In this document: positions 1-64,000 of the stretch, piece by piece
How the letters are laid out: each line of letters begins with the position of its first letter
How positions within the stretch are numbered: position 1 is the first letter of the stretch
Assembly: GCF_988243305.1 (NCBI RefSeq)
Contig: NZ_OZ547136.1
DNA length: 64,000 bases
Reading direction: 5' to 3' (one strand)
The notes under the pieces: generated by a model
The model's input: the letters and a program-made list of their open reading frames with translations, nothing else
Told to the model about the DNA's origin: nothing
Database searches by the model: none
Program-made: the position numbers and the translations under genes

Positions 1-288
1 TGTGCCGCGCTTCTGCTCGCCCTCGCCTCACCCGCGGTACTCGCCGCGCCGGGATCCTGTGAGCGCATACAGAGCGATATATCACAGCGCATTATCAATA
101 ATGGCGTACCCGAAAGCAGCTTCACGTTAAGTATTGTACCCAATGACCAGGTTGATCAGCCTGATTCCCAGGTCGTCGGGCATTGCGCTAATGATACGCA
201 TAAAATTCTCTACACCCGCACCACCAGCGGTAACGTCTCTGCTCCCGCGCAGTCTACCCAGGATGGCGCGCCTGCCGAACCGCAGTAA
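1..288 (+). CDS. ynfD: 3' portion of a DUF1161-family secreted protein gene (YnfD-like), truncated by the window start
   Basis: Frame 1 reads through to TAA at 286-288; position immediately upstream of ynfE matches the K-12 gene order. Confidence 0.55.
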   Translation, partial: CAALLLALASPAVLAAPGSCERIQSDISQRIINNGVPESSFTLSIVPNDQVDQPDSQVVGHCANDTHKILYTRTTSGNVSAPAQSTQDGAPAEPQ

Positions 289-486
289 TACATTATCGAC
301 TGCACGCCGGATACGACACATCCGGCGATTTGAACATACAACATAATCCCACCTTATTACTCATACCCTTCTATTGATATGGATTAATAATTCTTAACCC
401 AAAATAGGTAGACTCCCTCTATTGTTAGCGCGCTAAATATTCAATATATAAACTTTTATATAACAATAAAGAACAGGGAGTGAGTT

Positions 487-2913
487 ATGTCCAAAAATGA
501 ACAAATGGTGGGCATCAGCCGCAGAACACTCGTTAAATCTACCGCGATAGGTTCTCTGGCGCTGGCTGCAGGCGGTTTTTCTTTACCGTTCACCCTACGC
601 AGTGCAGCGGCAGCGGTACAACAGGCCAGCGAAAAAGTGGTCTGGGGTGCCTGTTCCGTCAACTGTGGTAGCCGCTGTGCACTTCGTCTGCATGTTAAAG
701 ATAATGAAGTGACCTGGGTGGAAACTGACAACACCGGCAGCGACGAGTATGGCAATCATCAAGTACGCGCCTGTTTGCGCGGTCGGTCCATCCGTCGACG
801 TATTAATCATCCCGATCGCTTGAATTACCCAATGAAACGCGTGGGCAAACGCGGCGAAGGCAAATTCGAACGGATTAGCTGGGATGAAGCCCTGGATACT
901 ATCGCCAGTAGCCTGAAAAAAACCGTCGAACAATATGGCAATGAGGCTGTATATATTCAGTACTCTTCAGGGATCGTTGGCGGCAATATGACCCGCTCTT
1001 CGCCATCCGCCTCGGCGGTCAAACGCCTGATGAACTGCTACGGCGGTTCACTCAACCAGTATGGCTCCTACAGCACCGCGCAAATTTCCTGTGCCATGCC
1101 CTACACCTACGGCAGTAATGATGGCAACAGCACCACGGATATTGAAAACAGCAAGCTGGTCGTGATGTTTGGTAACAACCCGGCAGAAACCCGCATGAGC
1201 GGCGGTGGCATCACTTATCTTCTTGAAAAAGCGCGCGAGAAATCGAACGCAAAAATGATTGTTATCGATCCGCGATATACCGATACAGCTGCTGGTCGTG
1301 AAGACGAATGGCTACCTATTCGCCCGGGCACCGATGCCGCGCTGGTTGCGGGTATTGCCTGGGTATTGATTAACGAAAATCTCGTTGATCAACCTTTTCT
1401 CGATAAATACTGCGTCGGCTATGACGAAAAAACCTTACCCGCAGATGCACCAAAAAATGGTCACTATAAAGCCTATATTCTTGGTGAAGGTGACGATAAA
1501 ACAGCGAAAACGCCGCAGTGGGCTTCGCAAATTACCGGTATCCCGGTGGACCGTATCATCAAACTGGCGCGTGAAATTGGCACAGCAAAACCCGCTTATA
1601 TCTGCCAGGGCTGGGGACCGCAACGCCAGGCAAACGGCGAGCTGACTGCACGTGCTATTGCGATGTTGCCTATTCTGACGGGCAATGTCGGCATCAGCGG
1701 CGGGAATAGTGGCGCGCGTGAATCGACCTATACCATTACCATAGAACGCCTACCGGTGCTGGATAATCCGGTCAAAACGTCAATCTCCTGCTTCAGCTGG
1801 ACAGATGCTATCGATCATGGCCCGCAAATGACGGCAATCCGCGACGGTGTCCGGGGCAAAGATAAACTGGATGTGCCCATTAAGTTCATCTGGAACTATG
1901 CGGGAAATACCCTCGTTAATCAGCATTCTGACATCAACAAAACGCATGAAATTCTGCAGGACGAATCGAAATGCGAAATGATTGTGGTCATCGAAAACTT
2001 TATGACCTCATCGGCAAAATATGCCGACATTCTGCTGCCAGACCTGATGACCGTTGAGCAGGAAGATATTATTCCTAACGACTACGCCGGTAACATGGGA
2101 TATCTCATTTTCCTTCAGCCAGTCACCAGCGAAAAATTCGAACGCAAACCGATTTACTGGATCCTGAGTGAAGTCGCGAAACGTCTTGGACCTGAAGTCT
2201 ATCAAAAGTTCACTGAAGGTCGCACTCAGGAACAATGGTTACAACATCTGTACGCCAAAATGCTTGCCAAAGATCCGGCGTTACCGTCTTACGACGAACT
2301 GAAAAAAATGGGTATCTATAAGCGTAAAGATCCCAATGGTCATTTTGTCGCCTACAAAGCATTTCGTGACGACCCCGAGGCAAATCCACTTAAAACGCCT
2401 TCCGGTAAGATTGAAATTTACTCCAGCAAGCTGGCGGAAATTGCCCGTACCTGGGAACTGGAAAAAGATGAAGTGATAAGCCCACTGCCGGTTTATGCCT
2501 CAACCTTTGAAGGCTGGGACTCCCCTGAACGTAGCACCTTCCCACTGCAACTGTTTGGTTTCCATTACAAATCCCGTACTCACTCGACCTACGGCAACAT
2601 TGATGTCCTGAAGGCAGCCTGCCGTCAGGAGGTGTGGATCAACCCTATAGATGCACAGAAACGTGGGATTGCCAACGGCGATATGGTGCGGGTGTTTAAC
2701 CATCGTGGCGAAGTTCGGCTACCAGCCAAAGTGACACCACGCATTCTCCCTGGGGTTAGCGCTATGGGCCAGGGAGCCTGGCACGAGGCCAATATGTCTG
2801 GCGATAAAATCGACCATGGCGGCTGTGTGAATACGCTAACCACTCTGCGCCCTTCACCACTGGCGAAGGGAAACCCGCAGCACACGAATCTGGTCGAGAT
2901 CGAAAAAATATAA
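487..2913 (+). CDS. ynfE: Molybdopterin oxidoreductase catalytic subunit, DmsA paralog (selenate reductase) with twin-arginine signal
   Basis: 808-aa ORF; N-terminal SRRTLVKS Tat motif; Cys-rich CSVNCGSRC Fe-S motif; synteny with ynfFGH. Confidence 0.9.
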   Translation: MSKNEQMVGISRRTLVKSTAIGSLALAAGGFSLPFTLRSAAAAVQQASEKVVWGACSVNCGSRCALRLHVKDNEVTWVETDNTGSDEYGNHQVRACLRGRSIRRRINHPDRLNYPMKRVGKRGEGKFERISWDEALDTIASSLKKTVEQYGNEAVYIQYSSGIVGGNMTRSSPSASAVKRLMNCYGGSLNQYGSYSTAQISCAMPYTYGSNDGNSTTDIENSKLVVMFGNNPAETRMSGGGITYLLEKAREKSNAKMIVIDPRYTDTAAGREDEWLPIRPGTDAALVAGIAWVLINENLVDQPFLDKYCVGYDEKTLPADAPKNGHYKAYILGEGDDKTAKTPQWASQITGIPVDRIIKLAREIGTAKPAYICQGWGPQRQANGELTARAIAMLPILTGNVGISGGNSGARESTYTITIERLPVLDNPVKTSISCFSWTDAIDHGPQMTAIRDGVRGKDKLDVPIKFIWNYAGNTLVNQHSDINKTHEILQDESKCEMIVVIENFMTSSAKYADILLPDLMTVEQEDIIPNDYAGNMGYLIFLQPVTSEKFERKPIYWILSEVAKRLGPEVYQKFTEGRTQEQWLQHLYAKMLAKDPALPSYDELKKMGIYKRKDPNGHFVAYKAFRDDPEANPLKTPSGKIEIYSSKLAEIARTWELEKDEVISPLPVYASTFEGWDSPERSTFPLQLFGFHYKSRTHSTYGNIDVLKAACRQEVWINPIDAQKRGIANGDMVRVFNHRGEVRLPAKVTPRILPGVSAMGQGAWHEANMSGDKIDHGGCVNTLTTLRPSPLAKGNPQHTNLVEIEKI

Positions 2914-2970
2914 CCCACTACAACCATAAATTCTGGCATGACATTTTGTTTGAAAAGCAATAAGTGAGTA

Positions 2971-5397
2971 ATGATGAAAATCCATACCACAGAGGCGCTC
3001 ATGAAGGCTGAAATCAGCCGTAGAAGTCTGATGAAAACCTCCGCACTTGGCAGTCTTGCGCTGGCAAGCAGTGCTTTCACTCTGCCATTTTCCCAAATGG
3101 TCCGAGCGGCAGAGGCACCGGTAGAAGAGAAAGCGGTCTGGAGTTCCTGCACCGTTAACTGCGGGAGCCGCTGTCTGTTACGTTTGCATGTGAAAGATGA
3201 CACCGTGTACTGGGTGGAGTCTGATACGACAGGTGACGACGTCTACGGTAATCATCAGGTTCGGGCATGTTTACGCGGGCGCTCTATCCGCCGACGGATG
3301 AATCATCCTGACAGGTTGAAATATCCCATGAAGCGCGTCGGCAAGCGCGGTGAAGGTAAATTTGAACGGATAAGTTGGGATGAAGCCCTGGATACCATCA
3401 GTGATAATCTTCGGCGGATCCTTGAAGATTACGGCAATGAGGCTGTACATGTCCTGTACGGAACAGGCGTAGATGGCGGAAACATCACCAACTCGAACGT
3501 CCCGTACCGTCTGATGAACTCTTGCGGTGGTTTTCTCAGTCGCTATGGCAGCTACAGTACCGCTCAAATCAGTGCCGCAATGAGTTATATGTTCGGTGCC
3601 AATGATGGCAACAGCCCGGATGATATAGCCAATACGAAACTGGTCGTTATGTTCGGAAATAACCCGGCAGAAACCCGGATGAGCGGCGGTGGTGTCACTT
3701 ACTACGTCGAGCAAGCCCGAGAACGTTCAAACGCACGCATGATCGTCATCGATCCACGTTATAACGACACTGCTGCCGGGCGTGAAGATGAATGGCTGCC
3801 AATTCGCCCAGGCACCGATGGCGCACTGGCCTGTGCGATTGCCTGGGTACTGATTACTGAAAACATGGTCGATCAGCCATTTCTCGACAAATATTGTGTT
3901 GGTTACGATGAAAAAACGCTGCCCGCCAACGCACCACGTAACGCGCATTATAAAGCCTATATTCTGGGCGAAGGGCCTGACGGCATAGCTAAAACGCCGG
4001 AATGGGCAGCAAAAATCACCAGCATCCCGGCAGAAAAAATTATCCATTTGGCACGAGAGATCGGTTCAGCAAAACCTGCTTATATTTGTCAGGGTTGGGG
4101 GCCACAACGACACTCCAACGGCGAACAAACGTCCCGCGCTATTGCCATGCTTTCCGTTCTCACCGGTAACGTCGGCATAAACGGCGGCAACTCAGGTGTA
4201 CGCGAAGGTAGCTGGGATCTGGGGGTAGAATGGTTCCCGATGCTCGAGAATCCTGTTAAAACGCAGATTTCCGTCTTTACATGGACAGATGCCATCGACC
4301 ATGGTACGGAAATGACCGCGACCCGTGATGGTGTTCGTGGAAAAGAAAAACTGGATGTCCCCATCAAGTTTTTATGGTGCTACGCCAGTAACACATTGAT
4401 CAATCAACATGGCGACATCAATCACACCCATGAGGTGCTTCAGGATGACAGCAAGTGCGAGATGATTGTTGGCATTGACCACTTCATGACTGCCTCGGCT
4501 AAGTATTGCGATATCCTGTTGCCCGACCTGATGCCAACAGAGCAAGAAGACCTTATCTCTCACGAATCTGCCGGGAATATGGGCTATGTGATCCTCGCCC
4601 AACCCGCAACCTCAGCAAAATTTGAACGCAAACCCATCTACTGGATGCTGAGTGAAGTCGCCAAACGCTTAGGACCAGACGTTTATCAAACCTTTACTGA
4701 AGGCCGCAGTCAGCACGAATGGATCAAATATCTCCATGCGAAAACGAAGGAACGTAACCCTGAGATGCCCGACTACGAGGAGATGAAAACGACCGGGATC
4801 TTTAAGAAAAAATGCCCGGAAGAACACTACGTCGCTTTCCGCGCATTCCGTGAAGATCCACAGGCAAACCCGTTGAAAACACCTTCGGGGAAAATCGAAA
4901 TTTATTCTGAACGACTGGCGACGATTGCGGATACCTGGGAATTGAAAAAAGATGAAATTATTCATCCCCTTCCTGCGTATACCCCAGGTTTTGATGGCTG
5001 GGACGATCCCCTGCGGAAAACCTATCCACTGCAGCTAACGGGCTTCCACTACAAAGCGCGTACCCACTCCAGCTACGGCAATATTGATGTGTTACAGCAG
5101 GCCTGCCCACAAGAGGTGTGGATCAACCCTATTGATGCTCAGGCACGCGGTATCCGTCATGGCGATACCGTGCGGGTATTTAACAATAATGGAGAAATGC
5201 TGATTGCCGCAAAAGTGACTCCGCGTATTCTGCCTGGCGTTACCGCCATCGGGCAAGGTGCGTGGCTTAAAGCGGATATGTTTGGTGACCGGGTCGATCA
5301 CGGCGGCAGTATTAATATTCTGACCTCTCACCGCCCTTCACCGCTGGCAAAGGGAAACCCGTCGCACAGCAATCTTGTCCAGATCGAAAAGGTTTAA
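2971..5397 (+). CDS. ynfF: Molybdopterin oxidoreductase catalytic subunit, second DmsA paralog
   Basis: 808-aa ORF highly similar to the preceding ORF; Tat motif SRRSLMKT; start may be the ATG at 2974. Confidence 0.9.
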   Translation: MMKIHTTEALMKAEISRRSLMKTSALGSLALASSAFTLPFSQMVRAAEAPVEEKAVWSSCTVNCGSRCLLRLHVKDDTVYWVESDTTGDDVYGNHQVRACLRGRSIRRRMNHPDRLKYPMKRVGKRGEGKFERISWDEALDTISDNLRRILEDYGNEAVHVLYGTGVDGGNITNSNVPYRLMNSCGGFLSRYGSYSTAQISAAMSYMFGANDGNSPDDIANTKLVVMFGNNPAETRMSGGGVTYYVEQARERSNARMIVIDPRYNDTAAGREDEWLPIRPGTDGALACAIAWVLITENMVDQPFLDKYCVGYDEKTLPANAPRNAHYKAYILGEGPDGIAKTPEWAAKITSIPAEKIIHLAREIGSAKPAYICQGWGPQRHSNGEQTSRAIAMLSVLTGNVGINGGNSGVREGSWDLGVEWFPMLENPVKTQISVFTWTDAIDHGTEMTATRDGVRGKEKLDVPIKFLWCYASNTLINQHGDINHTHEVLQDDSKCEMIVGIDHFMTASAKYCDILLPDLMPTEQEDLISHESAGNMGYVILAQPATSAKFERKPIYWMLSEVAKRLGPDVYQTFTEGRSQHEWIKYLHAKTKERNPEMPDYEEMKTTGIFKKKCPEEHYVAFRAFREDPQANPLKTPSGKIEIYSERLATIADTWELKKDEIIHPLPAYTPGFDGWDDPLRKTYPLQLTGFHYKARTHSSYGNIDVLQQACPQEVWINPIDAQARGIRHGDTVRVFNNNGEMLIAAKVTPRILPGVTAIGQGAWLKADMFGDRVDHGGSINILTSHRPSPLAKGNPSHSNLVQIEKV

Positions 5398-5407
5398 GGA
5401 GTAGCCC

Positions 5408-6025
5408 ATGACCACACAATATGGATTTTTTATCGATTCCAGCCGCTGTACTGGCTGTAAAACCTGCGAACTGGCGTGCAAAGATTTTAAAGATCTTGGC
5501 CCGGAAGTCAGTTTCCGCCGTATTTATGAATATGCTGGCGGCGACTGGCAGGAAGATAATGGCGTCTGGCACCAGAACGTGTTCGCTTATTATCTCTCCA
5601 TCTCCTGTAACCATTGCGATGACCCCGCATGTACAAAAGTCTGCCCCAGCGGCGCAATGCATAAGCGTGAAGATGGCTTTGTGGTGGTTGATGAAGATGT
5701 TTGTATCGGCTGCCGCTACTGCCACATGGCTTGTCCGTACGGCGCGCCACAGTACAATGCTGAAAAAGGGCACATGACGAAGTGCGATGGTTGTTATTCG
5801 CGCGTCGCCGAGGGGAAACAACCCATATGTGTCGAATCCTGCCCGCTGCGTGCACTTGAGTTCGGTCCAATTGAAGAGCTGCGCCAGAAGCACGGCACTC
5901 TGGCTGCCGTCGCGCCACTACCGCGCGCGCATTTCACAAAACCCAATATCGTTATCAAACCTAACGCCAACAGCCGCCCGACCGGCGATACCACTGGTTA
6001 TCTGGCTAATCCGGAGGAAGTGTAA
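5408..6025 (+). CDS. ynfG: 4Fe-4S ferredoxin-type electron transfer subunit (DmsB paralog)
   Basis: 205-aa ORF with multiple CxxCxxCxxxCP clusters; directly follows ynfF. Confidence 0.9.
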   Translation: MTTQYGFFIDSSRCTGCKTCELACKDFKDLGPEVSFRRIYEYAGGDWQEDNGVWHQNVFAYYLSISCNHCDDPACTKVCPSGAMHKREDGFVVVDEDVCIGCRYCHMACPYGAPQYNAEKGHMTKCDGCYSRVAEGKQPICVESCPLRALEFGPIEELRQKHGTLAAVAPLPRAHFTKPNIVIKPNANSRPTGDTTGYLANPEEV

Positions 6026-6026
6026 A

Positions 6027-6881
6027 ATGGGAAATGGATGGCATGAATGGCCACTGGTTATCTTTACCGTATTGGGTCAATGCGTAGTAGGCGCGCTGAT
6101 TGTTAGCGGAATTGGCTGGTTCGCCGCCAATAATGACGCAGACCGTCAGCGTATTGTCCGTGGCATGTTTTTCCTCTGGCTGTTGATGGGCATCGGGTTT
6201 ATTGCCTCTGTCATGCACCTGGGATCGCCACTGCGAGCGTTTAACTCGCTGAATCGAATCGGAGCTTCTGGTCTGAGTAACGAGATTGCTGCCGGTTCAA
6301 TATTTTTTGCCGTTGGCGGATTATGGTGGCTGGTGGCGGTCATCGGTAAAATGCCGCAAGCGTTGGGGAAACTCTGGTTACTTGTCAGCATGGCGCTCGG
6401 CGTCATTTTCGTCTGGATGATGACCGGCGTGTATCAAATCGACACCGTGCCAACCTGGCATAACGGTTACACTACGCTGGCTTTCTTCCTGACAGTATTG
6501 TTGAGCGGTCCAATACTTGCTGCCGCAATTCTGCGGGCAGCCCGCATTACATTTAATACCACACCCTTTGCCATCATTAGCGTTCTGGCGCTGATCGCTT
6601 GTGCCGGGGTGATTGTGCTGCAAGGTTTGTCTCTGGCGTCTATTCACTCATCCGTACAACAAGCCAGCGCACTGGTACCAGATTACGCCTCCTTACAGGT
6701 CTGGCGTGTGGTATTGTTATGCACAGGTCTAGGATGCTGGCTTTGTCCGCTCATTCGTCGCCGTGAACCTCACGTTGCCGGACTTGTTCTGGGGCTAATC
6801 CTCATACTTGGCGGTGAGATGATCGGGCGTGTGCTCTTTTATGGCCTGCACATGACGGTAGGAATGGCTATTGCAGGTTAA
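6027..6881 (+). CDS. ynfH: DmsC-like membrane anchor subunit
   Basis: Hydrophobic 284-aa product starting MGNGWHEWPLVIF at the ATG just after the ynfG stop; the track ORF 5787..6881 is an upstream in-frame extension. Confidence 0.85.
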   Translation: MGNGWHEWPLVIFTVLGQCVVGALIVSGIGWFAANNDADRQRIVRGMFFLWLLMGIGFIASVMHLGSPLRAFNSLNRIGASGLSNEIAAGSIFFAVGGLWWLVAVIGKMPQALGKLWLLVSMALGVIFVWMMTGVYQIDTVPTWHNGYTTLAFFLTVLLSGPILAAAILRAARITFNTTPFAIISVLALIACAGVIVLQGLSLASIHSSVQQASALVPDYASLQVWRVVLLCTGLGCWLCPLIRRREPHVAGLVLGLILILGGEMIGRVLFYGLHMTVGMAIAG

Positions 6882-6923
6882 CAAATTGGTGCGGGGCAAC
6901 CCGCACATTTCAGGATGTTAGGA

Positions 6924-7538
6924 ATGACCCATTTTTCACAGCAAGATAATTTTTCTGTCGCGGCGCGCGTGTTGGGCGCGCTGTTTTATTACGCTCCAGA
7001 GAGTGCGGAAGCCGCACCTCTGGTTGCGGTACTCACCCGTGACGGCTGGGAAACTCAGTGGCCTCTACCCGAAGCGTCATTAGCGCCGCTGGTGACGGCT
7101 TTTCAGGCACAGAGTGAAGAGACTCGCGCCCAGGCCTGGCAGCGTTTGTTTGTCGGCCCGTGGGCACTGCCGTCACCGCCGTGGGGGTCGGTCTGGCTGG
7201 ATCGCGAATCTGTGCTGTTTGGCGATTCAACATTGGCACTTCGTCAGTGGATGCGCGAGAAAGGCATTCAGTTTGAAATGAAGCAAAACGAACCGGAAGA
7301 TCATTTTGGTTCACTGCTGTTGATGGCTGCGTGGTTGGCGGAGAATGGTCGCCAGACAGAATGCGAAGAATTGCTGGCATGGCACCTTTTTCCGTGGTCA
7401 ATACGTTTTCTTGACGTTTTTATCGAAAAAGCAGAACACCCTTTCTACCGTGCACTGGGTGAACTGGCTCGCTTAACGCTGGCGCAATGGCAATCACAAC
7501 TGTTAATTCCTGTCGCGGTTAAACCACTCTTTCGATAG
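6924..7538 (+). CDS. dmsD: Tat proofreading chaperone for DMSO reductase-type enzymes
   Basis: Product begins MTHFSQQDN (internal Met of track ORF 6915..7538); position after ynfH. Confidence 0.85.
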   Translation: MTHFSQQDNFSVAARVLGALFYYAPESAEAAPLVAVLTRDGWETQWPLPEASLAPLVTAFQAQSEETRAQAWQRLFVGPWALPSPPWGSVWLDRESVLFGDSTLALRQWMREKGIQFEMKQNEPEDHFGSLLLMAAWLAENGRQTECEELLAWHLFPWSIRFLDVFIEKAEHPFYRALGELARLTLAQWQSQLLIPVAVKPLFR

Positions 7539-7731
7539 GATCACCGTAATATTGCCGGATGGTGGCGATTACGCGCAATTCGGCAATAATAGGTTACAGT
7601 GTCACGTTTTTTATCTCTTAAAGCACGCACTGCTTTTGCGTCTGGCCTCTTTTGCCGCAAAATAGTCGCCCGTGTTTCATTGCCCATTTCTGCTCATGCA
7701 TCATCTACACATCTATCCGGATCTGCGCACT

Positions 7732-8988
7732 ATGTTCCGCCGTCTGCTTATCGCAACAGTCGTCGGTATTCTCGCGGCCTTTGCCGTTGCCGGGTTTCGT
7801 CATACGATGCTGCTACTGGAGTGGTTGTTCCTCAATAATGACTCGGGCAGTCTGGTCAATGCAGCGACAAATCTTTCCCCGTGGCGACGGCTGCTAACTC
7901 CGGCGCTCGGCGGACTGGCGGCGGGTTTGTTGCTGATGGGCTGGCAGAAATTTACCCAGCAACGCCCTCATGCGCCGACCGATTACATGGAAGCGTTGCA
8001 AACCGATGGGCAGTTTGATTACGCAGCAAGCCTGGTTAAATCGCTTGCCTCTCTGCTGGTAGTAACCAGCGGCAGTGCAATTGGTCGCGAAGGTGCGATG
8101 ATTCTTTTAGCTGCCCTTGCCGCCTCCTGTTTTGCCCAACGTTTTACGCCACGCCAGGAGTGGAAATTATGGATCGCCTGTGGAGCTGCGGCGGGAATGG
8201 CTGCGGCCTATCGCGCCCCGCTTGCTGGCAGTTTATTTATAGCCGAAGTGCTGTTTGGCACTATGATGTTGGCCTCTCTCGGCCCGGTGATTATTTCCGC
8301 CGTCGTGGCGTTGCTGGTTAGCAATCTGATTAATCATAGCGACGCGTTACTCTACAGCGTACAACTCTCAGTGACGATTCAGGCTCGTGACTATGCGCTG
8401 ATTATCAGTACAGGTGTGCTGGCAGGTCTGGGCGGACCACTGTTGTTAACGTTAATGAACGCCTGTCATCGTGGATTTGTAAGTCTCAAACTTGCGCCGC
8501 CCTGGCAACTGGCACTGGGCGGGTTGATCGTGGGTCTGCTTTCCCTGTTCACACCTGCAGTGTGGGGCAACGGCTATAGCACCGTACAATCCTTTTTAAC
8601 CGCCCCGCCACTGTTAATGATCATTGCCGGGATCTTCCTCTGTAAACTGTTTGCCGTGCTGGCGAGTAGTGGTTCTGGCGCGCCCGGTGGTGTCTTTACA
8701 CCGACGCTATTTATCGGTCTTGCCATTGGCATGTTGTATGGTCGTAGCCTGGGATTATGGTTCCCTGATGGCGAAGAAATTACGCTTTTACTCGGATTGA
8801 CCGGGATGGCGACACTGTTGGCGGCAACCACGCACGCGCCGATTATGTCGACGTTGATGATATGTGAAATGACCGGGGAGTATCAGCTACTCCCCGGTTT
8901 ATTGATTGCCTGCGTAATTGCGTCGGTAATTTCGCGGACGTTACACCGTGACTCTATCTACCGCCAGCACACTGCGAAGCATAGCTAA
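7732..8988 (+). CDS. clcB: ClC-family voltage-gated chloride channel / H+-Cl- antiporter
   Basis: Polytopic membrane protein; start taken at [12 protein letters not shown] (internal Met of track ORF 7672..8988) to give 418 aa. Confidence 0.8.
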
Positions 8989-9636
8989 GCGGATGTATTG
9001 CCCCAGTTCACGCTGTTCGGCGCGCGGCAGATAAGGCAGTTCACCAATGAGCGGTGCCGGAAGTTTTTTACCGAGCACATCAATGATTTCCGCATAATGC
9101 GCCAGTCCTGGATTGATTCGGTTAGCCACCCAGCCAATGAGCGGTAGCCCGTCGTTGGCGATCGCCTGAGCTGTTAGCAGTGCATGGTTAATGCAACCTT
9201 CCTGAATACCGACAACCATCAACACCGGCAGTTGTTCCTGCACCACCCATTCAGAGAGCGGACGCAAATCATTCATCAGACTGCGCCAGCCGCCAGTCCC
9301 TTCTACCACCACATGATCGACTTTATCGGTCAGGTTTGCCAGGCCGTTTGAAATGAGGGTGTAATTGATTGGGCAACTGTGCGCCACGCTACTTTCTTCT
9401 TCGCTTAACGCGATAGGATTAACTGCTTCATAAGGCAGTTCGATGGTTGAAACACTCTGCAACACCAGGGCATCTTTATTACGCAGCCCTTCGGGTGTCT
9501 CTTTGCTCCCCTTCGCTACGGGTTTATATCCCGCAACCGTTTTTCCCTGGGAGGCTAACGCTTGTAGCAATGCGCGGGAAACCACCGTTTTCCCTACAGA
9601 AGTGTCTGTACCGGTAATAAAGAAACGCTTCAGCAT
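8941..9636 (-). CDS. ynfK: Dethiobiotin synthetase paralog (BioD-like ATP-dependent ligase)
   Basis: P-loop GTDTSVGKT near N-terminus; start at MLKRFFITG; 3' end overlaps clcB convergently. Confidence 0.85.
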
Positions 9637-9760
9637 CACTAACTCCACCGTTATGCTTCACAAATATAAACCAGGAAAATAATTAACCTTGAAAGTCTAA
9701 GTTATGCTTTCCTGGCCCAAATTGAGATAGCGCAAATTTTGGTAGAACAGTTAAAAAATG

Positions 9761-10981
9761 TTAACCCTGCAACAGACGAATCAACAAAGAACCGTTATAC
9801 ATCGCGTCTTTTACTAGCGCAGCCCCTGCCATCGTACCCTGGTTAGAAAATTGAGTACTCTCAACGCTAATGTGCTGACTATACGCAGGAAGGGCCTGCT
9901 GACGGATGCTGTCCGAGATGACCGGGAAGAGGATATCTGCCGCTTTACTTAACGGTGAGCCAATCAGTATTTTTTGTGGGTTAAATAAATTCACCATGAT
10001 GGCAAGAATGCGCCCGACATGCGCGCCCACCCCGGTAATGATGTCTTTTGCCAGCAGATCGCCGCGCAATGCCGCCTGACACAATGAATCCACGGTTAAC
10101 GGCTGTCCATGTAACATCGAGCTCATGGATTGATTAAGACGCAGCTGCGCCAGCTCAAGAATACTGTCCACACTGGCGATGGTTTCGAGGCAGCCGTGAT
10201 TCCCGCAATAACAGCGTTTCCCATACGGGTCGACCTGCGTGTGACCTATTTCCACGAGGCTACTGCTGCCTGCGTGTAGCAGATGACCATCGGTAATGAC
10301 GCCCGCCCCCACGTTGTGATCGATAACCACCTGAATCACATCGCGCGCCCCGCGTGAGGCACCAAACAAGGCCTCAGCCATCGTCCATGCGCTGATATCA
10401 TGCTGAATATAAACCGGTACGCCGGTATGCTGCTCCAGCGCCTCGCCGAGCGGCATCTCTTTTACATCCTCGTAGAACGGCATGCGATGTACAATACCAT
10501 TTTCCGTATCAATAATTCCCGGCAAGGTAATGGCAATCGAAGTCAGACGCTCAAGTTTTTTCTGGTGGCGGATAAAAAACTGATCGATATGGGAAATGAT
10601 ACGATCCAGCAATGGCGAGTCATCTTTTAACGCCAGTTCCTGCGACTCCTCCACTACCAGTTTGCTGCTCAGATCGCGCAAAGCAAGGAAAATCTCCCCG
10701 CGACTAATGCGCAGAGAAAGATAGTGCCAGGCTTCAGTTTCAACCACCAGCCCCACTGCCGGACGGCCACGGTTCCCCGCTTCTTTGATTTCCAGCTCTT
10801 GCACCAGGTGTGCTTCGAGCATCTCACGGACAATTTTAGTGATACTGGCAGGAGCCAGCTGCGCCAGACGGGAAAGATCGATACGCGAGACTGGACCAAG
10901 CTGATCAATCAGGCGATAAACCGCGCCCGCGTTGGTCTGCTTTATTTGATCAATGTGCCCAGGCTGATTTTCAGCAACCAC
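9761..10981 (-). CDS. mlc: ROK-family global transcriptional repressor Mlc (DgsA)
   Basis: 406-aa ORF starting MVAENQPGHIDQIKQTNAGAVYRLIDQ with ROK sugar-kinase-like core and Cys cluster CYCGNHGC. Confidence 0.9.
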   Translation of the reverse strand: MVAENQPGHIDQIKQTNAGAVYRLIDQLGPVSRIDLSRLAQLAPASITKIVREMLEAHLVQELEIKEAGNRGRPAVGLVVETEAWHYLSLRISRGEIFLALRDLSSKLVVEESQELALKDDSPLLDRIISHIDQFFIRHQKKLERLTSIAITLPGIIDTENGIVHRMPFYEDVKEMPLGEALEQHTGVPVYIQHDISAWTMAEALFGASRGARDVIQVVIDHNVGAGVITDGHLLHAGSSSLVEIGHTQVDPYGKRCYCGNHGCLETIASVDSILELAQLRLNQSMSSMLHGQPLTVDSLCQAALRGDLLAKDIITGVGAHVGRILAIMVNLFNPQKILIGSPLSKAADILFPVISDSIRQQALPAYSQHISVESTQFSNQGTMAGAALVKDAMYNGSLLIRLLQG

Positions 10982-11115
10982 CGCATACTCCCTATATTTT
11001 CGCGCTCCGAAATAATCTGTAGGCTATGGTGAAGCACTTCAATACGTGTCGTCAAATTTTTACTTAGGCATGTGATTAACAGCACATTTTTCGGGCTTTT
11101 TCGCTGAAATTTCCC

Positions 11116-12009
11116 TCACCTGAGAGCATTCAGCAGATGAATACGAAAGTTACGCGCAGCCGGACTTTGTTCATGGTGTTTCGGCCAGACCAACCACATT
11201 TCAGAAACCGCATCCTCTTCAGCAATCGGCACCCAGCGCATTTCGTTGAGCTGAACACGTTTAAATGACGCAGGCAAAATTGAAACACCCAGACCAGCGG
11301 AAACCAGACCGATGATGGTCATTGCCTCACCCACCTCCTGAGTGATGACGGGCGTCAAATTGTAACGTCGCATCAGCCCGAGAATATCGTCATACAGCCC
11401 TGTCCCTACGTGCGGATCAAAAAAGACAAAGGGTTCTTTCGCCAGTTCAGCCAGCGTTACACTCGGATTATTTGCCAGGGGATGATCGTGCGGGATCATC
11501 GCCATAAGCGGTTCATGGACGATGACTGCGTGTTCAAGCGTCTCCGGTAACGCTGTGTTACGCAGCAATCCCATATCCAGCGTTCCTTCAATGAGCGGAG
11601 CGATTTGCTCGCGAGTGTTCATTTCGCGGGTTTGTAAATGGACATCGGGATAATCACGGCGAAACAGCGATAACGTATCGGACACCGCCCGAATAAAAGG
11701 AGCGGACGAAGTAAAACCAATGCGCAACTCCCCCGCTTCACCCTGATGCAGTCTTTCAGCGCGAGCGGCAGCGTCATCCACCATAGACAGGATTTGCCGA
11801 CTATCTGCAAGAAACTGTTTTCCTGCTGCCGTCAGCAATACACTGCGATTAGTTCGTGCCAGCAGTCGGGCACCAATTTGTTGCTCCAGCGCCTGAATCT
11901 GCTGACTTAGCGGCGGTTGCGAAATATTCAGGCGGGCAGCGGCGCGCCCGAAATGCAGCTCTTCTGCAACAGCAACAAAGTAACGCAGATGACGAAGTTC
12001 AATATTCAT
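11116..12009 (-). CDS. ynfL: LysR-family transcriptional regulator
   Basis: N-terminal HTH MNIELRHLRYFVAVAEELHFGRAAARLNISQPPLSQQI typical of LysR regulators; divergent from ynfM. Confidence 0.85.
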   Translation of the reverse strand: MNIELRHLRYFVAVAEELHFGRAAARLNISQPPLSQQIQALEQQIGARLLARTNRSVLLTAAGKQFLADSRQILSMVDDAAARAERLHQGEAGELRIGFTSSAPFIRAVSDTLSLFRRDYPDVHLQTREMNTREQIAPLIEGTLDMGLLRNTALPETLEHAVIVHEPLMAMIPHDHPLANNPSVTLAELAKEPFVFFDPHVGTGLYDDILGLMRRYNLTPVITQEVGEAMTIIGLVSAGLGVSILPASFKRVQLNEMRWVPIAEEDAVSEMWLVWPKHHEQSPAARNFRIHLLNALR

Positions 12010-12115
12010 ATTTAAAACATCTTATTTGAGATTATTAATATATTAGACAGAACAATTCGATTTTCCTAATCTATTCATAAGCCTGATCCACAGGCATATT
12101 TAGCAAGGATTTCAA

Positions 12116-13369
12116 GTGAGCCGTACTACAACTGTTGATGGCGCTCCGGCAAGCGACACTGACAAGCAAAGCATTTCTCAGCCAAATCAATTTATTAAAC
12201 GCGGTACGCCGCAATTTATGCGCGTCACCCTGGCGCTGTTCTCTGCCGGACTGGCAACCTTCGCACTTCTCTATTGTGTGCAACCTATCCTTCCGGTGCT
12301 TTCGCAGGAGTTTGGCTTAACGCCCGCGAACAGTAGTATTTCACTGTCCATTTCCACGGCGATGTTGGCTATCGGTTTGCTGTTTACTGGCCCGTTATCC
12401 GATGCCATTGGTCGCAAACCAGTGATGGTCACGGCGCTACTGTTGGCCTCCATTTGTACGTTACTTTCGACAATGATGACCAGCTGGCACGGCATTTTGA
12501 TTATGCGCGCCTTGATTGGGCTTTCGTTAAGTGGCGTAGCAGCTGTTGGCATGACTTATCTTAGCGAGGAAATCCACCCCAGTTTCGTGGCCTTTTCGAT
12601 GGGATTGTATATCAGCGGCAACTCAATTGGCGGCATGAGCGGACGCTTAATTAGCGGTGTCTTCACGGACTTTTTCAACTGGCGAATTGCGCTGGCGGCA
12701 ATCGGTTGTTTCGCGCTGGCCTCGGCGTTAATGTTCTGGAAAATCCTCCCTGAATCACGCCATTTTCGCCCGACTTCGCTGCGACCTAAGACGTTGTTTA
12801 TCAACTTTCGTCTGCACTGGCGTGACCGGGGATTACCGTTATTGTTCGCAGAAGGCTTTTTGCTGATGGGGTCGTTCGTCACGCTGTTTAATTACATCGG
12901 CTATCGGTTGATGCTCTCCCCCTGGCATGTCAGCCAGGCCGTGGTTGGCTTATTATCGCTGGCTTATTTGACCGGTACATGGAGCTCACCCAAAGCCGGA
13001 ACCATGACCACCCGCTATGGGCGCGGTCCGGTGATGTTGTTTTCGACGGGGGTTATGCTGTTTGGTTTACTGATGACCTTATTTAGCTCGCTGTGGCTGA
13101 TCTTTGCCGGAATGTTACTCTTCTCAGCCGGATTCTTCGCAGCCCACTCAGTAGCCAGCAGCTGGATCGGCCCCCGCGCAAAACGCGCTAAAGGCCAGGC
13201 CTCCTCGCTGTATCTGTTCAGTTACTATCTGGGGTCGAGTATTGCCGGGACGCTGGGTGGTGTTTTCTGGCATAACTATGGCTGGAACGGCGTCGGCACA
13301 TTTATTGCTCTGATGCTGGTCATTGCTCTGCTGGTCGGGACGCGTTTGCATCGTCGTCTGCACGCCTGA
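12116..13369 (+). CDS. ynfM: MFS-superfamily transporter
   Basis: 417-aa 12-TM-type hydrophobic protein; divergent from the LysR gene. Confidence 0.85.
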   Translation: MSRTTTVDGAPASDTDKQSISQPNQFIKRGTPQFMRVTLALFSAGLATFALLYCVQPILPVLSQEFGLTPANSSISLSISTAMLAIGLLFTGPLSDAIGRKPVMVTALLLASICTLLSTMMTSWHGILIMRALIGLSLSGVAAVGMTYLSEEIHPSFVAFSMGLYISGNSIGGMSGRLISGVFTDFFNWRIALAAIGCFALASALMFWKILPESRHFRPTSLRPKTLFINFRLHWRDRGLPLLFAEGFLLMGSFVTLFNYIGYRLMLSPWHVSQAVVGLLSLAYLTGTWSSPKAGTMTTRYGRGPVMLFSTGVMLFGLLMTLFSSLWLIFAGMLLFSAGFFAAHSVASSWIGPRAKRAKGQASSLYLFSYYLGSSIAGTLGGVFWHNYGWNGVGTFIALMLVIALLVGTRLHRRLHA

Positions 13370-13792
13370 AAAATAAGTCCGGACTGCGGTAAATACCCAT
13401 CCGGACTTATTGCCTGCTCAAACCAACGTTAATAGCCATCCTAAAATAGACGAAGCGCCAGCCAATTCCCGCAGCGCATCTAGTGTCATCAGGATTATAA
13501 GTACCCAAATAAACGGATTCATTTTGCTGTGTGTCATTTATTACTGATGCGCAGTTATTCTACCGCTTTGTAAGTAGTAAAATAGTTAACCCGATCAAGA
13601 CTACTATTATTGGTAGCTAAATTTCCCTTAAGTCACAATACGTTATTATCAACGCTGTAATTTATTCAGCGTTTGTACATATCGTTACACGCTGAAACCA
13701 ACCACTCACGGAAGTCTGCCATTCCCAGGGATATAGTTATTTCAACGGCCCCGCAGTGGGGTTAAATGAAAAAACAAATTGAGGGTATGACA

Positions 13793-14101
13793 ATGAAAAA
13801 AGTATTAGCTCTGGTTGTTGCCGCTGCTATGGGTCTGTCTTCTGCTGCCTTTGCTGCAGAGACTGCGACCACACCTGCTCCGACTGCGACGACCACCAAA
13901 GCAGCGCCGGCGAAAACCACACATCATAAAAAACAGCATAAAGCAGCACCTGCCCAGAAAGCGCAGGCGGCTAAAAAGCATCATAAAAATGCCAAAGCTG
14001 AACAGAAAGCTCCTGAACAAAAAGCGCAGGCAGCGAAGAAACACGCCAAGAAACACAGCCATCAGCAACCGGCAAAACCTGCTGCACAACCCGCAGCGTA
14101 A
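13793..14101 (+). CDS. asr: Acid shock protein (periplasmic, Lys/Ala/His-rich)
   Basis: Signal peptide [21 protein letters not shown] followed by low-complexity KAAPA/KKHHK repeats; start at the internal Met of track ORF 13766..14101. Confidence 0.85.
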
Positions 14102-14193
14102 GTTATCAATAGTAATGCTGGCGCGCCCCCTCGCGCCTGAAAATTACGGTGCTAAGCGGATAACGTTTAGCACCGCCTTTAGCGGAGGGTAGT

Positions 14194-14277
14194 ATGGTGG
14201 GCCGTTATCGCTTTGAGTTCATTCTTATCATCCTTATTTTATGCGCACTGATTGCCGCCCGTTTTTATCTTTCCTGA
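14194..14277 (+). CDS. ydgU: Small hydrophobic protein (27 aa)
   Basis: ATG 14194 to TGA 14275-14277 encodes MVGRYRFEFILIILILCALIAARFYLS; too short for the ORF track. Confidence 0.5.
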   Translation: MVGRYRFEFILIILILCALIAARFYLS

Positions 14278-14376
14278 TCGTAGTTATCTGATTTTACTCC
14301 CACTTTCATCCCGTCCCGTCTATAGTATTTATGAGGGTTTGCTTTTAATAATCATAATTACCCACCAGAGTGTGAT

Positions 14377-15198
14377 ATGCGTACAACCATTGCTGTAGTG
14401 TTGGGTGCAATTAGTTTGACGTCTGCTTTTGTGTTTGCAGATAAACCAGACGTTGCCAAATCGGCAAACGATGAGGTCAGCACCCTGTTTTTTGGTCATG
14501 ATGATCGTGTGCCAGTGAATGACACGACCCAATCACCGTGGGATGCGGTTGGCCAACTGGAAACGGCCAGCGGCAATTTATGTACGGCGACGCTGATTGC
14601 ACCCAATCTGGCATTAACGGCAGGACACTGTTTATTGACGCCGCCAAAGGGTAAAGCCGATAAAGCGGTAGCGCTGCGTTTCGTGTCAAATAAAGGTCTT
14701 TGGCGCTATGAGATCCACGACATAGAAGGCCGCGTTGATCCGACACTGGGAAAGCGGTTAAAAGCAGATGGGGATGGTTGGATTGTTCCTCCCGCAGCTG
14801 CGCCGTGGGACTTCGGTTTGATTGTGCTACGTAATCCCCCTTCTGGCATTACACCGTTGCCGTTATTTGAGGGAGATAAAGCCGCGCTTACCGCCGCATT
14901 AAAATCGGCTGGCCGTAAAGTGACTCAGGCAGGATACCCTGAAGATCATCTCGATACGTTGTACAGTCATCAAAACTGTGAAGTGACTGGCTGGGCGCAA
15001 ACGTCGGTGATGTCACATCAGTGCGATACCTTGCCGGGTGACAGCGGTTCGCCTCTGATGTTGCATACCAATGACGGCTGGCAATTAATTGGGGTGCAAA
15101 GTTCGGCTCCTGCCGCGAAAGATCGCTGGCGCGCCGATAACCGGGCCATTTCTGTTACCGGTTTTCGCGACAAGCTGGATCAACTGTCGCAAAAATAA
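14377..15198 (+). CDS. ydgD: Secreted trypsin-like serine peptidase
   Basis: Signal peptide; TAGHC and GDSGSP catalytic motifs. Confidence 0.85.
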
Positions 15199-15236
15199 TG
15201 TTCAAACGCTGCCCGACAGTGCGGGCAGCGTGTTCA

Positions 15237-15566
15237 TCAGGCAAGTTTCACCATGATCATTCCAGCCAACAGCAAGACCAGGCCAATCCAGCCTTTACGA
15301 TTTAACCGTTGACCAAACAAGATCCAACCTGCGGCTAACGTGGCGGCAATACCAAACCCGCCCCACAATGCATAAGCGACAGACAAGTCGATCCCTTTAA
15401 CGGCCTGAGAAAGCGCACTAAAGGCAGCCAGCACCGCCGCCAGGGAGAGCAAGCCAAATATTTTGCGACGAAAGCCGTCAGAAAATTTCAAAAAAACGTT
15501 AGCAACGATTTCCAGCACGATTGCCAATGCCAGCCAGGCGGCGTGAACCCATTCAAACTGCGCCAT
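15237..15566 (-). CDS. mdtI: SMR-family spermidine export protein subunit
   Basis: 109-aa 4-TM protein; overlapping gene pair with mdtJ. Confidence 0.9.
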
Positions 15567-15918
15567 GGTTCACCTCCAGTTCAGGTTTACGCGCTTTACG
15601 GGTACCTGATTTGATCAATACAATCCCGGCCACCAGGGTGGTTAACCCGGCAATTTTCATCAGCGATAAACTTTCGTCGAATAACAAAACGCTAAACAAG
15701 GTAATAAATAAAATACCGATACCTTCCCACAGCGCATAAGCCACGCCTAAGGCGATTTTTTTAACGGCGAAAGAGAGAAATATATACGACAGAGAAATCA
15801 TCACCAGCATTAAAATAAAGCCGCCATTTCCCTCACTGACGCTCGCCCATTTCATTGACAGCGTACCGGTAATTTCCGTAGCAATAGCCAGGCCTAATAA
15901 AATCCAATAAATATACAT
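15553..15918 (-). CDS. mdtJ: SMR-family spermidine export protein subunit
   Basis: 121-aa 4-TM protein overlapping mdtI start. Confidence 0.9.
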
Positions 15919-16329
15919 TGTCCTTCTCCTGCAAGAGAATTATTTTAATTTTCGCTTATTTCAGCGAAACCAAAGTAAAGTGGTCAAGCCCCGCGCATAG
16001 CGCAAGCTTAGGCAGAAGAAAGGACTAAAGCGCGTTGCGCCAGTGCTGCTCACCTACGAGCAAGATAGTGGATGAGGTACGAAGATGGGTAAATGTAGAA
16101 AATAACGTCCTGAACAAATTGTCCATAATATTACAATTATCCGCAGTGTTGCTTCTCGTCATCGCGGATGATAATTGTCCTCGGTAGTTGAACACGCCTG
16201 ATTTGTATCATAGCTTAAGAATTAACTCAAAATATTTTCACTTCTTTACCTGAGCAGTTTGATTTTCGTTATGATGACGGAGCGAAAAAGACATTATTAT
16301 TAGCAAAGGAAGAAAAAACGGGGACAAGC

Positions 16330-16466
16330 ATGGCAAAGCCGATCATCACGCTCAATGGCCTAAAAATCGTCATTATGTTGGGAATGCTGGTCATTATTCT
16401 CTGCGGTATCCGTTTTGCCGCCGAGATCATCGTGCCGTTTATTCTCGCATTATTTATTGCTGTTAT
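16330..16466 (+). pseudogene. tqsA: 5' fragment of the AI-2 exporter gene tqsA (first ~46 codons), interrupted by the island; the frame runs on into island sequence and stops at 16492-16494
   Basis: Encodes [45 protein letters not shown], then diverges; the rest of the gene resumes at 31796. Confidence 0.8.
16458..16466. repeat. Left copy of 9-bp direct repeat TGCTGTTAT at the island/host junction (putative att core or target duplication)
   Basis: Identical 9-mer at 31787-31795; both lie exactly where tqsA reading frame is broken and resumed. Confidence 0.65.
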
Positions 16467-17231
16467 ATATAACTTATTTCACATAACACGTTGATTTAAT
16501 TAAATAATTTTCACCGCAAAAAGTGCCAAAAATCGCAAAATGACTACACCAGTGACTACACCGTTCGGTGCACTGTATGAAACAACGTGGAACAAATAGA
16601 CACAAGAAATATACAGGCGGATCATCTTTCCAGGGGGAAGCGCACCAATTCATGAGGGGCGTTAATGTCGATATGGGGATCCCCACCTACCGGAATTTTT
16701 TTCCGGTTAAACGTTAATCAGGCTGGTGGGCTTTACCTGTTCGGTAGGTGTTATGATTATCGTAATACCTTTCCCCCAATGGGGTAAAAGCATCAACCGT
16801 AACGAAAGTCGTTATGGTTGCCACTGATACCCCAAATTTGGGTATCACGAGTAAGACCCAAAATCTGGGTGTTACTCTTACTACCCAAACTACGGGTAGT
16901 TTCCGTAGTTTCATGGTCGAGTTGCAGATCTGCAACTCCCCCATTAACCACAGGCGAATTTCCGCCTTCGGTCATTCCTTAATCATCTGCGTAATCATAA
17001 TGATTATTCAGCAAGCGCAATTTTGCACTTTGCTTAAAGTTCAGCGAGTTACCGCGCCGACTTCCTCAAATTGAGGTTTCCGAAAATATCAGCGGGTTAG
17101 CGATTAAGCTGATCATTAATTAAACTGCGAAAATTTCGTAGTTTGTGACTGTCTTTCAGGCAGCTTGTTAACAGTCCTCAGAAGCGAGGGATGTAGCCAC
17201 CCATTTTTGGTCCGTCGGGAATATCAACCAG

Positions 17232-17513
17232 TTACCGCCGCAACCGCTCCGGCTTCTTCCAGTGGTACGTTATTTTCTCCTTCTCCCGATACATCTCCAC
17301 GCGGCGACGGTAGGCCAGCAACTCAAGAACTCTGGTTCGTATGTTGCGCATATCCACGCCATTAAGTTCTATACCATCACGGCGCATCACCTCAGCAACA
17401 ACACGCGCATAGTTTTCGGCTGTCACGCTGTCCGGCTGCGTGGCCTGTTCGTCAGCCTGCTGGCTGATTCCGGCAACGCGGCGGATTAATCCCGTTATTT
17501 CGGCTTCTGTCAT
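17232..17513 (-). CDS. Hypothetical protein, last gene of the packaging operon
   Basis: 93-aa ORF immediately downstream of the large terminase on the same strand; no recognisable motif. Confidence 0.4.
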   Translation of the reverse strand: MTEAEITGLIRRVAGISQQADEQATQPDSVTAENYARVVAEVMRRDGIELNGVDMRNIRTRVLELLAYRRRVEMYREKEKITYHWKKPERLRR

Positions 17514-17526
17514 GCTGCTGACCTCA

Positions 17527-19188
17527 TTACACCCCGCTAAATTCTTCCAGTTTCTGGCGGTGGCTGTCGCTTATATCAAAAGCAAAATCCTCATGCTCTG
17601 CCTGGAATGTACCAAACGCCATCAGCGCCGCCACGCTCGGGTCTATCTTGTTCGGTGATTTTTTCTTGTTCGGCTTGATATTGGCGTTCGCGTCACTCTG
17701 CATCACGACGTTACTCATCGACCAGGACAACACCGGATCGCCACGATGCACAATCACCCTGCGGTTAACAAAAACTTCGAACGATTTCGCCGCCGGACTG
17801 AATCTGAGGTAGGTTTGCGGGAACGGCTCCACCTCAAAACCTGCCCCCTGTAATTGCGTTCTGAGATGCGTGGCGTTCCACGTATCAAAGCCCACCAGCC
17901 TGATATTAAATTTCTCCGCGTCCTGCATGATGTCATCTCTGATCCGGTCGTAATCAATGCAGTCGCCAGGCGTTGTGCGTATCCAGCCTGCTTTAGCCCA
18001 CTGACGATAGATGGCGCGGTTTTTATTGGCGGGGTTCTGTAGCTGAAATTCCGGCAGATAGTGACGGGAAACCAGCATAATGGTTTTACCGACCGGAAAG
18101 GCATAGCACACGCTGGAAATATCGCTGGTTGATGATAAGTCCAGCCCCGCGTAACACTCCTGGCCGTGTAAATCTTCCTCCGTGAACGTTCCGGCACACT
18201 CAGCCCATGCGCCGTTACCCATCCACGGGGTAGCCCCCAGGCACCAGATATTAAATCGCTTTGTCATCATCTCCACCCACTGCGACGGAATACCCCGCGC
18301 TTTCTGGATGGTTGAGGCCAGTTTTTCACGATCCACGGAAACATCAATATTAGGGTTCGCCTTTATCCACATCGCCGGATCATCAACCTCGTTTTCGTCG
18401 TCCAGTTCGTAAATCAGTACAAAAATTGAATCGTTGACCTCTTCGCCGTCCAGGATCTGGCAGCAATAATCATAGTGCTGCTTACAGGCTGAAACGACGT
18501 TACTGCCTGATGTGGTAATAGCAAATAACAGCCCTTCGGGACGTGCGCCCATCCCCAGCTCAAGCGCGGAATAAACGCCGTTATCGGGGTGCAAGTGGTA
18601 TTCGTCCACGATGGAAAGGCTGGGGTTTGTTCCCTCGATGGTTGCCGCTTTTGCTGCCAGCGGCTTTAACAGGCTGTTGCTTTTCGGGTGTATCACCTTA
18701 TGCGCCTGAATATTCACCCGCCTGCGTAACGGTCGGGATAAAAGGCACATCTGACGCGCATCATCAAAGACGATCCGCGCCTGGTCACGGCTCACCGCTG
18801 CGGTGTAAATATCCTGCTGACCGTTCTCCATAATCAGAAACCAGTTAGCCAGAATCGCGGCGGTCGTGGATTTCGCATTTTTGCGCGGCACTTCGATAAA
18901 GGCGCTCGTGTATTTGCGCCGTCCGGTGGCCTTAACCTTAAAGCCGAGGATGCACGCAAAGGCGAACTGCTGCCACGGCTCCAGCTCAATGGGTCTGCCA
19001 CGCATCGGCCCTTTTACGTGCGGGCACACCCTGGAAAAGGCAATAAACCGCTCCACAACCTCACGATCGAACGTGTAAAGGGGGCTTTCAAGGTCCGAAA
19101 AGTACCGTTTAACGGCCTGTTTCAGCCGTTTACAGGCCGGAATTTTGCCCGTTTTTACGTCTTCTGCGTACTTATTCCAGGCGGTCAA
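17527..19188 (-). CDS. Phage terminase large subunit
   Basis: 553-aa ORF with ATPase N-terminal region and nuclease C-terminal region typical of Terminase_1-type TerL; follows TerS. Confidence 0.85.
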   Translation of the reverse strand: MTAWNKYAEDVKTGKIPACKRLKQAVKRYFSDLESPLYTFDREVVERFIAFSRVCPHVKGPMRGRPIELEPWQQFAFACILGFKVKATGRRKYTSAFIEVPRKNAKSTTAAILANWFLIMENGQQDIYTAAVSRDQARIVFDDARQMCLLSRPLRRRVNIQAHKVIHPKSNSLLKPLAAKAATIEGTNPSLSIVDEYHLHPDNGVYSALELGMGARPEGLLFAITTSGSNVVSACKQHYDYCCQILDGEEVNDSIFVLIYELDDENEVDDPAMWIKANPNIDVSVDREKLASTIQKARGIPSQWVEMMTKRFNIWCLGATPWMGNGAWAECAGTFTEEDLHGQECYAGLDLSSTSDISSVCYAFPVGKTIMLVSRHYLPEFQLQNPANKNRAIYRQWAKAGWIRTTPGDCIDYDRIRDDIMQDAEKFNIRLVGFDTWNATHLRTQLQGAGFEVEPFPQTYLRFSPAAKSFEVFVNRRVIVHRGDPVLSWSMSNVVMQSDANANIKPNKKKSPNKIDPSVAALMAFGTFQAEHEDFAFDISDSHRQKLEEFSGV

Positions 19189-19528
19189 GCTCGTCCTCTT
19201 CTTCTGTTTCCGGTGGATTTTTACGGCGGCTTATCGGGTCAAAACCGAGCAAGGAGGCCATTTTTATCATCACCCTTTCAGCGTCGGATTTTGCGCTTAA
19301 TGCGGGGTTTCTGCTCTCGCCGCCCTGACTGTTAACAATGCTGAACCCGCGCGCCGCAAGGTCTGCAACGGCTTTCCGGTAAATGGAGTAGTTGACACAA
19401 TACAGTTCCAGATTGCTCCAGTCGGCGGGGGTCAGGTCTCCCCGTTCCGCAAGCTGCCGCGATTTTTCCCGCCACTGCTTCACGGCGATGTCATCCAGGT
19501 AGGCGGGGGCTTTCGGTGGTCTTGCCAT
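19172..19528 (-). CDS. Phage terminase small subunit (P27-family-like)
   Basis: 118-aa ORF with acidic C-terminus, immediately upstream of and overlapping TerL; family assignment from recall. Confidence 0.7.
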   Translation of the reverse strand: MARPPKAPAYLDDIAVKQWREKSRQLAERGDLTPADWSNLELYCVNYSIYRKAVADLAARGFSIVNSQGGESRNPALSAKSDAERVMIKMASLLGFDPISRRKNPPETEEEDELDRLE

Positions 19529-19817
19529 ACTTATTTTTTCGCCAGATTATTTTTCAAAAAATTCCCGTGCATAAAAATTTGAGGAGGCGTTCGGTGCCCG
19601 GCGGGGTCGGGTTTGTCCTGAAAACGCCCCCCACCCCGTCATACAGCCTCATCAGCGATTGCGGAAACATTCCATAACCTCGCGGTCACGGTCGGTTAAT
19701 CGCTTCGCTGTGATGCGTTCTGCGCGTCCTGACGCTTTATCTTTATGCCCTGTTTCCTGTGTCTTCCATGCGTCACGCTGCCTTATAAGTCCACGGATAA
19801 GGCGGTTTTGTTCCCGC
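19529..19817. other. Candidate cos/packaging-site region between HNH endonuclease and TerS
   Basis: 289-bp intergenic gap with G+C-rich tracts (GGTGCCCGGCGGGGTCGGG, CGCCCCCCACCCCG); location inferred by analogy with HK97-type HNH-dependent cos phages. Confidence 0.3.
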
Positions 19818-20258
19818 TCATTCATCAGCGTCATACATCCAGTTATTGCGGTTAGCGGACCGTTCTTCCTCTTCACGAAATCCACCTGCGGCACGCTTGC
19901 TTTTTGTTGCCGGATCAAGCCATTTCGTTTTCTGGTTATGACACGCCTGACACAATGGCTGATGGTTCCATTCGGGCCAGAAGAGAACATCATCGCCGCC
20001 ATCGATGGGGATAATGTGATCCACCACCACGGCGGGCGTATATATCCCCTTCTCAAGGCATCGCACGCATAACGGGTTTTTACTCAGATACATGGCGCGG
20101 TATTTGTCCCACTGTCTGGAGTACCCACGCGCGCGGCGGTGTCCTCGTCTGGCATCCTCTGCACGCCATGCCGCCCGCCTGTGCTCCTCACACTTACCGG
20201 ACTTAACGCGCCTGTTACAGCCTGGTTCTGTACATCGTCTTAATGGTTGCCACGGCAT
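19818..20258 (-). CDS. HNH endonuclease
   Basis: Cys-rich N-terminus (CTEPGCNRR...CEEH) and VVDHIIP...NHQPLCQACHNQKT HNH motif; sits immediately upstream of terS. Confidence 0.8.
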   Translation of the reverse strand: MPWQPLRRCTEPGCNRRVKSGKCEEHRRAAWRAEDARRGHRRARGYSRQWDKYRAMYLSKNPLCVRCLEKGIYTPAVVVDHIIPIDGGDDVLFWPEWNHQPLCQACHNQKTKWLDPATKSKRAAGGFREEEERSANRNNWMYDADE

Positions 20259-20554
20259 CAGTACACCCCCACATCACGGTAAGCCGTCCAGAGTGCGCCT
20301 ATCGTCATGGGTACGCGCGTTTTTGCGTTATCCGCGACAATCTGGCGATTTTCATACAGGTGAGCGATAAACATCATGCAGCCAATCTTTATGGCTGGCG
20401 TGAACTCCAGCCCGTCATCAAAGCGCCTGCCTATGTGTATCTGGCACGCCTCAAGCGATGCGGCAATGTATCCGCTGATTAACTGGTCTTCATCGTCGCC
20501 ATCGATGCGGCAATGGAGTTTCACTTCTTCCAGGGTGATAAGTTCTTCTGTCAT
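20258..20554 (-). CDS. Phage gp6-like head-tail connector protein
   Basis: 98-aa ORF MTEELITLEEVKLHCRIDGDDEDQLISGYIAAS... resembling the gp6-like connector family; within the head module. Confidence 0.6.
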   Translation of the reverse strand: MTEELITLEEVKLHCRIDGDDEDQLISGYIAASLEACQIHIGRRFDDGLEFTPAIKIGCMMFIAHLYENRQIVADNAKTRVPMTIGALWTAYRDVGVY

Positions 20555-20889
20555 TTTTCCGCGCCCTCACGACAAAGAATTTCAAGGCGTGTCCTGGCGG
20601 CATCCGGCAACGGTTGCCCGATGATATTCAGTACACGCCCCGCCAGCGGCCCTGTATTGACCTTTATCCGACTGGTGGCGTTGATGTCCTTCCGGTAGCG
20701 TATCCATATCCTTACCGTTCCAGTCGCCAGCTCTGCACCTGATGAAATGGCCTCCTTGCTGCTGATCATGTTCACGCTTGCCCAGAGTGTGTGACCGTCC
20801 ACCCACGTTTCGAGTATTTCGCCGGTTATATCCCTGGTCTGTTTCAGGGTCTGAATCGTTACCCTGTCACGCAGTCGCCCTATGTTCAT
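20551..20889 (-). CDS. Phage head closure / head-tail joining protein
   Basis: Start taken at MNIGRLRDRVTIQ, overlapping the portal stop by 4 nt; resembles head-tail joining family. Confidence 0.6.
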   Translation of the reverse strand: MNIGRLRDRVTIQTLKQTRDITGEILETWVDGHTLWASVNMISSKEAISSGAELATGTVRIWIRYRKDINATSRIKVNTGPLAGRVLNIIGQPLPDAARTRLEILCREGAEK

Positions 20890-22097
20890 TCCGGTTTTTC
20901 TCCCTCGCTGATTTTTACTTCCTGTTTCCATGCCTGGCTGAACTCATCACCACCATCACGCGGGGACAGCCCTTCACGTTCGCGGGCTTCGTTCGGGCAC
21001 ATAACGCCGGATTTGATGCCGCGTTCATAGGTGGCAAAGCGTTCGCCAGGTGTGGCCCGTAACAGGTCCGCGCTGTCAAACTCCACCTGATACCGGATAC
21101 CAGGTACAGGCGAGGCCACCAGCAGGGCGTTTTTTATCTGCTGCTCAAAGTTCGCCAGCCACGGGCGCATCGTCATGGTGAGAAATGCGCGGCTTGCCTC
21201 GCTGAAGTTGCTGTAGGTGCTGTTGCTGTATTCCTGCAAAAAAATCGGCGAGACGTTGAACATTCGGGCGATGTCTTCAATGGTGAAGCGACGGGAGGCC
21301 AGCCATTCGGCATCCTGATTACTCATGCCCAGCTGCTGATAGCTCATCCCCCCTTCAAGGATGGGCGTTTTTCCGGCGTTTCTGGCCCCTTTGTAGCGTT
21401 CCAGTGCGGCTAATGCCTGTTTGCCCTTCACGCCGTCCAGCCATTCGCCTGACGTGATAACCCCTGCCGCCATCATGCCATCACGCATCACGCTCGCGCC
21501 GTGGCGTTGTTGGGCCAGCCCAAGCCCCAGCGATTCGCGGCAGATGGTTACAGGTGAGCGCCCCATAAAACCGTCATCCGTGGAGTAACGAAGGTGGAGA
21601 ACCTCCCACGGTAAATAGTTGCGGGTGTTTCCGGTGTAGGCGTCAGTGATGCAGTAGCGCCAGTTATGATCACCTGTCTGCTCCACGTTCACCGACTGCG
21701 GCGGGTAAGGATGTAAAGCCACCGGAAAACCATCACGCCCCCACTGAATCACCGCATAAGCATTACCGTTTAACAGGCAGTGGCGGATCATCATTCGCTT
21801 AAACTGGTAGGGAGTCTGCCACGCGTTCGGGCGCTCGTTGAGGATGTGATCGACCGGATGAGAATCAAGCCACTCGCGGGCCTCCTTCCCCTTCTCATTG
21901 CGTACCAGGTACAGGTAACACGGCATGGTAGCCACCGCCTCAGAGATGACCGTCACGGCGTTCATGACGGCGGGCAGTGATTCCGCTGTCCCCGATGATA
22001 CGTACTCACCCGCCCCCGTGTTCGATGTGCCAGCCAGCGCCATAAACTCATCAAGCGTCATGCTGCGCTGCTCTTTTTTTCTTCTGAAAGGCCACAT
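20886..22097 (-). CDS. Phage portal protein (HK97 family)
   Basis: 403-aa ORF immediately downstream of the prohead protease; composition and size typical of HK97-type portals. Confidence 0.8.
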   Translation of the reverse strand: MWPFRRKKEQRSMTLDEFMALAGTSNTGAGEYVSSGTAESLPAVMNAVTVISEAVATMPCYLYLVRNEKGKEAREWLDSHPVDHILNERPNAWQTPYQFKRMMIRHCLLNGNAYAVIQWGRDGFPVALHPYPPQSVNVEQTGDHNWRYCITDAYTGNTRNYLPWEVLHLRYSTDDGFMGRSPVTICRESLGLGLAQQRHGASVMRDGMMAAGVITSGEWLDGVKGKQALAALERYKGARNAGKTPILEGGMSYQQLGMSNQDAEWLASRRFTIEDIARMFNVSPIFLQEYSNSTYSNFSEASRAFLTMTMRPWLANFEQQIKNALLVASPVPGIRYQVEFDSADLLRATPGERFATYERGIKSGVMCPNEAREREGLSPRDGGDEFSQAWKQEVKISEGEKPE

Positions 22098-22098
22098 A

Positions 22099-22671
22099 TC
22101 ACACCCCCGCTAAATCCACCCACCAGCGGCGATTATCCGCACGCGGCATTTTTTCGGGGTGCTGCTCATACAGGGAACGGCGGGCCAGCTCCACGCCGGA
22201 ATCGGGGTAAGCCGGTACCGATGTAACGGTAATTTCGTACAGTTCCGCCACCAGCACGGTGCGCACGCATGGATCTGTTGTGGTATCCCATACATCCTTA
22301 CGGGAGCGAAAGCCAAAGCTCATCCCCGAGATGTCCCCACGCTTAACCAGTTCGATAACGTCGCGCCCTGTACTGGTATCCGGTGGGGTCAGTTCAAAGC
22401 GTAACCCTGTTTCGTCCTCTTCCAGTTTCAGCGTGCCGGAACGGGTGCGCCCCAGTAACATGCTGTGGTCATGCTCATACAGGCCGCGAACGTCATTACC
22501 CGCCGCAAGCCACTCAGTAAACGCCCCCCGCTGGAATTTTTCGTAAAACTCCCCCCATAGCAGTTCTGAAAGCTTATCCCAGCGAACAACGTAGCCCGTC
22601 AGCGTACCGGCTCCGCTGGTAGTGATTTCCGATGACCGGATTTCCATACTCTTCATAATTTTTTCACCCAT
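22099..22671 (-). CDS. HK97-family prohead maturation protease
   Basis: 190-aa ORF between major capsid and portal genes; sequence resembles the S78-type prohead protease family. Confidence 0.75.
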   Translation of the reverse strand: MGEKIMKSMEIRSSEITTSGAGTLTGYVVRWDKLSELLWGEFYEKFQRGAFTEWLAAGNDVRGLYEHDHSMLLGRTRSGTLKLEEDETGLRFELTPPDTSTGRDVIELVKRGDISGMSFGFRSRKDVWDTTTDPCVRTVLVAELYEITVTSVPAYPDSGVELARRSLYEQHPEKMPRADNRRWWVDLAGV

Positions 22672-22710
22672 AAAACACTAAAGGGGCTTTTAAGCCCCTT
22701 CTGTATGCTG

Positions 22711-23868
22711 TTAATCGTCGTCCTGTGGCAGTTCCAGAATCTTGATCGCGTTCGAATCCACCACGCCACCGCCTAAATATTTCTGCGTGAAAATTTTGAT
22801 GAAGCCCGGCTCTGTGAGGTTGTCCGGTCTGGTGCGAACACCTGTTTCGTGATCAACAATGTAGTAACCGCGTTTGAAGTCACCCAGGGCAATAACGTTA
22901 TCCGGCATAAACTCCAGATATTCGACCGGAAGGCCCAGTAACGTATCAGGATCACCCGCCTGTAAACGGTCGCGCCAGATGTAATCACCGTTCGCGTTCT
23001 TCACCTTCTGAAGTTTTGCCGCCGTCGTGGAGTTAACCACCCAGACCGCGTTTTTGCGGTATTTTTTACGTAATGCAAATTTCAGGTCGATCAGCGGGTC
23101 CGCAGATGTCCACGCCAGAGATTCGGAAGGTTTAATTACCTGCAACGTACCAAAATCACGCTCTTTGTCGTTCTTCTCTGCACGGGGTACGGATAAAAAA
23201 CCTTTTGCTTTTTTGTCACCGTCGCCCACAACCAGATCGCTTTCTTCGGTTTCCGTGAAGGTGTCGCCAATCTCGCCCGTCAGCCATGAAAGGATGTCCA
23301 CATCGGAAAAATCCACGATTTCCTGTGTGGTGCGCGGGTACGCATAGACCGGATACAGCTTAATGCTCACCTCGTTAATCTGCGGGGTGCTGGTCTGTTC
23401 GCGTGTCTTACCCTCTTCACCGTGGTTAACGGTCGCACCGCCAGCGGAAACAAGCTGCTTAAACTCGTTGCTGCTGATTTTCTTCACGGTACAGATGCGG
23501 CGCATGGTGGACTCATCCGCCAGCATTCGCATGATTTCGGTGTTCAGTTCGGGGATAACGGTATAACCACCATCAGCGGGAACGCCTGTACTTAATGCGC
23601 GGGTTTCACCTGTCAGAATGTAGTTGCGTAGTTCTGCGGGGTCAGTGGTCTGGCTGCTTTTACCTGGCTTGCTGCGCTCTTCGTCTGCAATGGCTTCAAG
23701 GCGGGAAATGTCTTTATCGAGGGATTCAGCTTTAGCGCGTAATTCGTCAAATTTTGCGCCCTCAGCATCGTTAAGACTGCGGTTTTCTTTTTCCGCGTTC
23801 TCCAGCATGTCGCGCATCTGATTTTTAATGGCGGTTTTCTGCTGGCGTAATTCGATTATTCTCGGCAT
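22711..23868 (-). CDS. HK97-fold major capsid protein with N-terminal coiled-coil (scaffold-like delta) domain
   Basis: Start taken at the ATG for MPRIIELRQQKT; the track ORF extends to a TTG at 23913; N-terminal charged coiled-coil followed by a capsid-like body. Confidence 0.8.
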   Translation of the reverse strand: MPRIIELRQQKTAIKNQMRDMLENAEKENRSLNDAEGAKFDELRAKAESLDKDISRLEAIADEERSKPGKSSQTTDPAELRNYILTGETRALSTGVPADGGYTVIPELNTEIMRMLADESTMRRICTVKKISSNEFKQLVSAGGATVNHGEEGKTREQTSTPQINEVSIKLYPVYAYPRTTQEIVDFSDVDILSWLTGEIGDTFTETEESDLVVGDGDKKAKGFLSVPRAEKNDKERDFGTLQVIKPSESLAWTSADPLIDLKFALRKKYRKNAVWVVNSTTAAKLQKVKNANGDYIWRDRLQAGDPDTLLGLPVEYLEFMPDNVIALGDFKRGYYIVDHETGVRTRPDNLTEPGFIKIFTQKYLGGGVVDSNAIKILELPQDDD

Positions 23869-23906
23869 AAAAAAAAGTCCTGGGGTTAAGTAAGGAACTC
23901 CAGGAC
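23869..23906 (-). terminator. Stem-loop plus U8 run immediately abutting the capsid gene start codon
   Basis: Minus strand reads GTCCTGGAGTTCCTTACTTAACCCCAGGAC followed by TTTTTTTT then ATG. Confidence 0.5.
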
Positions 23907-24111
23907 GCGGCAAACACTCAACCGTTTTTCATAAGGAAATCAGCAATCGCACCGATCGTTTTCCCGCCTGGTAATGAATATTGGCGAGCACATTAACAGG
24001 CGGGAAAGTGGCCCCAGCGTCCTGGCACCACGGGCGAGAATAATCATGATTCAGTTCGGGTAAAATATGCCGATCCGCTCAGTGAACAACGTGGAACAAC
24101 CACGAACAAAT

Positions 24112-24149
24112 AATTTACAAAAAATAACAAAAAGCCGGATTGCTCCGGC
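24112..24149 (-). terminator. Rho-independent terminator downstream of the small gene 24170..24394
   Basis: Minus strand GCCGGAGCAATCCGGC hairpin followed by TTTTTGTTATTTTTT. Confidence 0.6.
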
Positions 24150-24169
24150 TGTATGTGCTGTATGGGTGC

Positions 24170-24394
24170 TCAGTCTCTGATCCCTTTCAGAAATTCTATC
24201 AATGCATCTGTCTGTTCAGGATTTACTGCCAGCATTTCACCGGATAGCGCGCAACGAACAAAACCATGATGATCCTTTTCAATCAGTGCGCCCGTCTCCA
24301 GGAATGCGCGGTAATCATTGATGCTCATCGTCTCCATGTTGTCAGCATGGTATTTATCACGCTGTTTTAATATCTCATCAAATTTCATCGGCAT
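24170..24394 (-). CDS. Small hypothetical protein (74 aa) in a terminator-bounded cassette
   Basis: ATG at 24394 preceded by AGAGGAAAAAACA RBS; terminators on both sides. Confidence 0.55.
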   Translation of the reverse strand: MPMKFDEILKQRDKYHADNMETMSINDYRAFLETGALIEKDHHGFVRCALSGEMLAVNPEQTDALIEFLKGIRD

Positions 24395-24488
24395 TGTTTT
24401 TTCCTCTGTTGTGTCTGTTTGTTTCAGATAGTAACTATGCCTGACCGTGACGAAAACCCGGTAATGCGCCATACCGTTTCAACTGGTG

Positions 24489-24512
24489 CAAAAAAAGCCG
24501 GATTTCTCCGGC
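24489..24512 (-). terminator. Rho-independent terminator ending the replication-region operon
   Basis: Minus strand GCCGGAGAAATCCGGC hairpin followed by TTTTTTT. Confidence 0.6.
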
Positions 24513-24563
24513 TGTGTGATTAGCTGTCCTGGTAATTGCGCCATATTTCATCACCAGCACCAT

Positions 24564-24833
24564 CTATCCCCATTTCGGCATAAGTGCGATCGACTGCCTT
24601 TTCAGGTCTCCGTAATTATCCGGTGGCTCCGGTGGCCTCTGTGCCTTCCTGGAACATTCCAGCCGTCGCATCGTGATGTGATGCCGTTCCTTGTCTGTCT
24701 CCACCAGCAGCATGACTTCACCCCATCGCGCCGACGCCCTCCGGTAAAATCCTTTAGCCTCGAGTTCCTCCGCTATGCGGTCATGTACCATCCTCACCCC
24801 CTCAGAACGGAATACCGTCACCGTAAGGGTCAT
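24564..24833 (-). CDS. Hypothetical protein downstream of ssb; start uncertain (24833 or 24791)
   Basis: ORF in track 24564..24911; candidate ATG starts at 24833 (GGGAGG upstream) and 24791 (GTGAGG upstream). Confidence 0.4.
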   Translation of the reverse strand: MTLTVTVFRSEGVRMVHDRIAEELEAKGFYRRASARWGEVMLLVETDKERHHITMRRLECSRKAQRPPEPPDNYGDLKRQSIALMPKWG

Positions 24834-25212
24834 CGCCTCCCGCTGGTGGCTGATTACCCTGTGTGCCTGTGGTTTTGCGTCTGTTCCCGCCAGGACGTGC
24901 CGCACGGGCACTGATTACGCTGTCTGCAATAACCTGCCAGCCCTGCCGCGTTTCTCCGTTCTGTCCGGTCCACTGGCTTACCTGCATCGTGCCGGATACG
25001 CTGGCAACATCGCCTTTTTGATGTTTAGCCAGGAAGTCGGCCTGTTTGCCAAATGCGATGACCGATAACCATAACGTCGCCTGTCCGTCCTGTGCCTGGC
25101 TGCATGGCAAAGATACCGCCATACGCGCCAGCGTCATCGGTGTGCCCTTGCTGGTCTGTTTTACCTGCGGGTCGTCCACCAGCCGCCCGTAAGCGGCTAT
25201 CTGTGCCGTCAT
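24802..25212 (-). CDS. ssb: Single-stranded DNA-binding protein
   Basis: 136-aa ORF with Gly/Gln-rich linker and C-terminal acidic tail ending DDPYGDGIPF, the hallmark SSB C-terminus. Confidence 0.8.
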   Translation of the reverse strand: MTAQIAAYGRLVDDPQVKQTSKGTPMTLARMAVSLPCSQAQDGQATLWLSVIAFGKQADFLAKHQKGDVASVSGTMQVSQWTGQNGETRQGWQVIADSVISARAARPGGNRRKTTGTQGNQPPAGGDDPYGDGIPF

Positions 25213-25490
25213 AATTCCACCTCTCCGGTTTTAACGTTGATGGTTGTTACCTGTTCCGCTTCGGCAATCTCCCGTTCTGTCAGCGTGGCAAAGTTTGCCG
25301 CCGCCGTGGTCATGAATGCGCTTATCAGGTCGGGATGTTCCTTCGCGTATCCTTCCCGCGTGTGGCGGTCTATCGTTCTGATTGCCACCTTTAAAGCGTG
25401 CTCAGTCATGTCTAACGCTTTATATTTTGGCTCTGTTCTGTCTCTGCGTTTTTGGGTCATTTCTCGCAACCTCTCACTTTTTCGCCTCAC
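25209..25490 (-). CDS. Hypothetical basic protein upstream of ssb
   Basis: 93-aa ORF overlapping ssb start by 4 nt; 5' end overlaps the iteron array so true start may be internal. Confidence 0.4.
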   Translation of the reverse strand: MRRKSERLREMTQKRRDRTEPKYKALDMTEHALKVAIRTIDRHTREGYAKEHPDLISAFMTTAAANFATLTEREIAEAEQVTTINVKTGEVEL

Positions 25491-25662
25491 TTTTTCAAGC
25501 GTCTCACTTCGTCGCAGTTGGGATTTTCGGTTTTTCTATGTGTGTGTTTCATAAGTATTTTTTTACCCCTCACTTTTGAGGATGTATACAGGTCGAAAAG
25601 TGAGGGAGAGCGGGCTAATTTTGGCCCTCTTTCTATCCCCCTCGCTTTTGCTCCTCACTTTT
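25470..25662. repeat. Iteron array (CTCACTTTT, about 7 copies including one inverted); putative replication origin
   Basis: Copies at 25473, 25486, 25502 (imperfect), 25569, 25596 (inverted), 25640 (imperfect), 25654; immediately 3' of the replication ATPase gene. Confidence 0.6.
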
Positions 25663-27061
25663 ATAGCGGCGCTACATCATCCCCATCGATACGAATAACC
25701 CCATCTTTTTCCAGCTTGTACAGCCAGCGCCGGAAGTTTTTCATTTCATACCCCAGTTTTTTCATGTCATCACGTAACAGCGGGATCGTGCACTTGTCGC
25801 CGTTCTGTGTGCGTGAACGGATGCACCCCCATAGCGCGGTATGGTTTTCCGTCTTGTTCCCTGCCTCCTCGATGCGCTCCAGTTCAACAGGAGGGCGCGG
25901 ATCATCCACCACTACCAGCGACGTGATTAATTCACCGTCAGCGTCGGTAAAAAGCTCCACCACGCGTAAGTCATATGCGGCTTCTTTGAGTTCCTCCGCG
26001 TCCTTCATTTTGGTGCATGAGATAACCAGCGCTTCGCTTCCTGCGTCCTCCCTGCGTATCCGGTATTCAGCATCCAGCGAAGCACGAAATGCACTGGAAC
26101 CGCGCGCGCCTTTCGTCTCATCCTTGCCGGAATGGTGAACCACCAGCACCGTGGCCCCTGTGCGTCGTTTCAGTTCGTCACAACCACGGATAAACGCCCC
26201 CATATCACGGGAATCATTTTCATCATTCCCACCAAAGCAACGCGCCAGCGTATCCAGAATAATCATGCGTACAGGTTTACCCGTTTCCCGCTCCACCTGA
26301 CGGGCAGCGATAACCATTTCATCAACATCAAGCGGGGCAGCCGGAAAGATGGGGCGGTTTACCAGATACAGATTTTTCACCTGCTCATCGTGCACAACCT
26401 CCCAGGCTTTTACACGACGCGGAACACCTATACCGCCTTCACCAACCACATAGAGAACCGCACCATGTGCAACCCTGCGGCCTCCCCACTGGCGACCAGT
26501 GGCAACATGGCACGCCCACGATCCGGCAAGGAATGATTTATAGGACCCGCTAGCCCCGTATATGCTGCATAGCGATACCGCCGGAATAATCCCCTTAACC
26601 ACGTAATCCAGTTGCGTGTCGTATCCGGTAGATCCAACGCTCATCGGTAGCGTGGTTTTTCGCTGGTGGTTTTTTTCTTCCACCGGCTCTTTCCCGCGCA
26701 CCCGTTCCAGGTATTCGCGCCAGTTCTCCCGCATATGGCTGTGCATCCCTTCGGGGTAATAATTCGCATCAGTTACACCCGCCGCCGCCAGCTTGTGCGC
26801 AATGGCATTAATATTTGATGGCCTGATGTGGCCTGCCTTGTACAGCCGGACACAATAGCGCCCCTCGTCGATGATTCTCAGGTCTGCCAGTTCATCCAGT
26901 TGATCATCAGCCAGCACAACGGGAGGCACATTATCGCCAGCCAGTCGCCCGTCCTGTTCCTGCCACTGTTTCGCATGTGCCCAGGCATCACTACCCGCAA
27001 AAATAATGACTTCGGTCATCTTGTCGTAAGGCTGTTTTTTTAAGTTCGGTGCGCTTTTCAT
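25661..27061 (-). CDS. Replication initiator with RecA-fold ATPase domain (satellite Pri-Rep-like)
   Basis: 466-aa ORF with Walker A-like YGASGSYKS and downstream ILDTL Walker B-like segment. Confidence 0.65.
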   Translation of the reverse strand: MKSAPNLKKQPYDKMTEVIIFAGSDAWAHAKQWQEQDGRLAGDNVPPVVLADDQLDELADLRIIDEGRYCVRLYKAGHIRPSNINAIAHKLAAAGVTDANYYPEGMHSHMRENWREYLERVRGKEPVEEKNHQRKTTLPMSVGSTGYDTQLDYVVKGIIPAVSLCSIYGASGSYKSFLAGSWACHVATGRQWGGRRVAHGAVLYVVGEGGIGVPRRVKAWEVVHDEQVKNLYLVNRPIFPAAPLDVDEMVIAARQVERETGKPVRMIILDTLARCFGGNDENDSRDMGAFIRGCDELKRRTGATVLVVHHSGKDETKGARGSSAFRASLDAEYRIRREDAGSEALVISCTKMKDAEELKEAAYDLRVVELFTDADGELITSLVVVDDPRPPVELERIEEAGNKTENHTALWGCIRSRTQNGDKCTIPLLRDDMKKLGYEMKNFRRWLYKLEKDGVIRIDGDDVAPL

Positions 27062-27357
27062 TTCTTGCCCCTGAATCCGTTAATCATGGTTTTCAGCTTC
27101 TGGATGTTTGCCCGTGCCCTGGCGTTGCTGGTGGGCACGTTATGCGGCGCGGTCTGTACCAGAGAAAAATCACGCCGGAACTGATAAACAGGCATCACGC
27201 AATCATATTCGTAACCTTCACGGCGGTAGGTTACGCGCCGTTCTTCCACGCCCTTAATCATTACCGTGCCGCCGTACTGGTCGCGGTAAATATCACCGCG
27301 CGTAAATTTAGGGTGAGTGTTGCCACTGGCAGTTAAGCCAGAATATTTAAGTTTCAT
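27058..27357 (-). CDS. Hypothetical protein, translationally coupled to the replication gene
   Basis: 99-aa ORF whose stop overlaps the replication ATPase start by 4 nt. Confidence 0.45.
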   Translation of the reverse strand: MKLKYSGLTASGNTHPKFTRGDIYRDQYGGTVMIKGVEERRVTYRREGYEYDCVMPVYQFRRDFSLVQTAPHNVPTSNARARANIQKLKTMINGFRGKK

Positions 27358-27362
27358 TATTT

Positions 27363-27596
27363 TTATTCTCCGGTGTGCTGTTCTTTATATCTGTCGTGCA
27401 ATAGATCTATTTCTTGCAGTTCCATTATTACAGGCTCAAGAAGCGTTATTAATGCCGTGGCAATTCTTGATTTTTGTTTGTCGCGTTCATTGTCGCCAAG
27501 TGTTTCAAGCCATATGCGCAATATTTCCAGCATGTTTTCACTGTGAGAAAGTGCAAGAAATACGCGGTCTATTGTTTCGTGGTAAATATCACGCAT
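27363..27596 (-). CDS. Hypothetical small protein
   Basis: 77-aa ORF tightly packed between neighbouring ORFs on the same strand. Confidence 0.4.
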   Translation of the reverse strand: MRDIYHETIDRVFLALSHSENMLEILRIWLETLGDNERDKQKSRIATALITLLEPVIMELQEIDLLHDRYKEQHTGE

Positions 27597-27597
27597 A

Positions 27598-28034
27598 TTA
27601 ATCCCCGTCCGTCGTTTTTCTTAAAATAACCTCTGTCACGAAATCAGCATAATCGGCGGCGATATTCAGTACATCAAGCCCCGTTGATTTATATTCTCTC
27701 GTGGAAAGTAAGAAAAAAGCCGCTCTAATAAGTTCTGGCATTGACGAAAGCGCATCAGCCGCATCATCAGGAACGCCGGAAAATTCCTGTTTCAGGGAAT
27801 TAAAACGATCATCACGCATAACCCCCCCCCATTTTCACAATCAGCAACAAGAATATTTTTAGCGTCATTCAGCGACCGCGTTGCGATGTATCGGATACAT
27901 TCCAGGGCGAACTGTGTCCGGTCTTTCTGTTCTTCTCCCTGCGCAAGCTCTGCAGTGCATTCAATATCGATAAGCGCGTGCATCAGCGTAGTGAGCGCGG
28001 CGGCTGCTGCGTCCGGTGTGGTTTTATTGCACAT
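27598..28034 (-). pseudogene. Gene split into two frames by a G9 homopolymer tract (27822-27830); frameshifted or phase-variable
   Basis: Upstream part starts at ATG 28034 with AGGAGG RBS and ends 27792; downstream part 27598..27819 begins 3 nt after the tract in the +1 frame. Confidence 0.55.
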
Positions 28035-28314
28035 GGCACACCTCCTGACGAATACGGGCGGCGAATACAGCAACACAACCGGACGGGCAACGGCTACGCG
28101 CTTCGCGTTCCGTCCAGGCGGTTACGTGGATGATTTGAGATTCTCCGGCACTTAGTGCCAGAAAACGCCACACAAAGGCCGTTTGTGTGTGTATAAGGCG
28201 TGGTATATGATTTACGGCAACCATAACGGCTCCTAGTTTACGTTGTTGGTTAGACGCCCCGTATGTGTTCCCAGCACTGCGGGGCGTTGATTTTTGTGTA
28301 ATGGCAAGTACAAT

Positions 28315-28358
28315 GGTAATTACCATGTAGGTATAGTAATGAAGGGTAATTACCATGT
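28315..28358. promoter_or_regulatory. Two copies of 14-bp repeat GGTAATTACCATGT, each containing the perfect palindrome GGTAATTACC; putative operator
   Basis: Copies at 28315-28328 and 28345-28358, 30 bp apart; second copy overlaps the ATG of the small plus-strand gene; region lies between divergent gene sets. Confidence 0.55.
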
Positions 28359-28528
28359 CAACACCATTAGAAAAACGTTCGCCTCCATACCAAATGCGAT
28401 TACCGGAAGACTTCAGAGCGCAGCTAGAAGAAGCAGCTAAGGCCGATGGCGACACATCTTTAGCCACTTGGATTAAACGCGTTCTCCGCAAAGAATTACA
28501 GCAACGCGGCATAGAGCCAAAAGGTTGA
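28355..28528 (+). CDS. Small putative DNA-binding protein (Arc/MetJ-type ribbon-helix-helix-like), 57 aa
   Basis: ATG 28355 to TGA 28526-28528: MSTPLEKRSPPYQMRLPEDFRAQLEEAAKADGDTSLATWIKRVLRKELQQRGIEPKG; one of only two plus-strand genes in the island. Confidence 0.5.
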   Translation: MSTPLEKRSPPYQMRLPEDFRAQLEEAAKADGDTSLATWIKRVLRKELQQRGIEPKG

Positions 28529-28549
28529 ATTTCAGAAGGAGATAAAATA

Positions 28550-28702
28550 ATGAACTGGCTGTTACATACCCTCCCAGGTCGCATTCTCATTGCACTAATT
28601 ATTTTATGGATTTTGTACCAATTCGGTTTTTTCGATTCGCTTTGGAAGCCTGACTGTTCCGTTAACCCTGGCGATGTACTGAAAGGCTGTAAAAATGGCT
28701 GA
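28550..28702 (+). CDS. Small hydrophobic peptide (50 aa), predicted membrane-associated
   Basis: AGGAG RBS 8 nt upstream of ATG 28550; MNWLLHTLPGRILIALIILWILYQFGFF... single hydrophobic segment. Confidence 0.45.
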   Translation: MNWLLHTLPGRILIALIILWILYQFGFFDSLWKPDCSVNPGDVLKGCKNG

Positions 28703-29057
28703 TCAGGGTTACTCCCTGTAATGCCTTTAACTGGCCCTCTTAAAGAGGGTTGGTTATCTTCGCAGCTCTCTACGTTTTTCGTCGGAACCTCTGAACCTAA
28801 GCAGTGTTGATGTTCAGGAGAACCCGAATACTGTTCGTGTTCGTTGCTCGCCAATTCTCGCGTTTCGCGATAATCAAAATGATTCAATGGGTTGAGATGT
28901 CCGTACGTTAAACGTACGCGGTTAATTTGTACATGCGAATTTCGTCGGCTCAAATTCTGCGCAACCCTGCTTGAGTTATGCAAATAGCACGCGGCTAACT
29001 CACAAGGATTTGAGCGCCCCCAAACGGGGGAGCGCAAAATTTTAGGCATAAGACGCA

Positions 29058-29771
29058 TCAGCGAATCTCCAACACTGACGATGAAGTGATCAGGCTGGCG
29101 AACGCATCCATACGGCGGGCAACCTCACGCACCGCATCGCCTGGACTCATGTCATTACGCACCGCCTCATTAAAGGCCGCCTGTTCGATTTTCTGCATCA
29201 CTACCAACAGCCCCAATTGCTGTTCGTCTGCGGTACCGCGTTCACCATCAGACAAACCAGCCACGCGGTTTTCAGCGCGGGCCAGATTGATGTAATGGTG
29301 CCGTTGTGCGCCCAGAGCTTTTAATCTGTCGCGGCTTTCGTGATAGCCAGGCAGGTACTCACGGCGGATAGGTTCTGCGGCGCGGCGCTTAGTGAATGCC
29401 TTCGTAACATCCAGTTTGAACTGGTTAATACGCTCAGGATCACGCCCTCGGGTGATACGCAGCAGATAGTCGAGCTGCGGCTCATTCAGCAGATAACTAA
29501 TCTCAGGACGCCCACGCTTTCGGCCGGATTTTCCCGATTTCAAATCGGTTAATTCCTTGAGTGACTGACGAGGCAGTGATCCCAGCTCGCGCAATCTGCT
29601 CTGGTGCGATTTAATCGTCGCGCTTAAGCTTTCATGTTGTATTCCGGCTCGCTCTGAAATAACGCGGGAATCGATACGCGGCTCCGATTTGTGATTAATT
29701 AAAATATCGCTCTGGCTGGCTTCAGGGCGAACGAATCCCCGCCCACGTTCTGGCGTATATTCAATCTTCAT
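29058..29771 (-). CDS. Hypothetical protein, possible phage-type regulatory protein
   Basis: 237-aa ORF between AlpA and the divergent control region; basic central segment GRKRGRP; no confident family assignment. Confidence 0.4.
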   Translation of the reverse strand: MKIEYTPERGRGFVRPEASQSDILINHKSEPRIDSRVISERAGIQHESLSATIKSHQSRLRELGSLPRQSLKELTDLKSGKSGRKRGRPEISYLLNEPQLDYLLRITRGRDPERINQFKLDVTKAFTKRRAAEPIRREYLPGYHESRDRLKALGAQRHHYINLARAENRVAGLSDGERGTADEQQLGLLVVMQKIEQAAFNEAVRNDMSPGDAVREVARRMDAFASLITSSSVLEIR

Positions 29772-29828
29772 GGTTATAGCTCTGTGTTCAGATGATTGAT
29801 GTGTGGCGGCTGCGTGCCGCCAGCGTGA

Positions 29829-30017
29829 TTAATGAACTGCCTTGCAGCTATCCTTCCAGGCCAGAACCTCGGATAAAGACCAGCCAACGGAACGACCGCC
29901 AAGTTTACGACGTGATGGGAATTGTCCGGCCTTTTCCAGGCGGTAGCGACACGTACGGCTAAGGCCGGTTAGTTTTTCGCATTCTTTTTCACGTATAAAC
30001 CGATCAGTGCTTAACAC
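29829..30017 (-). CDS. alpA: AlpA-family phage transcriptional regulator / excisionase-like HTH protein
   Basis: 62-aa ORF with AlpA-like signature ...LTGLSRTCRYRLEKAGQFPSRRKLGGRSVGW...; adjacent to integrase. Confidence 0.7.
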   Translation of the reverse strand: MLSTDRFIREKECEKLTGLSRTCRYRLEKAGQFPSRRKLGGRSVGWSLSEVLAWKDSCKAVH

Positions 30018-30381
30018 TATTGCCCCCTTTCGTTTCTTAAAGAGTCATCAGGTGTCTTATTGTGTCGTATTGTTCCCGCTAGAGTGATAAATGGCAAATA
30101 CTGAGGATGTATGATTTACAGAAAATGAAACAGTAAGAATAAAATCTTTTAAATTCATGTTAATACAAAGGCATAAAATATTGTTTCATGCCTTTTTTCT
30201 CGCTCTTTAAAGAGTGATTCGCTAGTGTATAAAAAACCAGTAACGCATTAAAAATCAGCTACTTATAAATCCGTACGCTTTTTCGCCTCTTGTTCGTAGT
30301 TGTTCCACATTGTTGCTCATTGTTGCACGTTGTATCTGTTCGCATATACAGTATGCGCATACTGAAAAAACACGAAAAAAA

Positions 30382-31611
30382 TTATTTTCTTCTGGCTACT
30401 GGTAGCGTGGTTACGTTTTCATGTGTTCCCGCCAGTATCCCTAACCGCTCCGTCCACATATCCAGCGCATTGCGTTTAGCATCCAGATAACGGGAATGAT
30501 TATAAACTCGCTGCATTCCTGGCATCTGGTGGCCTGTAAGCTGCTCCACGACATGCGGATCAACGCCTAAATCGTTCAGCATGGTTGTAAAGGTGCGCCG
30601 GATGTCATGCAGTGACCAGTGAGGATGATTAAGCCTCCTGTGCGCTAATCTTCCATACTGCGATACGCTGGCCTCCTGTTTCACTTCCCCCAGCAATAAG
30701 CCCGTGTGCCTGTTCTGCTCCACCAGCTGCGTGACGAACGGCAGGATCGCTTCCGGTATGGGCCGGAATATTGCGACCTTCGTTTTGCTGTGCTCCTTCG
30801 GAACGGTCCATAGCATTTCCGTAAAATCCCACTCCCCGATCTCCGATAACCTCAGTTCTACCGTTCTGGCTCCGAAGACAATCAGGAGGCGGATTAACGC
30901 GACGTAGTAAGGGGAGAATATTTTTTTGTCCAGTGCCTGCAATAATTCGCCAAGTTCTTTGTTACTTAAGACACGTTCGCTTATATCCGGTTTTTTCCCA
31001 ACGTCCGCCACGTTCAGATCGTCCAGAACGTTGCTGATTGCATAGCGCCGCCTACGGCAGAACTTAAGCGCCTGTTTGCACGCCTGTAGCACGAATCCGG
31101 CAGTAACAGGCGTTCGCTTTGCCACCTGGTCAAAACAGGCCAGCCAGTGCCGTAGCTCGCATTTATCCAGCGGCATAGCACCAATCTGCTGTATTACGTG
31201 ATTATTAAGTCGCCTTTTCAGGGCGATATAATCCACGCGGTTTTCCTTTACGTAATACTCAAGCCAGTAGGTGAGCGCATCGCCAACCGTTACGGGCTTT
31301 AACGCTTCCTGTACGGTGTAATTCATCTCATGACGTGGATTTTTCCCCTCAGCCAGCCATGTGCGACACTGTGCGGCTTTTTCCCTGGCTGCTTTCAGGC
31401 TCAGATCAGGATAACTTCCCAGCTTAATGCGTTCGGGTCGTGTCTCCCTTCCCGTTCCGGCCCTGTATGTGAAATACCAGGTCAATTTCCCTGATGTTAA
31501 ATATTTCACGCTCAGGTTTCCGCCATCACTATAAAACGTGTTTTTCTCCGCTGGCTTACCATGAAGTTTCCTTAGCAAGGTATCGCTCAGTTTGTTCATT
31601 GCTCTGCTCAC
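30382..31611 (-). CDS. int: Tyrosine site-specific integrase (P4-type)
   Basis: 409-aa ORF; C-terminal catalytic region with HDIRRTF (H-x-x-R) and a downstream tyrosine; located at the island right end. Confidence 0.85.
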   Translation of the reverse strand: MSRAMNKLSDTLLRKLHGKPAEKNTFYSDGGNLSVKYLTSGKLTWYFTYRAGTGRETRPERIKLGSYPDLSLKAAREKAAQCRTWLAEGKNPRHEMNYTVQEALKPVTVGDALTYWLEYYVKENRVDYIALKRRLNNHVIQQIGAMPLDKCELRHWLACFDQVAKRTPVTAGFVLQACKQALKFCRRRRYAISNVLDDLNVADVGKKPDISERVLSNKELGELLQALDKKIFSPYYVALIRLLIVFGARTVELRLSEIGEWDFTEMLWTVPKEHSKTKVAIFRPIPEAILPFVTQLVEQNRHTGLLLGEVKQEASVSQYGRLAHRRLNHPHWSLHDIRRTFTTMLNDLGVDPHVVEQLTGHQMPGMQRVYNHSRYLDAKRNALDMWTERLGILAGTHENVTTLPVARRK

Positions 31612-31786
31612 GTTTTACCCCCTCTTTACGAAAAAGTGACTACACCAGTGACTACACCGATCGTTGCACAAAGGGCTACAACGTGAAACAAGCTGGAACA
31701 AGGAAAATCACAAATCTGTTGATAATCAAAAACATAATGCACAGCCTGAAACATTATGAAACAGCAAAAAACACTAAATGATAAAA

Positions 31787-31795
31787 TGCTGTTAT
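31787..31795. repeat. Right copy of 9-bp direct repeat TGCTGTTAT at the island/host junction
   Basis: Identical to 16458-16466; the tqsA reading frame resumes here ([11 protein letters not shown]...). Confidence 0.65.
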
Positions 31796-32693
31796 TCTTA
31801 ACCCGCTGGTGCAACACATGGTCCGCTGGCGAGTGCCGCGTGTACTGGCGGTGTCGATTTTGATGACCATCATCGTGATGGCGATGGTGTTGCTGTTAGC
31901 TTATCTGGGTTCCGCACTCAACGAGTTGACGCGGACGTTACCGCAATATCGCAACTCTATTATGACGCCGCTGCAAGCGCTTGAACCGTTGTTGCAACGC
32001 GTAGGGATTGACGTCTCAGTTGACCAACTGGCGCATTACATTGATCCGAACGCGGCGATGACGTTGCTCACCAACTTATTGACGCAGTTATCTAATGCCA
32101 TGTCATCAATCTTTTTATTGCTGCTGACGGTGCTGTTTATGCTGCTCGAAGTGCCACAATTGCCCGGAAAATTTCAGCAAATGATGGCGCGTCCGGTTGA
32201 AGGGATGGCGGCGATTCAGCGTGCGATTGACAGTGTTTCTCATTATCTGGTGCTGAAAACAGCCATCAGCATCATCACCGGCCTGGTCGCCTGGGCGATG
32301 CTCGCCGCACTCGATGTTCGCTTCGCTTTTGTCTGGGGATTGCTGGCCTTTGCGCTTAATTACATCCCGAATATTGGTTCAGTTCTCGCGGCAATCCCCC
32401 CTATCGCTCAGGTATTGGTGTTTAATGGCTTCTACGAAGCGTTGCTGGTGCTGGCGGGATATCTGCTGATTAATCTGGTCTTCGGCAATATTCTGGAGCC
32501 GCGCATCATGGGGCGTGGGCTGGGGCTTTCCACATTGGTGGTATTTCTGTCGTTGATTTTTTGGGGATGGTTGTTAGGACCGGTGGGTATGCTGCTTTCC
32601 GTGCCGTTGACAATTATTGTCAAAATTGCGCTTGAACAAACAGCGGGTGGTCAAAGCATCGCCGTTCTGTTAAGCGATCTCAATAAAGAGTGA
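31796..32693 (+). pseudogene. tqsA: 3' portion of tqsA (AI-2 exporter) separated from its 5' end by the island
   Basis: In-frame continuation [24 protein letters not shown]...; track ORF starts at GTG 31809. Confidence 0.8.
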
Positions 32694-32717
32694 CGGCCTC
32701 CGCAGAGGCCGTCAGGG

Positions 32718-34109
<1,392 letters not shown>

Positions 34110-34116
34110 TTACCCC

Positions 34117-35712
<1,596 letters not shown>

Positions 35713-36172
35713 TCATGTACGAGCTAAATGTTACTCCGTTAAAATAAATTAGTAACAAACGCCCTATAACGTACTGAAAATTATGCCTGTGATCTAGCGC
35801 CAAAAATCAGTATTTCGGCGTGAACTCGCAAAATATTAACGATTCAGCCGTGATAGTGGGATAAACACCTTAGAACGTTGGATAAAGACTGATAATTGTC
35901 TTCGACGGTCAGGTAAAACGAGACATCGCCCCGGCACGAATCACTACTTAACATTAAATTAACTTATACAATTCAGTTGCTTCAGTAGTATTGATGCTGA
36001 TACGGCTGTTTTTTAAGCATAGACGGTCATTTGAGCAGGATTAAAATTGGCTTAAGGAATGTGATATGAAAAATGACGCAGACAGTTACACCGTTTAAAT
36101 GCAATAATCAGCCACGTTTCTCGTTAATAACAATACCAGTACCTGGTTTGCGCAAGGCGAAGGATTATTTTT

Positions 36173-37117
36173 ATGAAGCTTAAGAACACCCTCCTGGCGT
36201 CGGCACTGCTTTCTGCTACGGCATTCTCCGTTAACGCAGCAACAGAACTGACACCGGAGCAAGCGGCAGCGGTTAAACCTTTTGACCGTGTAGTGGTTAC
36301 CGGTCGTTTTAATGCTATTGGCGAAGCGGTGAAAGCCGTTTCTCGTCGCGCAGATAAAGAAGGTGCCGCCTCTTTTTATGTTGTCGACACTTCTGATTTT
36401 GGTAACAGCGGTAACTGGCGTGTGGTCGCTGACCTCTATAAAGCCGATGCTGAAAAAGCAGAAGAAACAAGTAATCGCGTAATTAACGGTGTTGTCGAAC
36501 TGCCGAAAGATCAGGCTGTTCTGATTGAACCGTTTGACACGGTCACCGTCCAGGGCTTCTATCGTAGCCAGCCAGAAGTCAATGATGCCATCACCAAAGC
36601 GGCAAAAGCGAAAGGTGCCTACTCTTTCTACATCGTTCGTCAAATCGATGCCAACCAGGGCGGCAACCAGCGTATTACTGCATTCATCTATAAAAAAGAT
36701 GCGAAGAAACGTATCGTCCAGAGCCCGGATGTGATCCCGGCAGATTCCGAAGCAGGACGTGCAGCTCTGGCTGCCGGTGGCGAAGCCGCGAAGAAAGTTG
36801 AGATTCCGGGTGTTGCGACTACCGCATCACCAAGCTCTGAAGTCGGTCGCTTCTTTGAAACCCAGTCATCAAAAGGCGGGCGTTACACTGTCACGCTTCC
36901 TGACGGCACTAAAGTCGAAGAACTGAACAAAGCGACCGCAGCGATGATGGTCCCGTTCGACAGCATCAAATTCTCTGGCAACTACGGCAACATGACTGAA
37001 GTCTCCTATCAGGTTGCGAAACGTGCCGCGAAGAAAGGTGCTAAATATTACCACATCACCCGCCAGTGGCAGGAACGTGGTAATAACCTGACCGTCAGCG
37101 CAGATCTGTATAAATAA
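36173..37117 (+). CDS. ydgH: Periplasmic DUF1471-repeat protein
   Basis: Signal peptide plus three internal repeats of a ~90-aa unit. Confidence 0.85.
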   Translation: MKLKNTLLASALLSATAFSVNAATELTPEQAAAVKPFDRVVVTGRFNAIGEAVKAVSRRADKEGAASFYVVDTSDFGNSGNWRVVADLYKADAEKAEETSNRVINGVVELPKDQAVLIEPFDTVTVQGFYRSQPEVNDAITKAAKAKGAYSFYIVRQIDANQGGNQRITAFIYKKDAKKRIVQSPDVIPADSEAGRAALAAGGEAAKKVEIPGVATTASPSSEVGRFFETQSSKGGRYTVTLPDGTKVEELNKATAAMMVPFDSIKFSGNYGNMTEVSYQVAKRAAKKGAKYYHITRQWQERGNNLTVSADLYK

Positions 37118-37135
37118 CTATTCAGTTACTCCTAT

Positions 37136-37166
37136 AAGGCGGCTTGATGCCGCCTTTCGCATTTTT
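37136..37166 (+). terminator. Rho-independent terminator after ydgH
   Basis: AAGGCGGCTTGATGCCGCCTT hairpin followed by TCGCATTTTT. Confidence 0.6.
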
Positions 37167-37302
37167 AGTCACAAATTTCCCCGCGACCATTGCATGCAGA
37201 CACATCTCTTCGTAAAATCCCGCGCTTCAGTGGCAAACTCCATTTTTATGCGTTTTGCCCTAATATTTATTCTTCTTATCACGTTTTAATCACTGGATAT
37301 CG

Positions 37303-38685
37303 ATGGAAAAGAAACTGGGACTGAGCGCACTCACCGCGCTGGTATTAAGCTCAATGCTGGGCGCGGGTGTTTTCAGTCTGCCGCAAAATATGGCAGCAGT
37401 TGCCAGCCCGGCAGCACTGCTCATCGGCTGGGGCATTACTGGCGCTGGCATTTTATTGCTGGCCTTTGCCATGCTGATCCTCACGCGCATTCGTCCCGAA
37501 CTTGACGGCGGTATCTTTACCTATGCCCGCGAAGGGTTTGGCGAGCTAATCGGCTTTTGTTCCGCATGGGGATACTGGCTGTGCGCGGTCATCGCCAACG
37601 TCTCCTATCTGGTGATCGTTTTTTCCGCGTTAAGCTTTTTTACGGACACGCCGGAATTGCGCCTGTTTGGCGATGGTAATACCTGGCAATCGATCGTCGG
37701 TGCATCGGCTTTATTGTGGATTGTTCACTTTTTGATCCTGCGCGGGGTGCAAACCGCTGCCAGCATTAACCTGGTGGCAACACTGGCAAAACTGTTGCCG
37801 CTGGGTCTGTTTGTTGTGTTGGCGATGATGATGTTCAAACTGGATACCTTCAAGCTCGACTTCACCGGACTTGCACTTGGCGTACCCGTTTGGGAACAGG
37901 TGAAAAACACCATGCTGATCACCCTGTGGGTTTTCATTGGTGTGGAAGGTGCCGTGGTTGTTTCTGCGCGTGCGCGTAATAAACGTGATGTTGGCAAAGC
38001 GACACTGCTGGCGGTTCTCTCCGCTCTGGGCGTTTACTTGCTGGTAACGCTGCTTTCGTTGGGTGTGGTGGCACGTCCTGAACTGGCTGAAATTCGTAAC
38101 CCGTCAATGGCCGGTCTGATGGTGGAAATGATGGGACCATGGGGCGAAATCATCATCGCTGCCGGTTTAATCGTTTCCGTTTGCGGCGCGTACTTAAGCT
38201 GGACCATCATGGCGGCAGAAGTTCCGTTCCTGGCCGCCACTCATAAAGCATTCCCGCGCATTTTTGCGCGCCAGAACGCACAAGCTGCGCCATCCGCCTC
38301 ACTGTGGTTGACCAACATCTGCGTGCAAATTTGTCTGGTACTCATCTGGCTGACCGGTTCCGATTACAACACGTTGCTGACCATCGCCTCAGAAATGATT
38401 CTGGTGCCCTATTTCCTGGTCGGCGCGTTCTTGCTGAAAATCGCAACCCGTCCACTGCATAAAGCGGTAGGTGTCGGTGCCTGCATTTATGGCTTATGGT
38501 TATTGTACGCCTCTGGTCCAATGCACTTGCTGTTATCCGTTGTTCTGTATGCACCGGGGCTGCTGGTTTTCCTGTACGCGCGTAAAACGCATACCCATGA
38601 TAATGTACTGAATCGTCAGGAAATGGTGCTGATTGGCATGCTGTTAATTGCCTCAGTTCCGGCGACCTGGATGCTGGTGGGATAA
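37303..38685 (+). CDS. ydgI: APC-family amino acid antiporter (putative arginine:ornithine antiporter)
   Basis: 460-aa polytopic membrane protein. Confidence 0.85.
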   Translation: MEKKLGLSALTALVLSSMLGAGVFSLPQNMAAVASPAALLIGWGITGAGILLLAFAMLILTRIRPELDGGIFTYAREGFGELIGFCSAWGYWLCAVIANVSYLVIVFSALSFFTDTPELRLFGDGNTWQSIVGASALLWIVHFLILRGVQTAASINLVATLAKLLPLGLFVVLAMMMFKLDTFKLDFTGLALGVPVWEQVKNTMLITLWVFIGVEGAVVVSARARNKRDVGKATLLAVLSALGVYLLVTLLSLGVVARPELAEIRNPSMAGLMVEMMGPWGEIIIAAGLIVSVCGAYLSWTIMAAEVPFLAATHKAFPRIFARQNAQAAPSASLWLTNICVQICLVLIWLTGSDYNTLLTIASEMILVPYFLVGAFLLKIATRPLHKAVGVGACIYGLWLLYASGPMHLLLSVVLYAPGLLVFLYARKTHTHDNVLNRQEMVLIGMLLIASVPATWMLVG

Positions 38686-38721
38686 CGTTCATCCCATCGT
38701 TGGATAGCAAAGGAGATAACG

Positions 38722-39444
38722 ATGGGTAAAGCCCAGCCCTTGCCAATATTAATTACTGGCGGTGGTCGTCGCATCGGCCTCGCCCTCGCATGGCATTTCA
38801 TTAATCAAAAGCAACCGGTGATTATCAGCTATCGGACGCACTATCCAGCCATTGATGGACTGATTAACGCAGGTGCGCAGTGTATTCAGGCTGATTTTTC
38901 GACCAACGACGGTGTGATGGCGTTTGCCGATGAAGTACTAAAAAGCACCCATGGCCTGCGTGCTATTTTGCATAACGCCAGCGCGTGGATGGCAGAAAAA
39001 CCAAGTACACCACTGACCGACGTACTGGCTTGCATGATGCAGATCCACGTTAATACCCCATATCTACTCAACCATGCCCTGGAAAGATTACTGCGTGGGC
39101 ACGGACACGCCGCCAGCGATATTATTCACTTTACCGATTATGTGGTGGAGCGCGGTAGCGACAAACATATTGCCTATGCTGCAAGCAAAGCGGCACTGGA
39201 TAATATGACCCGCTCGTTTGCCCGCAAGTTGGCACCGGAAGTGAAAGTGAATTCTATTGCGCCATCGCTGATCCTGTTTAATGAGCATGATGATGCCGAA
39301 TATCGACAACAGGCGCTGAATAAATCACTGATGAAAACCGCGCCTGGCGAGAAAGAAGTGATCGACCTGGTCGATTACTTACTTACCAGCTGCTTTGTCA
39401 CCGGACGCAGTTTCCCTCTTGATGGCGGTCGTCATCTGCGTTAA
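38722..39444 (+). CDS. folM: Short-chain dehydrogenase, dihydromonapterin reductase
   Basis: 240-aa SDR with N-terminal TGGGRRIG nucleotide-binding motif and YAASK catalytic motif. Confidence 0.85.
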   Translation: MGKAQPLPILITGGGRRIGLALAWHFINQKQPVIISYRTHYPAIDGLINAGAQCIQADFSTNDGVMAFADEVLKSTHGLRAILHNASAWMAEKPSTPLTDVLACMMQIHVNTPYLLNHALERLLRGHGHAASDIIHFTDYVVERGSDKHIAYAASKAALDNMTRSFARKLAPEVKVNSIAPSLILFNEHDDAEYRQQALNKSLMKTAPGEKEVIDLVDYLLTSCFVTGRSFPLDGGRHLR

Positions 39445-39776
39445 TGCAGCTTTATCCAGCATATAATCAACACCCATGCGCTTATCCCCCAACACGCAAC
39501 AGAACCAACAAAAGCGGCGGGCAAGCGCATCATTCCGGTGAAATACCACAGCGACGCCAGGTAAACAAAATAGGGAATAATCGACCACATGCTAAAAATG
39601 ATGGTTGCGCGTAAGGCTTCAATGCCGCGTTCGCTGGCAACAATATAATGCGCGATGAGCGCAAAGGTCGGGAAAAGTGGGATCAGCCCGGCGATATAAT
39701 AATTTTTCGTTTTTGCTAAAACACCAATCAACAGCACTACCAGCGCACCGAGCGCGGCTTTGATTACCAGCCCCAT
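39441..39776 (-). CDS. ydgC: GlpM-family inner membrane protein
   Basis: 111-aa hydrophobic protein; overlaps folM stop. Confidence 0.8.
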   Translation of the reverse strand: MGLVIKAALGALVVLLIGVLAKTKNYYIAGLIPLFPTFALIAHYIVASERGIEALRATIIFSMWSIIPYFVYLASLWYFTGMMRLPAAFVGSVACWGISAWVLIICWIKLH

Positions 39777-39904
39777 CTTTTTACCTTAACACTTCCATAA
39801 CAAGTCATCAGTAGAATACCTGATGAAAACTTGTTTAGAAACGATTGATAGTAAGTAAAAACAGCGCGGTGTATTGTGACGTTTTTATATCTACCGTGAA
39901 TAAT

Positions 39905-40624
39905 ATGAACACTATCGTATTTGTGGAAGATGATGCGGAAGTCGGTTCACTGATTGCCGCGTACCTGGCAAAACATGATATGCAGGTTACCGTAGAGCCG
40001 CGCGGCGACCAGGCCGAAGAAACTATTCTGCGAGAAAATCCGGATTTGGTGTTACTCGACATCATGCTACCAGGCAAGGACGGCATGACCATTTGTCGTG
40101 ATTTACGCGCAAAGTGGTCCGGACCAATTGTTCTTCTAACCTCTCTCGATAGCGATATGAACCACATCCTGGCACTGGAAATGGGAGCCTGCGACTATAT
40201 TCTCAAAACGACGCCCCCTGCTGTTTTGTTAGCGCGTTTACGTTTGCATTTGCGTCAGAATGAGCAAGCCACACTGAGCAAAGGTCTTCAGGAAACGTCT
40301 CTGACTCCCTACAAAGCCCTGCATTTCGGCACGTTGACCATCGATCCTATCAACCGCGTAGTCACCCTGGCTAACACTGAAATCTCGCTCTCGACAGCTG
40401 ATTTCGAATTATTGTGGGAATTAGCTACCCATGCTGGGCAAATCATGGACCGCGATGCATTGCTGAAAAATTTACGTGGCGTCAGTTATGACGGACTGGA
40501 TCGTAGCGTGGACGTGGCTATTTCGCGGTTAAGAAAAAAACTGCTCGATAACGCCGCAGAACCTTATCGCATTAAAACTGTGCGTAACAAAGGCTATCTT
40601 TTTGCGCCTCATGCATGGGAATAA
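39905..40624 (+). CDS. rstA: OmpR-family two-component response regulator
   Basis: Start at MNTIVFVEDD; receiver domain and winged-helix output domain; followed by rstB. Confidence 0.85.
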   Translation: MNTIVFVEDDAEVGSLIAAYLAKHDMQVTVEPRGDQAEETILRENPDLVLLDIMLPGKDGMTICRDLRAKWSGPIVLLTSLDSDMNHILALEMGACDYILKTTPPAVLLARLRLHLRQNEQATLSKGLQETSLTPYKALHFGTLTIDPINRVVTLANTEISLSTADFELLWELATHAGQIMDRDALLKNLRGVSYDGLDRSVDVAISRLRKKLLDNAAEPYRIKTVRNKGYLFAPHAWE

Positions 40625-40627
40625 GCG

Positions 40628-41929
40628 ATGAAAAAACTGTTTATCCAGTTTTACCTGTTATTGTTTGTCTGCTTCCTTGTGATGTCTCTGCTGGTTGGGT
40701 TGGTGTACAAATTTACCGCCGAACGCGCGGGCAAACAGTCGCTGGATGATTTGATGAACAGTTCGCTGTATCTGATGCGCAGCGAATTGCGTGAGATCCC
40801 CCCACACGACTGGGGTAAGACGCTGAAAGAGATGGATTTAAATCTCTCTTTCGATCTGCGTGTCGAGCCACTGAGTAAATACCATCTTGATGATATTTCC
40901 ATGCACCGACTGCGTGGCGGCGAAATTGTCGCCCTGGACGATCAGTACACGTTTTTGCAACGTATCCCGCGCAGCCACTACGTGCTGGCAGTTGGTCCTG
41001 TTCCTTATCTTTATTATCTCCATCAGATGCGATTGCTGGATATCGCCCTGATCGCTTTTATTGCTATTTCCCTCGCCTTTCCGGTGTTTATCTGGATGCG
41101 TCCGCACTGGCAGGATATGTTAAAACTGGAAGCAGCGGCGCAACGATTTGGCGATGGGCATCTCAATGAGCGTATCCACTTTGATGAGGGTTCGAGCTTT
41201 GAACGACTTGGTATCGCATTTAACCAGATGGCGGACAATATCAACGCCTTGATTGCCAGCAAAAAACAGCTTATTGACGGTATCGCTCACGAACTGCGAA
41301 CACCGTTAGTGCGCCTGCGTTATCGACTGGAGATGAGCGATAACCTGAGCGCCGCCGAATCCCAGGCGTTGAATCGTGATATCAGTCAACTTGAAGCTTT
41401 AATTGAAGAGCTGCTGACTTATGCCCGACTCGATCGCCCACAAAACGAGCTTCATCTTAGCGAACCAGACCTGCCGTTGTGGCTGTCAACGCATCTGGCA
41501 GATATTCAGGCAGTAACGCCCGATAAAACGGTACGGATAAAAACGCTCGTGCAAGGCCATTATGCGGCGTTGGATATGCGCTTAATGGAGCGCGTGCTGG
41601 ATAATTTGCTCAATAACGCCCTGCGGTACTGCCATTCAACGGTTGAAACCAGCCTGCTACTGTCGGGGAATAGAGCGACATTAATTGTTGAGGATGATGG
41701 CCCAGGGATTGCCCCAGAAAACCGCGAACATATCTTTGAACCTTTTGTTCGCCTCGATCCCAGCCGGGATCGCTCAACCGGCGGCTGCGGGCTGGGGCTG
41801 GCAATTGTCCACTCTATAGCACTGGCAATGGGCGGTACGGTTAATTGTGACACCAGCGAACTGGGTGGTGCTCGCTTCTCGTTTAGCTGGCCGTTATGGC
41901 ATAACATCCCGCAATTTACCTCTGCCTGA
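40628..41929 (+). CDS. rstB: Two-component sensor histidine kinase
   Basis: TM segments, HAMP region, H-box IAHELRTPL, ATPase G-box GGCGLGLAIV. Confidence 0.9.
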   Translation: MKKLFIQFYLLLFVCFLVMSLLVGLVYKFTAERAGKQSLDDLMNSSLYLMRSELREIPPHDWGKTLKEMDLNLSFDLRVEPLSKYHLDDISMHRLRGGEIVALDDQYTFLQRIPRSHYVLAVGPVPYLYYLHQMRLLDIALIAFIAISLAFPVFIWMRPHWQDMLKLEAAAQRFGDGHLNERIHFDEGSSFERLGIAFNQMADNINALIASKKQLIDGIAHELRTPLVRLRYRLEMSDNLSAAESQALNRDISQLEALIEELLTYARLDRPQNELHLSEPDLPLWLSTHLADIQAVTPDKTVRIKTLVQGHYAALDMRLMERVLDNLLNNALRYCHSTVETSLLLSGNRATLIVEDDGPGIAPENREHIFEPFVRLDPSRDRSTGGCGLGLAIVHSIALAMGGTVNCDTSELGGARFSFSWPLWHNIPQFTSA

Positions 41930-41971
41930 CACTACGCGCACGATGGTCAAGTCACCACCATTGTGCTATAA

Positions 41972-44334
<2,363 letters not shown>

Positions 44335-44447
44335 GGCCTGCTCCTCACCTGATTAATTTTTTCTTTCTGTTTTGCTTTCGTTAAGCAACTTTTAGCTCAC
44401 TCATTATTTACTATTTGATAACAAATGTTTGGTCTTTCGTGCCATGT

Positions 44448-44470
44448 AAAAAAACCGCCCCGAAGGGCGG
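44448..44470 (-). terminator. Rho-independent terminator downstream of fumA
   Basis: Minus strand GCCGCCCTTCGGGGCGG hairpin followed by TTTTTTT. Confidence 0.65.
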
Positions 44471-44476
44471 CTCTGT

Positions 44477-46123
44477 TTATTTCACACAGCGGGTGCACTG
44501 TGTGAGTTGTATCTGCTGGAAGAAGTCATTTCCTTTATCATCCACAAGGATAAACGCCGGGAAATCTTCCACTTCAATTTTCCAGATGGCTTCCATTCCC
44601 AGTTCCGGATATTCAACACATTCCAGGCTCTTAATGCTTCCCTGCGCCAATACAGCTGCCGGACCACCGATACTACCGAGGTAGAAACCGCCGTGTTTTT
44701 TACAGGCATCCGTCACCTGCTGGCTGCGGTTGCCTTTCGCCAGCATGATCATACTTCCGCCCTGCGCTTGCAGTTGATCGACATAAGAATCCATCCGGCC
44801 GGCGGTCGTTGGGCCAAGAGAACCGGAGGCATAACCTTCCGGCGTTTTGGCCGGACCCGCGTAGTAAATCGGATGATCTTTAATATACTGCGGCAGCCCT
44901 TCGCCGTTATCCATCCGCTCTTTCAGTTTGGCGTGAGCAATATCACGACCAACGATAATCGTGCCATTCAGCGACAAGCGCGTAGAAACGGGATACTGCG
45001 ACAACTGTGCGAGGATCTCTTTCATCGGACGGTTAAGGTCAACGCGCACCGCTTCGCCTTCTCCCGCTTTACGCAGCTCTTCAGGGATATATTTACCTGG
45101 ATTATGTTCCAGTTTTTCGATCCAGATCCCCTGACGGTTGATCTTCGCTTTGATATTACGGTCAGCAGAACAGGAGACGCCCATACCGACCGGGCAGGAT
45201 GCGCCGTGACGTGGCAGGCGAATCACGCGGATGTCGTGAGCGAAGTATTTACCACCAAACTGCGCACCCAGACCAAGATTTTGCGCTTCGATCAGCAATT
45301 CTTTTTCCAGTTCCACATCGCGGAACGCCTGACCGTGCTCATTCCCTTCCGTTGGCAGTTCATCATAGTATTTAGCGGAAGCCAGTTTCACCGTTTTAAG
45401 GTTCGTTTCCGCAGAAGTTCCACCAATCACAAATGCAATATGATAGGGAGGACAGGCTGCCGTACCCAGCGTGCGCATTTTCTCAACCAGGTAATTTTTC
45501 AGTTTTCCCGGCGTCAGTAACGCTTTGGTTTCCTGATACAGATACGTCTTGTTTGCCGAACCGCCACCTTTGGCGATACAGAGGAATTTGTACTCGTCGC
45601 CATCAACGGCATAAAGATCGATCTGCGCCGGCAAGTTGGTGCCGGTATTCACCTCTTTATACATATCCAGCGGCGCGTTTTGCGAGTAGCGCAGATTATC
45701 TTCGATATAAGTGTTATAGACACCGCGCGCCAGCGCCGCTTCATCACCACCACCGGTCCATACACGCTGCCCTTTTTTACCAACAATAATCGCGGTGCCG
45801 GTATCCTGACAGGTTGGCAGAACGCCTTTCGCCGCGATGTCGGAGTTGCGCAGGAATTGCAGCGCCACATATTTATCATTTTCGCTGGCTTCCGGGTCAC
45901 GCAGAATGTCGGCCACCTGTTGTTGGTGAGCCGGACGCAGCATAAATGACGCATCATGAAACGCCTGACGCGCCAACAGAGTTAACGCTTCGGGTGCGAC
46001 TTTCAAAATCTCCTGCCCTTCAAATTCAGATACGCTAACGTGTTCGCTGGTTAGCAGGTAATACTCAGTATCATCTTTTTTGAGTGGAAAAGGAGCCTGA
46101 TAATGAAAGGGTTTGTTTGACAT
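44477..46123 (-). CDS. fumA: Class I (Fe-S) fumarate hydratase
   Basis: 548-aa ORF; synteny upstream of fumC. Confidence 0.9.
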
Positions 46124-46321
46124 TGTTCTCTCACTTACTGCCTGGTTTGGTTATGCTCTGGGCGGGTGTTCCGTTGCCCTGTTAAAAGCGAGTAACAATA
46201 TCCTACACACTTTTTTAACAAAAACTGAGACTAGTACGACTTTTTGCGGCTCCAGGTTACTTCCCGTAGGATTCTTGCTTTAATAGCGGGATTAATTTCC
46301 ACATATAAACAGGGATTGATC

Positions 46322-47497
46322 ATGCAAAAACTCATTAACTCAGTGCAAAACTATGCCTGGGGCAGCAAAACGGCGTTGACTGAACTTTATGGTATGGAAA
46401 ATCCGTCCAGCCAGCCGATGGCCGAGCTGTGGATGGGCGCACATCCGAAAAGCAGTTCACGGGTGCAGAATGCCGCCGGAGATATCGTTTCACTGCGTGA
46501 TGTGATTGAGAGTGATAAATCGACTCTGCTCGGAGAGGCCGTTGCCAAACGCTTTGGCGAACTGCCTTTCCTGTTCAAAGTATTATGCGCAGCACAGCCG
46601 CTCTCCATTCAGGTTCATCCAAACAAACGCAATTCTGAAATCGGTTTTGCCAAAGAAAATGCCGCAGGTATTCCGATGGATGCCGCCGAGCGTAACTATA
46701 AAGATCCTAACCACAAGCCGGAGCTGGTTTTTGCGCTGACGCCTTTCCTTGCGATGAACGCGTTTCGTGAATTTTCCGAGATTGTCTCCCTACTCCAGCC
46801 AGTCGCAGGTGCACATCCGGCGATTGCTCACTTTTTACAACAGCCTGATGCCGAACGTTTAAGCGAACTGTTCGCCAGCCTGCTGAATATGCAGGGGGAA
46901 GAAAAATCCCGCGCGCTGGCGATTTTAAAATCGGCGCTCGACAGTCAGCAGGGTGAACCGTGGCAAACGATTCGTTTAATTTCTGAATTTTACCCGGATG
47001 ACAGCGGTCTGTTCTCCCCGCTGTTGCTGAATGTGGTGAAATTGAATCCTGGCGAAGCGATGTTCCTGTTCGCTGAAACACCGCACGCTTACCTGCAAGG
47101 CGTGGCGCTGGAAGTGATGGCGAACTCCGATAACGTGCTGCGTGCGGGTCTGACGCCTAAATACATTGATATTCCGGAACTGGTTGCCAATGTGAAGTTC
47201 GAAGCCAAACCGGCTAACCAGTTGTTGACCCAGCCGGTGAAACAAGGTGCAGAACTGGACTTCCCGATTCCTGTGGATGATTTTGCCTTCTCGCTGCATG
47301 ACCTTAGTGATAAAGAAACCACCATCAGCCAGCAGAGTGCCGCCATTTTGTTCTGCGTCGAAGGCGATGCAACGCTGTGGAAAGGTTCTCAGCAGTTACA
47401 GCTTAAACCGGGTGAATCAGCGTTTATTGCCGCCAACGAATCACCGGTGACTGTCAAAGGCCACGGCCGTTTAGCGCGTGTTTACAACAAGCTGTAA
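46322..47497 (+). CDS. manA: Mannose-6-phosphate isomerase
   Basis: Start at MQKLINSVQNYAWGSK (391 aa); track ORF extends upstream. Confidence 0.9.
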   Translation: MQKLINSVQNYAWGSKTALTELYGMENPSSQPMAELWMGAHPKSSSRVQNAAGDIVSLRDVIESDKSTLLGEAVAKRFGELPFLFKVLCAAQPLSIQVHPNKRNSEIGFAKENAAGIPMDAAERNYKDPNHKPELVFALTPFLAMNAFREFSEIVSLLQPVAGAHPAIAHFLQQPDAERLSELFASLLNMQGEEKSRALAILKSALDSQQGEPWQTIRLISEFYPDDSGLFSPLLLNVVKLNPGEAMFLFAETPHAYLQGVALEVMANSDNVLRAGLTPKYIDIPELVANVKFEAKPANQLLTQPVKQGAELDFPIPVDDFAFSLHDLSDKETTISQQSAAILFCVEGDATLWKGSQQLQLKPGESAFIAANESPVTVKGHGRLARVYNKL

Positions 47498-47555
47498 GAG
47501 CTTACTGAAAAAATTAACATCTCTTGCTAAGCTTATTAAAGGCTTATAACACCTT

Positions 47556-47584
47556 CAGGCGGCCAGTCCGCCTGATTTCATTTT
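47556..47584 (+). terminator. Rho-independent terminator after manA
   Basis: CAGGCGGCCAGTCCGCCTG hairpin followed by ATTTCATTTT. Confidence 0.55.
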
Positions 47585-47597
47585 ATGGATAATCATT

Positions 47598-49106
47598 ATG
47601 AATAAATCGCTGGTAGCGGTAGGCGTCATTGTTGCGCTAGGCGTAGTCTGGACAGGCGGCGCATGGTATACAGGCAAGAAGATTGAAACCCATCTCGAAG
47701 ACATGGTCGCGCAGGCGAACGCGCAACTCAAACTGACCGCTCCTGAATCCAACCTGGAAGTGAGTTATCAAAACTATCATCGCGGCGTATTCAGCAGTCA
47801 GCTGCAACTGTTGGTGAAACCCATTGCCGGGAAAGAAAATCCGTGGATTAAAAGCGGTCAGAGCGTCATCTTCAACGAATCGGTTGATCATGGTCCCTTC
47901 CCCCTTGCCCAGCTTAAAAAACTGAACCTGATCCCGTCGATGGCATCAATTCAAACCACGCTGGTTAATAACGAAGTTAGCAAGCCACTGTTTGATATGG
48001 CAAAAGGTGAAACGCCTTTTGAGATTAACTCCCGCATTGGTTACAGCGGAGATTCCAGTTCCGATATTTCGCTCAAGCCACTGAATTACGAGCAAAAGGA
48101 TGAAAAAGTCGCCTTTAGCGGCGGCGAGTTCCAGTTAAATGCAGACAGAGACGGCAAAGCTATCTCCCTTTCCGGGGAGGCGCAAAGTGGTCGGATAGAC
48201 GCGGTTAACGAATATAACCAGAAAGTACAGTTGACCTTTAATAATCTGAAAACCGACGGTTCCAGCACGCTGGCAAGTTTTGGTGAGCGCGTAGGAAATC
48301 AAAAACTATCACTGGAAAAAATGACCATTTCAGTGGAAGGCAAAGAACTGGCACTGCTGGAAGGCATGGAGATCAGCGGTAAATCGGATCTGGTCAATGA
48401 CGGTAAAACGATCAATAGCCAACTGGATTACTCGCTAAACAGCCTGAAGGTACAGAATCAGGATCTGGGCAGCGGCAAGCTGACTTTAAAAGTCGGCCAA
48501 ATTGATGGCGAAGCCTGGCATCAGTTTAGCCAGCAATATAACGCGCAAACTCAGGCGCTGCTGGCACAGCCAGAAATTGCCAACAATCCCGAACTTTATC
48601 AGGAAAAAGTGACGGAAGCCTTCTTTAGCGCCCTGCCGCTGATGTTGAAAGGCGATCCGGTGATTACTATCGCGCCGCTAAGCTGGAAAAACAGTCAGGG
48701 TGAAAGTGCGCTGAATCTGTCGCTGTTCCTGAAAGATCCGGCAACGACTAAAGAAGCGCCGCAAACGCTGGCGCAGGAAGTAGATCGTTCGGTTAAATCT
48801 CTGGATGCGAAACTGACCATTCCGGTGGATATGGCAACTGAGTTTATGACTCAGGTAGCGAAGCTGGAAGGTTATCAGGAAGATCAAGCGAAAAAACTGG
48901 CGAAACAGCAAGTTGAAGGTGCATCAGCAATGGGGCAGATGTTCCGTCTGACCACCTTGCAGGACAATACCATCACCACCAGCCTGCAATATGCTAACGG
49001 TCAGATCACGTTAAACGGGCAGAAAATGCCACTGGAAGATTTTGTTGGGATGTTTGCGATGCCGGCATTAAACGTTCCGGCTGTACCCGCTATTCCGCAG
49101 CAGTAA
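47598..49106 (+). CDS. ydgA: DUF945-family protein with N-terminal membrane anchor
   Basis: 502-aa ORF with N-terminal hydrophobic segment. Confidence 0.85.
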   Translation: MNKSLVAVGVIVALGVVWTGGAWYTGKKIETHLEDMVAQANAQLKLTAPESNLEVSYQNYHRGVFSSQLQLLVKPIAGKENPWIKSGQSVIFNESVDHGPFPLAQLKKLNLIPSMASIQTTLVNNEVSKPLFDMAKGETPFEINSRIGYSGDSSSDISLKPLNYEQKDEKVAFSGGEFQLNADRDGKAISLSGEAQSGRIDAVNEYNQKVQLTFNNLKTDGSSTLASFGERVGNQKLSLEKMTISVEGKELALLEGMEISGKSDLVNDGKTINSQLDYSLNSLKVQNQDLGSGKLTLKVGQIDGEAWHQFSQQYNAQTQALLAQPEIANNPELYQEKVTEAFFSALPLMLKGDPVITIAPLSWKNSQGESALNLSLFLKDPATTKEAPQTLAQEVDRSVKSLDAKLTIPVDMATEFMTQVAKLEGYQEDQAKKLAKQQVEGASAMGQMFRLTTLQDNTITTSLQYANGQITLNGQKMPLEDFVGMFAMPALNVPAVPAIPQQ

Positions 49107-49120
49107 TTCACAGCCAAAAC

Positions 49121-49150
49121 GCCGGAGATTTTTCTCTCCGGCATTTTTTT
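49121..49150. terminator. Terminator between convergent ydgA and uidC
   Basis: GCCGGAGATTTTTCTCTCCGGC hairpin followed by ATTTTTTT on the plus strand. Confidence 0.65.
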
Positions 49151-49151
49151 C

Positions 49152-50417
49152 TTACTTCAGCATAAAGTCATACTGAATACTCCTTTTCACATCCCAGTAA
49201 TTCAGGCGATCGCCCAGCGCACTGCCATCGCGCTTTTCCCGCCCTTTATCGGCAGCAAGAAAGAAATTCATCCCTTGTAACGGCCCTTCGCTGACCCGAT
49301 AGTTCATACCACCTAAGATACCCGCGCCTTCAATCCGCACATCTCGTTTACTGGATTCATAGCCGCGAGTCACAATCGGTGCAAATGTCATCGTAAATTG
49401 CGGGGTTAAACGATAATTGACACCCAATTGCCAGGACTGCATTCCTTCACGGTTACGATCAAGACTTAATGAAAAGGGATAGCCAATGTCGGTATCCACC
49501 ACGGCACCATTCATTGCATGGCGCAAATAACCACCACTGCCAAATACGCTTCCCCACGGCGCATTCCAGGTCAATTGTCCACTAACCAACGCCGTTTCAT
49601 TGGGCTGGCTGGTATTACGACTTAAACCTTCAAGTTGCGCGTAAAAGCCGAGCAACTCCCCTTTCAACGTATAATTCGGGTCAAGCGGTATGCTTTTCTC
49701 GAGAATACTTTGTATCTGATTGGAAACATCTTTCTGTACCGATGCCCCCAGAGAATAGCGACTGGTATCATCATGCCAACTGGCGGCTAAAAAAGAACGT
49801 GCGCGATGTTTATCGTATTTTCCCGTCTGGCTGTTATACACCCCTTCATCACGAATACCGGTTGTTGAATCAGTCCATAAAAATACTCGTGAACGCCACA
49901 TTCCCCACAGATCAATATTTGGCGTTAAAGCCCAATAACCTAATGCTCCTTCAGAAACTGTCGGTAATGTACGTTGCGAACTGCCAGCCATTAACGGAAT
50001 ACGATAAGGTAAGCTACCATAACTATAATCCGTCCCGAAGCGACCTAATTTTAGCAGGCTATTTTCACTGGGTTTTATTTTTACTGCCCCCAGGGCAAAG
50101 CCAAAACTTTTATCACCATCAAGATACCACCGGGTACTCATATCAGCACGAGCACCTAATTTATAAACATAATACGCTCCGCCTTCAACGCCAATAATAT
50201 TGGAATAATAACCACTATTGAAATCGAGCAATCCTCCCTGTACCCATGCGTAAATATCTCTTCCCGCGCCAGCACTGGGCTTATCAGCCCTGCGCAATTC
50301 GTTTTTCAGTCTGATGCGTAGTCCCGCTTCATCGTCAGCCAGTTGCGCCGCGTAAGCAGAGGTAAGGCCAGAGGCAGCCGTCAGGCAAATAACGGCCATG
50401 GCCACTATTTTTCTCAT
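49152..50417 (-). CDS. uidC: Outer membrane porin for glucuronides
   Basis: 421-aa ORF with signal peptide and C-terminal aromatic residue; last gene of uid operon. Confidence 0.85.
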   Translation of the reverse strand: MRKIVAMAVICLTAASGLTSAYAAQLADDEAGLRIRLKNELRRADKPSAGAGRDIYAWVQGGLLDFNSGYYSNIIGVEGGAYYVYKLGARADMSTRWYLDGDKSFGFALGAVKIKPSENSLLKLGRFGTDYSYGSLPYRIPLMAGSSQRTLPTVSEGALGYWALTPNIDLWGMWRSRVFLWTDSTTGIRDEGVYNSQTGKYDKHRARSFLAASWHDDTSRYSLGASVQKDVSNQIQSILEKSIPLDPNYTLKGELLGFYAQLEGLSRNTSQPNETALVSGQLTWNAPWGSVFGSGGYLRHAMNGAVVDTDIGYPFSLSLDRNREGMQSWQLGVNYRLTPQFTMTFAPIVTRGYESSKRDVRIEGAGILGGMNYRVSEGPLQGMNFFLAADKGREKRDGSALGDRLNYWDVKRSIQYDFMLK

Positions 50418-50455
50418 AGTTGCACCTTTGATGTTCTGATTATTTTTATTGAATA

Positions 50456-53688
<3,233 letters not shown>

Positions 53689-54026
53689 TTAACCAATTCT
53701 GTGTTGCACACAGTTATCTGTGAGAAACCCATGGAAGAGAAATGGAAATAAAAAGAACTGACACCGCGATCAAAAAACCAAAAACTGCAATACCCACAGC
53801 GTGATATAGATCGCATTAATCTTTAAAACAGCGTTGACATAAGCCACAAAATAAGCAATCGAACGTTCGTTCGAGCATATTGGGAACGATAAACTCTCAT
53901 GACATATGGCTACAGTGAATATTTGGGGGGAATTCTCCGAACCCAGGAAGGATATTTTTTGCACAGAGAAATTACGATATGAAACGCGGGCTCAGTTGTC
54001 ACCAGCCCGCGGAAAGAGAGAGAGGA

Positions 54027-54617
54027 TCAGGATGCGGTTAAGATACCGCCAATCATCGCGCGTAATCCCTGAGCAAACGACGCTTCACGCGCCAGATCTT
54101 CCGCTTCGATATCGGCCAGTACACCGTAGGTCAGATCCAGCAGTAAACGTGAAGTCATTGCCGTGTTGATGTCTGGGCTTATCTCGCCTTTTTGCTGGGC
54201 ATCACGCATCCGCTGGGCAACAAATTCCGTGATCGTCATATGTTTATTTTTAAGCATGGCGGCGACCTGTGGGTTACGCATCCCTTCCGCCATAATTTCA
54301 ACCACCAGCGCCCGTTGTCCAAAGGCTTCATGGGTGAGAGAGACAATGGACTCGACCATATAGTCAACAAAATGAATCCCTTCAATCGGTTCCCGGAAAC
54401 GGGCCAGCGCCCTCTCCTGGTCCTGTAAGATAATCGCCTGAATCAAGGCTTCTTTGGAGATGAAATGGTGATAGAGCGTCCCGGGACTAATGGCGCAAGA
54501 TTTACAGATGGCTTTCATCGAGGCACTGTGAAATCCATTTTCTGAAAAAATCTCTCTGGCAGCATTGAGGATCCGGGTCCGTGTCGGTTGTGCTTCAGTC
54601 TGCATGTTATCCATCAT
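54027..54617 (-). CDS. uidR: TetR-family repressor of the uid operon
   Basis: 196-aa ORF with N-terminal TetR HTH; upstream of uidA. Confidence 0.9.
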   Translation of the reverse strand: MMDNMQTEAQPTRTRILNAAREIFSENGFHSASMKAICKSCAISPGTLYHHFISKEALIQAIILQDQERALARFREPIEGIHFVDYMVESIVSLTHEAFGQRALVVEIMAEGMRNPQVAAMLKNKHMTITEFVAQRMRDAQQKGEISPDINTAMTSRLLLDLTYGVLADIEAEDLAREASFAQGLRAMIGGILTAS

Positions 54618-54845
54618 TAAACCATTATAGTTAGCGTGAATAACTAGTTTACCGCGTTGTCAGGTGAGCGCCTATCATTGCTGTTGAATAGTGCGAAGGT
54701 ACACTCTATTCGTATACTTTTCACCCAACAATTGGTTAACCAATAGCCGTGATTTGGCTGCCAGTTGTTTCGCAGAGACGTTGATGAGTTGTTCACGCTA
54801 TCCCGGTATACAACACGTACGGCTGTTTACCGGTCCGTTAGTGTA

Positions 54846-55613
54846 TTAATTGAGCTCCTGTACCCCACCACCGGAGACGGTGAGAATTTGTCCGCTTACC
54901 CAGCTGGCTGCAGGCGAGCAAAGGAACAGCGCCGCGTTAGCAATATCTTGCGGTTGGCCCAGACGTCTGATCGGCGTGTGTTGTAACATTTTTTGTTCAA
55001 TTTCTGGTGTAATAACGGATTTCAGGGCATCGGTTAATATTGCCCCCGGCGCAATGCCATTTACCCGAATATTTTTTTCACCCAGGTCAAACGCCATATT
55101 TCTGACCAGATGACTGGCCGCAGCTTTAGATGATGCATAGGAAGTCATGTTTATATTTTTATTTTCTGCCGCCATAGAAGTGATGGTCAGAATAACGCCA
55201 CCACCATTTTTTTCCATTTCTGGCGCAACAAGTTGTGACAGATGGAAAAAAGAAAACACATTCAGTTCATAAGCACGGCGAAAATCCGCCATTGGCATAT
55301 CAAACGGTTTAGGACCACCGCCACCGGCGTTGTTAACCAGAATATCAACTTTACCCAGCTTACTGACGGCAAAGTCTGCCAGTGCAGAGAGTTCCTGTTC
55401 GGACGTAATATCACAACGCCAGGCAAATGCCTGACCACCCAGTTGTTGAATTTTGTCTACAACATGGTTAGCTGCGTCGGCGTTAATATCACTGACCACC
55501 ACAGATGCGCCAGCTGTCGCGAATGTAATGGCGATTTCTTTACCAATACCTGCACCCGCACCTGTGATGATGGCGCATTTTCCGTCGAGTCTCAGGTTGT
55601 CAGAATTAAACAC
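54846..55613 (-). CDS. hdhA: 7-alpha-hydroxysteroid dehydrogenase (SDR family)
   Basis: 255-aa SDR with GAGAGIG Rossmann motif and YASSK catalytic motif. Confidence 0.9.
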   Translation of the reverse strand: MFNSDNLRLDGKCAIITGAGAGIGKEIAITFATAGASVVVSDINADAANHVVDKIQQLGGQAFAWRCDITSEQELSALADFAVSKLGKVDILVNNAGGGGPKPFDMPMADFRRAYELNVFSFFHLSQLVAPEMEKNGGGVILTITSMAAENKNINMTSYASSKAAASHLVRNMAFDLGEKNIRVNGIAPGAILTDALKSVITPEIEQKMLQHTPIRRLGQPQDIANAALFLCSPAASWVSGQILTVSGGGVQELN

Positions 55614-55724
55614 ATAAACCTCCTGTGAACTTCAGTAAAAATAAAAGGCACCGCCTGTGTGCCACATTTTTTATCATTAACCTTGAGGAAAGGACACTAC
55701 CAGGTATAGCAGATAAAGAGAGGA

Positions 55725-58520
<2,796 letters not shown>

Positions 58521-58529
58521 GGATAAGAT

Positions 58530-59702
58530 ATGTTCGATTTTTCAAAGGTCGTGGATCGTCATGGCACATGGTGTACGCAGTGGGATTATGTCGCTGACCG
58601 TTTCGGCACTGCTGACCTGTTACCGTTCACGATTTCAGACATGGATTTTGCCACTGCCCCCTGCATTATCGAGGCGCTGAATCAGCGCCTGATGCACGGC
58701 GTGTTTGGCTACAGCCGCTGGAAAAACGATGAGTTTCTCGCGGCTATTGCCCACTGGTTTTCCACCCAGCATTACACCGCCATTGATACGCAGTCGGTGG
58801 TGTATGGCCCTTCTGTTATCTACATGGTCTCGGAACTGATTCGTCAGTGGTCTGAAAAAGGTGAAGGCGTGGTGATCCACACACCCGCCTATGACGCATT
58901 TTACAAGGCCATTGAAGGTAACCAGCGCACAGTAATGCCCGTCGCTTTAGAGAAGCGGGCTGACGGCTGGTTTTGCGATATGGGCAAGCTGGAAGCCGTG
59001 TTGGCGAAACCAGAATGTAAAATTATGCTCCTGTGTAGCCCACAGAATCCTACCGGGAAAGTGTGGACGTGCGATGAACTGGAGATCATGGCTGACCTGT
59101 GCGAGCGTCATGGTGTGCGGGTTATTTCCGATGAAATCCATATGGATATGGTCTGGGGCGAGCAGCCGCATATTCCCTGGAGTAATGTGGCGCGGGGAGA
59201 CTGGGCGTTGCTGACGTCGGGATCGAAAAGTTTCAATATTCCCGCGCTGACCGGTGCTTATGGGATTATAGAAAATAGCAGCAGCCGTGATGCCTATTTA
59301 TCGGCACTGAAAGGACGTGATGGGCTTTCTTCCCCTTCGGTACTGGCGTTAACTGCCCATATCGCCGCCTATCAGCAAGGCGCGCCGTGGCTGGATGCCT
59401 TACGCGTCTATCTGAAAGATAACCTGACGTATATCGCAGATAAAATGAACTCCGCGCTCCCTGAACTCAACTGGCAGATCCCGCAATCCACTTATCTGGC
59501 CTGGATTGATCTACGTCCGTTGAATATTGACGACAACGCGTTGCAAAAAGCGCTTATCGAGCAAGAGAAGGTCGCGATCATGCCGGGGTATACCTACGGT
59601 GAAGAAGGTCGTGGTTTTGTCCGTCTCAATGCCGGGTGCCCGCGTTCGAAACTGGAAAAAGGTGTTGCTGGATTAATTAACGCCATCCGCGCTGTTCGTT
59701 AA
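58530..59702 (+). CDS. malY: PLP-dependent cystathionine beta-lyase-like enzyme / MalT-regulon modulator
   Basis: 390-aa aminotransferase class I/II fold; follows malX. Confidence 0.9.
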   Translation: MFDFSKVVDRHGTWCTQWDYVADRFGTADLLPFTISDMDFATAPCIIEALNQRLMHGVFGYSRWKNDEFLAAIAHWFSTQHYTAIDTQSVVYGPSVIYMVSELIRQWSEKGEGVVIHTPAYDAFYKAIEGNQRTVMPVALEKRADGWFCDMGKLEAVLAKPECKIMLLCSPQNPTGKVWTCDELEIMADLCERHGVRVISDEIHMDMVWGEQPHIPWSNVARGDWALLTSGSKSFNIPALTGAYGIIENSSSRDAYLSALKGRDGLSSPSVLALTAHIAAYQQGAPWLDALRVYLKDNLTYIADKMNSALPELNWQIPQSTYLAWIDLRPLNIDDNALQKALIEQEKVAIMPGYTYGEEGRGFVRLNAGCPRSKLEKGVAGLINAIRAVR

Positions 59703-59805
59703 CCCCAATTGCGCAACGTAAAAAATCGTTGCGCAATCGTGGATTTTTACCCTGCTTTGTTTTTATAATGGTGCGCACTTTTATATCCAGAAAAAGAGTG
59801 CGACC

Positions 59806-60807
59806 ATGATTGATACCACCCTGCCATTAACTGATATCCATCGCCACCTTGATGGCAACATTCGTCCCCAGACCATTCTTGAACTTGGCCGCCAGTATAA
59901 TATCTCGCTTCCTGCACAATCCCTGGAAACACTGATTCCCCACGTTCAGGTCATTGCCAACGAACCCGATCTGGTGAGCTTTCTGACCAAACTTGACTGG
60001 GGCGTTAAAGTTCTCGCCTCTCTTGATGCCTGTCGCCGCGTGGCATTTGAAAACATTGAAGATGCAGCCCGTCACGGCCTGCACTATGTCGAGCTGCGTT
60101 TTTCACCAGGCTACATGGCAATGGCACATCAGCTGCCTGTAGCGGGTGTTGTCGAAGCGGTGATCGATGGCGTACGTGAAGGTTGCCGCACCTTTGGTGT
60201 GCAGGCGAAGCTTATCGGCATTATGAGCCGGACCTTCGGCGAAGCCGCCTGTCAGCAAGAGCTGGAGGCCTTTTTAGCCCACCGTGACCAGATTACCGCA
60301 CTTGATTTAGCCGGTGATGAACTTGGTTTCCCAGGAAGTCTGTTCCTTTCTCACTTCAACCGCGCGCGTGATGCGGGCTGGCATATTACCGTCCATGCAG
60401 GCGAAGCTGCCGGGCCGGAAAGCATCTGGCAGGCGATTCGTGAACTGGGGGCGGAACGTATTGGACATGGCGTAAAAGCCATTGAAGATCGGGCGCTGAT
60501 GGATTTTCTCGCCGAGCAGCAAATTGGTATTGAATCCTGTCTGACCTCCAATATTCAGACCAGCACCGTGGCAGAGCTGGCGGCACATCCGCTGAAAACG
60601 TTCCTTGAGCATGGCATTCGTGCCAGCATTAACACTGACGATCCCGGCGTACAGGGAGTGGATATCATTCACGAATATACCGTTGCCGCGCCGGCTGCTG
60701 GGTTATCCCGCGAGCAAATCCGCCAGGCGCAGATTAATGGTCTGGAAATGGCTTTCCTCAGCGCAGAGGAAAAACGCGCACTGCGAGAAAAAGTCGCTGC
60801 GAAGTAA
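59806..60807 (+). CDS. add: Adenosine deaminase
   Basis: 333-aa ORF with metal-binding HxH (DIHRHLDG) near N-terminus. Confidence 0.9.
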
Positions 60808-60814
60808 CAAAAAT

Positions 60815-60844
60815 GGATGGTGCTAATTGCACCATCCTCTTTTC
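60815..60844. terminator. Terminator between convergent add and ydgJ
   Basis: GGATGGTGCTAATTGCACCATCC hairpin followed by TCTTTTC. Confidence 0.6.
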
Positions 60845-61883
60845 ACGCAAGGCACAGCGTCGCGCGATGTTTGGCGGATTCGATGCCCAGCTCAATCAAC
60901 TCCATTACCTGGATTGCCTGACTTGCCGGAACCGGATTTTCACCATCGCCATTTAACGCATCACGAATAGCCGCATAGTAAGCCGGATAATTCCCTGGTA
61001 CTGTCAACAGCGTTTCTTCGACACGTTCCTCACCTTCCACGCGGGTAAGTACGCCATCACGCATATCGTAGCCCCAGTCTTCCTGCGGCAGACGCTCGCC
61101 ATTTTTCAGACGTTCTTCCTGTGGATCGAGGCCATATTTCACATAACTGCCTCGGGATCCATGCACGATATAACGTGCTGACTCAGCGGCTGCCAGCATG
61201 GTGCCGTGTAAAATGACTCGCCGCTGCGGATAGGACAAGATGGCGTGGAAATAATCGGTCGACTGCGCTCCGGGCCGTAACTGTGCCAAATCTACCGTCA
61301 TGCTAACCGGTAAACCAAATAACGTAATGGCCTGATCAAGAAGGTGCGGTGCTAAATCGTACCAGATACCGCTGCCAGGGCCGCCCTGTTCACGCCAACG
61401 ATCGCGCACCTGCGGACGGAAACGGTCAAAATGAGACTCAAAGTAAGCAACTTCACCCAGTACGCCTTCCGCGAGCAAACCTTTTAGCGTCAGGAAATCG
61501 CTATCCCAGCGACGGTTATGGAATACAGACAGCACACGCCCCAGGCTTTTTGCCAGCGCTTCCAGCTCGCGCGCTTGTGACAGTGTCACGGTAAAGGGTT
61601 TATCAACGACCACATGTTTACCCGCCTCAAGCGCCGCTTTGGCTAACGGGAAATGGGTATCGTTGGGTGTAGGAATGACAATCAGGTCTATGTTGGGATC
61701 GTTAAACAGATGCTTCGGCTCAGAGACAACCGTAACCGTTGGCCAGTCGGCTTTTACTTTTGTTTCATCACTGCTGGAGATTACCGCCAGTTCCAGCCCG
61801 GGCGTGCCCGCAATCAGGGGCGCATGGAAGGTTTTGCTCGCATAACCATACCCAATCAACCCAACACGGATGTTGTCGCTCAT
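60843..61883 (-). CDS. ydgJ: Gfo/Idh/MocA-family NAD(P)-dependent oxidoreductase
   Basis: Start at MSDNIRVGLIGYGYASK (Rossmann motif); track ORF extends 13 codons upstream. Confidence 0.85.
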   Translation of the reverse strand: MSDNIRVGLIGYGYASKTFHAPLIAGTPGLELAVISSSDETKVKADWPTVTVVSEPKHLFNDPNIDLIVIPTPNDTHFPLAKAALEAGKHVVVDKPFTVTLSQARELEALAKSLGRVLSVFHNRRWDSDFLTLKGLLAEGVLGEVAYFESHFDRFRPQVRDRWREQGGPGSGIWYDLAPHLLDQAITLFGLPVSMTVDLAQLRPGAQSTDYFHAILSYPQRRVILHGTMLAAAESARYIVHGSRGSYVKYGLDPQEERLKNGERLPQEDWGYDMRDGVLTRVEGEERVEETLLTVPGNYPAYYAAIRDALNGDGENPVPASQAIQVMELIELGIESAKHRATLCLA

Positions 61884-62125
61884 GTCATTGCCTCTCATTG
61901 AAGTATGATGGCTATTTGACACTATCCTTTACCCACGCTCAACAGTTTAATAACCTGCCAGCAATAAGGGATGTTGTTTAACTTAAGTCAAAAAAATAGC
62001 GAATTTTCCAACGACAAAAGCTAAATATCGCAAAAACCTCAGTAAAAATCTTGCTGGAGCTATTATTGCTAAGTAACATTTACCCCCTGAAGTTAATGGA
62101 TCAATCAAGAGAGATGTGGGCTGTA

Positions 62126-62251
62126 ATGAATCGTCTTATTGAATTAACAGGTTGGATCGTTCTTGTCGTTTCAGTCATTCTTCTTGGCGTGGCGAGTCAC
62201 ATTGACAACTATCAGCCACCTGAACAGAGTGCTTCGGTACAACACAAGTAA
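62126..62251 (+). CDS. blr: Small membrane protein Blr (41 aa)
   Basis: MNRLIELTGWIVLVVSVILLGVASHIDNYQPPEQSASVQHK within track ORF 62051..62251. Confidence 0.7.
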   Translation: MNRLIELTGWIVLVVSVILLGVASHIDNYQPPEQSASVQHK

Positions 62252-62523
62252 GCTCTGCACTTGTGGAGCGACATGCTGCCCGTCCGGGTGCATGTTTTCA
62301 CTTGTCGGATATTAAACCAGGAATTTATTATCTTGTTCGATGTTGTTGGTGATTGTCAGGGATAGTAAAGCGCGTTACTCTTTTCAGAGCAGTTTTTCAT
62401 CCCTGAATATTTGCCATCAGCGCATTCTTATTATTGTAATAACACAAGCGTTCACTTTTGGTGAAATTTTATCATCACTAATAATACCTACCCCTTTGGT
62501 ATTAATTATTTTATGGACCTTTT

Positions 62524-62739
62524 ATGACTGTTCAGGACTACTTATTAAAATTTCGCAAAATCAGTTCACTCGAAAGTTTGGAAAAACTCTACGACCATCT
62601 TAATTACACCCTGACGGACGATCAGGAACTGATCAATATGTATCGTGCTGCCGATCACCGTCGCGCAGAGCTGGTTTCTGGCGGGCGTTTGTTTGACCTC
62701 GGCCAGGTACCGAAGTCCGTCTGGCACTATGTCCAATAA
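62524..62739 (+). CDS. cnu: Hha-family nucleoid-associated modulator Cnu (YdgT)
   Basis: 71-aa [54 protein letters not shown]... Confidence 0.9.
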
Positions 62740-62824
62740 AGAAAGTAGCGATCGGTTATAAAAGCCTTATAATAACGCCCCTAAAATTAGATTTGCCTGT
62801 TTGCGTCGCTATTCTGGAGAACCT

Positions 62825-63265
62825 ATGACCACCACAACGCCACAACGTATTGGAGGCTGGTTGCTTGGCCCATTGGCCTGGCTTTTAGTCGCTCTGTTAA
62901 GTACGACGCTGGCGTTGTTGCTGTATACCGCTGCGTTATCTTCTCCGCAAACATTTCAAACGCTCGGCGAACAAGCACTGACGACACAAATCTTATGGGG
63001 CGTTTCTTTTATTACCGCTATCGCCATGTGGTATTACACACTGTGGTTGACCATCGCTTTCTTTAAACGTCGGCGTTGTGTTCCTAAACACTATATTATC
63101 TGGCTGCTTATTTCCGTATTGCTGGCAGTAAAAGCGTTCGCTTTTTCACCCGTGGAAGATGGCATAGCCGTTCGCCAGTTACTGTTTACTTTGTTGGCAA
63201 CCGCATTGATCGTCCCCTATTTTAAACGCTCGTCGCGGGTGAAAGCGACGTTTGTGAATCCGTAA
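62825..63265 (+). CDS. ydgK: DUF2569-type inner membrane protein
   Basis: Start at MTTTTPQRIGGWLLGPL (146 aa); hydrophobic. Confidence 0.8.
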   Translation: MTTTTPQRIGGWLLGPLAWLLVALLSTTLALLLYTAALSSPQTFQTLGEQALTTQILWGVSFITAIAMWYYTLWLTIAFFKRRRCVPKHYIIWLLISVLLAVKAFAFSPVEDGIAVRQLLFTLLATALIVPYFKRSSRVKATFVNP

Positions 63266-63341
63266 TAACCTTACAGTTAACCTGTTGTCGCCTGCTCTGG
63301 ATTAACGGATAATAGGCGGCTTTTTTATTTCAGGCCGAAAA

Positions 63342-63923
63342 ATGACTGACTACCTGTTACTGTTTGTCGGAACTGTACTGGTCAATAACTTTGTACTGGT
63401 CAAGTTTCTCGGTCTCTGTCCGTTTATGGGGGTTTCCAAAAAGCTGGAAACCGCGATGGGCATGGGGCTGGCTACAACGTTTGTGATGACGCTGGCGTCT
63501 ATTTGCGCCTGGCTTATCGATACGTGGATTTTGATCCCGCTTAATCTGATTTACCTGCGCACCCTGGCGTTTATTCTGGTGATTGCTGTGGTTGTGCAGT
63601 TCACCGAGATGGTGGTGCGCAAAACCAGCCCGGTGCTTTACCGTCTGCTGGGGATTTTTTTGCCGCTTATCACCACCAACTGTGCAGTGCTCGGCGTGGC
63701 GTTGCTGAATATCAATCTCGGGCACAATTTCTTGCAGTCGGCGCTGTACGGTTTTTCCGCCGCTGTCGGTTTCTCGCTGGTGATGGTGCTTTTCGCCGCC
63801 ATCCGCGAACGCCTTGCTGTGGCTGATGTCCCGGCACCTTTTCGCGGTAATGCCATTGCGTTAATTACCGCAGGTCTTATGTCTCTGGCCTTTATGGGCT
63901 TTAGTGGTTTGGTGAAGTTGTAA
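63342..63923 (+). CDS. rsxA: Rnf/Rsx electron transport complex subunit A
   Basis: 193-aa polytopic membrane protein [32 protein letters not shown]... Confidence 0.9.
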
Positions 63924-64000
63924 TGAATGCTATCTGGATTGCCGTTGCCGCCGTGAGCCTGCTGGGCCTGGCGTTTGGCGCCATTCTGGGTTATGCCTCC
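63923..64000 (+). CDS. rsxB: Rnf/Rsx electron transport complex subunit B, 5' end only (truncated by window end)
   Basis: ATG at 63923 overlapping the rsxA stop; [26 protein letters not shown]. Confidence 0.8.

Follow-up and report, generated by a model that had tools for sequence, protein, structure and literature searches.

The adjacent ynfE and ynfF genes of an Escherichia coli ynfEFGH-dmsD operon as old sister paralogues

The genes of the ynf operon of Escherichia coli, their paralogy with dmsA, their dependence on the Tat pathway and on DmsD, their control by FNR and RyhB and their role in selenate and tellurate reduction have already been published. The ynfEFGH-dmsD operon is directly activated by FNR from a site at -40.5 (Myers et al. 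2013, PMC3688515), and RyhB represses a ynfF(-60..+24)-lacZ fusion (Wang et al. 2015, PMC4666370). The literature, including PMC5203670, describes binding of DmsD to the signal peptides of DmsA, YnfE and YnfF. The role as a selenate/tellurate reductase is based on genetic work with E. coli K-12 and Salmonella, cited here second-hand. The Salmonella enzyme is known by genetics and not by direct biochemical assay, and ynfE and ynfF are side by side there too (PMC5203670).

The locus described here lies in a window of 64,000 nucleotides (contig NZ_OZ547136.1 of RefSeq assembly GCF_988243305.1). Positions 487-5397 almost certainly hold ynfE and ynfF, with which a chromosomal ynfE-ynfF-ynfG-ynfH-dmsD operon opens; they appear to be ancient sister paralogues under purifying selection, with one FNR-dependent promoter and with RyhB acting over the ynfF ribosome-binding site. 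No evidence contradicting the identification as ynfE and ynfF was found. The genes of the operon are as follows.

ynfE, 487..2913, + strand: intact, 808 aa; predicted Tat-exported catalytic subunit with Mo-bisPGD and [4Fe-4S] (NF041885, 1797.8 bits; 98.9% identity to K-12; Pfam domains)
ynfF, 2974..5397, + strand: intact, 807 aa when read from the RefSeq start; predicted paralogous catalytic subunit (NF041884, 1772.8 bits; 99.6% identity to K-12; Pfam domains)
ynfG, 5408..6025, + strand: four-cluster iron-sulfur electron-transfer subunit, DmsB paralogue (TIGR02951, 264.8 bits; 100% identity to K-12 YnfG, 94.1% to DmsB)
ynfH, 6027..6881, + strand: predicted membrane anchor and quinol-oxidising subunit of the DmsC family (Pfam DmsC, 423 bits; 97.5% identity to K-12 YnfH, 57.7% to DmsC)
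dmsD, 6924..7538, + strand: predicted Tat-proofreading chaperone (NF008632, 343.4 bits)

The ORF listing contained two intact + strand frames of 808 aa each, 487..2913 and 2971..5397, and a sequence-only reading made before this analysis had reported two adjacent ORFs of that length. That length stands for ynfE, but ynfF has 808 aa only when read from the ATG at 2971; RefSeq and the K-12 annotation place its start at the second of two adjacent ATGs (2974), which gives 807 aa. The gene names given in that reading were borne out by the annotated locus in E. coli genomes and by the NCBIfam models, as each protein passes only its own. In a nucleotide search with window positions 1-8000, 5,424 of 5,426 complete E. 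coli genomes matched the query, and at least 80% of it was present in 5,060 of the 5,426, with ynfE, ynfF, ynfG, ynfH and dmsD annotated; the gene order was that of strain 2012C-4221 and of K-12. The description of the region as ordinary host sequence holds; upwards of 5,000 complete E. coli genomes carry the ynf operon.

All five genes are on the same strand, and the gaps from ynfE through ynfF, ynfG and ynfH to dmsD are 60, 10, 1 and 42 nt. The following features flank or separate the two catalytic genes.

ynfD, 3' part, 1..288, + strand: gene of a DUF1161 protein upstream of the operon (coordinates transferred from the closest genome; TAA stop at 286-288)
Inverted repeat, 305..327, + strand: CGCCGGAT-ACGACAC-ATCCGGCG and then ATTT, just 3' of ynfD, read from the sequence
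FNR-box-like site, 374..387, + strand: TTGATATGGATTAA, differing at one position from TTGAT-N4-ATCAA and lying some 100 nt before the start codon of ynfE
ynfE-ynfF spacer, 2914..2973, + strand: ynfF Shine-Dalgarno region and RyhB-complementary element

The window begins about 18 nt inside ynfD (2983-3288 of the closest-genome locus corresponds to -17..288 of the window). The inverted repeat is possibly the ynfD terminator; the terminator scan does not list it because its T tail is short. Terminator and sigma-70 scans of the 60-nt spacer found no terminator-like or promoter-like site, and Rfam and tRNA scans over the whole window gave no matches. As a separate observation, a 15.3-kb island resembling a capsid-forming PICI is inserted in tqsA at 16467-31786, 9 kb downstream of the operon.

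Each protein was assigned using curated NCBIfam cut-offs of 1675 bits for NF041885 (selenate/tellurate reductase subunit YnfE), 1650 for NF041884 (selenate/tellurate reductase subunit YnfF), 1600 for NF011566 (DmsA) and 777.7 for TIGR02166 (dmsA_ynfE). YnfE (487-2910) and YnfF (2971-5394) exceeded the cut-offs of their own models, with 1797.8 and 1772.8 bits. The cross-scores fell below them, YnfE reaching 1477.5 bits on the YnfF model and YnfF 1481.4 on the YnfE model, as did the scores of both on the DmsA model (1345.5 for YnfE and 1317.1 for YnfF). On TIGR02166, YnfE scored 1398.2 bits and YnfF 1284.8. The order of Pfam domains is identical in the two proteins, with PF04879 (Molybdop_Fe4S4) followed by PF00384 (Molybdopterin) and PF01568 (Molydop_binding).

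The matching Tat signals and cysteine clusters pointed out in the sequence-only reading were recovered. The predicted twin-arginine motifs are SRRTLVK at residues 11-17 of YnfE and SRRSLMK at residues 15-21 of YnfF (from the RefSeq start), each with a hydrophobic stretch after it. The group C-x3-C-x3-C-x31-C occurs at C56/60/64/96 in YnfE and C59/63/67/99 in YnfF, aligns with that of DmsA and is predicted to supply the ligands of the FS0 [4Fe-4S] cluster. A search for solved structures found none for YnfE, YnfF or DmsA, the nearest being Rhodobacter DMSO reductase and TorA, which served solely to locate the molybdenum-ligand serine. Ser196 of YnfE sits in the stretch YGSYSTAQIS, which YnfF shares unchanged, and it aligns with Ser147, the established molybdenum ligand of R. 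sphaeroides DMSO reductase (1eu1); both proteins are predicted to carry a serine ligand. YnfE and YnfF, each of about 90 kDa, are predicted periplasmic catalytic subunits that belong to the DmsA branch within the Mo-bisPGD (DMSO reductase) family.

The two genes are regulated differently after transcription: a single FNR-type promoter precedes ynfE, and a RyhB site covers the ribosome-binding site of ynfF only. The site at 374..387 was the sole FNR-box-like match in a pattern search of the first 26 kb of the window, and a -10-like hexamer, TAGACT, is found at 409-414; from these two elements a transcription start is predicted near position 421. A sigma-70 promoter scan upstream of ynfE found nothing, as expected when an FNR-dependent class II promoter has a poor -35. 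It is proposed that ynfE and ynfF would be co-transcribed from this single FNR-dependent promoter, and that the iron-starvation sRNA RyhB would pair over the ynfF ribosome-binding site, and likewise at dmsA, but not at ynfE. The core of the RyhB-complementary element, AAGCAATAAGTGAGTAATG, lies at 2955-2973. RyhB duplexes were computed with the single-stranded RyhB core alone, since full-length RyhB gave over-extended, uninformative structures. The ynfF duplex had an energy of -23.4 kcal/mol, compared with -12.8 +/- 3.2 for shuffled sequences (3 of 500 shuffles were as good). At ynfE a weak duplex of -17.9 kcal/mol was found (32 of 500 as good), so that pairing there would be absent only in relative terms.

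Based on family knowledge and the literature, DmsD would bind the signal peptide of YnfE or YnfF while the cofactor is inserted, and Tat would then export the folded catalytic subunit along with YnfG, the iron-sulfur subunit common to both catalytic subunits. The exported pair would dock on the anchor YnfH, which would take electrons from menaquinol, and selenate (and tellurate) would be reduced at the periplasmic face, with YnfE probably the chief contributor by analogy with Salmonella. YnfE and YnfF of this strain are putative selenate/tellurate reductase catalytic subunits, as they are in K-12.

The sequence-only reading had described the two products as similar throughout and had named pairwise alignment as the check. 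BLASTP of YnfE against YnfF gave 568 identities in 801 positions (71%), 85% positives, 9 gap positions and 1229 bits (E = 0), well above anything chance would give and in agreement with that description. The two identical peptides it quoted, HQVRACLRGRSIRRR (YnfE 91 / YnfF 95) and KRVGKRGEGKFERISWDEALDTI (YnfE 117 / YnfF 121), are present in both proteins within larger identical runs of 18 and 26 residues, and in total the proteins share 13 identical runs of 10 aa or more. Runs of up to 26 aa could indicate that the duplication is recent or that similarity is upkept by ongoing gene conversion. However, the DNA of the two genes is only 70% identical, and identity falls to 47% at third codon positions and 41% at four-fold sites, which is near saturation. 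No 50-codon window along the genes exceeded 60% third-position identity, the longest exact DNA match was 20 nt, and a scan of both genes for exact matches and third-position identity found no conversion tract. The identical peptides are spelled by different codons in the two genes and do not vary in DmsA either, a sign of functional constraint. The codon-position and exact-match data thus refute a recent duplication or ongoing conversion, an explanation that has practically no chance of being correct. A similar proposal, that gene conversion accounts for the 94% identity of YnfG and DmsB, was rejected since their four-fold sites are as saturated (40%) as those of the other pairs.

A neighbour-joining tree was built from corrected p-distances; its sample was picked by one exact peptide pattern among the matches listed and is not a census. 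In this sampled tree the YnfE clade, the YnfF clade and the two combined were each recovered in 200 of 200 bootstraps. The YnfE clade holds Budvicia, Serratia, Rahnella, Klebsiella and Enterobacter, and the YnfF clade includes Morganella. Because each clade contains other Enterobacterales families, the split between them predates the radiation of families in that order, which, together with the saturated synonymous sites and the lack of a conversion tract, supports the earlier view that the duplication is old. DmsA formed a distinct clade that includes the Pasteurellaceae and Vibrionaceae enzymes, with YnfE and YnfF outside it. Among YnfE, YnfF and DmsA, 103 sites are shared by YnfE and YnfF but not DmsA, 76 by YnfE and DmsA but not YnfF, and 67 by YnfF and DmsA but not YnfE, and the split between YnfE and YnfF appears to be nearly as old as the split of both from DmsA.

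How the pair came to be adjacent is a separate matter. The earlier term "tandem duplication" is upheld as far as the sister status of the paralogues (200/200) goes, and duplication in place fits that status; the in-place origin itself is an inference, as adjacency is patchy and was seen in only part of the Enterobacteriaceae (Escherichia and Pseudocitrobacter among the matches listed, and Salmonella according to the literature), and elsewhere ynfE adjoins dmsA or stands without ynfF. It could instead be that no duplication in place occurred, and that an already diverged ynfE-type gene and ynfF-type gene, the latter having its own B and C partners, were joined by rearrangement, ynfE being an add-on before various A-B-C modules. 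Several layouts favor such a juxtaposition. Three Rahnella species, Serratia silvae and S. microhaemolytica have an orthologue of YnfE (79-82% identity) immediately before a true orthologue of DmsA (72-82%), after which come B, C and DmsD. Among the matches listed, a YnfF-type gene (79%) is the only A gene of the Morganella A-B-C operon, and many Enterobacteriaceae have ynfE-G-H-dmsD or merely ynfE-dmsD. The DNA of the two B-C modules of Budvicia is 99-100% identical, so that its two-operon layout must be a recent one, derived from E-dmsA-B-C-D. However, sister clades with full bootstrap support are most simply explained by tandem duplication, and an ancestral [E-F-G-H][dmsA-B-C-D] arrangement with losses explains every observed layout, including the odd place of dmsD after ynfH in E. 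coli. In E. whittamii a copy has visibly been lost through recombination between ynfE and ynfF, so repeated independent losses are plausible. We consider juxtaposition to be improbable on balance. A more speculative suggestion, which we think rather unlikely, is that the ynfE type is not the product of a simple in-place duplication and is a portable extra catalytic subunit that borrows whichever iron-sulfur and anchor subunits are available (it stands before dmsABC in Yersiniaceae and Budviciaceae, before ynfFGH in Escherichia and Salmonella and before only dmsD in Lelliottia and Pluralibacter), the E. coli copies having been specialised by regulation (RyhB on ynfF only) and possibly by substrate.

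A further idea is that one copy is a redundant, functionless duplicate in decay. YnfF adds little to selenate reduction in Salmonella (PMC5203670), the closest genome, 2012C-4221, has a frameshift in ynfE, and among the matches listed ynfF was cleanly deleted in E. whittamii and is absent from many genera, with none found in Klebsiella or Enterobacter. However, neither frame in the window is disrupted or shortened, YnfE having 9 and YnfF 3 substitutions relative to K-12, and all cofactor-binding motifs are kept in both proteins. The YnfF lineage has been retained since before the Enterobacterales families diverged, and the conserved RyhB control particular to ynfF speaks for a distinct role that has been maintained. 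Decay of either copy is thus very unlikely, and two maintained paralogues that diverged long ago is the reading preferred here.

What this study adds to the published work is modest and comparative, namely that the split between ynfE and ynfF is older than the Enterobacterales families, that the tandem arrangement is patchy and that recombination between the paralogues can remove a copy, E. whittamii being the example. These points may be of interest for molybdoenzyme evolution and for the reason that E. coli retains two isoenzymes. The closest described system is ynfEFGH-dmsD of E. coli K-12 (b1587-b1591), whose genes, gene order, spacing and flanks (ynfD upstream and clcB downstream) all match. 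The DNA is 98.1% identical over 8.9 kb and the proteins are 98.9% (YnfE), 99.6% (YnfF), 100% (YnfG), 97.5% (YnfH) and 97.5% (DmsD) identical, so the differences in the operon are only allelic; K-12 lacks the tqsA island. DmsABC of E. coli shares the three-subunit design and the chaperone DmsD, and identity to DmsA is 67.8% for YnfE and 66.6% for YnfF, with 94.1% between DmsB and YnfG and 57.7% between DmsC and YnfH. The Tat motif, the cysteine group and RyhB control are shared by dmsA and ynfF. However, DmsABC is encoded at a separate locus with a single catalytic gene, and its substrates are given in the literature as S- and N-oxides, compared with selenate and tellurate for Ynf. Salmonella enterica has the same operon, with YnfE and YnfF also 71% identical and dependent on Tat and DmsD (PMC5203670). 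It is the only system in which both copies have been genetically dissected, and there most of the contribution comes from YnfE, with a minor part for YnfF (PMC5203670).

The catalytic genes of the operon are two adjacent reading frames on the plus strand:

487-2913, plus strand, ynfE, 808 aa in the ORF list
2971-5397, plus strand, ynfF, 808 aa in the ORF list

The sequence-only reading gave both products as 808 aa. This agrees with the ORF list, but RefSeq and K-12 annotation place the start of YnfF at window 2974, the latter of two neighbouring ATG codons, which makes it 807 aa. The likeness it claimed was borne out by BLASTP, which gave 71% identity (568/801 residues) and 85% positives (1229 bits, E = 0). 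Both peptides it had quoted as identical were found in each protein within longer identical runs (18 and 26 residues), and in total 13 identical runs reach 10 aa or more. The twin-arginine motifs (SRRTLVK in YnfE, SRRSLMK in YnfF) and the cysteine spacing C-x3-C-x3-C-x31-C match as it had described, and both proteins have the same three Pfam domains (Fe4S4, molybdopterin oxidoreductase and dinucleotide-binding). YnfE Ser196, in a run identical in YnfF, aligns opposite Ser147 of R. sphaeroides DMSO reductase, the established molybdenum ligand. A structure search found no solved structure of YnfE, YnfF or DmsA.

The gene names were also right, both by E. coli annotation and because each protein passes only its own NCBIfam model. 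YnfE reaches 1797.8 bits with the YnfE model (cut-off 1675) and 1477.5 with the YnfF model (cut-off 1650), whereas YnfF scores 1772.8 on its own model and 1481.4 on that of YnfE. Both pass the DmsA/YnfE subfamily model TIGR02166, but both fail the model for DmsA proper (cut-off 1600). The judgement that this is ordinary host sequence was correct. Megablast of window 1-8000 matched 5,424 of 5,426 complete E. coli genomes (best match 99.3% identity), and 5,060 of those matching covered 80% or more of the query; ynfE, ynfF, ynfG, ynfH and dmsD are annotated beneath the match. Gene order and flanks (ynfD upstream; clcB, a bioD-type gene and mlc downstream) are those of E. coli 2012C-4221 and K-12. 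Compared to K-12, YnfE is 98.9% identical (9 substitutions), YnfF 99.6% (3 substitutions), YnfG 100%, and YnfH and DmsD each 97.5%. The annotation of the most similar genome, 2012C-4221 (99.3%), gives ynfE as a pseudogene with a frameshift (L001 3487-5912); in the window the gene is intact.

The duplication was called old, and this is well supported by synonymous saturation and by YnfE and YnfF clades that span Enterobacterales families. The two genes are 70% identical in DNA but only 47% at third codon positions and 41% at four-fold-degenerate sites; third-position identity does not exceed 60% in any 50-codon window, and the longest exact match is 20 nt. Such values mean that synonymous sites are essentially saturated and, with no exact match beyond 20 nt, rule out a recent gene-conversion tract between ynfE and ynfF. 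Four-fold-site identity is 34-40% for ynfE/dmsA, ynfF/dmsA, ynfG/dmsB and ynfH/dmsC. In a three-way alignment YnfE and YnfF agree against DmsA at 103 sites, YnfE and DmsA against YnfF at 76, and YnfF and DmsA against YnfE at 67, so the YnfE/YnfF split is only slightly younger than that from DmsA. In Salmonella, too, YnfE and YnfF share 71% identity (Connelly et al. 2016, PMC5203670).

Related loci were collected by a plain-DNA scan of a species-representative genome collection with back-translated DKYCVGYDEKT, a peptide that does not vary among the three paralogues. The scan gave at least 120 loci, which sample the distribution without covering it in full. A neighbour-joining tree was built from 63 near-full-length catalytic subunits among the matches listed (744 columns, 200 bootstraps). 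Among these, 18 sequences form a YnfE clade (200/200) that includes Budvicia, Serratia, Rahnella, Klebsiella, Enterobacter, Cedecea and Pseudocitrobacter, and the YnfF clade (200/200) includes E. albertii, Morganella and one contig binned as Deferribacteraceae. YnfE and YnfF together are monophyletic (200/200), and the Pasteurellaceae and Vibrionaceae enzymes fall with DmsA (180/200 and 167/200). The split is therefore older than the diversification of the Enterobacterales families. The Deferribacteraceae entry is a 4.9-kb contig (L065) binned with a metagenome-assembled genome of that distant phylum; at 175-3645 it carries a YnfF-type gene, 72% identical to E. coli YnfF, accompanied by B-subunit and DmsD homologues. 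Its occurrence there probably reflects mis-binning or horizontal transfer.

The tandem arrangement is patchy among the matches listed.

Gene order at loci among the matches listed (G and H, YnfG and YnfH type; B and C, DmsB and DmsC type)
E. albertii: ynfE-ynfF-G-H-dmsD
Pseudocitrobacter: ynfE-ynfF visible; locus stops within ynfF
Klebsiella spallanzanii, Pseudenterobacter: ynfE-G-H-dmsD, without ynfF
Cedecea sulfonylureivorans: beginning of ynfE-G-H-dmsD order; ynfE cut at locus edge
Enterobacter asburiae: beginning of ynfE-G-H-dmsD order; locus stops within ynfG
Lelliottia (L061), Enterobacter genomosp. O (L096), Pluralibacter (L044, L054): ynfE-dmsD alone
Serratia silvae, Rahnella woolbedingensis: ynfE-dmsA-B-C(-D)
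R. bruchi, R. victoriana, Serratia microhaemolytica: same ynfE-dmsA junction; loci cut at one end
Morganella: YnfF-type gene as the only A gene of an A-B-C operon
Budvicia (L016): ynfE-B-C adjoining dmsA-B-C-D

In Yersiniaceae (Serratia and Rahnella; L036, L080, L085, L012, L110) a YnfE orthologue shares an operon of the dmsABC-dmsD type with a true dmsA orthologue, which follows it directly. At L061, L096, L044 and L054 dmsD comes straight after ynfE, with neither an iron-sulfur nor an anchor gene between them, which implies that YnfE would borrow DmsB and DmsC of the dms operon in these organisms. The ynfE reading frame at L044 appears split. The two B-C modules of Budvicia are 99-100% identical in DNA; this layout is thus recent, and the near-identity indicates a very recent internal duplication or conversion.

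An ancestral layout [E-F-G-H][dmsA-B-C-D] followed by lineage-specific losses would account for every arrangement in the matches listed, and also for dmsD behind ynfH in E. coli. That two older paralogues were instead brought side by side, and not duplicated in place, seems rather unlikely to us. Loss of one paralogue by recombination with the other is directly visible in Escherichia whittamii (L119 4502-6950), where the order is ynfE-ynfG-ynfH-dmsD and ynfF is cleanly absent. The single gene is YnfE-like throughout (97%) but its product ends ...IEKV; the final codons, like the spacer before ynfG, come from ynfF. The switch falls within the shared AGATCGAAAA, so recombination between the tandem paralogues removed exactly one repeat unit.

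An FNR-box-like TTGATATGGATTAA at 374-387 is consistent with direct activation of the operon by FNR from a site at -40.5 (Myers et al. 2013, PMC3688515). A scan of the 60-nt ynfE-ynfF spacer found no promoter-like or terminator-like site. However, AAGCAATAAGTGAGTAATG at 2955-2973 in this spacer pairs in a computed duplex with the core of the iron-starvation sRNA RyhB (-23.4 kcal/mol vs -12.8 +/- 3.2 in shuffles; 3/500 equally good). A similar site is present at dmsA (-30.8 kcal/mol; 0/500), whereas the ynfE duplex is not outstanding (-17.9 kcal/mol; 32/500). The predicted pairing agrees with ynfF and dmsA being validated as translationally repressed RyhB targets (Wang et al. 2015, PMC4666370). 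The signal-peptide n-region of YnfF is also like that of DmsA and different from that of YnfE, as also remarked in PMC5203670. A shared operon with no spacer promoter and a RyhB site at ynfF suggest that ynfE and ynfF are co-transcribed yet differently controlled.

In the mechanism proposed from the literature, DmsD would bind the signal peptides of DmsA, YnfE and YnfF; the cofactor-loaded catalytic subunit would leave by the Tat pathway, most likely together with YnfG, and would dock on YnfH, which would oxidise quinol. Fujita et al. reportedly described in 2021 a role in tellurate reduction. Family knowledge and the literature suggest that the enzyme is the selenate reductase of Salmonella and E. 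coli. The Salmonella study (PMC5203670) names YnfE as the main contributor to selenate reduction in Salmonella, and an E. coli ynfEF deletion reportedly loses this activity.

The window is otherwise collinear with K-12 apart from a 15.3-kb insertion in tqsA (16467-31786), bordered by the 9-bp direct repeat TGCTGTTAT at 16458-16466 and 31787-31795. This island carries genes for an integrase, regulators, a primase-helicase, a major capsid protein, a prohead protease, a portal protein, an HNH endonuclease and both terminase subunits (small and large); genes for tails or lysis were not found among them. The island is laid out like capsid-forming PICIs, phage satellites of which EcCIEDL933 is the prototype. 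At least 80% of window 8001-33000 is covered in just 186 of 5,426 E. coli genomes. Two minus-strand ORFs of 344 and 237 aa (28024-29771), which separate the replication module from the integrase, have only weak, regulator-like PHROG matches, the repressor-family match of the former being confined to its C-terminal 60 residues, and the region is annotated differently in the best-matching genome; these ORFs are possible accessory cargo. The K-12 alignment also breaks at about 49117-49147, between ydgA and uidC, where about 150 bp of K-12 (L006 24902-25053) are missing and 31 nt of the window align with K-12 on either side of the gap, suggesting a small repeat-mediated indel.

The ynfE/ynfF finding is thus real, rightly named and rightly called ordinary. 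Everything essential on this pair is already published. What the comparison adds is minor: the tandem is patchily distributed, E. whittamii has lost ynfF by deletion, and ynfE precedes dmsA in Yersiniaceae. A single exact 38-nt run between ynfG and dmsB (codons 39-51) is the sole possible short conversion patch. Compared to the Dms system, identity is about 67% for the catalytic subunits and 58% for the anchors, but YnfG (5408-6025) and K-12 DmsB (L002 3915-4532) are far more alike, at 94.1%. Gene conversion was rejected as the source of this likeness because four-fold sites, at 40% identity, are equally saturated; it reflects strong purifying selection on the iron-sulfur subunit.

Follow-up and report, generated by a model that had tools for sequence, protein, structure and literature searches.

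The tail-to-tail overlap of clcB and ynfK in Enterobacteriaceae: shared coding ends and a ynfK mRNA 3′ end at a hairpin inside clcB

The convergent genes clcB and ynfK share the last 48 bp of their coding sequences, and the question raised by this locus is whether such an overlap is simply the standard arrangement of two host genes or whether it allows each mRNA end to act on the other gene as antisense RNA, a possibility only mentioned by the original prediction, which took the standard arrangement to be the probable one. In this study, we examined the overlap in a window of 64,000 nucleotides (NCBI RefSeq assembly GCF_988243305.1, contig NZ_OZ547136.1) and relate it to genome comparisons and to published transcript data. 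All positions are those of the window, which are obtained from chromosomal coordinates as window = MG1655 - 1657583. The two genes and their shared segment are as follows.

7732..8988, + strand: clcB coding sequence (open reading frame list, RefSeq, phmmer to ClcA structures, Pfam Voltage_CLC on orthologs)
8941..9636, - strand: ynfK coding sequence, also called bidA and named bioD by PGAP (open reading frame list, RefSeq, alignment to BioD structures)
8941..8988, both strands: dual-coding overlap of 48 bp, with ClcB L404-S418 plus stop antisense to YnfK L217-V231 plus stop
8941-8943, - strand: ynfK stop TAA, facing the ClcB Leu404 codon TTA
8986-8988, + strand: clcB stop TAA, facing the YnfK Leu217 codon TTA

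The list of open reading frames and the letters themselves both confirm the overlap of clcB (to 8988) with ynfK (from 8941): the + strand reads TAA at 8986-8988, and tta at 8941-8943 is TAA on the - strand. MG1655 RefSeq puts both stops at identical places (clcB 1665315..1666571; bidA/b1593 1666524..1667219), again giving 48 bp, and the annotation of strain 135 carries the identical overlap. An earlier stop in the reference, which would have refuted the original prediction, is therefore not what the annotation shows. With the MG1655 start the clcB product is 418 aa long, the PGAP start in strain 135 being at 7696. The overlap comprises 16 codons per frame, and the codon boundaries of the two genes coincide, position 1 of either frame lying opposite position 3 of the other. 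In this register, antisense stops are possible only opposite TTA, CTA or TCA, and because these make up only 4.1% of clcB codons, the chance of an antisense frame staying open for at least 15 codons is P = 0.54 at the codon composition of clcB. As a bare open reading frame event, the length of the overlap is not improbable; what stands above chance is its conservation. Two nearby convergent gene pairs of this region share 4 bp each.

The distribution of the arrangement bears out the expectation that this is host sequence in its standard form. The clcB-ynfK junction was found in 5410 of 5426 complete E. coli genomes, and an overlap of 39-48 bp lies at the same place in every one of the 20 clcB-bearing Enterobacteriaceae taxa examined (Escherichia to Klebsiella, Cedecea and Entomohabitans). 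It measures 48 bp in Escherichia, Cedecea, Enterobacter-like strains, Entomohabitans, Klebsiella, Buttiauxella, Kluyvera and Scandinavium, 45 bp in Citrobacter and Salmonella arizonae, and 39 bp in Raoultella. Throughout these 20 taxa the ClcB codon opposite the ynfK stop is TTA or CTA, both rare leucine codons, and the ynfK stop is thereby kept as TAA or TAG; the clcB stop in other taxa is TAA, TAG or TGA, facing TTA, CTA or TCA in YnfK. Nearly all of the listed YnfK orthologs have 231 aa. The clcB-ynfK overlap is ordinary host sequence, already annotated and known. We are confident that it is genuine, ancient and standard in Enterobacteriaceae, that it is no special device, and that the 3′ end of the ynfK mRNA is set by a hairpin inside clcB.

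At the protein level, homology backs both frames up to or into the overlap. ClcB is a chloride/proton transporter paralog of the CLC family (phmmer to ClcA structures, E = 4.5e-26) and its orthologs carry Pfam Voltage_CLC; the alignment with ClcA spans residues 5-402 of the 418 (to 411 for entry 1kpl), and ClcB S408-R411, the SIYR segment, aligns with the post-helix segment of ClcA. YnfK, with 231 aa, is a dethiobiotin synthetase paralog that matches E. coli BioD structures over residues 1-220 (E = 5e-65). Since both frames are supported by homology as far as the overlap, the stops are not frame artefacts. Relative to ClcA, ClcB has a much shorter C-terminus (418 vs 473 residues), and YnfK carries an 11-residue tail absent from BioD. 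The ends that differ from BioD and ClcA are the overlapping ends of YnfK and ClcB. A literature search on BidA function found nothing relevant, and the expression evidence used here for clcB and ynfK consists of literature data only.

Both gene tails are under purifying selection in the overlap, judging from the pattern of substitutions. Synonymous diversity of the overlap is the lowest of 404 16-codon windows in clcB (0.316 vs a mean of 0.524, sd 0.065) and the sixth lowest of 216 windows in ynfK; nearly any base substitution within it would alter at least one protein. At the amino-acid level no part of YnfK varies more than this tail (divergence 0.385 vs a gene mean of 0.115), as would be expected if R221-V231 were a functionless read-through, derived from an old stop loss into clcB and conserved only via ClcB. 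This explanation also draws on BioD ending at YnfK residue 220, which places the last 11 residues outside the BioD fold, on the ease with which an in-register antisense frame stays open (P = 0.54, above), and on 3′ extension being a known origin of overlaps (PMC2478687), from which the clcB/ynfK overlap, like conserved convergent pairs, is plausibly derived. Against it stand the genomes in which clcB has been lost. In four clcB-less genera YnfK is still exactly 231 aa long and retains the tail motif ..L..[D/E]R[VIL]x[AV]*, including its D-R pair, while the codons vary synonymously; we rejected on these grounds the idea that the tail passively mirrors ClcB. Furthermore, the clcB remnant of Citrobacter NCU1 carries one change that is nonsense for ClcB yet synonymous for YnfK, and clcB deletions always end before reaching the ynfK stop. 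A functionless tail is, in our judgement, unlikely. Short YnfK variants were considered as natural tail truncations and set aside, since the forms of 216-227 aa found in E. coli and Shigella have lost internal residues and still possess the tail; a Salmonella variant of 213 aa (P0073) is frameshifted near the C-terminus, and the normal tail is absent from it.

Since the overlap leaves nothing between the two genes, the ynfK transcription unit has its end within clcB. Three features of the - strand describe this end.

8872..8898, - strand: stem-loop whose 11-bp stem pairs 8888-8898 with 8872-8882 around a 5-nt loop (8883-8887), from terminator scan, folding and comparison
8864..8940, - strand: ynfK 3′ UTR of 77 nt, wholly within the clcB open reading frame (TRS Supplementary Data 2, PMC10687069)
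8931, - strand: summit of the Rho termination region for ynfK (Adams et al. 2021, PMC7815308; an 800-nt-window statistic of low positional resolution)

The hairpin occupies clcB codons T381-G389, its first base being the 42nd after the ynfK stop, and a 41-nt spacer lies in between. Its fold has a z of -3.8, and its minimum free energy of -21.5 kcal/mol compares with -6.4 +/- 2.7 kcal/mol for synonymous recodings of the same peptide (p ~2e-4). Over 14 species, only 4 of the 165 clcB columns with an invariant residue also have an invariant codon, and 3 of these (GAA, ACC, CTC) are at the hairpin, where the Pro codon CCC is likewise kept (13/13). At one stem pair, a compensatory change from G-C to C-G is seen in four genera (4 of 20 distinct sequences), the Leu387 codon being CTG solely in the four taxa whose pairing partner went from G to C; this switch was probably a single evolutionary event common to four related genera. 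The covariation score was reached by 0 to 1 of 500 shuffles, a control that ignores relatedness. In the clcB remnants of two Citrobacter genomes, the hairpin differs by 4%, vs 23-40% across the remnant body. Such patterns argue for selection on the hairpin beyond the protein-coding needs of ClcB. Counts from promoter and terminator scans were near shuffled expectation (3 vs 2.6; 4 vs 3.7), and a permissive-threshold Rfam scan of 7400-10000 gave no family match at the hairpin; the hits to SR6 antitoxin (23 bits vs a gathering score of 55) and sR32 were discarded as chance-level, far below gathering scores. Where clcB is missing, ynfK is followed by a canonical intrinsic terminator (Kosakonia, uncultured Enterobacter, Phytobacter) or by a GC hairpin (Pseudescherichia); clcB-less genomes have a textbook bidirectional terminator at the place equivalent to the embedded hairpin. 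At least two strains tolerate IS200 insertions that part the hairpin from ynfK.

Published 3′-end data place the end of the ynfK mRNA at this hairpin. The terminus maps to 1666442-1666455 on the - strand of the chromosome, with a dominant position at 1666447 (window 8864), is classed as ‘Primary’, and has adjusted p values of 4e-15, 4e-9 and 2e-11 in three replicates (PMC10687069). The mRNA thus ends in ...CCCCGGUCAUUUCAC, 8 nt past the stem and 77 nt past the ynfK stop, and covers the final 125 nt of the clcB open reading frame in antisense, in agreement with the expectation that an mRNA end would run antisense to the partner gene. This end comes from one TRS data sheet only, which is probably a re-analysis of the Dar and Sorek Term-seq data. 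Mapped Rho termination includes a region at 1666514(-) that is classed as primary with respect to ynfK and as antisense with respect to clcB. Its Rho score is 4.2 (p = 1.5e-6), with upstream/downstream reads of 85/11 in untreated cells and 292/159 with bicyclomycin (PMC7815308); the downstream/upstream ratio at the ynfK end accordingly moves from 0.13 to 0.54. The curated tables of Adams et al. hold no dominant Term-seq 3′ end at this place (PMC7815308), and the TERMITe supplements have no entry for clcB or ynfK.

How does this end compare with known ones? As in intrinsic terminators, there is a GC-rich stem-loop, and the RNA 3′ end, 8 nt after the stem, lies within the usual 7-9 nt. Unlike in intrinsic terminators, the tail that follows the stem in the ynfK sense, CAUUUCAC, has only 3 U in 8 and is poor for this purpose, termination is at least partly dependent on Rho, and the hairpin lies within an open reading frame. 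A GC-rich hairpin common to two convergent units is also a trait of bidirectional intrinsic terminators (Ju et al. 2019, via bioRxiv 10.1101/2022.10.23.513370). A closer parallel in the ynfK-sense features is offered by the general model of stem-loop-protected, Rho-dependent 3′ ends with no U tract (Dar and Sorek 2018, PMC6061677). The ynfK end resembles the ends of that model in its stable stem-loop, its steady-state 3′ end just beyond, its U-poor tail and its bicyclomycin-sensitive read-through. It departs from them in that the stem-loop lies in the coding sequence of the convergent gene and must encode T-G-E-Y-Q-L-L-P-G of a CLC transporter. Ends of this type are marked by a C-rich, G-poor rut region close behind the stem-loop and by PNPase or RNase II trimming; at ynfK, C-richness downstream is only moderate (C/G 1.2-1.5 over the first 250 nt).

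We propose the following explanation. The last 15 codons and stop of ynfK are read antisense, and in register, to the last 15 codons and stop of clcB; past the ynfK stop, a 41-nt spacer leads into the GC-rich stem-loop encoded in ClcB T381-G389, which would define the mRNA 3′ end. The hairpin may be a weak intrinsic terminator that Rho supports, or it may block exonucleases at the end of a transcript terminated by Rho, and in either role it would limit antisense transcription into clcB. Direct evidence covers the overlap and its conservation, selection on the hairpin, the mapped 3′ end and the bicyclomycin-sensitive read-through at the end of ynfK.

The hairpin could instead serve clcB: it might attenuate the clcB mRNA from within the gene or stabilise it, or it might truly terminate transcription in both directions. 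The terminator scan rates it as terminator-like on the + strand, where the tail is UAUUGAUUGC, and makes no call on the - strand; its minimum free energy in the clcB sense is equally low (p = 6e-4 by synonymous recoding), and a T-rich + strand tail occurs in Escherichia, some Citrobacter, Klebsiella and Kluyvera, the Escherichia tail being richer in U in the clcB sense than in the ynfK sense. This tail is, however, not T-rich in the Cedecea group or in Salmonella, and a terminator 87 nt ahead of the clcB stop would truncate the message. Substitutions in the stem mostly read as G.U pairs in ynfK-sense RNA and as A.C mismatches on the clcB side; the core 8 pairs are 97.5% paired in ynfK-sense RNA (11 G.U pairs) and 92.5% in clcB-sense RNA. 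The hairpin moreover persists in Citrobacter remnants whose clcB promoter and first 306 codons are deleted, and the sole mapped 3′ end is on the - strand. A hairpin that serves clcB seems to us distinctly unlikely. As for a clcB terminator inside ynfK, the 121 nt past the clcB stop are no more stably folded than shuffled sequence (z = 0.22) and no cluster of invariant codons was found near the ynfK 3′ end; the published 3′-end tables searched (Adams et al., TRS) contain no clcB 3′ end.

The antisense interaction that had been considered possible would, in its strongest form, make the 125-bp zone 8864..8988 a selected, excludon-type regulatory module, in which anaerobic, FNR-driven transcription of ynfK lowers ClcB output, or the reverse, by collision of RNA polymerases or by RNase III cutting of the ~125-bp duplex, and in which the hairpin sets the reach of interference. 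If true, an anaerobic biotin-pathway paralog and a chloride/proton transporter would be coupled; biotin synthesis and chloride transport are not, to our knowledge, functionally linked. The excludon, reportedly described by Sesto et al. in 2013, involves a long antisense RNA reaching across the neighbouring gene, with reciprocal expression. Transcripts of opposite-strand neighbours do overlap at clcB/ynfK, but their antisense reach is ~125 nt at the 3′ end. In favour of a regulatory module, the full-length clcB and ynfK mRNAs are necessarily complementary, the overlap is very old, and ynfK is directly activated by FNR (PMC3688515); in total RNA-seq, clcB has about as many antisense as sense reads, vs a ratio of ~0.05 in neighbours, on our inferred meaning of the table columns (PMC7373196). 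On the other side, p19-captured dsRNA reads are unremarkable for both genes (8-31 RPM), neither of which appears in the dsRNA cluster tables, and convergent 3′ overlaps in general give 37.9-fold fewer dsRNA reads than divergent 5′ overlaps (PMC7373196). The long antisense RNA across a neighbour that marks an excludon is not seen: ynfK transcripts stop 77 nt past the stop codon, and Rho curbs read-through. The repeated losses of clcB without change in ynfK also speak against such a module. No evidence supports a regulatory antisense interaction of clcB and ynfK, and we consider it very unlikely that the zone is a selected device of this kind.

Finally, long overlaps are frequently misannotations, but an annotation or frame artefact is almost certainly not the explanation here and was rejected, given that the stop codons do not depend on gene-calling choices, that the reference annotation, the constant ortholog lengths and the homology reaching the overlap support both frames, and that 48 bp is below the flagged 60-bp class in the convergent orientation, the sole one with accepted long overlaps (PMC2478687).

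With the overlap accepted as genuine and the ynfK mRNA taken to end at the embedded hairpin, the locus can be placed among other convergent pairs, which account for ~7% of well-characterised overlaps (PMC2478687). Candidate long convergent overlaps are mostly conserved in very close species only (Palleja et al. 2008, PMC2478687). Like the conserved convergent pairs of Rogozin et al. 2002 (as cited in PMC2478687), clcB and ynfK are independently homologous genes with shared 3′ ends in several genomes. They differ from usual convergent pairs in sharing 48 bp as opposed to a few bases, and in doing so across many genera as opposed to very close species (PMC2478687).

The overlap alone matters little, being in the reference annotation and one case of a known class; its worth, a modest one, lies in being a clean and well-controlled case. 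What is added to it here is the dual constraint, the conserved hairpin, and the published ynfK 3′ end mapped onto that hairpin. About 117 bp of clcB (8872..8988) hold three layers of information, namely the ClcB protein, the C-terminus of YnfK and the stem-loop at the 3′ end of the ynfK mRNA. Natural controls exist in the clcB-loss lineages with a textbook terminator, in the remnants that conserve only the hairpin and the ynfK tail, and in the IS200 insertions, which disrupt the arrangement. Recoding or deleting the clcB 3′ end, as in knockout collections or codon-optimised constructs, alters YnfK or removes its mRNA end signal; because this one segment carries both, a clcB phenotype could be a ynfK effect, and vice versa.

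Both stop codons of the clcB/ynfK pair can be read directly from the sequence, which confirms the convergent 48-bp overlap of the original prediction. The features concerned are as follows.

8986-8988, + strand: TAA stop of clcB (CLC transporter), whose 3′ end is at 8988 (ORF list and sequence)
8941-8943, − strand: tta, read as the TAA stop of ynfK (BioD-like product), whose 3′ end is at 8941 (ORF list and sequence)
8941..8988, both strands: clcB/ynfK overlap, 48 bp (stop codons read from the sequence)
8871..8899: hairpin of 12 pairs, starting 42 nt past the ynfK stop in the ynfK sense (terminator scan)

The arrangement is identical in the RefSeq annotation of MG1655, with clcB at 1665315..1666571 and bidA (b1593, formerly ynfK) at 1666524..1667219 (window position + 1657583), and in strain 135 (99.8% identity to the window); the stops agree in both, neither being placed earlier. 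The overlap is therefore already known, being present in reference annotation. Its two frames lie in exact codon register, ClcB L404-418 plus stop against YnfK L217-231 plus stop, so that each stop codon faces a TTA leucine codon of the partner.

Elsewhere, relative to strain 135, the window carries a 15.3-kb insertion at 16467..31786. It separates the mdtJ/ydgV side from tqsA and has a 9-bp direct repeat (TGCTGTTAT) on its two sides. At least 80% of it was found in only 58 of 5426 E. coli genomes, where its annotated content (tyrosine integrase, RepA-family helicase, terminase large subunit, portal and major capsid) points to a small element, either prophage-like or a capsid-forming satellite.

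As a bare open reading frame event, the clcB/ynfK overlap is no more than chance. In this register antisense stops arise only opposite TTA, CTA or TCA codons, and because these account for only 17 of the 418 clcB codons, a frame that comes in from the 3′ end has P = 0.54 of running for at least 15 codons without a stop. Overlap was found in 3 of the 8 convergent gene pairs in 50 kb around the locus, two by 4 bp and clcB/ynfK by 48 bp; the former, folM/ydgC (39441..39444, TTAA serving as a double stop) and tus/fumC (approximate window position 42.93 kb), provide a baseline for overlaps of this kind in the region. Among 338 genomes surveyed, convergent pairs made up 7% of well-characterised overlaps, and real long overlaps (> 60 bp) were accepted in convergent orientation only (PMC2478687).

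The non-chance aspect is the persistence of the overlap. Of 5426 complete E. coli genomes, 5410 carry a 146-nt stretch that covers both the hairpin and the overlap, and in 3840 the match reaches at least 99% identity. Comparison loci were drawn from a ClcB scan of a species-representative genome collection (19 loci) and from exact-protein look-ups of YnfK orthologs (9 loci), and the overlap has the same position in all 20 taxa having clcB beside ynfK. The length is 48 bp in Escherichia (four species), a Cedecea/Enterobacter-like group, Entomohabitans, Klebsiella oxytoca, Buttiauxella, Kluyvera and Scandinavium, 45 bp in Citrobacter and Salmonella arizonae, and 39 bp in Raoultella. Both counts, in E. 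coli and across clcB-bearing taxa, bear out the earlier view of this region as host sequence in a probably standard arrangement. The overlap persists despite divergence, as amino-acid identity across the same genomes is 84-95% for YnfK and only 55-79% for ClcB. YnfK is thus far better conserved than its overlapping partner (window 7732..9636 compared with loci L003-L030), and 3 of the 8 invariant ynfK codons (AAG, CGT, TTC) lie within the first five.

Codon alignments of 14 species were used to examine constraint on the two tails. Synonymous diversity in the last 16 codons of clcB is 0.316, the lowest of 404 windows of the same size (mean 0.524, sd 0.065), and that of the last 16 ynfK codons ranks sixth lowest of 216. 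The ClcB codon facing the ynfK stop alternates between the rare leucine codons TTA and CTA in 20 of 20 taxa and is never the common CTG, which would destroy that stop. YnfK R221-V231 forms an extension beyond the BioD fold, since the end of BioD aligns exactly to YnfK residue 220, and this tail is the most variable portion of an otherwise very conserved protein; ClcB S408-R411 aligns to the ClcA segment following the last helix. Our first view, that the YnfK tail is a passive overprint of ClcB, was overturned by its retention in genomes lacking clcB: in Kosakonia, Pseudescherichia, Phytobacter and an uncultured Enterobacter, YnfK is still exactly 231 aa long and ends in ..L[VIA][AC]DR[VI]LA, with the D-R pair retained through synonymous codon changes. 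In Phytobacter clcB was lost secondarily, because the antisense frame there still resembles a decayed ClcB tail (LRQNSIRHQH), and synteny also points to secondary loss (dmsD-clcB-ynfK in Escherichia and Klebsiella vs dmsD-ynfK in Phytobacter; ABC transporter-clcB-ynfK in Buttiauxella vs ABC transporter-ynfK in Kosakonia). Retention of the YnfK tail without clcB, taken together with the constraint on the overlap, shows that both protein tails are selected, and the conserved end of each protein mostly faces the more variable part of the other.

Each gene can also be lost. clcB is naturally dispensable, with at least four genera lacking it while ynfK is intact, and E. coli E69 has an in-frame stop in clcB. 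ynfK (8941..9636) is itself recurrently inactivated in some pathogens, with eight independent pseudogenisations reported in a Shigella sonnei lineage (PMC6811581) and a frameshifted 213-aa variant (P0073) in 278 Salmonella sequences.

The hairpin occupies ClcB codons T381-G389 and adjoins a tyrosine aligned to the Y of the ClcA EMTDNYQL motif. As protein constraint alone could retain much of the sequence beside such a conserved motif, extra selection was tested. The 121 nt around the hairpin have a fold z of −3.8. Only 4 of 165 invariant-residue columns have an invariant clcB codon (14 species), and 3 of these (Glu GAA, Thr ACC, Leu CTC) lie in or next to the stem; for the hairpin Pro, 13 of 13 species use the rare codon CCC. 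The minimum free energy is −21.5 kcal/mol, compared with a mean of −6.4 ± 2.7 for the same peptide recoded with local codon usage, and about 2 in 10,000 synonymous recodings are as stable. For the core 8 pairs, scored over 21 sequences, the paired share of cells is 97.5% in ynfK-sense RNA vs 92.5% in the clcB sense, synonymous G-to-A changes in clcB giving G.U in the former and A.C in the latter. One stem pair is switched from G-C to C-G in Klebsiella, Raoultella, Kluyvera and Scandinavium, by ClcB E383Q (GAG to CAG) together with a change of Leu387 from CTC to CTG, the commonest leucine codon and restricted here to these genera. This compensatory switch is supportive but short of proof, because a single event probably accounts for it and the shuffle control takes no account of phylogeny.

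Genomes with a damaged or missing clcB serve as natural controls. Citrobacter Awk4 and NCU1 share a deletion of ~1.1 kb that removed the clcB promoter and codons 1-306. Decay of the remnant shows in its body, where 23-40% of positions differ from an intact relative and frame-breaking indels are present; divergence is only 4% in the hairpin with its flank (46 nt) and 2-9% in the ynfK-coding tail (Fisher p = 5e-7 and 0.003). Among clcB-less genomes, Kosakonia, the uncultured Enterobacter and Phytobacter have a textbook intrinsic terminator downstream of ynfK, that of Kosakonia (AAAAAGCCCCTCATCGGAGGGGCTTTTGTT) directly following the ynfK stop and the others being similar, and Pseudescherichia has a GC hairpin after ynfK. 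In E. coli AST85 and 1579, an IS200-family element lies directly beside the hairpin (8898..8904, TTTATTG on both sides), truncating clcB and parting the hairpin from ynfK; read in the ynfK sense, the element supplies a canonical terminator at its end (CCTCCGGCATAGCCGGAGG then TTTTT). The two copies share 96% identity and have flanks from different lineages, suggesting an insertion hot spot.

From the hairpin results we predicted a minus-strand 3′ end at about MG1655 1666447-1666455. The 3′ termini published in the TRS study include a ‘Primary’ terminus for ynfK at chr(−) 1666442-1666455, dominant at 1666447 and significant in three replicates (PMC10687069, Supplementary Data 2). This position is window 8864, 8 nt beyond the stem and 77 nt beyond the ynfK stop. 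Judged by file position, the sheet is most likely a re-analysis of Dar and Sorek’s Term-seq data. Adams et al. place Rho termination in a region at 1666514(−), which they class as primary for ynfK and as antisense for clcB. Bicyclomycin shifted downstream/upstream reads there from 11/85 to 159/292 (Rho score 4.2, p = 1.5e-6), and their curated Term-seq tables contain no 3′ end at this site (PMC7815308). Rho-dependent transcripts, according to Dar and Sorek, end just past stable stem-loops without a U tract, which block 3′ exonucleases (PMC6061677). The ynfK-sense tail after the hairpin is CAUUUCAC, and the RNA downstream has a C/G of 1.2-1.5. On the best reading, the end of the ynfK mRNA is set by the hairpin, and it may arise by weak intrinsic termination backed by Rho or, alternatively, by Rho-dependent termination followed by trimming.

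Upstream of clcB, a premature terminus in its 5′ UTR at window position about 7667 (MG1655 1665250, +; PMC10687069, Supplementary Data 3) follows a hairpin GCGGC...GCCGC then AAAAUAGUCG, which suggests attenuation; dmsD has a separate primary terminus at 1665172 in the same study.

The original prediction also held that each mRNA end is antisense to the other gene, with a possible interaction. The first part stands, as the ynfK mRNA can pair with the final 125 nt of the clcB ORF; the second finds no counterpart in dsRNA clusters. ynfK is directly FNR-activated (PMC3688515). In p19 dsRNA capture, clcB and ynfK gave 8-31 reads per million and are absent from the dsRNA cluster tables, and dsRNA reads from convergent 3′ overlaps were in general 37.9-fold fewer than those from divergent 5′ overlaps (PMC7373196). 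Total RNA values from the same study, in columns inferred as sense/antisense, are about equal for clcB (4.6/3.6, 3.3/3.9, 5.0/5.0) and 19.7/1.3, 27.1/0.9 and 14.1/1.5 for ynfK. The near-equal clcB values fit weak clcB expression reached by some ynfK-sense transcription and are no evidence of regulation; a selected regulatory role for the antisense overlap is very improbable.

The clcB/ynfK pair belongs among the conserved convergent overlapping gene pairs, a known class, and lies outside the definition of an excludon. Its element at the ynfK 3′ end acts in the manner of the stem-loops that close Rho-dependent transcripts, or of a weak bidirectional terminator, and differs from a canonical intrinsic terminator in two defining features, the U tract and Rho independence. 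As far as our searches show, the conserved embedded hairpin with its natural controls has not been described as such in the literature searched, and it exemplifies known mechanisms. In practice, an edit to the 3′ end of clcB or of ynfK also affects the partner gene.

Follow-up and report, generated by a model that had tools for sequence, protein, structure and literature searches.

Those phage-inducible chromosomal islands (PICIs) that are capsid-forming (cf-PICIs) have been defined and studied by experiment (bioRxiv 10.1101/2022.09.08.507074; bioRxiv 10.1101/2025.02.11.637232; PMC10085698). EcCIEDL933 is induced by helper phage, depends on alpA, and is packaged in small capsids of its own (bioRxiv 10.1101/2022.09.08.507074). 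For two further PICIs, EcCI042 and EcCIK1516, an att core ATAACAGCA has been recorded inside tqsA (Fillol-Salom et al. 2018, PMC6092414, Table S1). The same gene stands among those disrupted by prophage integration in a survey that counted the occupants as prophages (Bobay et al. 2013, PMC3603311), and the TIGER study lists E. coli tqsA islands of 11, 15, and 16 kb as candidates for regulated gene integrity (Mageeney et al. 2020, PMC7192596).

In the 64-kb stretch of DNA analyzed here (the window), the tqsA frame starts at ATG 16330, runs through 46 native and eight island-derived codons to a stop at 16492–16494, picks up again at 31796, and reaches its natural stop at 32693. We read the insert between the two parts as a cf-PICI of the EcCIEDL933 / O-island-51 family, integrated at the tqsA PICI site, with a probability of roughly 93%. 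The two breakpoints carry the direct repeat TGCTGTTAT (16458–16466 and 31787–31795); the copies lie 15,320 bp apart, or 15,329 bp counting one core. An unrelated third copy occurs at 38528. By chance, a given 9-mer should occur about 0.24 times on each strand of 64 kb, so the repeat by itself is weak evidence, and it is the empty site that establishes the insertion. An 800 bp query made of both flanks and a single 9-mer found a match at one position, spanning 80% or more of the query, in 5165 of 5426 complete E. coli genomes; the best of these matches ran end to end in one piece with 99.9% identity. In island-free genomes the left flank matches exactly up to 16466 and the right flank exactly from 31787. 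Joining 16330–16466 to 31796–32693 with one copy of the 9-mer restores a 1035-nt open reading frame for an intact 344-aa TqsA. These data confirm the sequence-only reading, which had proposed a mobile island of about 15.3 kb with an integrase in the tqsA coding sequence and a 9-bp direct repeat at its breakpoints, and had predicted that comparison with a K-12-type genome would rejoin the flanks to an intact tqsA with one 9-mer.

The same reading did not recognize tqsA as a described attachment site. In fact the site is published: the core reported for EcCI042 and EcCIK1516 is the reverse complement of TGCTGTTAT. Cf-PICIs are expected at sites that ordinary prophages leave free. About 257 genomes have no contiguous empty site at tqsA, and this PICI-type integrase lies at the junction in 246 of them, next to the 3′ part of tqsA (∼4.5% of the 5426 genomes); Bobay et al. 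2013 counted the tqsA occupants as prophages. This integrase travels with either cf-PICI cargo (related islands L001 and L002) or classical PICI cargo (L005). Use of tqsA by cf-PICIs in particular is suggested by our own genome comparisons and by the sizes of the TIGER islands.

The break comes after codon 46 of the 344 and lies in the conserved UPF0118/AI-2E domain. No island sequence supplies the lost N-terminus: the island ORF 31494–31781 shares the tqsA frame, yet closes with TGA TAA shortly before the core. Because of this break and the missing replacement, TqsA, the exporter of autoinducer 2 (AI-2), is expected to be without function as long as the island occupies the gene. PGAP annotates the corresponding fragments in L001, L002, and L005 as "pheromone autoinducer 2 transporter, missing C-terminus" and "AI-2 transporter TqsA, missing N-terminus".

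Table 1. Features of the tqsA locus and its island (positions in the window; family matches with E-values; L001–L003 and L005, related islands)
Feature	Position	Strand	Basis
tqsA 5′ fragment (codons 1–46)	16330..16466	+	frame reading; PGAP naming in relatives
attL copy of the 9-bp att core TGCTGTTAT	16458..16466	.	empty-site matches stop at 16466
Non-coding island tail; candidate cos or terminator region	16467..17231	-	
Tandem TGACTACACC x2, P′ arm; putative arm-type integrase binding sites	16541..16562	+	
93-aa conserved hypothetical, last island gene	17232..17513	-	phrog_1561, 2.9e-56; 100% identical in L001, L002
Terminase large subunit TerL	17527..19188	-	phrog_9, 2.5e-178; 98% identity to O157:H7 element
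Terminase small subunit TerS, P27 family	19172..19528	-	phrog_83, 2.6e-39; 100% identical to L001, L002; one protein accession in L001, L002, and L003
60-aa conserved hypothetical	19652..19834	-	phrog_3173, 7.5e-37
HNH endonuclease, packaging accessory	19818..20258	-	phrog_144, 1.2e-44
Head-tail adaptor Ad1	20258..20554	-	phrog_40, 8.4e-36; 99% identity to O157:H7 element
Head closure / head-tail connector Hc1	20551..20889	-	phrog_25, 6.3e-35; 94% identity to O157:H7 element
Portal protein	20886..22097	-	phrog_12, 6.9e-117
HK97-family prohead protease	22099..22671	-	phrog_80, 1.9e-67
Major capsid protein, 385 aa	22711..23868	-	phrog_10, 1.6e-88; 384/385 residues (99.7%) as in O157:H7 element
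74-aa conserved small protein	24170..24394	-	phrog_1957, 5.4e-41, ORF residues 27–100
PerC-family transcriptional activator	24564..24791	-	phrog_994, phrog_10396; PGAP "PerC family" in L001–L003
Single-stranded DNA-binding protein	24802..25212	-	phrog_44, 3.6e-40
Conserved hypothetical	25209..25460	-	phrog_1231, 5.8e-53
Iteron cluster, 6 x AAGTGAG, directly 3′ of repA; putative replication origin	25473..25660	.	
RepA-family replicative helicase, 466 aa	25661..27061	-	phrog_2850, 1.6e-266; phrog_906; PGAP "helicase RepA family protein", 99.8% identical in L002
DUF4222 protein	27058..27357	-	phrog_285; PGAP annotation of L002
Three small conserved ORFs	27363–27596, 27598–27819, 27792–28034	-	phrog_2196, phrog_2512/24341, phrog_5146
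Icd-like host cell division inhibitor, 66 aa	28024..28224	-	NF033153, 6.1e-18; phrog_1743
Plus-strand cassette: Arc/RHH (YlcI/YnfO-like) protein, 57 aa (28355–28528), and 50-aa hydrophobic ORF (28550–28702)	28355..28702	+	Arc/RHH: phrog_228, 1.5e-6; NF041551 below its cut-off
Variable 237-aa gene, Rha-type regulatory domain, downstream of alpA	29058..29771	-	PF09669, 3.2e-5; phrog_2657
AlpA, excisionase-like transcriptional activator	29829..30017	-	phrog_2790, 2.5e-17; 100% identical to O157:H7 element
Tyrosine integrase, 409 aa	30382..31611	-	phrog_1, 7.3e-72; identical to WP_000085276.1 of tqsA islands L001, L005; 91% vs ycfD-phoQ-type integrase
Tandem AGTGACTACACC x2, P arm; putative arm-type integrase binding sites	31635..31658	+	
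attR copy of the 9-bp att core TGCTGTTAT	31787..31795	.	empty-site matches begin at 31787
tqsA 3′ fragment (codons 47–344 + stop), without own start or promoter	31796..32693	+	

The gene content is listed in Table 1. As a stand-in for EcCIEDL933, chosen by locus, size, and gene order, we compared it protein by protein with the element of O157:H7 strain PNUSAE146742, which measures 15.46 kb and occupies phoQ-roxA(ycfD), where EcCICFT073 and O-island 51 are also located. The gene list of the sequence-only reading (integrase, AlpA, replication ATPase, SSB, head and terminase proteins) agrees with PHROGs, NCBIfam, and the PGAP annotation of near-identical islands, and there are indeed no host housekeeping genes inside. 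That reading had the structure right; the island, however, is no generic one but belongs to a named, experimentally studied satellite family, the cf-PICIs (bioRxiv 10.1101/2022.09.08.507074). All core genes lie on the minus strand. The cf-PICI core set is complete, each of its 11 members being full length: int, alpA, replication protein, capsid, protease, portal, connector, adaptor, HNH, TerS, and TerL. The length of 15,320 bp falls within the ∼10–18 kb given for cf-PICIs (bioRxiv 10.1101/2025.02.11.637232). Further traits of the class are present as well: an integrase gene at one end (30382–31611) and 9-bp att direct repeats; an AlpA regulation module; by sequence, a replication module with an adjacent origin (a predicted RepA-family helicase with six iterons 3′ of it); a capsid module of its own with major capsid protein, protease, and portal, all full length; a head-tail adaptor and connector (phrog_40, phrog_25); and its own HNH, TerS, and TerL (phrog_144, phrog_83, phrog_9). 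None of the 30 ORFs scanned matched the tail or lysis categories of PHROGs, again as in cf-PICIs. Against 50,697 phage records the island found four matches, all weak and never covering more than 24%, and the best-matching record is itself 16.5 kb long, the size of a cf-PICI. The exact mosaic was not found in any complete E. coli genome, the best of them matching over 89%.

Three other class assignments were rejected. The presence of portal, adaptor, connector, and TerL, which are forbidden components in SatelliteFinder (PMC10085698), eliminates a classical Gram-negative PICI of the EcCICFT073 type; the integrase-proximal half is common to classical PICIs. A P4-like satellite is eliminated by the finding that no ORF matched the Sid/Psu/Delta or alpha primase-helicase families in PHROGs or NCBIfam. 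A complete temperate prophage would measure about 35 kb or more and combine its head genes with tail, lysis, and immunity modules, while this element has only 15.3 kb and no tail or lysis genes.

Segment 28295–29723 of the island is a non-standard mosaic, and the 237-aa Rha-type gene is absent from the nearest relatives. A 344-aa ORF at 28024–29058 is spurious: its Icd-like family match is limited to the last ∼60 residues, and the rest lies antisense to the two small plus-strand genes. An Rfam scan of 16000–32800 at E ≤ 0.1 gave no match, which argues that this 1-kb stretch is not a known RNA either. A plus-strand cassette similar to the one found here is annotated in CFT073 and strain 300033. 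The 50-aa hydrophobic ORF of the cassette matched no family and may still have a holin-like role. PADLOC detected no known defense system among ten small or variable island proteins.

Several repeats occur in the non-coding parts of the island. All four copies of GACTACACC in the window sit at the island ends, and six of the 12 copies of AAGTGAG fall within 190 bp; the placement of this cluster agrees with the organization of PICI origins in PMC6092414. The island tail is rich in hairpins between 16690 and 16960 (RNA fold z = −7.3) and contains TCAGCGAGTTACCGC three times (17041, 17089, and 17224). It had no DNA match among the 50,697 phage records, and the lambda-type cosN GGGCGGCGACCT is absent from the island when up to two mismatches are allowed. 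The strongest tail hairpins (16823–16960) are missing from L003 and L005. Judged by eye, the single substitution in the hairpin common to L003 breaks a pair and is not compensatory.

Based on the experiments with EcCIEDL933 and EcCICFT073, the integrase would have recombined attP (...TGATAAAA-TGCTGTTAT-ATATAAC...) with attB in tqsA, and the tandem GACTACACC repeats in both arms are probably its arm-type binding sites. By analogy to the same two elements, a helper phage would turn on alpA, leading to excision and switching on the single leftward operon. Replication of the element by the RepA-type helicase may then begin at the iterons that lie just 3′ of the helicase gene. Small capsids would be formed from the capsid protein, protease, and portal of the island; HNH, TerS, and TerL would package island DNA by a cos mechanism; and adaptor and connector would dock tails taken from the helper phage. 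In view of the identity of adaptor (99%) and connector (94%) to their counterparts in the O157:H7 element, these tails are predicted to be of the HK106 type. We infer excision, induction, capsid formation, and tail use in the present element from its relatives; identities of 94–100% between the relevant proteins point to helper- and alpA-dependent induction, own small capsids, and hijacked tails. Helper specificity could differ from that of the O157:H7 element because the RepA replication module and the gene downstream of alpA are unlike their counterparts there.

Could the element be a cf-PICI by descent that is now immobile, for want of a compatible helper, through a defective att or cos site, or through an incompatible mosaic replication module, and hence a fixed tqsA knock-out? 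We consider this unlikely. There is no helper prophage within the 64-kb window, none of the 17 resident prophages of EDL933 efficiently mobilized EcCIEDL933 (bioRxiv 10.1101/2022.09.08.507074), relatives do decay, as illustrated by the IS1 in the connector gene of strain 14EC001, and the mosaic at 28295–29723 is non-standard. However, no core ORF of the present element is shortened or interrupted by an IS or a frameshift, both att cores and the four arm repeats are intact, and the integrase matches, at 100% identity, the one that is found at junctions of 99.8% identity in other strains.

A second alternative concerns the target gene. The insertion could be a selected, reversible switch of the type called regulated gene integrity: the integrated satellite would stop AI-2 export and a regulated, alpA-driven excision would restore it. 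The locus shows integration in a conserved domain with no restoration of the coding sequence: TGA/TAA stands in frame before attR, the 5′ fragment ends after eight foreign codons, and the UPF0118/AI-2E domain is broken in the sense of the TIGER domain-disruption test. In addition, a tight integrase clade reuses one position with different cargo, precise excision is predicted from the sequence to rebuild an intact ORF, and tqsA is on the candidate list of Mageeney et al. (PMC7192596). Nevertheless, we regard such a switch as improbable. The link between AI-2 export and excision is a prediction from sequence, and an occupancy of ∼4.5% suits a tolerated loss equally well. An integrase with 91% identity targets an intergenic site, which argues that gene disruption is not a trait of the family. 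Moreover, PICI excision normally comes before cell lysis, and the host would therefore seldom profit from a repaired tqsA. If the switch were real, release of a quorum signal would be tied to induction of the satellite or its helper phage.

Finally, a decayed HK97-like prophage, that is, a cryptic remnant which has lost its tail, lysis, and immunity genes and has no satellite life cycle, is highly improbable: the packaging genes do belong to phage families (HK97-type capsid, protease, and portal; P27-type TerS) and O-island 51 was formerly annotated as a defective prophage (PMC6092414), but an architecture of ∼15 kb with all packaging ORFs intact recurs at no fewer than two att sites and in many lineages with 94–100% protein identity, which random decay would not give, the half with int, alpA, icd-like, DUF4222, ssb, and perC genes is common to classical PICIs, the phage records hold just four weak matches, and EcCIEDL933 was shown to be helper-induced and alpA-dependent with small capsids of its own (bioRxiv 10.1101/2022.09.08.507074).

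In terms of discovery, the assignment as a cf-PICI adds little: published work already covers the element family, its mechanism, and this very attachment core, and the integrase occupies the site in ∼4.5% of complete E. coli genomes. In practice, it implies that 15-kb blocks of this type should be annotated as cf-PICI satellites, not as cryptic prophages. Strains that carry them at tqsA are predicted nulls for the AI-2 exporter, which bears on quorum-sensing and biofilm phenotypes. The two 91%-identical integrases with different targets are convenient for studies of specificity: their attP sites differ only in the overlap, in ∼25 bp of the P′ side, and in the arm repeats, and the two could serve as a natural minimal retargeting pair showing which residues determine core and arm specificity.

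Among known systems, the present element is most like the prototype cf-PICI EcCIEDL933 (O-island 51 / CP-933C), with which it shares size (15.3 vs 15.4 kb), gene order, and a single direction of transcription; neither has tail or lysis genes. Compared with the O157:H7 element at the EcCIEDL933 locus, AlpA is identical, and capsid, TerL, TerS, and adaptor are 98–100% identical. The two differ in their attachment sites: EcCIEDL933 uses the core AAATATGTCC between ycfD and phoQ, whereas the present element uses TGCTGTTAT in tqsA. The integrase is 91% identical to the ycfD-phoQ type, its differences being concentrated in the first 60 residues, and the arm repeats vary together with it (GTGACTACACC in the present element, TTAACTACACC in the EcCIEDL933 type). 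The replication protein is a 466-aa RepA helicase instead of the 710-aa DUF927 primase of the O157:H7 element, the gene after alpA is different, and the plus-strand cassette for the RHH and small proteins is extra.

The classical 11-kb PICIs EcCI042 and EcCIK1516 use the same gene and the same 9-bp core, and a classical PICI at tqsA in strain 300033 has an identical integrase (WP_000085276.1). Classical PICIs have no portal, protease, adaptor, connector, HNH, or TerL; they reshape the capsids of the helper and rely on its terminase, in contrast to the present element with its complete capsid and packaging module. Satellite phage P4 is likewise an enterobacterial integrative satellite with an integrase, an AlpA/Vis-type regulator, and an Icd-like gene, but it makes neither a capsid nor a terminase, changes the size of P2 capsids by means of Sid and Psu, and can exist as a plasmid; such genes were not found in the island. 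By their description, the TIGER islands Eco557.15.tqsA, Eco282.16.tqsA, and Eco33.11.tqsA (15, 16, and 11 kb) resemble the present locus: their insertion in E. coli tqsA was mapped precisely, and they disrupt the UPF0118 domain without restoring it (Mageeney et al. 2020). They were described as integrative elements and candidates for regulated gene integrity, never typed as satellites.

The island that splits tqsA, the gene of an AI-2 exporter, lies between two copies of TGCTGTTAT, at 16458-16466 and 31787-31795, as the sequence-only reading had claimed; a third copy in the window, at 38528, is unrelated. The same reading had correctly placed the two gene parts: translation from the start at 16330 runs through 46 native and 8 island codons to a stop at 16492-16494, and the frame resumes from 31796 to the natural stop at 32693. 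Joined by a single copy of the 9-mer, both parts form an ORF of 344 residues. A 9-bp repeat by itself is poor proof of insertion. The matter is settled by the empty-site test which that reading had proposed. Using an 800-bp construct of both flanks and one core as the query, and counting matches to at least 80% of its length at one place, we found the empty site in 5165 of 5426 complete E. coli genomes, the best matches being one end-to-end piece with 99.9% identity. In island-free genomes, the left flank match ends exactly at 16466 and the right flank match begins exactly at 31787. Outside the island, the window is ordinary chromosome, with ynfEFG, dmsD, clcB, mlc, asr, and mdtJI on one side and pntBA, rstAB, tus, fumCB, and uidCB on the other. 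The G+C content does not mark the island (0.511 vs 0.505 and 0.503). Comparison of window 1-6025 with the corresponding locus of strain G1/2 (L001, 5270-7025) revealed another prophage with its own integrase that splits ynfG in G1/2, about 10 kb upstream of tqsA; ynfE, ynfF, and ynfG are uninterrupted in the window. The neighboring ynfE is a further disrupted-gene target according to TIGER island mapping (Mageeney et al. 2020).

The suggestion that this is not a described attachment site did not hold, as the tqsA core (ATAACAGCA/TGCTGTTAT, the former being the reverse complement of the latter) is already published: two phage-inducible chromosomal islands (PICIs), EcCI042 and EcCIK1516, are listed with ATAACAGCA as their att core and tqsA as their att gene (Fillol-Salom et al. 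2018, PMC6092414, Table S1). In addition, tqsA is among the core genes disrupted by integration (Bobay et al. 2013, PMC3603311), and islands of 11, 15, and 16 kb have been mapped in E. coli tqsA, which was proposed as a possible case of regulated gene integrity, the reversible disruption of a host gene by an integrated element (Mageeney et al. 2020, PMC7192596). The island integrase adjoins the 3' part of tqsA in 246 of the 5426 complete genomes, and the left junction was found in 194. The same integrase protein accompanies cargo that differs between strains: capsid-forming PICIs (cf-PICIs) with a primase (G1/2), cf-PICIs with a RepA helicase, of which that of 14EC001 has an IS1 in the connector gene, and a classical 11-kb PICI (300033). 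This mixed cargo fits the report that certain attB sites are common to PICI and cf-PICI lineages (bioRxiv 10.1101/2022.09.08.507074).

The insertion parts the first 46 residues of TqsA from the remainder, and the island supplies no replacement. An island ORF at 31494-31781 (plus strand, 95 residues), antisense to the integrase N-terminus, shares the frame of the tqsA 3' fragment, but a tandem TGA TAA 6 nt before the core rules it out as a means of restoring tqsA. PGAP annotates a 60-residue version (WP_001332680.1) in related strains. Neither its being a genuine gene nor tqsA expression from it is supported. Because the lost N-terminus is not restored, island carriers are predicted to be tqsA nulls. 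Precise excision would rebuild the gene. The insertion may simply be tolerated; the regulated switch that TIGER puts forward is improbable because PICI excision normally goes along with helper-induced lysis.

Genes were assigned by PHROGs, NCBIfam, and Pfam and from the PGAP annotation of near-identical islands. All core genes lie on the minus strand, and the element is therefore read from right to left. No tail or lysis family was matched among 30 island ORFs scanned, and no PADLOC defense model matched. The island is a cf-PICI satellite. Both this nature and the tqsA attachment site were already known.

Features of the island in reading order
Feature	Position	Strand	Source
Integrase	30382-31611	-	all genes: PHROGs, NCBIfam, Pfam, PGAP
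AlpA	29829-30017	-	
Variable 237-aa protein, weak Rha domain	29058-29771	-	
Icd-like protein	28024-28224	-	
Several small conserved ORFs and DUF4222 protein	between Icd-like gene and RepA helicase	-	
RepA-family helicase	25661-27061	-	
Iteron cluster	25473-25660		
SSB, then PerC-family regulator	after iteron cluster	-	
Major capsid protein, prohead protease, portal	after PerC-family regulator	-	
Head closure/connector, head-tail adaptor	after portal	-	
HNH endonuclease, TerS, TerL	after adaptor	-	
Conserved 93-aa protein	after TerL	-	
Non-coding DNA, 765 bp	between 93-aa gene and attL		

The slot downstream of alpA (28295-29771) is variable: among the 5426 complete E. coli genomes, none matches more than 65% of it. 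Its 237-residue protein carries the weak Rha regulatory domain (PF09669, 3e-5) where related islands encode a 247-residue hypothetical protein; the 2025 cf-PICI paper describes the gene downstream of alpA as variable and of unknown function. A 344-residue minus-strand ORF (28024-29058) was rejected as an artifact, its sole real part being the C-terminal Icd-like protein. Antisense to the remainder lies a plus-strand cassette (28355-28702) for a 57-residue Arc/RHH (YlcI/YnfO-like) protein and a 50-residue hydrophobic protein without a family match. CFT073 and 300033 have comparable cassettes in the equivalent position. The cassette may serve in toxin-antitoxin function or exclusion. The exact mosaic is absent from complete RefSeq E. 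coli genomes; the best match covers 89%, and segment 28295-29723 of the island is unusual. This difference is normal modular variation of the cf-PICI family.

An A+T-rich stretch directly 3' of repA lies between AAGTGAG iterons, six in number, of which one is in inverted orientation. PICI origins are located directly 3' of the replication gene (PMC6092414), and the iterons probably represent the replication origin of the island. Within the non-coding tail (16467-17231), a run of hairpins at 16690-16960 (minus strand) folds far more stably than shuffled sequence (MFE -108.9 vs mean -69.6 kcal/mol; z = -7.3), and TCAGCGAGTTACCGC occurs three times nearby (17041, 17089, and 17224). Searches of this tail for Rfam families, phage DNA matches, and a lambda-type cosN were all negative; neither the related O157:H7 element nor the classical PICI at tqsA has its part 16823-16960. 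The tail may represent the cos region of the cf-PICI, a terminator array, or both.

The predicted attB is gtttattctcgcattatttatTGCTGTTATtcttaacccgctg and the predicted attP is ...aaatgataaaaTGCTGTTATatataacttatttc.... We reconstructed attP from window 31600-31795 and 16467-16640 for comparison with the O157:H7 element at phoQ-roxA (ycfD) of strain PNUSAE146742 (L003, 2470-2640 and 17760-17945). In the ycfD-phoQ type, the core is a perfect 8-7-8 palindrome, TGATAAAA-TATGTCC-TTTTATCA; the tqsA type keeps TGATAAAA followed by TGCTGTT-ATATATAA. This comparison suggests a 7-bp overlap, TGCTGTT, within the 9-bp identity. On the P side, the two types resemble each other as far as the crossover; their differences are confined to the overlap, the roughly 25 bp that follow on the P' side, and the arm repeats. 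All four window copies of GACTACACC form tandem pairs on two arms, with TTAACTACACC/TTGACTACACC in their place in the ycfD-phoQ type. The two integrases are 91% identical and have different targets, with changes clustering in the N-terminal 60 residues, a pattern consistent with co-varying arm-site recognition.

In O157:H7 strains, a 15.46-kb element with identical gene order lies between phoQ and roxA (ycfD), the locus of EcCICFT073 and O-island 51 (PMC6092414). By locus, size, and gene order, this element stands in for the prototype cf-PICI, EcCIEDL933. Its AlpA is 100% identical to that of the island, its capsid protein matches in 384 of 385 residues, and adaptor, TerL, and connector are 99%, 98%, and 94% identical; the island TerS equals that of G1/2 and 14EC001, whose protein accession recurs in the O157:H7 element. 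The phage collection yielded matches, all weak, in only 4 of 50,697 records. The best, LR881103.1 ("Escherichia phage vB_KppS-Ant", 16.5 kb), is described as an induced prophage and shares about 78% identity with the packaging and replication genes. To judge from its size and gene list, this record resembles a cf-PICI that was deposited as a phage; the annotation of one of its genes reads tape measure protein. Such scarce and weak matches support the published point that cf-PICIs are not phages. For EcCIEDL933, alpA-dependent induction by helper phages HK106 and HK446 was shown experimentally; it makes its own small capsids, its HNH-TerS-TerL packages itself alone, and tails are the sole helper contribution to its particles (bioRxiv 10.1101/2022.09.08.507074). 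Which tails fit is set by its adaptor and connector (bioRxiv 10.1101/2025.02.11.637232).

Follow-up and report, generated by a model that had tools for sequence, protein, structure and literature searches.

Interruption of tqsA in E. coli has been described before. The gene stands on the list of those disrupted by prophage integration given by Bobay et al. 2013 (PMC3603311), and Mageeney et al. 2020 (PMC7192596) found three tqsA-interrupting elements with TIGER (Eco282.16.tqsA, Eco33.11.tqsA and Eco557.15.tqsA) and scored disruption of the UPF0118 domain in tqsA as 'yes' in their assay. The island analysed here resembles those elements in species, target gene, unrestored UPF0118 disruption, size class (11–16 kb) and tight integrase clade, and the phenomenon is essentially the same. 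The two papers differ from the present analysis in that the elements are not described there as satellites of the capsid-forming phage-inducible chromosomal island (cf-PICI) type and the cut is not placed on the TqsA structure. The disruption is already published and is annotated in RefSeq, and our analysis adds little that is new. A literature search for tqsA together with PICI found no paper; the cf-PICI paper gives six E. coli attB sites.

The prototype cf-PICI is EcCIEDL933 (Alqurainy et al., bioRxiv 10.1101/2022.09.08.507074), for which the literature shows that a helper phage induces the element and that it is packaged in small capsids of its own making, to which tails of the helper are attached. 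We represented EcCIEDL933 by a ~15.4-kb O157:H7 element (L003) located between phoQ and roxA, equating the two by size, serotype and the description in the paper. This element has the same gene order (int-alpA-regulation-replication-SSB-PerC-capsid-protease-portal-closure-adaptor-HNH-TerS-TerL), aligns to 75% of the island at 95.3% identity and has conserved attP arms. However, it occupies a harmless intergenic site between phoQ and roxA whereas our island lies inside tqsA, its integrase is 91% identical, the attachment core and arm repeats are swapped, and its replication gene encodes a DUF927 primase in place of a RepA/AAA_25 helicase. EcCICFT073, a classical Gram-negative PICI (Fillol-Salom et al. 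2018, PMC6092414), shares the integrase (91%), alpA, SSB, PerC and Icd-like genes, the attP arms and the unidirectional gene order, but it measures 11.4 kb, carries only a capsid and a decoration gene with no portal, protease or large terminase, and also resides at the phoQ-roxA site. A third comparison is with established instances of active lysogeny, or regulated gene integrity, among them the prophages in Listeria comK and E. coli mlrA (summarised in PMC7192596). Like our island, these are site-specific elements in a conserved host gene that bring no replacement sequence and whose excision restores the gene; unlike them, the island is a helper-dependent satellite, and regulated excision with a phenotype is only hypothetical for tqsA.

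The split of tqsA and its attachment site

In the window, i.e., the whole 64-kb stretch of DNA that was analysed, tqsA lies in two pieces around an insertion:

16330..16494, plus strand: tqsA 5' fragment, residues 1–46 native (16330–16466), then eight island-encoded codons (YNLFHITR) and TGA
16458..16466, plus strand: attL core TGCTGTTAT, equal to tqsA codons 43–46; junction identical in five genomes
16467..31786, minus strand: inserted capsid-forming PICI (phage satellite), 15,320 bp, all genes on the minus strand and opposite to tqsA (Pfam and PHROGs)
31787..31795, plus strand: attR core TGCTGTTAT; junction identical in five genomes
31788..32693, plus strand: tqsA 3' fragment, residues 44–344, stop codon at 32691–32693

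The position that the first-pass annotation had given for the insertion in tqsA proved correct in ORF, junction and tblastn checks. Searching the whole 64-kb window with TqsA by tblastn returned two pieces only, residues 1–56 (16330–16491) and residues 44–344 (31788–32690). A 5' stub of about 46 native residues that runs into island sequence and a stop had likewise been described, and we find exactly this: native sequence extends from the ATG at 16330 over the first 137 nt of the ORF to 16466, codon 46 reads ATA instead of ATT (Ile either way), and the stub stops with the TGA at 16492–16494. The frame of the 3' part is open from 31788 (AVILNPLV...), with an in-frame TAA just 5' of it at 31782–31784.

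Both junctions carry the 9-bp direct repeat TGCTGTTAT (16458–16466 and 31787–31795). Removal in silico of one core and 15,320 bp yields a 344-aa ORF that is identical at 344/344 positions to chain A of PDB 7NB6, and this full-length identity to E. coli TqsA places the interrupted gene in the TqsA (AI-2E, UPF0118) family; tqsA is also the RefSeq name of the fragments. The same core at both ends, an integrase gene beside one end (176 bp from attR) and the precise rebuilding of attB, which is 100% identical to empty sites, mark a site-specific tyrosine-integrase element. In every carrier examined (PCN033, PV15-279, 14EC001, RM10386), PGAP/RefSeq lists both tqsA halves as pseudogenes, the 5' piece as 'missing C-terminus' and the 3' piece as 'missing N-terminus'. 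Where tqsA meets the island there is an att core used site-specifically, and the break did not arise at random.

Further features flank the cores on the island side:

16537..16612, plus strand: P' arm of attP, tandem ATGACTACACC/AGTGACTACACC (16540–16562) and GTGRAACAA-type units (16577–16605)
16613..17231, no strand: non-coding left end of the island, gene-free in the annotation of all relatives
30290..30328, minus strand: alpA–int interval with four 10-bp units of the GTGRAACAA type
31633..31708, plus strand: P arm of attP, two copies of GTGACTACACC (31636–31658) and GTGAAACAAGCTGGAACAA (31683–31701)

The two arms form a direct repeat of 76 nt with 76% identity (16537–16612 vs. 31633–31708), and the arm units are enriched, with seven matches vs. 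0.47 expected. The repeats of the P' arm are probably binding sites for the integrase arm or for AlpA. The first ~350 bp of the non-coding left end are conserved with phoQ-roxA-type islands; by position this segment matches the cos/packaging region of PICIs and may serve that role. Gene-targeting integrative elements mostly bring along a duplicate of the gene end that they displace. The attP of this island holds no copy of the displaced tqsA end, and the gene is therefore left in two parts.

These observations are very probably explained by a cf-PICI that integrated site-specifically in tqsA and split the gene, so that no functional TqsA is made while the island is integrated and excision restores it. 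The 15.3-kb satellite would integrate by means of its own tyrosine integrase, its attP recombining with the 9-bp core TGCTGTTAT in tqsA codons 43–46 and, in bringing no displaced gene end, leaving tqsA split. What is expected to remain is a stub of 54 codons, which covers helix H1, half of H2 and eight foreign residues, and a 3' fragment that has neither a promoter nor the N-terminus, and functional pentameric TqsA is predicted to be absent from the integrated state. Precise excision driven by Int/AlpA, whether spontaneous or induced by a helper phage, would rebuild intact wild-type tqsA. That the gene is split at an att core, that nothing in the island replaces its lost part, that the inserted genes are those of a satellite, that the integrase lineage is dedicated to this site and that the locus is in a derived state can all be read from the DNA itself, and this particular copy of the island is presumably mobile. 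Spontaneous excision of PICIs has been reported, for Gram-negative PICIs by PCR, and a restored tqsA may therefore exist in a minority of cells.

Gene content of the island

An intact satellite of the capsid-forming PICI type makes up the insert. Its assigned features, together with an operator-like site, are as follows:

17232..17513, minus strand: 93-aa conserved protein, function unknown (phrog_1561)
17527..19188, minus strand: terminase large subunit (PF03354 and PF20441)
19172..19528, minus strand: terminase small subunit, P27 family (PF05119)
19818..20258, minus strand: HNH endonuclease (PF01844)
20258..20554, minus strand: head-tail adaptor Ad1 (phrog_40)
20551..20931, minus strand: head closure protein Hc1 (phrog_25); true start probably internal, giving ~112 aa (339 nt by PGAP in relatives)
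20886..22097, minus strand: portal protein (PF04860, E = 7.5e-91)
22099..22671, minus strand: prohead serine protease, S78/HK97 type (PF04586)
22711..23913, minus strand: HK97-fold major capsid protein (PF05065); likely start giving 385 aa (1158 nt by PGAP in relatives)
24091..24109, plus strand: operator-like tandem GTGGAACAA-N4-GAACAA upstream of the capsid operon
24564..24911, minus strand: PerC-family transcriptional activator (phrog_994 and phrog_10396, match from ORF residue 41; 'PerC family' by PGAP in relatives)
24802..25212, minus strand: single-stranded DNA-binding protein (phrog_44)
25661..27061, minus strand: RepA-family helicase (AAA_25) of the replication module (PF13481, E = 2.4e-43)
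29058..29771, minus strand: Rha-like regulatory protein, weak match (PF09669 at 25.8 bits, below the Pfam cut-off of 29.9; phrog_2657)
29829..30017, minus strand: AlpA-family regulator (PF05930, E = 5.4e-17)
30382..31611, minus strand: tyrosine integrase with N-terminal arm-binding domain, tqsA-specific lineage (PF13356 and PF00589)

Integrase, AlpA regulation and replication modules (PF00589/PF13356, PF05930, PF13481 and SSB) follow one another in the conserved cf-PICI order, which is also the module order of annotated relatives. AlpA is a hallmark of Gram-negative PICIs. All eight components expected of a cf-PICI were found by Pfam and PHROGs (8/8), the head and packaging module is complete, and the gene corresponding in length to the replication gene is named 'helicase RepA family protein' in 14EC001. 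Tail or lysis families had no match among the 20 island ORFs scanned with Pfam and PHROGs, a set that excludes the smallest ORFs (27363–28076), and none are annotated in four relative islands, as expected of a cf-PICI, which lacks lysis genes as well as a complete tail module. At 15,320 bp between the cores, the island falls within the size range of ~10–18 kb (10.1101/2025.02.11.637232), and other E. coli cf-PICIs cover 74–89% of it at 95–98% identity. The phage collection held no close phage, the best match being a 16.5-kb Klebsiella 'induced prophage' that covers 24% of the island at 78% identity. An island targeting a tRNA gene was considered and rejected, as no tRNA or tmRNA turned up when the window was scanned in full; an Rfam scan of 15000–34000 at gathering thresholds found no RNA family.

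TqsA in the integrated and excised states

The interruption is reversible, since precise excision restores the gene. This raises the question of whether it acts as a switch, with excision coupling TqsA activity to mobilisation of the satellite, a reading that is compatible with site-specific cf-PICI integration. Mageeney et al. 2020 (PMC7192596) counted tqsA among 19 new candidate cases by the same criteria, and the present locus agrees with these: the domain is disrupted and not restored by attP, and integrases of one tight clade have inserted elements at the same position several times independently, alongside uninterrupted alleles. An integrase lineage is dedicated to the tqsA site, the island looks intact (int, alpA and both att arms), the fragments rebuild an intact gene with 0–2 amino acid changes in all five carriers, and the PCR detection of spontaneous excision in Gram-negative PICIs points the same way. 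Nevertheless, a trigger of excision tied to TqsA function would be conjectural, and induction normally ends with the helper phage lysing the cell, to which a restored tqsA would therefore rarely be of benefit. Intact fragments may simply mean recent insertion, as the differences among carriers are nearly all synonymous host alleles; furthermore, the insertion occurs in only 4.5% of genomes, and Bobay et al. 2013 (PMC3603311) interpreted disrupted loci that are seldom occupied as secondary sites. On balance, we consider a reversible switch unlikely. Also unlikely is that the tqsA-specific integrase lineage was selected because shutting off TqsA benefits the satellite or the host, with excision, spontaneous in a subpopulation or upon helper induction, re-activating the exporter. 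If this were true, AI-2 partitioning, lsr expression, biofilm or motility, and hence contact with helper phages, might be altered, and the island would be a satellite-operated quorum-signal switch and not a cause of tolerated collateral damage.

Whether any TqsA remains in the integrated state can be judged against the cryo-EM structure (PDB 7NB6). Helix H1 spans Thr7–Phe29 and is where the pentamer chiefly holds together at its cytoplasmic face, the horizontal H2 spans Ala31–Trp57 and H3 spans Arg61–Glu109; protomers meet mainly through their N-terminal regions, and each protomer is proposed to be an independent functional unit. The transport elements TMH5-6, HP1 and HP2 all lie within the 3' fragment, from which H1 and most of H2 are absent. 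The earlier description of this fragment as lacking its first transmembrane segment therefore needs restating, the actual loss being these two N-terminal elements. Similarly, the GTG at 31809 (V51), formerly taken for the sole possible start, is indeed the first in-frame start but is followed by ATG 31818 (M54) and ATG 31863 (M69).

An N-terminally truncated TqsA, started at Val51, Met54 or Met69 from transcription reading out of the island, could in principle be usefully active, as in-frame starts are present and the C-terminal transport domain is complete. Shine-Dalgarno (SD) pairing was calculated at +1.5 kcal/mol for GTG 31809 and −2.8 kcal/mol for ATG 31818, compared with −5.7 kcal/mol at the native tqsA start and a background of −1.8 ± 2.4 kcal/mol, and the first two starts thus lack an SD. 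ATG 31863 is preceded by an SD-like GGCGGUG (−6.1 kcal/mol), which makes a shorter product conceivable if a transcript reads out of the island, although a Met69 start would lose, in addition to H1 and H2 with the main inter-protomer contacts, the beginning of H3. In tqsA-site islands, PGAP annotates a plus-strand ORF of 60 aa that ends at 31781 and would, if real, imply plus-strand transcription towards tqsA; however, it is antisense to the 5' end of int and is not called in phoQ-roxA-type islands, and is probably spurious. No sigma-70-like promoter facing the 3' part was found in 31300–32000 by a crude scan, which missed the int promoter too, and promoter scans at both island junctions gave nothing usable. 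A useful truncated TqsA is accordingly quite improbable.

Restoration by an in-frame fusion is rejected because stops lie directly 5' of the 3' part, and tblastn found no TqsA-like replacement N- or C-terminus in the island (E ≥ 2.5). With the cf-PICI in place, probably no protein is made from the 3' fragment and TqsA function would be lost; intact TqsA is almost certainly not made. The proposal of the first-pass annotation that TqsA is lost or truncated is supported: the element is acquired and brings no compensation, no fusion is formed, the scan found no promoter facing the 3' part, and the first two starts have no SD. As an acquired element splits the gene without compensation, the strain can justifiably be called a natural tqsA insertion mutant. 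The step from loss of TqsA to loss of AI-2 export would follow only from published genetics, and any effect of the split on AI-2 export or biofilm is likewise conjectural. In the structure paper, transport activity could not be demonstrated, AI-2 is termed a 'probable substrate', and three E. coli paralogs are listed (YhhT, YdiK and PerM). The physiological consequence may therefore be small.

Integrase lineage and distribution

Integrases at the tqsA site differ by at most five amino acids among five islands and by 35–38 from integrases at the phoQ-roxA site; they are 91% identical to the EcCICFT073/O157-type integrase, whose target is the phoQ-roxA spacer. The 28 fixed differences between the two groups fall in the arm-binding domain (18), the central domain (8) and the catalytic domain (2), a distribution that fits attP, where the core and the arm repeats are both swapped. 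Judged by sequence, the island integrase is a dedicated tqsA-specific sister of the EcCICFT073/O157-type enzyme. The pair offers a clean example of a satellite integrase retargeted from a harmless intergenic site to the interior of a conserved gene, presumably by changes that are limited to its DNA-recognition domains and the corresponding attP segments. The 11-kb classical PICIs that share the ends of the island were considered as tqsA residents and set aside, the two examined (CFT073 and O111:H8 strain 8B) lying between phoQ and roxA.

That the closest characterised integrases (EcCICFT073 and the O157 cf-PICI, 91%) use a harmless intergenic site, and that secondary sites were suggested for such loci by Bobay et al. 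2013 (PMC3603311), could mean that the insertion is a one-off, off-target event of an integrase whose normal target lies elsewhere. This is very improbable and we reject it: the junctions are identical in 245 genomes, the tqsA integrases cluster tightly and apart from the others, with most of the differences in the domains that recognise DNA, and the core and arm repeats of their attP are particular to this group, matching tqsA and not phoQ-roxA.

We surveyed 5,426 complete E. coli genomes, of which 5,169 (~95%) have an empty tqsA attB and 245–246 (~4.5%) contain the island junctions. Carriers are scattered over O26, O103, O55:H7, an O157:H7, porcine ExPEC, and dog and human isolates. This ~4.5% of complete genomes, including many O26, O103 and O55:H7 and an O157:H7, are natural tqsA-null candidates, and the split is relevant to strain comparisons of AI-2 signalling, biofilm or lsr regulation. 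In the five carriers compared, junctions are identical, host tqsA alleles differ by 10–21 nt, nearly all of these differences being synonymous host-lineage alleles, and the fragments rejoin to an intact tqsA in 5/5 cases (0–2 amino acid changes); their islands hold at least three replication modules. An island ancestral at tqsA, which the earlier annotation had named as grounds for refutation, has a negligible probability and is rejected: it is a formal possibility in that excision would leave a perfect gene, but the empty site is the norm, carriers span unrelated serotypes, and the island variants are mosaic, with one near-identical in two divergent hosts. The islands of PV15-279 (O157:H7) and RM10386 (O26) share 99.80% identity from end to end, whereas 17/1035 nt differ between the tqsA genes of the two hosts.

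The split tqsA gene

The E. coli chromosome in the window has the gene order mdtJI - tqsA - pntBA, and tqsA is interrupted by a 15,320-bp capsid-forming phage-inducible chromosomal island (cf-PICI). Native tqsA sequence spans 16330–16466 within an ORF opening at 16330. Codon 46 reads ATA rather than ATT but encodes Ile either way, so the 5' fragment holds 46 native residues and then adds YNLFHITR before a TGA (16492–16494); the first-pass annotation had described this stub and its coordinates correctly. The 3' part is in frame from 31788 (AVILNPLV...) to 32693, with an in-frame TAA (31782–31784) directly 5' of it. No further pieces were found in the whole 64 kb by tblastn with a TqsA query. 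A 9-bp direct repeat, TGCTGTTAT, lies at 16458–16466 and 31787–31795, and removal of one copy with the 15,320 bp between yields a 344-aa ORF identical at 344/344 residues to the TqsA chain of PDB 7NB6. The break falls at a site-specific att core and is not random. The split is confirmed, and as far as gene structure goes the proposed inactivation of tqsA by the insertion is supported.

The 3' part does lack its N-terminus, as proposed, but the loss is not that of a classical first transmembrane segment: it comprises helix H1 (Thr7–Phe29) and most of the horizontal helix H2 (Ala31–Trp57). In the cryo-EM structure (PDB 7NB6), the pentamer's main contact on the cytoplasmic side is H1, and N-terminal regions make up most of the protomer interface. 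GTG 31809 (Val51) had been taken as the sole possible start, but ATG 31818 (Met54) and ATG 31863 (Met69) are also in frame.

A split tqsA is correct yet already known. Bobay et al. 2013 (PMC3603311) included tqsA in their list of conserved E. coli genes that prophages disrupt on integrating, and Mageeney et al. 2020 (PMC7192596) named it in their abstract as a new 'regulated gene integrity' candidate, with three E. coli elements (16, 11 and 15 kb) in which the UPF0118 domain is broken and not restored. The cf-PICI family is also published and is said to use six attB sites in E. coli. Added here are the identity of the sampled tqsA-interrupting elements as cf-PICI satellites, the position of the cut on the cryo-EM structure, population frequencies, and the sequence basis of the integrase's target change.

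Predicted consequences for TqsA and AI-2 export

Functional TqsA is very probably absent while the island is integrated. The island contains no TqsA-like sequence (tblastn, E ≥ 2.5), so attP provides no replacement end, and restoration by in-frame fusion is rejected because stops directly upstream of the 3' part make it impossible. A crude scan of 31300–32000 found no sigma-70-like promoter. Anti-Shine-Dalgarno pairing was +1.5 kcal/mol before GTG 31809 and -2.8 before ATG 31818, compared with -5.7 at the native tqsA start and a background of -1.8 ± 2.4; the only 3' start reaching -6.1 kcal/mol was ATG 31863, within helix H3. H1 and most or all of H2 would be missing from any product of the 3' fragment. 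PGAP calls both tqsA halves pseudogenes in all four annotated carriers. PGAP also calls a 60-aa hypothetical protein (WP_001332680.1; 31599–31781, plus strand) in tqsA-site islands, antisense to the int start and ending 5 bp before the attR core. This ORF is absent from the calls for phoQ-roxA-type islands and is therefore probably spurious; any transcript of it would head towards the tqsA 3' fragment.

In all five carriers the tqsA fragments join into a 344-aa protein that carries 0–2 substitutions and is free of frameshifts and stops; precise excision would therefore leave an intact gene. Spontaneous excision has been reported for Gram-negative PICIs.

Loss of AI-2 export is a putative further consequence of losing TqsA. 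Deletion of tqsA raised intracellular AI-2, lsr expression, biofilm and motility, according to the genetics as summarised in the structure paper; the same paper could not demonstrate transport activity, states that AI-2 'remains a probable substrate', and lists the E. coli paralogs YhhT (46% identical), YdiK and PerM. It is unlikely that the interruption works as a switch by which the satellite controls a quorum-signal exporter.

Distribution and repeated use of the site

Of 5,426 complete E. coli genomes, 5,169 matched a synthetic empty-site query along 80% or more of the query; the left junction was present in 245 and the right junction in 246. Carriers include O26, O103, O55:H7, an O157:H7, the porcine ExPEC PCN033, and dog and human isolates. 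Junctions are identical base for base between the window and four other carriers, their host tqsA alleles lie 10–21 nt apart, and replication modules of at least three kinds occur in the five islands, one of which has an IS1 insertion. Taken together, these sequence comparisons indicate that the island is derived at tqsA, not ancestral, and that the site has been used repeatedly.

PV15-279 (O157:H7) and RM10386 (O26) share a 14,869-bp cf-PICI in tqsA that is 99.80% identical over its full length, whereas the surrounding tqsA differs at 17/1035 nt (1.6%). A near-identical island in divergent tqsA backgrounds points to horizontal spread of one island to the same site and suggests recent inter-lineage transfer among STEC. 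An ancestral island is rejected, given both this pair and the prevalence of the empty site.

The island most closely related to the window's is that of 14EC001 (L005; 89% covered, 98.1% identity). It carries an IS1A between the head closure and portal genes (L005 5897–6594), and this copy is therefore probably packaging-defective and locked in tqsA.

Island genes, integrase and attachment sites

The island's genes are all encoded on the minus strand and are listed below in order from attR.

Gene content of the island
30382–31611, minus: tyrosine integrase with arm-binding domain, nearest attR
29829–30017, minus: AlpA
next after AlpA: Rha-like regulator (weak) and Arc/YlcI-like ORF
between these and the helicase, minus: several small conserved proteins
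25661–27061, minus: RepA/AAA_25 helicase
after the helicase, minus: SSB, PerC-family activator
after the activator, minus: HK97-type major capsid protein, S78 prohead protease, portal
after the portal, minus: head closure protein, head-tail adaptor
after the adaptor, minus: HNH endonuclease, small and large terminase
last gene, attL side, minus: conserved 93-aa protein

For the same element in four other genomes, RefSeq annotation matches this list gene for gene. No tail or lysis genes were found among the scanned island ORFs, and there is no close deposited phage (best match 24% coverage, 78% identity). The composition of a 344-aa ORF at 28024–29058 (minus) is implausible, and an Arc/YlcI-like ORF on the plus strand (28355–28528) overlaps it; the long ORF is probably not a gene, since relatives have Icd-like and YlcI/YnfO genes there. 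The PerC-family activator (24564–24911, minus) could allow a tqsA-site island to alter virulence regulation independently of tqsA; according to the PICI literature, the island-encoded regulator RgdR modulates LEE/type III secretion in E. coli O157. Between the 93-aa protein gene and attL lie ~760 bp of non-coding DNA, likewise non-coding in all relatives. This left end (16613–17231) contains short palindromes (e.g., 16910–16947) and a GGAATATCAACCAGTTACCG-type motif, of which phoQ-type islands have several copies, and is possibly a cos/terminase recognition region.

Islands at the phoQ-roxA site include EcCICFT073, a classical 11-kb PICI between phoQ and roxA, and a ~15.4-kb O157:H7 cf-PICI that fits the description of EcCIEDL933. 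Integrases from this site share 91% identity with that of the window. Among the five tqsA-site integrases at most 5 of 409 residues vary, whereas 35–38 separate them from three phoQ-site integrases; 28 differences are fixed between the groups.

Fixed differences by integrase domain
arm-binding: 18 (19% of positions)
central (core-binding): 8 (7%)
catalytic: 2 (1%)

Between the two types the attP arms share ~95% identity except in two segments. The tandem arm repeat is GTGACTACACC at tqsA (16540–16562 and 31636–31658) vs ATTAACTACACC at phoQ-roxA (the equivalents in comparison loci L002 and L003), and ~45 bp around the core differ, the core being TGCTGTTAT vs AAATATGTCC. The arm repeat co-varies with the 18 arm-binding-domain substitutions, and the ~45 bp round the core are swapped. 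Off-target integration is ruled out by this dedicated integrase group with its own core and arm repeats. The comparison indicates that the integrase lineage exchanged a harmless target between genes for one within tqsA, which makes it a compact, naturally occurring case of integrase retargeting.

The window has seven occurrences of tandem 10-bp units with the pattern GTGRAACAA-N4-GAACAA, where chance would give 0.47, and all fall within the island. Both attP arms contain them, as do the stretch immediately upstream of the capsid operon and the alpA-int interval.

GTGRAACAA-type units
16577–16605
24091–24109
30290–30328, minus
31683–31701

They look like the operator of one DNA-binding protein, the candidates being either AlpA, in a dual role in activation and excision, or the arm domain of the integrase.

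Follow-up and report, generated by a model that had tools for sequence, protein, structure and literature searches.

Ten-base-pair ACAA iteron arrays in a capsid-forming chromosomal island of Escherichia coli as candidate operators of its AlpA protein

Introduction

Phages 186 and P2 provide a precedent for the arrays analyzed here: their Apl and Cox sites are direct repeats with a spacing of 10 to 11 bp, in arrays of 5 to 7 units located in an att arm and at promoters, and one small protein couples excision to expression (PMC7498355). Apl, Cox, and Vis each act at att and at promoters through sites of one kind, and direct repeats one helical turn apart are known targets of the winged-helix excisionase/activator class to which AlpA belongs (PMC7498355). 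Lambda Xis, a winged-helix excisionase that bends the arm, forms an X1-X1.5-X2 microfilament on in-phase sites directly beside the Int arm site P2. The Pseudomonas aeruginosa antiterminator AlpA, also a predicted winged-helix protein, has a binding element, GGGACG-N5-GGTA, with 2 half-sites about one turn apart within a promoter, which acts on an operon behind a terminator (PMC7969949).

P4 carries doubled 12-bp arm repeats on both sides of its attP core (−145 to −122 and +64 to +87). Its AlpA homologue, Vis, is needed for excision, regulates late promoters, and represses Pint (PMC6092414, PMC7286903). The P4 and PICI circuits differ in that excision depends on Vis in the former, whereas AlpA governs cycle induction in the latter (Fillol-Salom et al., PMC6092414). 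Positive autoregulation has already been reported for PICI AlpA; induction of capsid-forming PICIs (cf-PICIs) is abolished in an alpA mutant, EcCIEDL933 capsids have been produced from an alpA-overexpressing strain, and tail-less capsids have been obtained from cf-PICIs without helpers. In HE-PICIs, a doubled 12-bp motif (tgTGTATTGCa, twice) is present in 2 copies of the same orientation, at 81 and 132 bp from the centre of attP (Mageeney et al. 2023, PMC10111431); the authors suggested that it is bound by Int arm domains or AlpA and reported it to be unique to HE-PICIs (PMC10111431).

Results and discussion

The island and its closest counterparts

The element contained in the window (the whole 64,000-nucleotide stretch analyzed) is a 15.3-kb cf-PICI (PICI, phage-inducible chromosomal island) integrated in E. 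coli tqsA. The 9-bp crossover core TGCTGTTAT is duplicated at both island junctions, as attL in tqsA (16459–16467) and as attR at the right end (31788–31796), and the empty tqsA site of L001 reads ...TTATTGCTGTTATTCTTAACC... The int gene (30382–31611, minus strand; phrog_1) encodes a P4-family tyrosine integrase with an N-terminal arm-binding domain (Pfam Arm-DNA-bind_3, residues 8–95; Phage_integrase, residues 214–375). The alpA gene (29829–30017, minus strand) encodes a 62-aa winged-helix excisionase/transcription regulator, the binder proposed here, which matches phrog_2790, “excisionase and transcriptional regulator” (E = 2.5e-17), and PDB 8c3t, “AlpA family phage regulatory protein” (E = 2e-6); PF05930 is recorded for near-identical homologues.

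As in P4, a P4-family integrase is accompanied by doubled 12-bp arm repeats that flank the core on each side at comparable distances (here, −156 to −134 and +77 to +99), and, by our own reading, P4 has in-phase GGA(C/A) repeats after its int-proximal arm sites. Unlike here, P4 lacks a capsid operon, and the arm repeat sequences are unrelated (ATGCCCCCAAT in P4 versus GTGACTACACC here). The island also departs from the 186 and P2 arrangement: Apl and Cox come from another sequence family and act as repressors of lysogenic and lytic promoters, whereas AlpA (PF05930) is a reported activator, and arrays lie in both att arms and before a structural-gene operon. The lambda Xis sites, in contrast, are dissimilar in sequence, occupy one arm only, and have no late-promoter role, whereas the P. 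aeruginosa element is a single bipartite site between −35 and −10 with no recombination role.

A 10-bp iteron in phased arrays

An earlier note on this DNA had described a recurrent 14-bp intergenic motif, and exact copies of ACAACGTGNAACAA are indeed found at all 4 places that it listed, 16582–16595(+), 24086–24099(+), 30320–30333(−), and 31678–31691(+). A search of the whole window confined these copies to the island (4 found versus 0.02 expected; 0 of 100 dinucleotide shuffles reached 4), and the related copy that it placed at 30300–30313(−), ACAATGTGGAACAA, has one mismatch. The copies fall outside coding sequence, as claimed: no credible gene overlaps them, and the sole ORF over the 16582 copy, a 70-aa GTG ORF, was treated as spurious because it lies within the att arm. 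The motif is not a 14-bp site, however. The 14-mer is ACAA-N6-ACAA, a portion of arrays with a 10-bp period, that is, 2 adjacent units of a 10-bp iteron with a consensus of about CGTG(G/A/C)AACAA. Successive units follow one another head to tail at intervals of exactly one helical turn, with 3 to 5 units in the strong arrays, which occupy both att arms, the region downstream of int, and the interval between a terminator and the capsid operon.

In-phase ACAA runs of at least 3 units with period 10 number 5 in the window versus 0.01 expected (200 dinucleotide shuffles), and a scan of periods 6 to 15 yielded no such runs at other periods save one at period 14. Four of the 5 runs lie inside the island. 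The fifth, at 62333–62356, is probably a chance occurrence: with a position weight matrix (PWM) derived from the island arrays that it scores, it reaches 15 bits, compared with 32 to 38 for the island arrays and a shuffle maximum of 19.5. ACAA/TTGT density is not raised in the island (6.3 per kb versus 7.1 per kb outside); the signal is one of phasing and clustering rather than composition.

Attachment arms and the integrase

Both arms carry, on the plus strand, a doubled 12-bp motif, (A)GTGACTACACC, adjoining the array and found only at the 2 island ends: AATGACTACACC AGTGACTACACC in the left arm (16539–16562) and AGTGACTACACC AGTGACTACACC in the right, int-proximal arm (31635–31658). Each arm array begins 9 bp, or 9+10 bp, past it. 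The left-arm array (16576–16605, plus strand) comprises 3 units, TATGAAACAA CGTGGAACAA ATAGACACAA, and is identical or near-identical in L002–L007. The right-arm array (31662–31701, plus strand) has 4, CGTTGCACAA AGGGCTACAA CGTGAAACAA GCTGGAACAA, the first ACAA core standing 9 bp past the doubled motif; exactly one unit is missing in L097.

Across att-site groups, the doubled motif varies in concert with residues 36–42 of the Int arm-binding domain: GTGACTACACC pairs with KYLTSGK (tqsA and ilvL sites), and TT(A/G)ACTACACC with R(H/Y)S(T/S)(S/N)GL (roxA and cspD sites). Islands with a common AlpA accession differ in their doubled motif (L004 and L005; L003 and L098). Judged by this covariation, and because the geometry matches the annotated P4 attP arm repeats, the doubled 12-mer, and not the ACAA iteron, appears to be the Int site. 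The HE-PICI motif, read on the other strand as GCAATACAC, has A-TACAC in common with GACTACACC here; although the HE-PICI motif was reported as restricted to those islands, a sequence variant of it is present in PICIs at tqsA, roxA, cspD, and ilvL, where the covariation allows its assignment to Int. Separate ACAA iterons are not described in the HE-PICI paper (PMC10111431).

The iterons could, alternatively, be a second class of integrase arm-type sites, with Int also acting as a regulator at internal sites. In favor of this, the att arms contain 2 strong arrays and a weak one at a constant helical phase relative to the doubled motif, and P4 Int represses its own promoter (PMC7286903). We nevertheless consider it improbable: the ACAA iterons are unchanged across 3 Int N-domain types while the doubled 12-mer tracks the arm-binding domain, the annotated P4 arm repeats are themselves doubled 12-mers, no reason is known for Int to bind upstream of a capsid operon, and the late array occurs only in cf-PICIs with AlpA allele 1 or 2, other PICIs with the same Int lacking it. 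The Int arm domain is accordingly ruled out as the ACAA binder.

The int–alpA region and replication iterons

A 5-unit array, ACAGATACAA CGTGCAACAA TGAGCAACAA TGTGGAACAA CTACGAACAA, lies downstream of int, some 280 bp before alpA (30290–30339, minus strand). Relatives have 4 to 6 copies, and the change is always in whole 10-bp units. The repeats are iteron-like, a very AT-rich stretch adjoins this array, and the P4 origin has iterons at 2 distant places, all of which would suit replication-origin repeats recognized by the island Rep, with an ori and a second, remote cis-replication region such as P4 has. This reading is extremely unlikely, since each Rep type has its own downstream iterons: AAAGTGAG with the RepA helicase here and TGTTCACC with the P4-alpha-like primase of L002, in which the P4-type iterons stand next to rep where this island has AAAGTGAG. 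The 2 Reps are alike only in their first 130 residues, and the ACAA arrays are unchanged across the swap. Rep is thus ruled out as the binder, L002 having an unrelated Rep catalytic region and all 4 arrays. The AAAGTGAG(G) iterons (25470–25660, minus strand), which immediately follow the RepA-helicase gene, mark a candidate replication origin outside the ACAA system.

The late array and mosaic relatives

The early/replication transcription unit ends just upstream of the late array at an intrinsic terminator hairpin, AGCCGGAGCAATCCGGCT followed by a T run (24133–24150, minus strand). The late array (24080–24120, plus strand), placed between this terminator and the capsid gene, consists of 3 units, CAGTGAACAA CGTGGAACAA CCACGAACAA (24080–24109), and an adjoining conserved ATAATTTACAA box; along transcription, it reads TTGT... 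Its presence follows the AlpA type. It is kept in the cf-PICIs examined that carry AlpA allele 1 (more than 40 contigs) or allele 2 (L085), and the relatives whose AlpA is distant or was not detected all lack it. It is absent from L086, whose AlpA is 43% identical, and is replaced in L084 and L087 by GGGTA-type repeats (GGGTA ×3 in place of ACAA ×3; compare the P. aeruginosa element); no AlpA was detectable in the fetched stretches of these 2 relatives.

Alignment of related islands, a check that the earlier note had proposed, revealed arrays conserved at 3 further att sites (4 including tqsA). L004–L007 differ in their late module and TerS, but both arm arrays and the int–alpA array are retained. 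PerC is ruled out as the binder, as arrays persist in L003, which lacks it; the 237-aa Rha-like protein, put forward earlier as a candidate, is unlikely, its gene being truncated in L002 and L003 with all 4 arrays intact. Conservation also bears on the notion that no dedicated binder exists and that the copies are duplication remnants or phased A-rich sequence with intrinsic curvature. The arms do share a direct repeat of about 75 bp, so that 2 of the 4 copies could be one duplication, and HE-PICI arms have looser, A-rich in-phase repeats. This explanation is very improbable, however, given that the internal arrays have neither the doubled motif nor flank similarity to the arms, that cores are invariant while spacers diverge (in alignment A5, the diverged L008 and L009 arms keep only in-phase AAC(A) cores invariant), and that the late array is conserved beside diverged flanks in L003 and L085.

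AlpA or a helper-phage protein

The ACAA arrays are, in our assessment, probably operators of the island's AlpA, the leading candidate once the other proteins are set aside and a member of the excisionase-type winged-helix class for which direct repeats with one-turn spacing are typical; its action at individual sites may be activation, repression, or antitermination. The earlier suggestion of one regulator shared by the integration and capsid modules, likely AlpA, survives every test run, with its details corrected. Of the placement in front of functional modules, the part that holds concerns the copies by alpA and the capsid operon; the other 2 lie in the attL and attR arms and adjoin the doubled integrase arm-type site, which suggests a role in recombination (excision) rather than promoter control.

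Under the proposed mechanism, AlpA would load cooperatively, one monomer per 10-bp unit, bending the DNA. In the att arms, it would help Int assemble the excisive complex; in the alpA promoter region, positive autoregulation would be mediated by the distal array of 5 units together with a degenerate proximal array that covers the −10; and at the late array, AlpA would switch on the HK97-type packaging operon behind the early-operon terminator, which, we propose, is how cf-PICIs make filled capsids without a helper phage. If true, excision, self-activation, and capsid production would be tied to one protein, and the arrays would give a testable wiring diagram for AlpA-driven, helper-independent capsid production.

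Several observations weigh against AlpA. Classical RDFs bind one att arm, and both arms here carry arrays. A position overlapping a putative −10, such as that of the proximal array, is seen more often with repression or Q/AlpA-type loading than with classical activation. The repeat core that goes with AlpA alleles 1 and 2 is nearly the same (GAACA), so that iteron–AlpA covariation is weak; the small Icd-like, DUF4222, phrog_1231, and phrog_1957 proteins are also conserved, and their presence or absence does not set them apart from AlpA as binders. The interval from the late array to the capsid gene yielded no sigma-70-like promoter, and, relative to transcription, this array points the opposite way from those upstream of alpA. 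An array is present in the int promoter region despite the report of Fillol-Salom et al. that AlpA had no effect on Pint in EcCICFT073 (PMC6092414).

The arrays might instead be docking sites for a helper-phage (or host) DNA-binding protein, which we regard as unlikely; an excisionase-like protein of the helper, for example, might induce alpA and the capsid operon and promote excision. P2 Cox would offer a parallel, as it activates the satellite by occupying tandem 10-bp boxes that precede the P4 late promoter PLL. Three tandem 10-bp “type 2” repeats, GCTTTAAGTG GCTTTAAATG ACTTTAAGTG, which presumably match the cox-box consensus, lie upstream of P4 vis, and a paper cited by PMC7498355 deals with where Cox acts on P4. 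Arrays are located upstream of alpA, where helper input would act, and alpA transcription is triggered by helper phages via some factor (PMC6092414). On the other hand, AlpA overexpression alone leads to excision, replication, and capsid production (PMC6092414 among the sources) and cf-PICIs form capsids without helpers, so that no helper factor would be needed at the att or late arrays. Furthermore, helpers as different as lambda, phi80, and HK106 all work, the lambda Xis sites (TATGTTGTGTTTT and TATGTAGTCTGTTTT) are not close to the iteron, and at the late promoter arrays co-occur with the AlpA type.

Weaker arrays

Three weaker arrays are absent from the earlier list: one covers the putative alpA promoter, one adjoins the att core, and the third is at 24409–24438. 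The alpA-proximal degenerate array, GCGGGAACAA TACGACACAA TAAGACACCT (30050–30079, minus strand), is just upstream of alpA; its first unit shares bases with the −10 of a promoter-like TTGCCA-17-AACAAT, and a GACACAA-type equivalent is present in L007 and L097–L100. The core-proximal array, CCTGAAACAT TATGAAACAG CAAAAAACAC (31745–31776, plus strand; PWM 14.8), has in-phase AAC cores that are invariant in alignment A5, with TGACGAACAC CCACGAACAC at the same place in L008. The third, ATAGTTACTA TCTGAAACAA ACAGACACAA (24409–24438, minus strand), has a tandem PWM score of 18.8, near the shuffle maximum; it is tentatively placed upstream of the start that the 74-aa phrog_1957 gene probably uses, the PHROG match beginning at residue 27 of the ORF.

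Phased ACAA iterons in the island

The 14-bp motif ACAACGTGNAACAA has 4 exact matches in the window, at 16582(+), 24086(+), 30320(-), and 31678(+), compared with 0.02 expected by chance, which confirms the recurrence in four places described in the earlier note. When up to 2 mismatches were allowed, additional overlapping copies appeared at 30300, 30310, and 31688, and the motif is thus ACAA-N6-ACAA, that is, two units of a 10-bp repeat, so that the original 14-bp site was an incomplete description of a genuine repeat. Chained in-phase ACAA cores extend the matches into four arrays: the left-arm array with 3 units (16576-16605, plus strand), the late array preceding the capsid gene, also with 3 units (24080-24109, plus strand), the int-alpA array with 5 units (30290-30339, minus strand), and the right-arm array with 4 units (31662-31701, plus strand).

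The density of ACAA in the island is not above that outside, but period-10 runs of at least 3 ACAA cores number 5 in the window versus 0.01 in 200 dinucleotide-preserving shuffles, and the other periods among 6-15 yielded a single run of at least 3 cores, at period 14. A position weight matrix built from the 15 strong units of the four arrays assigned these arrays scores of 32-38 bits (shuffle maximum, 19.5), which are partly circular because the matrix derives from the same arrays. The matrix scan further revealed weaker in-phase arrays at 24409-24438 (minus strand), 31745-31774 (plus strand), and 30050-30079 (minus strand). In host DNA, three ACAA cores fall in phase once, between ydgJ-like and rsxA-like genes (62333-62356, minus strand); at 15 bits, against 32-38 for the arrays of the island, this run is probably a chance occurrence. 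Among the matches listed in a scan of a viral collection for the exact 14-mer were scattered single ones in unrelated metagenome contigs, which are uninformative because chance gives as many for 14 bases in such a collection.

Gene content and boundaries of the island

PHROG searches identified, all on the minus strand, an integrase (30382-31611), AlpA (29829-30017; phrog_2790, PF05930, PDB 8c3t), a Rha-like regulator (29058-29771; Pfam Phage_pRha), a RepA-type helicase (25661-27061), an Icd-like short ORF, a DUF4222-type ORF, an SSB, a PerC-like protein, and the late genes for major capsid protein, prohead protease, portal, head closure, adaptor, HNH, TerS, and TerL. With int, alpA, rep, its own HK97-type capsid and packaging set, a length of approximately 15 kb, and no tail genes, the island is a capsid-forming phage-inducible chromosomal island (cf-PICI), and its gene set is that of EcCIEDL933 as described (bioRxiv 2022.09.08.507074). 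The O157 locus H34 was rejected as a representative of EcCIEDL933, being a lambda-capsid PICI at roxA.

The tqsA gene is uninterrupted at this position in nearly all complete E. coli genomes, and comparison with one such empty site (L001) revealed a 9-bp duplicated core, TGCTGTTAT, at 16459-16467 and 31788-31796. The island is therefore 15.3 kb long, and the first and last motif copies fall in the att arms; the view that all copies front functional modules was accordingly incomplete.

A doubled motif assigned to the integrase

Beside the array in each att arm lies a doubled 12-bp motif, (A)GTGACTACACC x2 (16539-16562 and 31635-31658), which occurs nowhere else in the window. In both arms, the ACAA array starts, at its first core, 19 or 9 bp past the doubled motif, and the distance is 9 bp in the far arm of L008. 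The GTGACTACACC form is accompanied by KYLTSGK at Int residues 36-42 in the tqsA islands L002, L005, L006, L099, and L100 and in the ilvL-proximal island L098. The roxA/phoQ islands L003, L004, L007 (EcCICFT073), and L097 and the cspD/clpS islands L008 and L009 carry the form ATT(A/G)ACTACACC, and the same Int residues in TT(A/G)ACTACACC islands read RHSTSGL, RYSTSGL, RHSTNGL, or RHSSNGL. These residues fall within the Pfam Arm-DNA-bind_3 domain (residues 8-95), and the change in the doubled motif goes with them rather than with AlpA: one AlpA accession is common to L004 and L005, and one to L003 and L098, yet the doubled motif differs within each pair.

In the P4 record, doubled 12-bp "attP arm sequence repeats" are annotated to either side of the core (-145..-122 and +64..+87); the doubled motif of the island is located at -156..-134 and +77..+99. 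Based on the covariation with Int and the P4 repeat geometry of doubled 12-mers flanking the core, we assign the doubled motif, as a predicted arm-type site, to the integrase arm domain. The possibility that the ACAA iterons constitute a second class of Int arm site, of the P4 type, is contradicted by the same covariation data, since the iterons are invariant across three Int N-domain types. Int arm sites can be told apart in this way from putative AlpA sites across a whole group of E. coli satellites. A similar doubled motif has been reported for helper-embedded PICIs and called unique to them (PMC10111431); read on the other strand it is GCAATACAC, a variant of GACTACACC, and the motif of the island appears to be a variant of it, so that ordinary PICIs, too, have variants of a motif described as confined to helper-embedded ones. 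In the arms of helper-embedded PICIs, the doubled motif is followed by in-phase A-rich repeats, which are so degenerate that no second AlpA specificity could be derived from them.

Conservation of the arrays across module exchange

The arrays are kept in related islands, where whole units vary in number and the AAC(A) cores are invariant. The int-alpA array comprises 4-6 units in relatives, and the int-proximal arm of L097 has exactly one unit fewer. When int-proximal arms were aligned, the diverged L008 and L009 among them, the columns that stayed invariant past the Int site were the AAC(A) cores, spaced approximately 10 bp apart, with a second group of three cores adjoining the att core. Duplication or DNA curvature, with no dedicated binder, explains neither this core-only conservation nor the late array.

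Origin iterons adjoin rep and change with Rep, a behavior that the ACAA arrays do not share. In L002, the RepA helicase is replaced by a P4-alpha-like primase, with only the first 130 residues common to the two, and each type has its own candidate origin directly downstream of rep, consisting of AAAGTGAG(G) iterons for the helicase (window 25470-25660) and P4-like TGTTCACC iterons for the primase (L002 10100-10330). All four ACAA arrays are unchanged in L002 despite this swap and are thus not origin repeats, which also argues against Rep as their binder. Two further candidate binders were rejected on similar grounds: the PerC-like activator is absent in L003, where the arrays are intact, and the gene for the 237-aa Rha-like protein, suggested earlier as a binder, is truncated in both L002 and L003, again with intact arrays. 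In L004-L007, which carry a lambda-type capsid/decoration late module and another TerS, both arm arrays and the int-alpA array are kept. Distant alpA loci from other genera (L010-L015) proved unsuitable for a covariation test; the CGAAC-N5-CGAAC pairs upstream of alpA belong to terminator hairpins of the preceding gene and are missing from two of these loci.

More than 40 IMG/VR cf-PICI contigs contain the late array together with a TTTGTAAATTAT box next to it, as do L003 and L085 (capsid 69% identical) despite differing flanks. L084 and L087 (capsid 66-69% identical) retain the box but have GGGTA-type repeats instead of the three ACAA units, the box and three in-phase GGGTA(A/C) units lying at 535-560 in L084 and 8792-8816 in L087. 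This repeat resembles the Pseudomonas aeruginosa AlpA-binding element GGGACG-N5-GGTA; no AlpA homologue was detected in the stretches fetched for L084 and L087. L086, whose AlpA is 43% identical, has no ACAA array. Phased repeats sought de novo in L086 and L087 were limited to those of origin type and the late GGGTA triplet, and none formed a second array that might be tied to a regulator.

AlpA as the putative binder

The ACAA arrays have the layout of operators for excisionase-type factors (RDFs): they are head-to-tail direct repeats, about one helical turn apart and several per array, and they adjoin the integrase arm-type sites in the att arms. Arrays also lie upstream of alpA and of the capsid operon. 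A cognate candidate is at hand in the small winged-helix alpA product. Among the annotated DNA-binding proteins common to all ACAA-bearing relatives examined, it is the only one not accounted for in another way. RDF protomers bind tandem repeats head to tail, one DNA turn apart, and Apl, Cox, and Vis use such repeats at att and at promoters alike (PMC7498355). P4 Vis, an AlpA homologue, is required for excision and represses Pint (PMC6092414, PMC7286903). PICI AlpA, the master switch of Gram-negative PICIs, activates its own promoter, and its overexpression suffices for excision and replication (PMC6092414); alpA mutants show no induction (bioRxiv 2022.09.08.507074), and EcCIEDL933 capsids were made with an alpA-overexpressing strain, cf-PICIs giving tail-less filled capsids without helpers (bioRxiv 2025.02.11.637232).

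Collectively, these observations strongly suggest that the ACAA arrays are putative operator arrays of one island-linked regulator, and argue with moderate strength that this regulator is AlpA. The initial proposal of one shared regulator, possibly AlpA, was thus largely right, with AlpA as the putative binder. The PICI literature as searched nowhere defines where AlpA binds, and the arrays are a so far undescribed set of putative dual-purpose RDF/regulator operators. Unlike the one-arm layout that is classical in lambda, the arrays of the island occupy both arms.

The main alternative is that a helper-phage factor binds the arrays. AlpA alone is enough for the downstream steps, and comparison of lambda Xis sites with the iteron gave no convincing likeness, both of which speak against it. 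In its favor, the P4 late promoter PLL contains three tandem 10-bp repeats, which we take to be P2 Cox boxes. Moreover, alpA is turned on by a helper signal (PMC6092414), and the arrays upstream of alpA may be the place, long looked for, where this signal acts. By analogy with Cox at PLL, an excisionase-like helper protein appearing early after prophage induction may bind the arrays upstream of alpA and fire alpA, after which AlpA itself may occupy such arrays at att and in front of the capsid operon. In a related scheme, which likens PICI AlpA to P. aeruginosa AlpA, AlpA would load onto RNA polymerase at the array that overlaps PalpA and may then carry transcription through the terminator at 24133-24150 into the capsid operon. 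Even taken together, we consider these two schemes improbable.

Late control and its consequences

Between the early genes and the late array lies an intrinsic terminator (24133-24150), and no sigma-70-like promoter was predicted between the late array and the capsid gene; both activation of a weak promoter and antitermination are possible modes of late control. A weak promoter-like site, TTGCCA-17-AACAAT, has its -10 inside the first unit of the proximal array, and in our own reading relatives share this layout as TTGCCA-17-CACAAT. An array overlapping the -10 fits repression or Q/AlpA-type loading more readily than activation of the classical kind. In P. aeruginosa, AlpA acts as an antiterminator, and its element is located between -35 and -10 (PMC7969949). 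Fillol-Salom et al. observed no effect of AlpA on Pint (PMC6092414), though the right-arm array lies in the int promoter region.

If the arrays are AlpA operators, one small protein would be wired to four steps, namely excision through the two att arms, the amplification of AlpA itself, perhaps the control of int, and, in cf-PICIs only, the capsid operon, which would explain how cf-PICIs form DNA-filled capsids without a helper. In contrast, classical PICIs with this int and alpA differ in the late promoter region, which is unrelated in those of the lambda-capsid type, and the late genes of L004 (6388-6640), L006 (6650-7055), and L007 are preceded by other inverted repeats (ATAACTGGATGTTTATCCAGT, TTGCATTTTATGCAA) and no ACAA array, which suggests a different, possibly helper-dependent, late control. 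The most useful consequence is a concrete connection, open to testing, from AlpA to the cf-PICI capsid operon, for which the exact sequences to be mutated are now given.

Additional features of the island

An 11-bp inverted repeat (TTTCCCGCCTG ... CAGGCGGGAAA, 27-nt loop; 23960-24008), with no T run after it, is located in the leader that separates the late array from the capsid start; L085 has an equivalent hairpin, whereas L084 and L087 have different ones at this position. The stretch that follows the int stop codon and precedes the 5-unit array includes a perfect 16-bp palindrome, CAGTATGCGCATACTG (30343-30358), which EcCICFT073 and L098 lack. An Rfam scan of the island gave no match at E <= 0.1. 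The PerC-family activator homologue (24564-24911) is located directly upstream of the late operon, where L003 has a ProQ/FinO gene instead; the true gene is shorter, because only ORF residues 41-106 match.

No convincing gene is present in the approximately 850 bp (28210-29058) that separate the Rha-like gene from the Icd-like ORF, where Rfam likewise gave no match: a 344-aa ORF called there matches known families in its last 60 residues only, and the equivalent region of relatives is annotated with a YlcI/YnfO gene on the opposite strand or with pseudogenes. The stretch corresponds to what descriptions of PICIs call the "dynamic Bro/immunity zone". Finally, the island splits tqsA, encoding the AI-2 transporter, into 16380-16467 and 31797-32693 and supplies no substitute for the severed end; given that both halves are annotated as pseudogenes in relatives, carriage of the island should inactivate tqsA.
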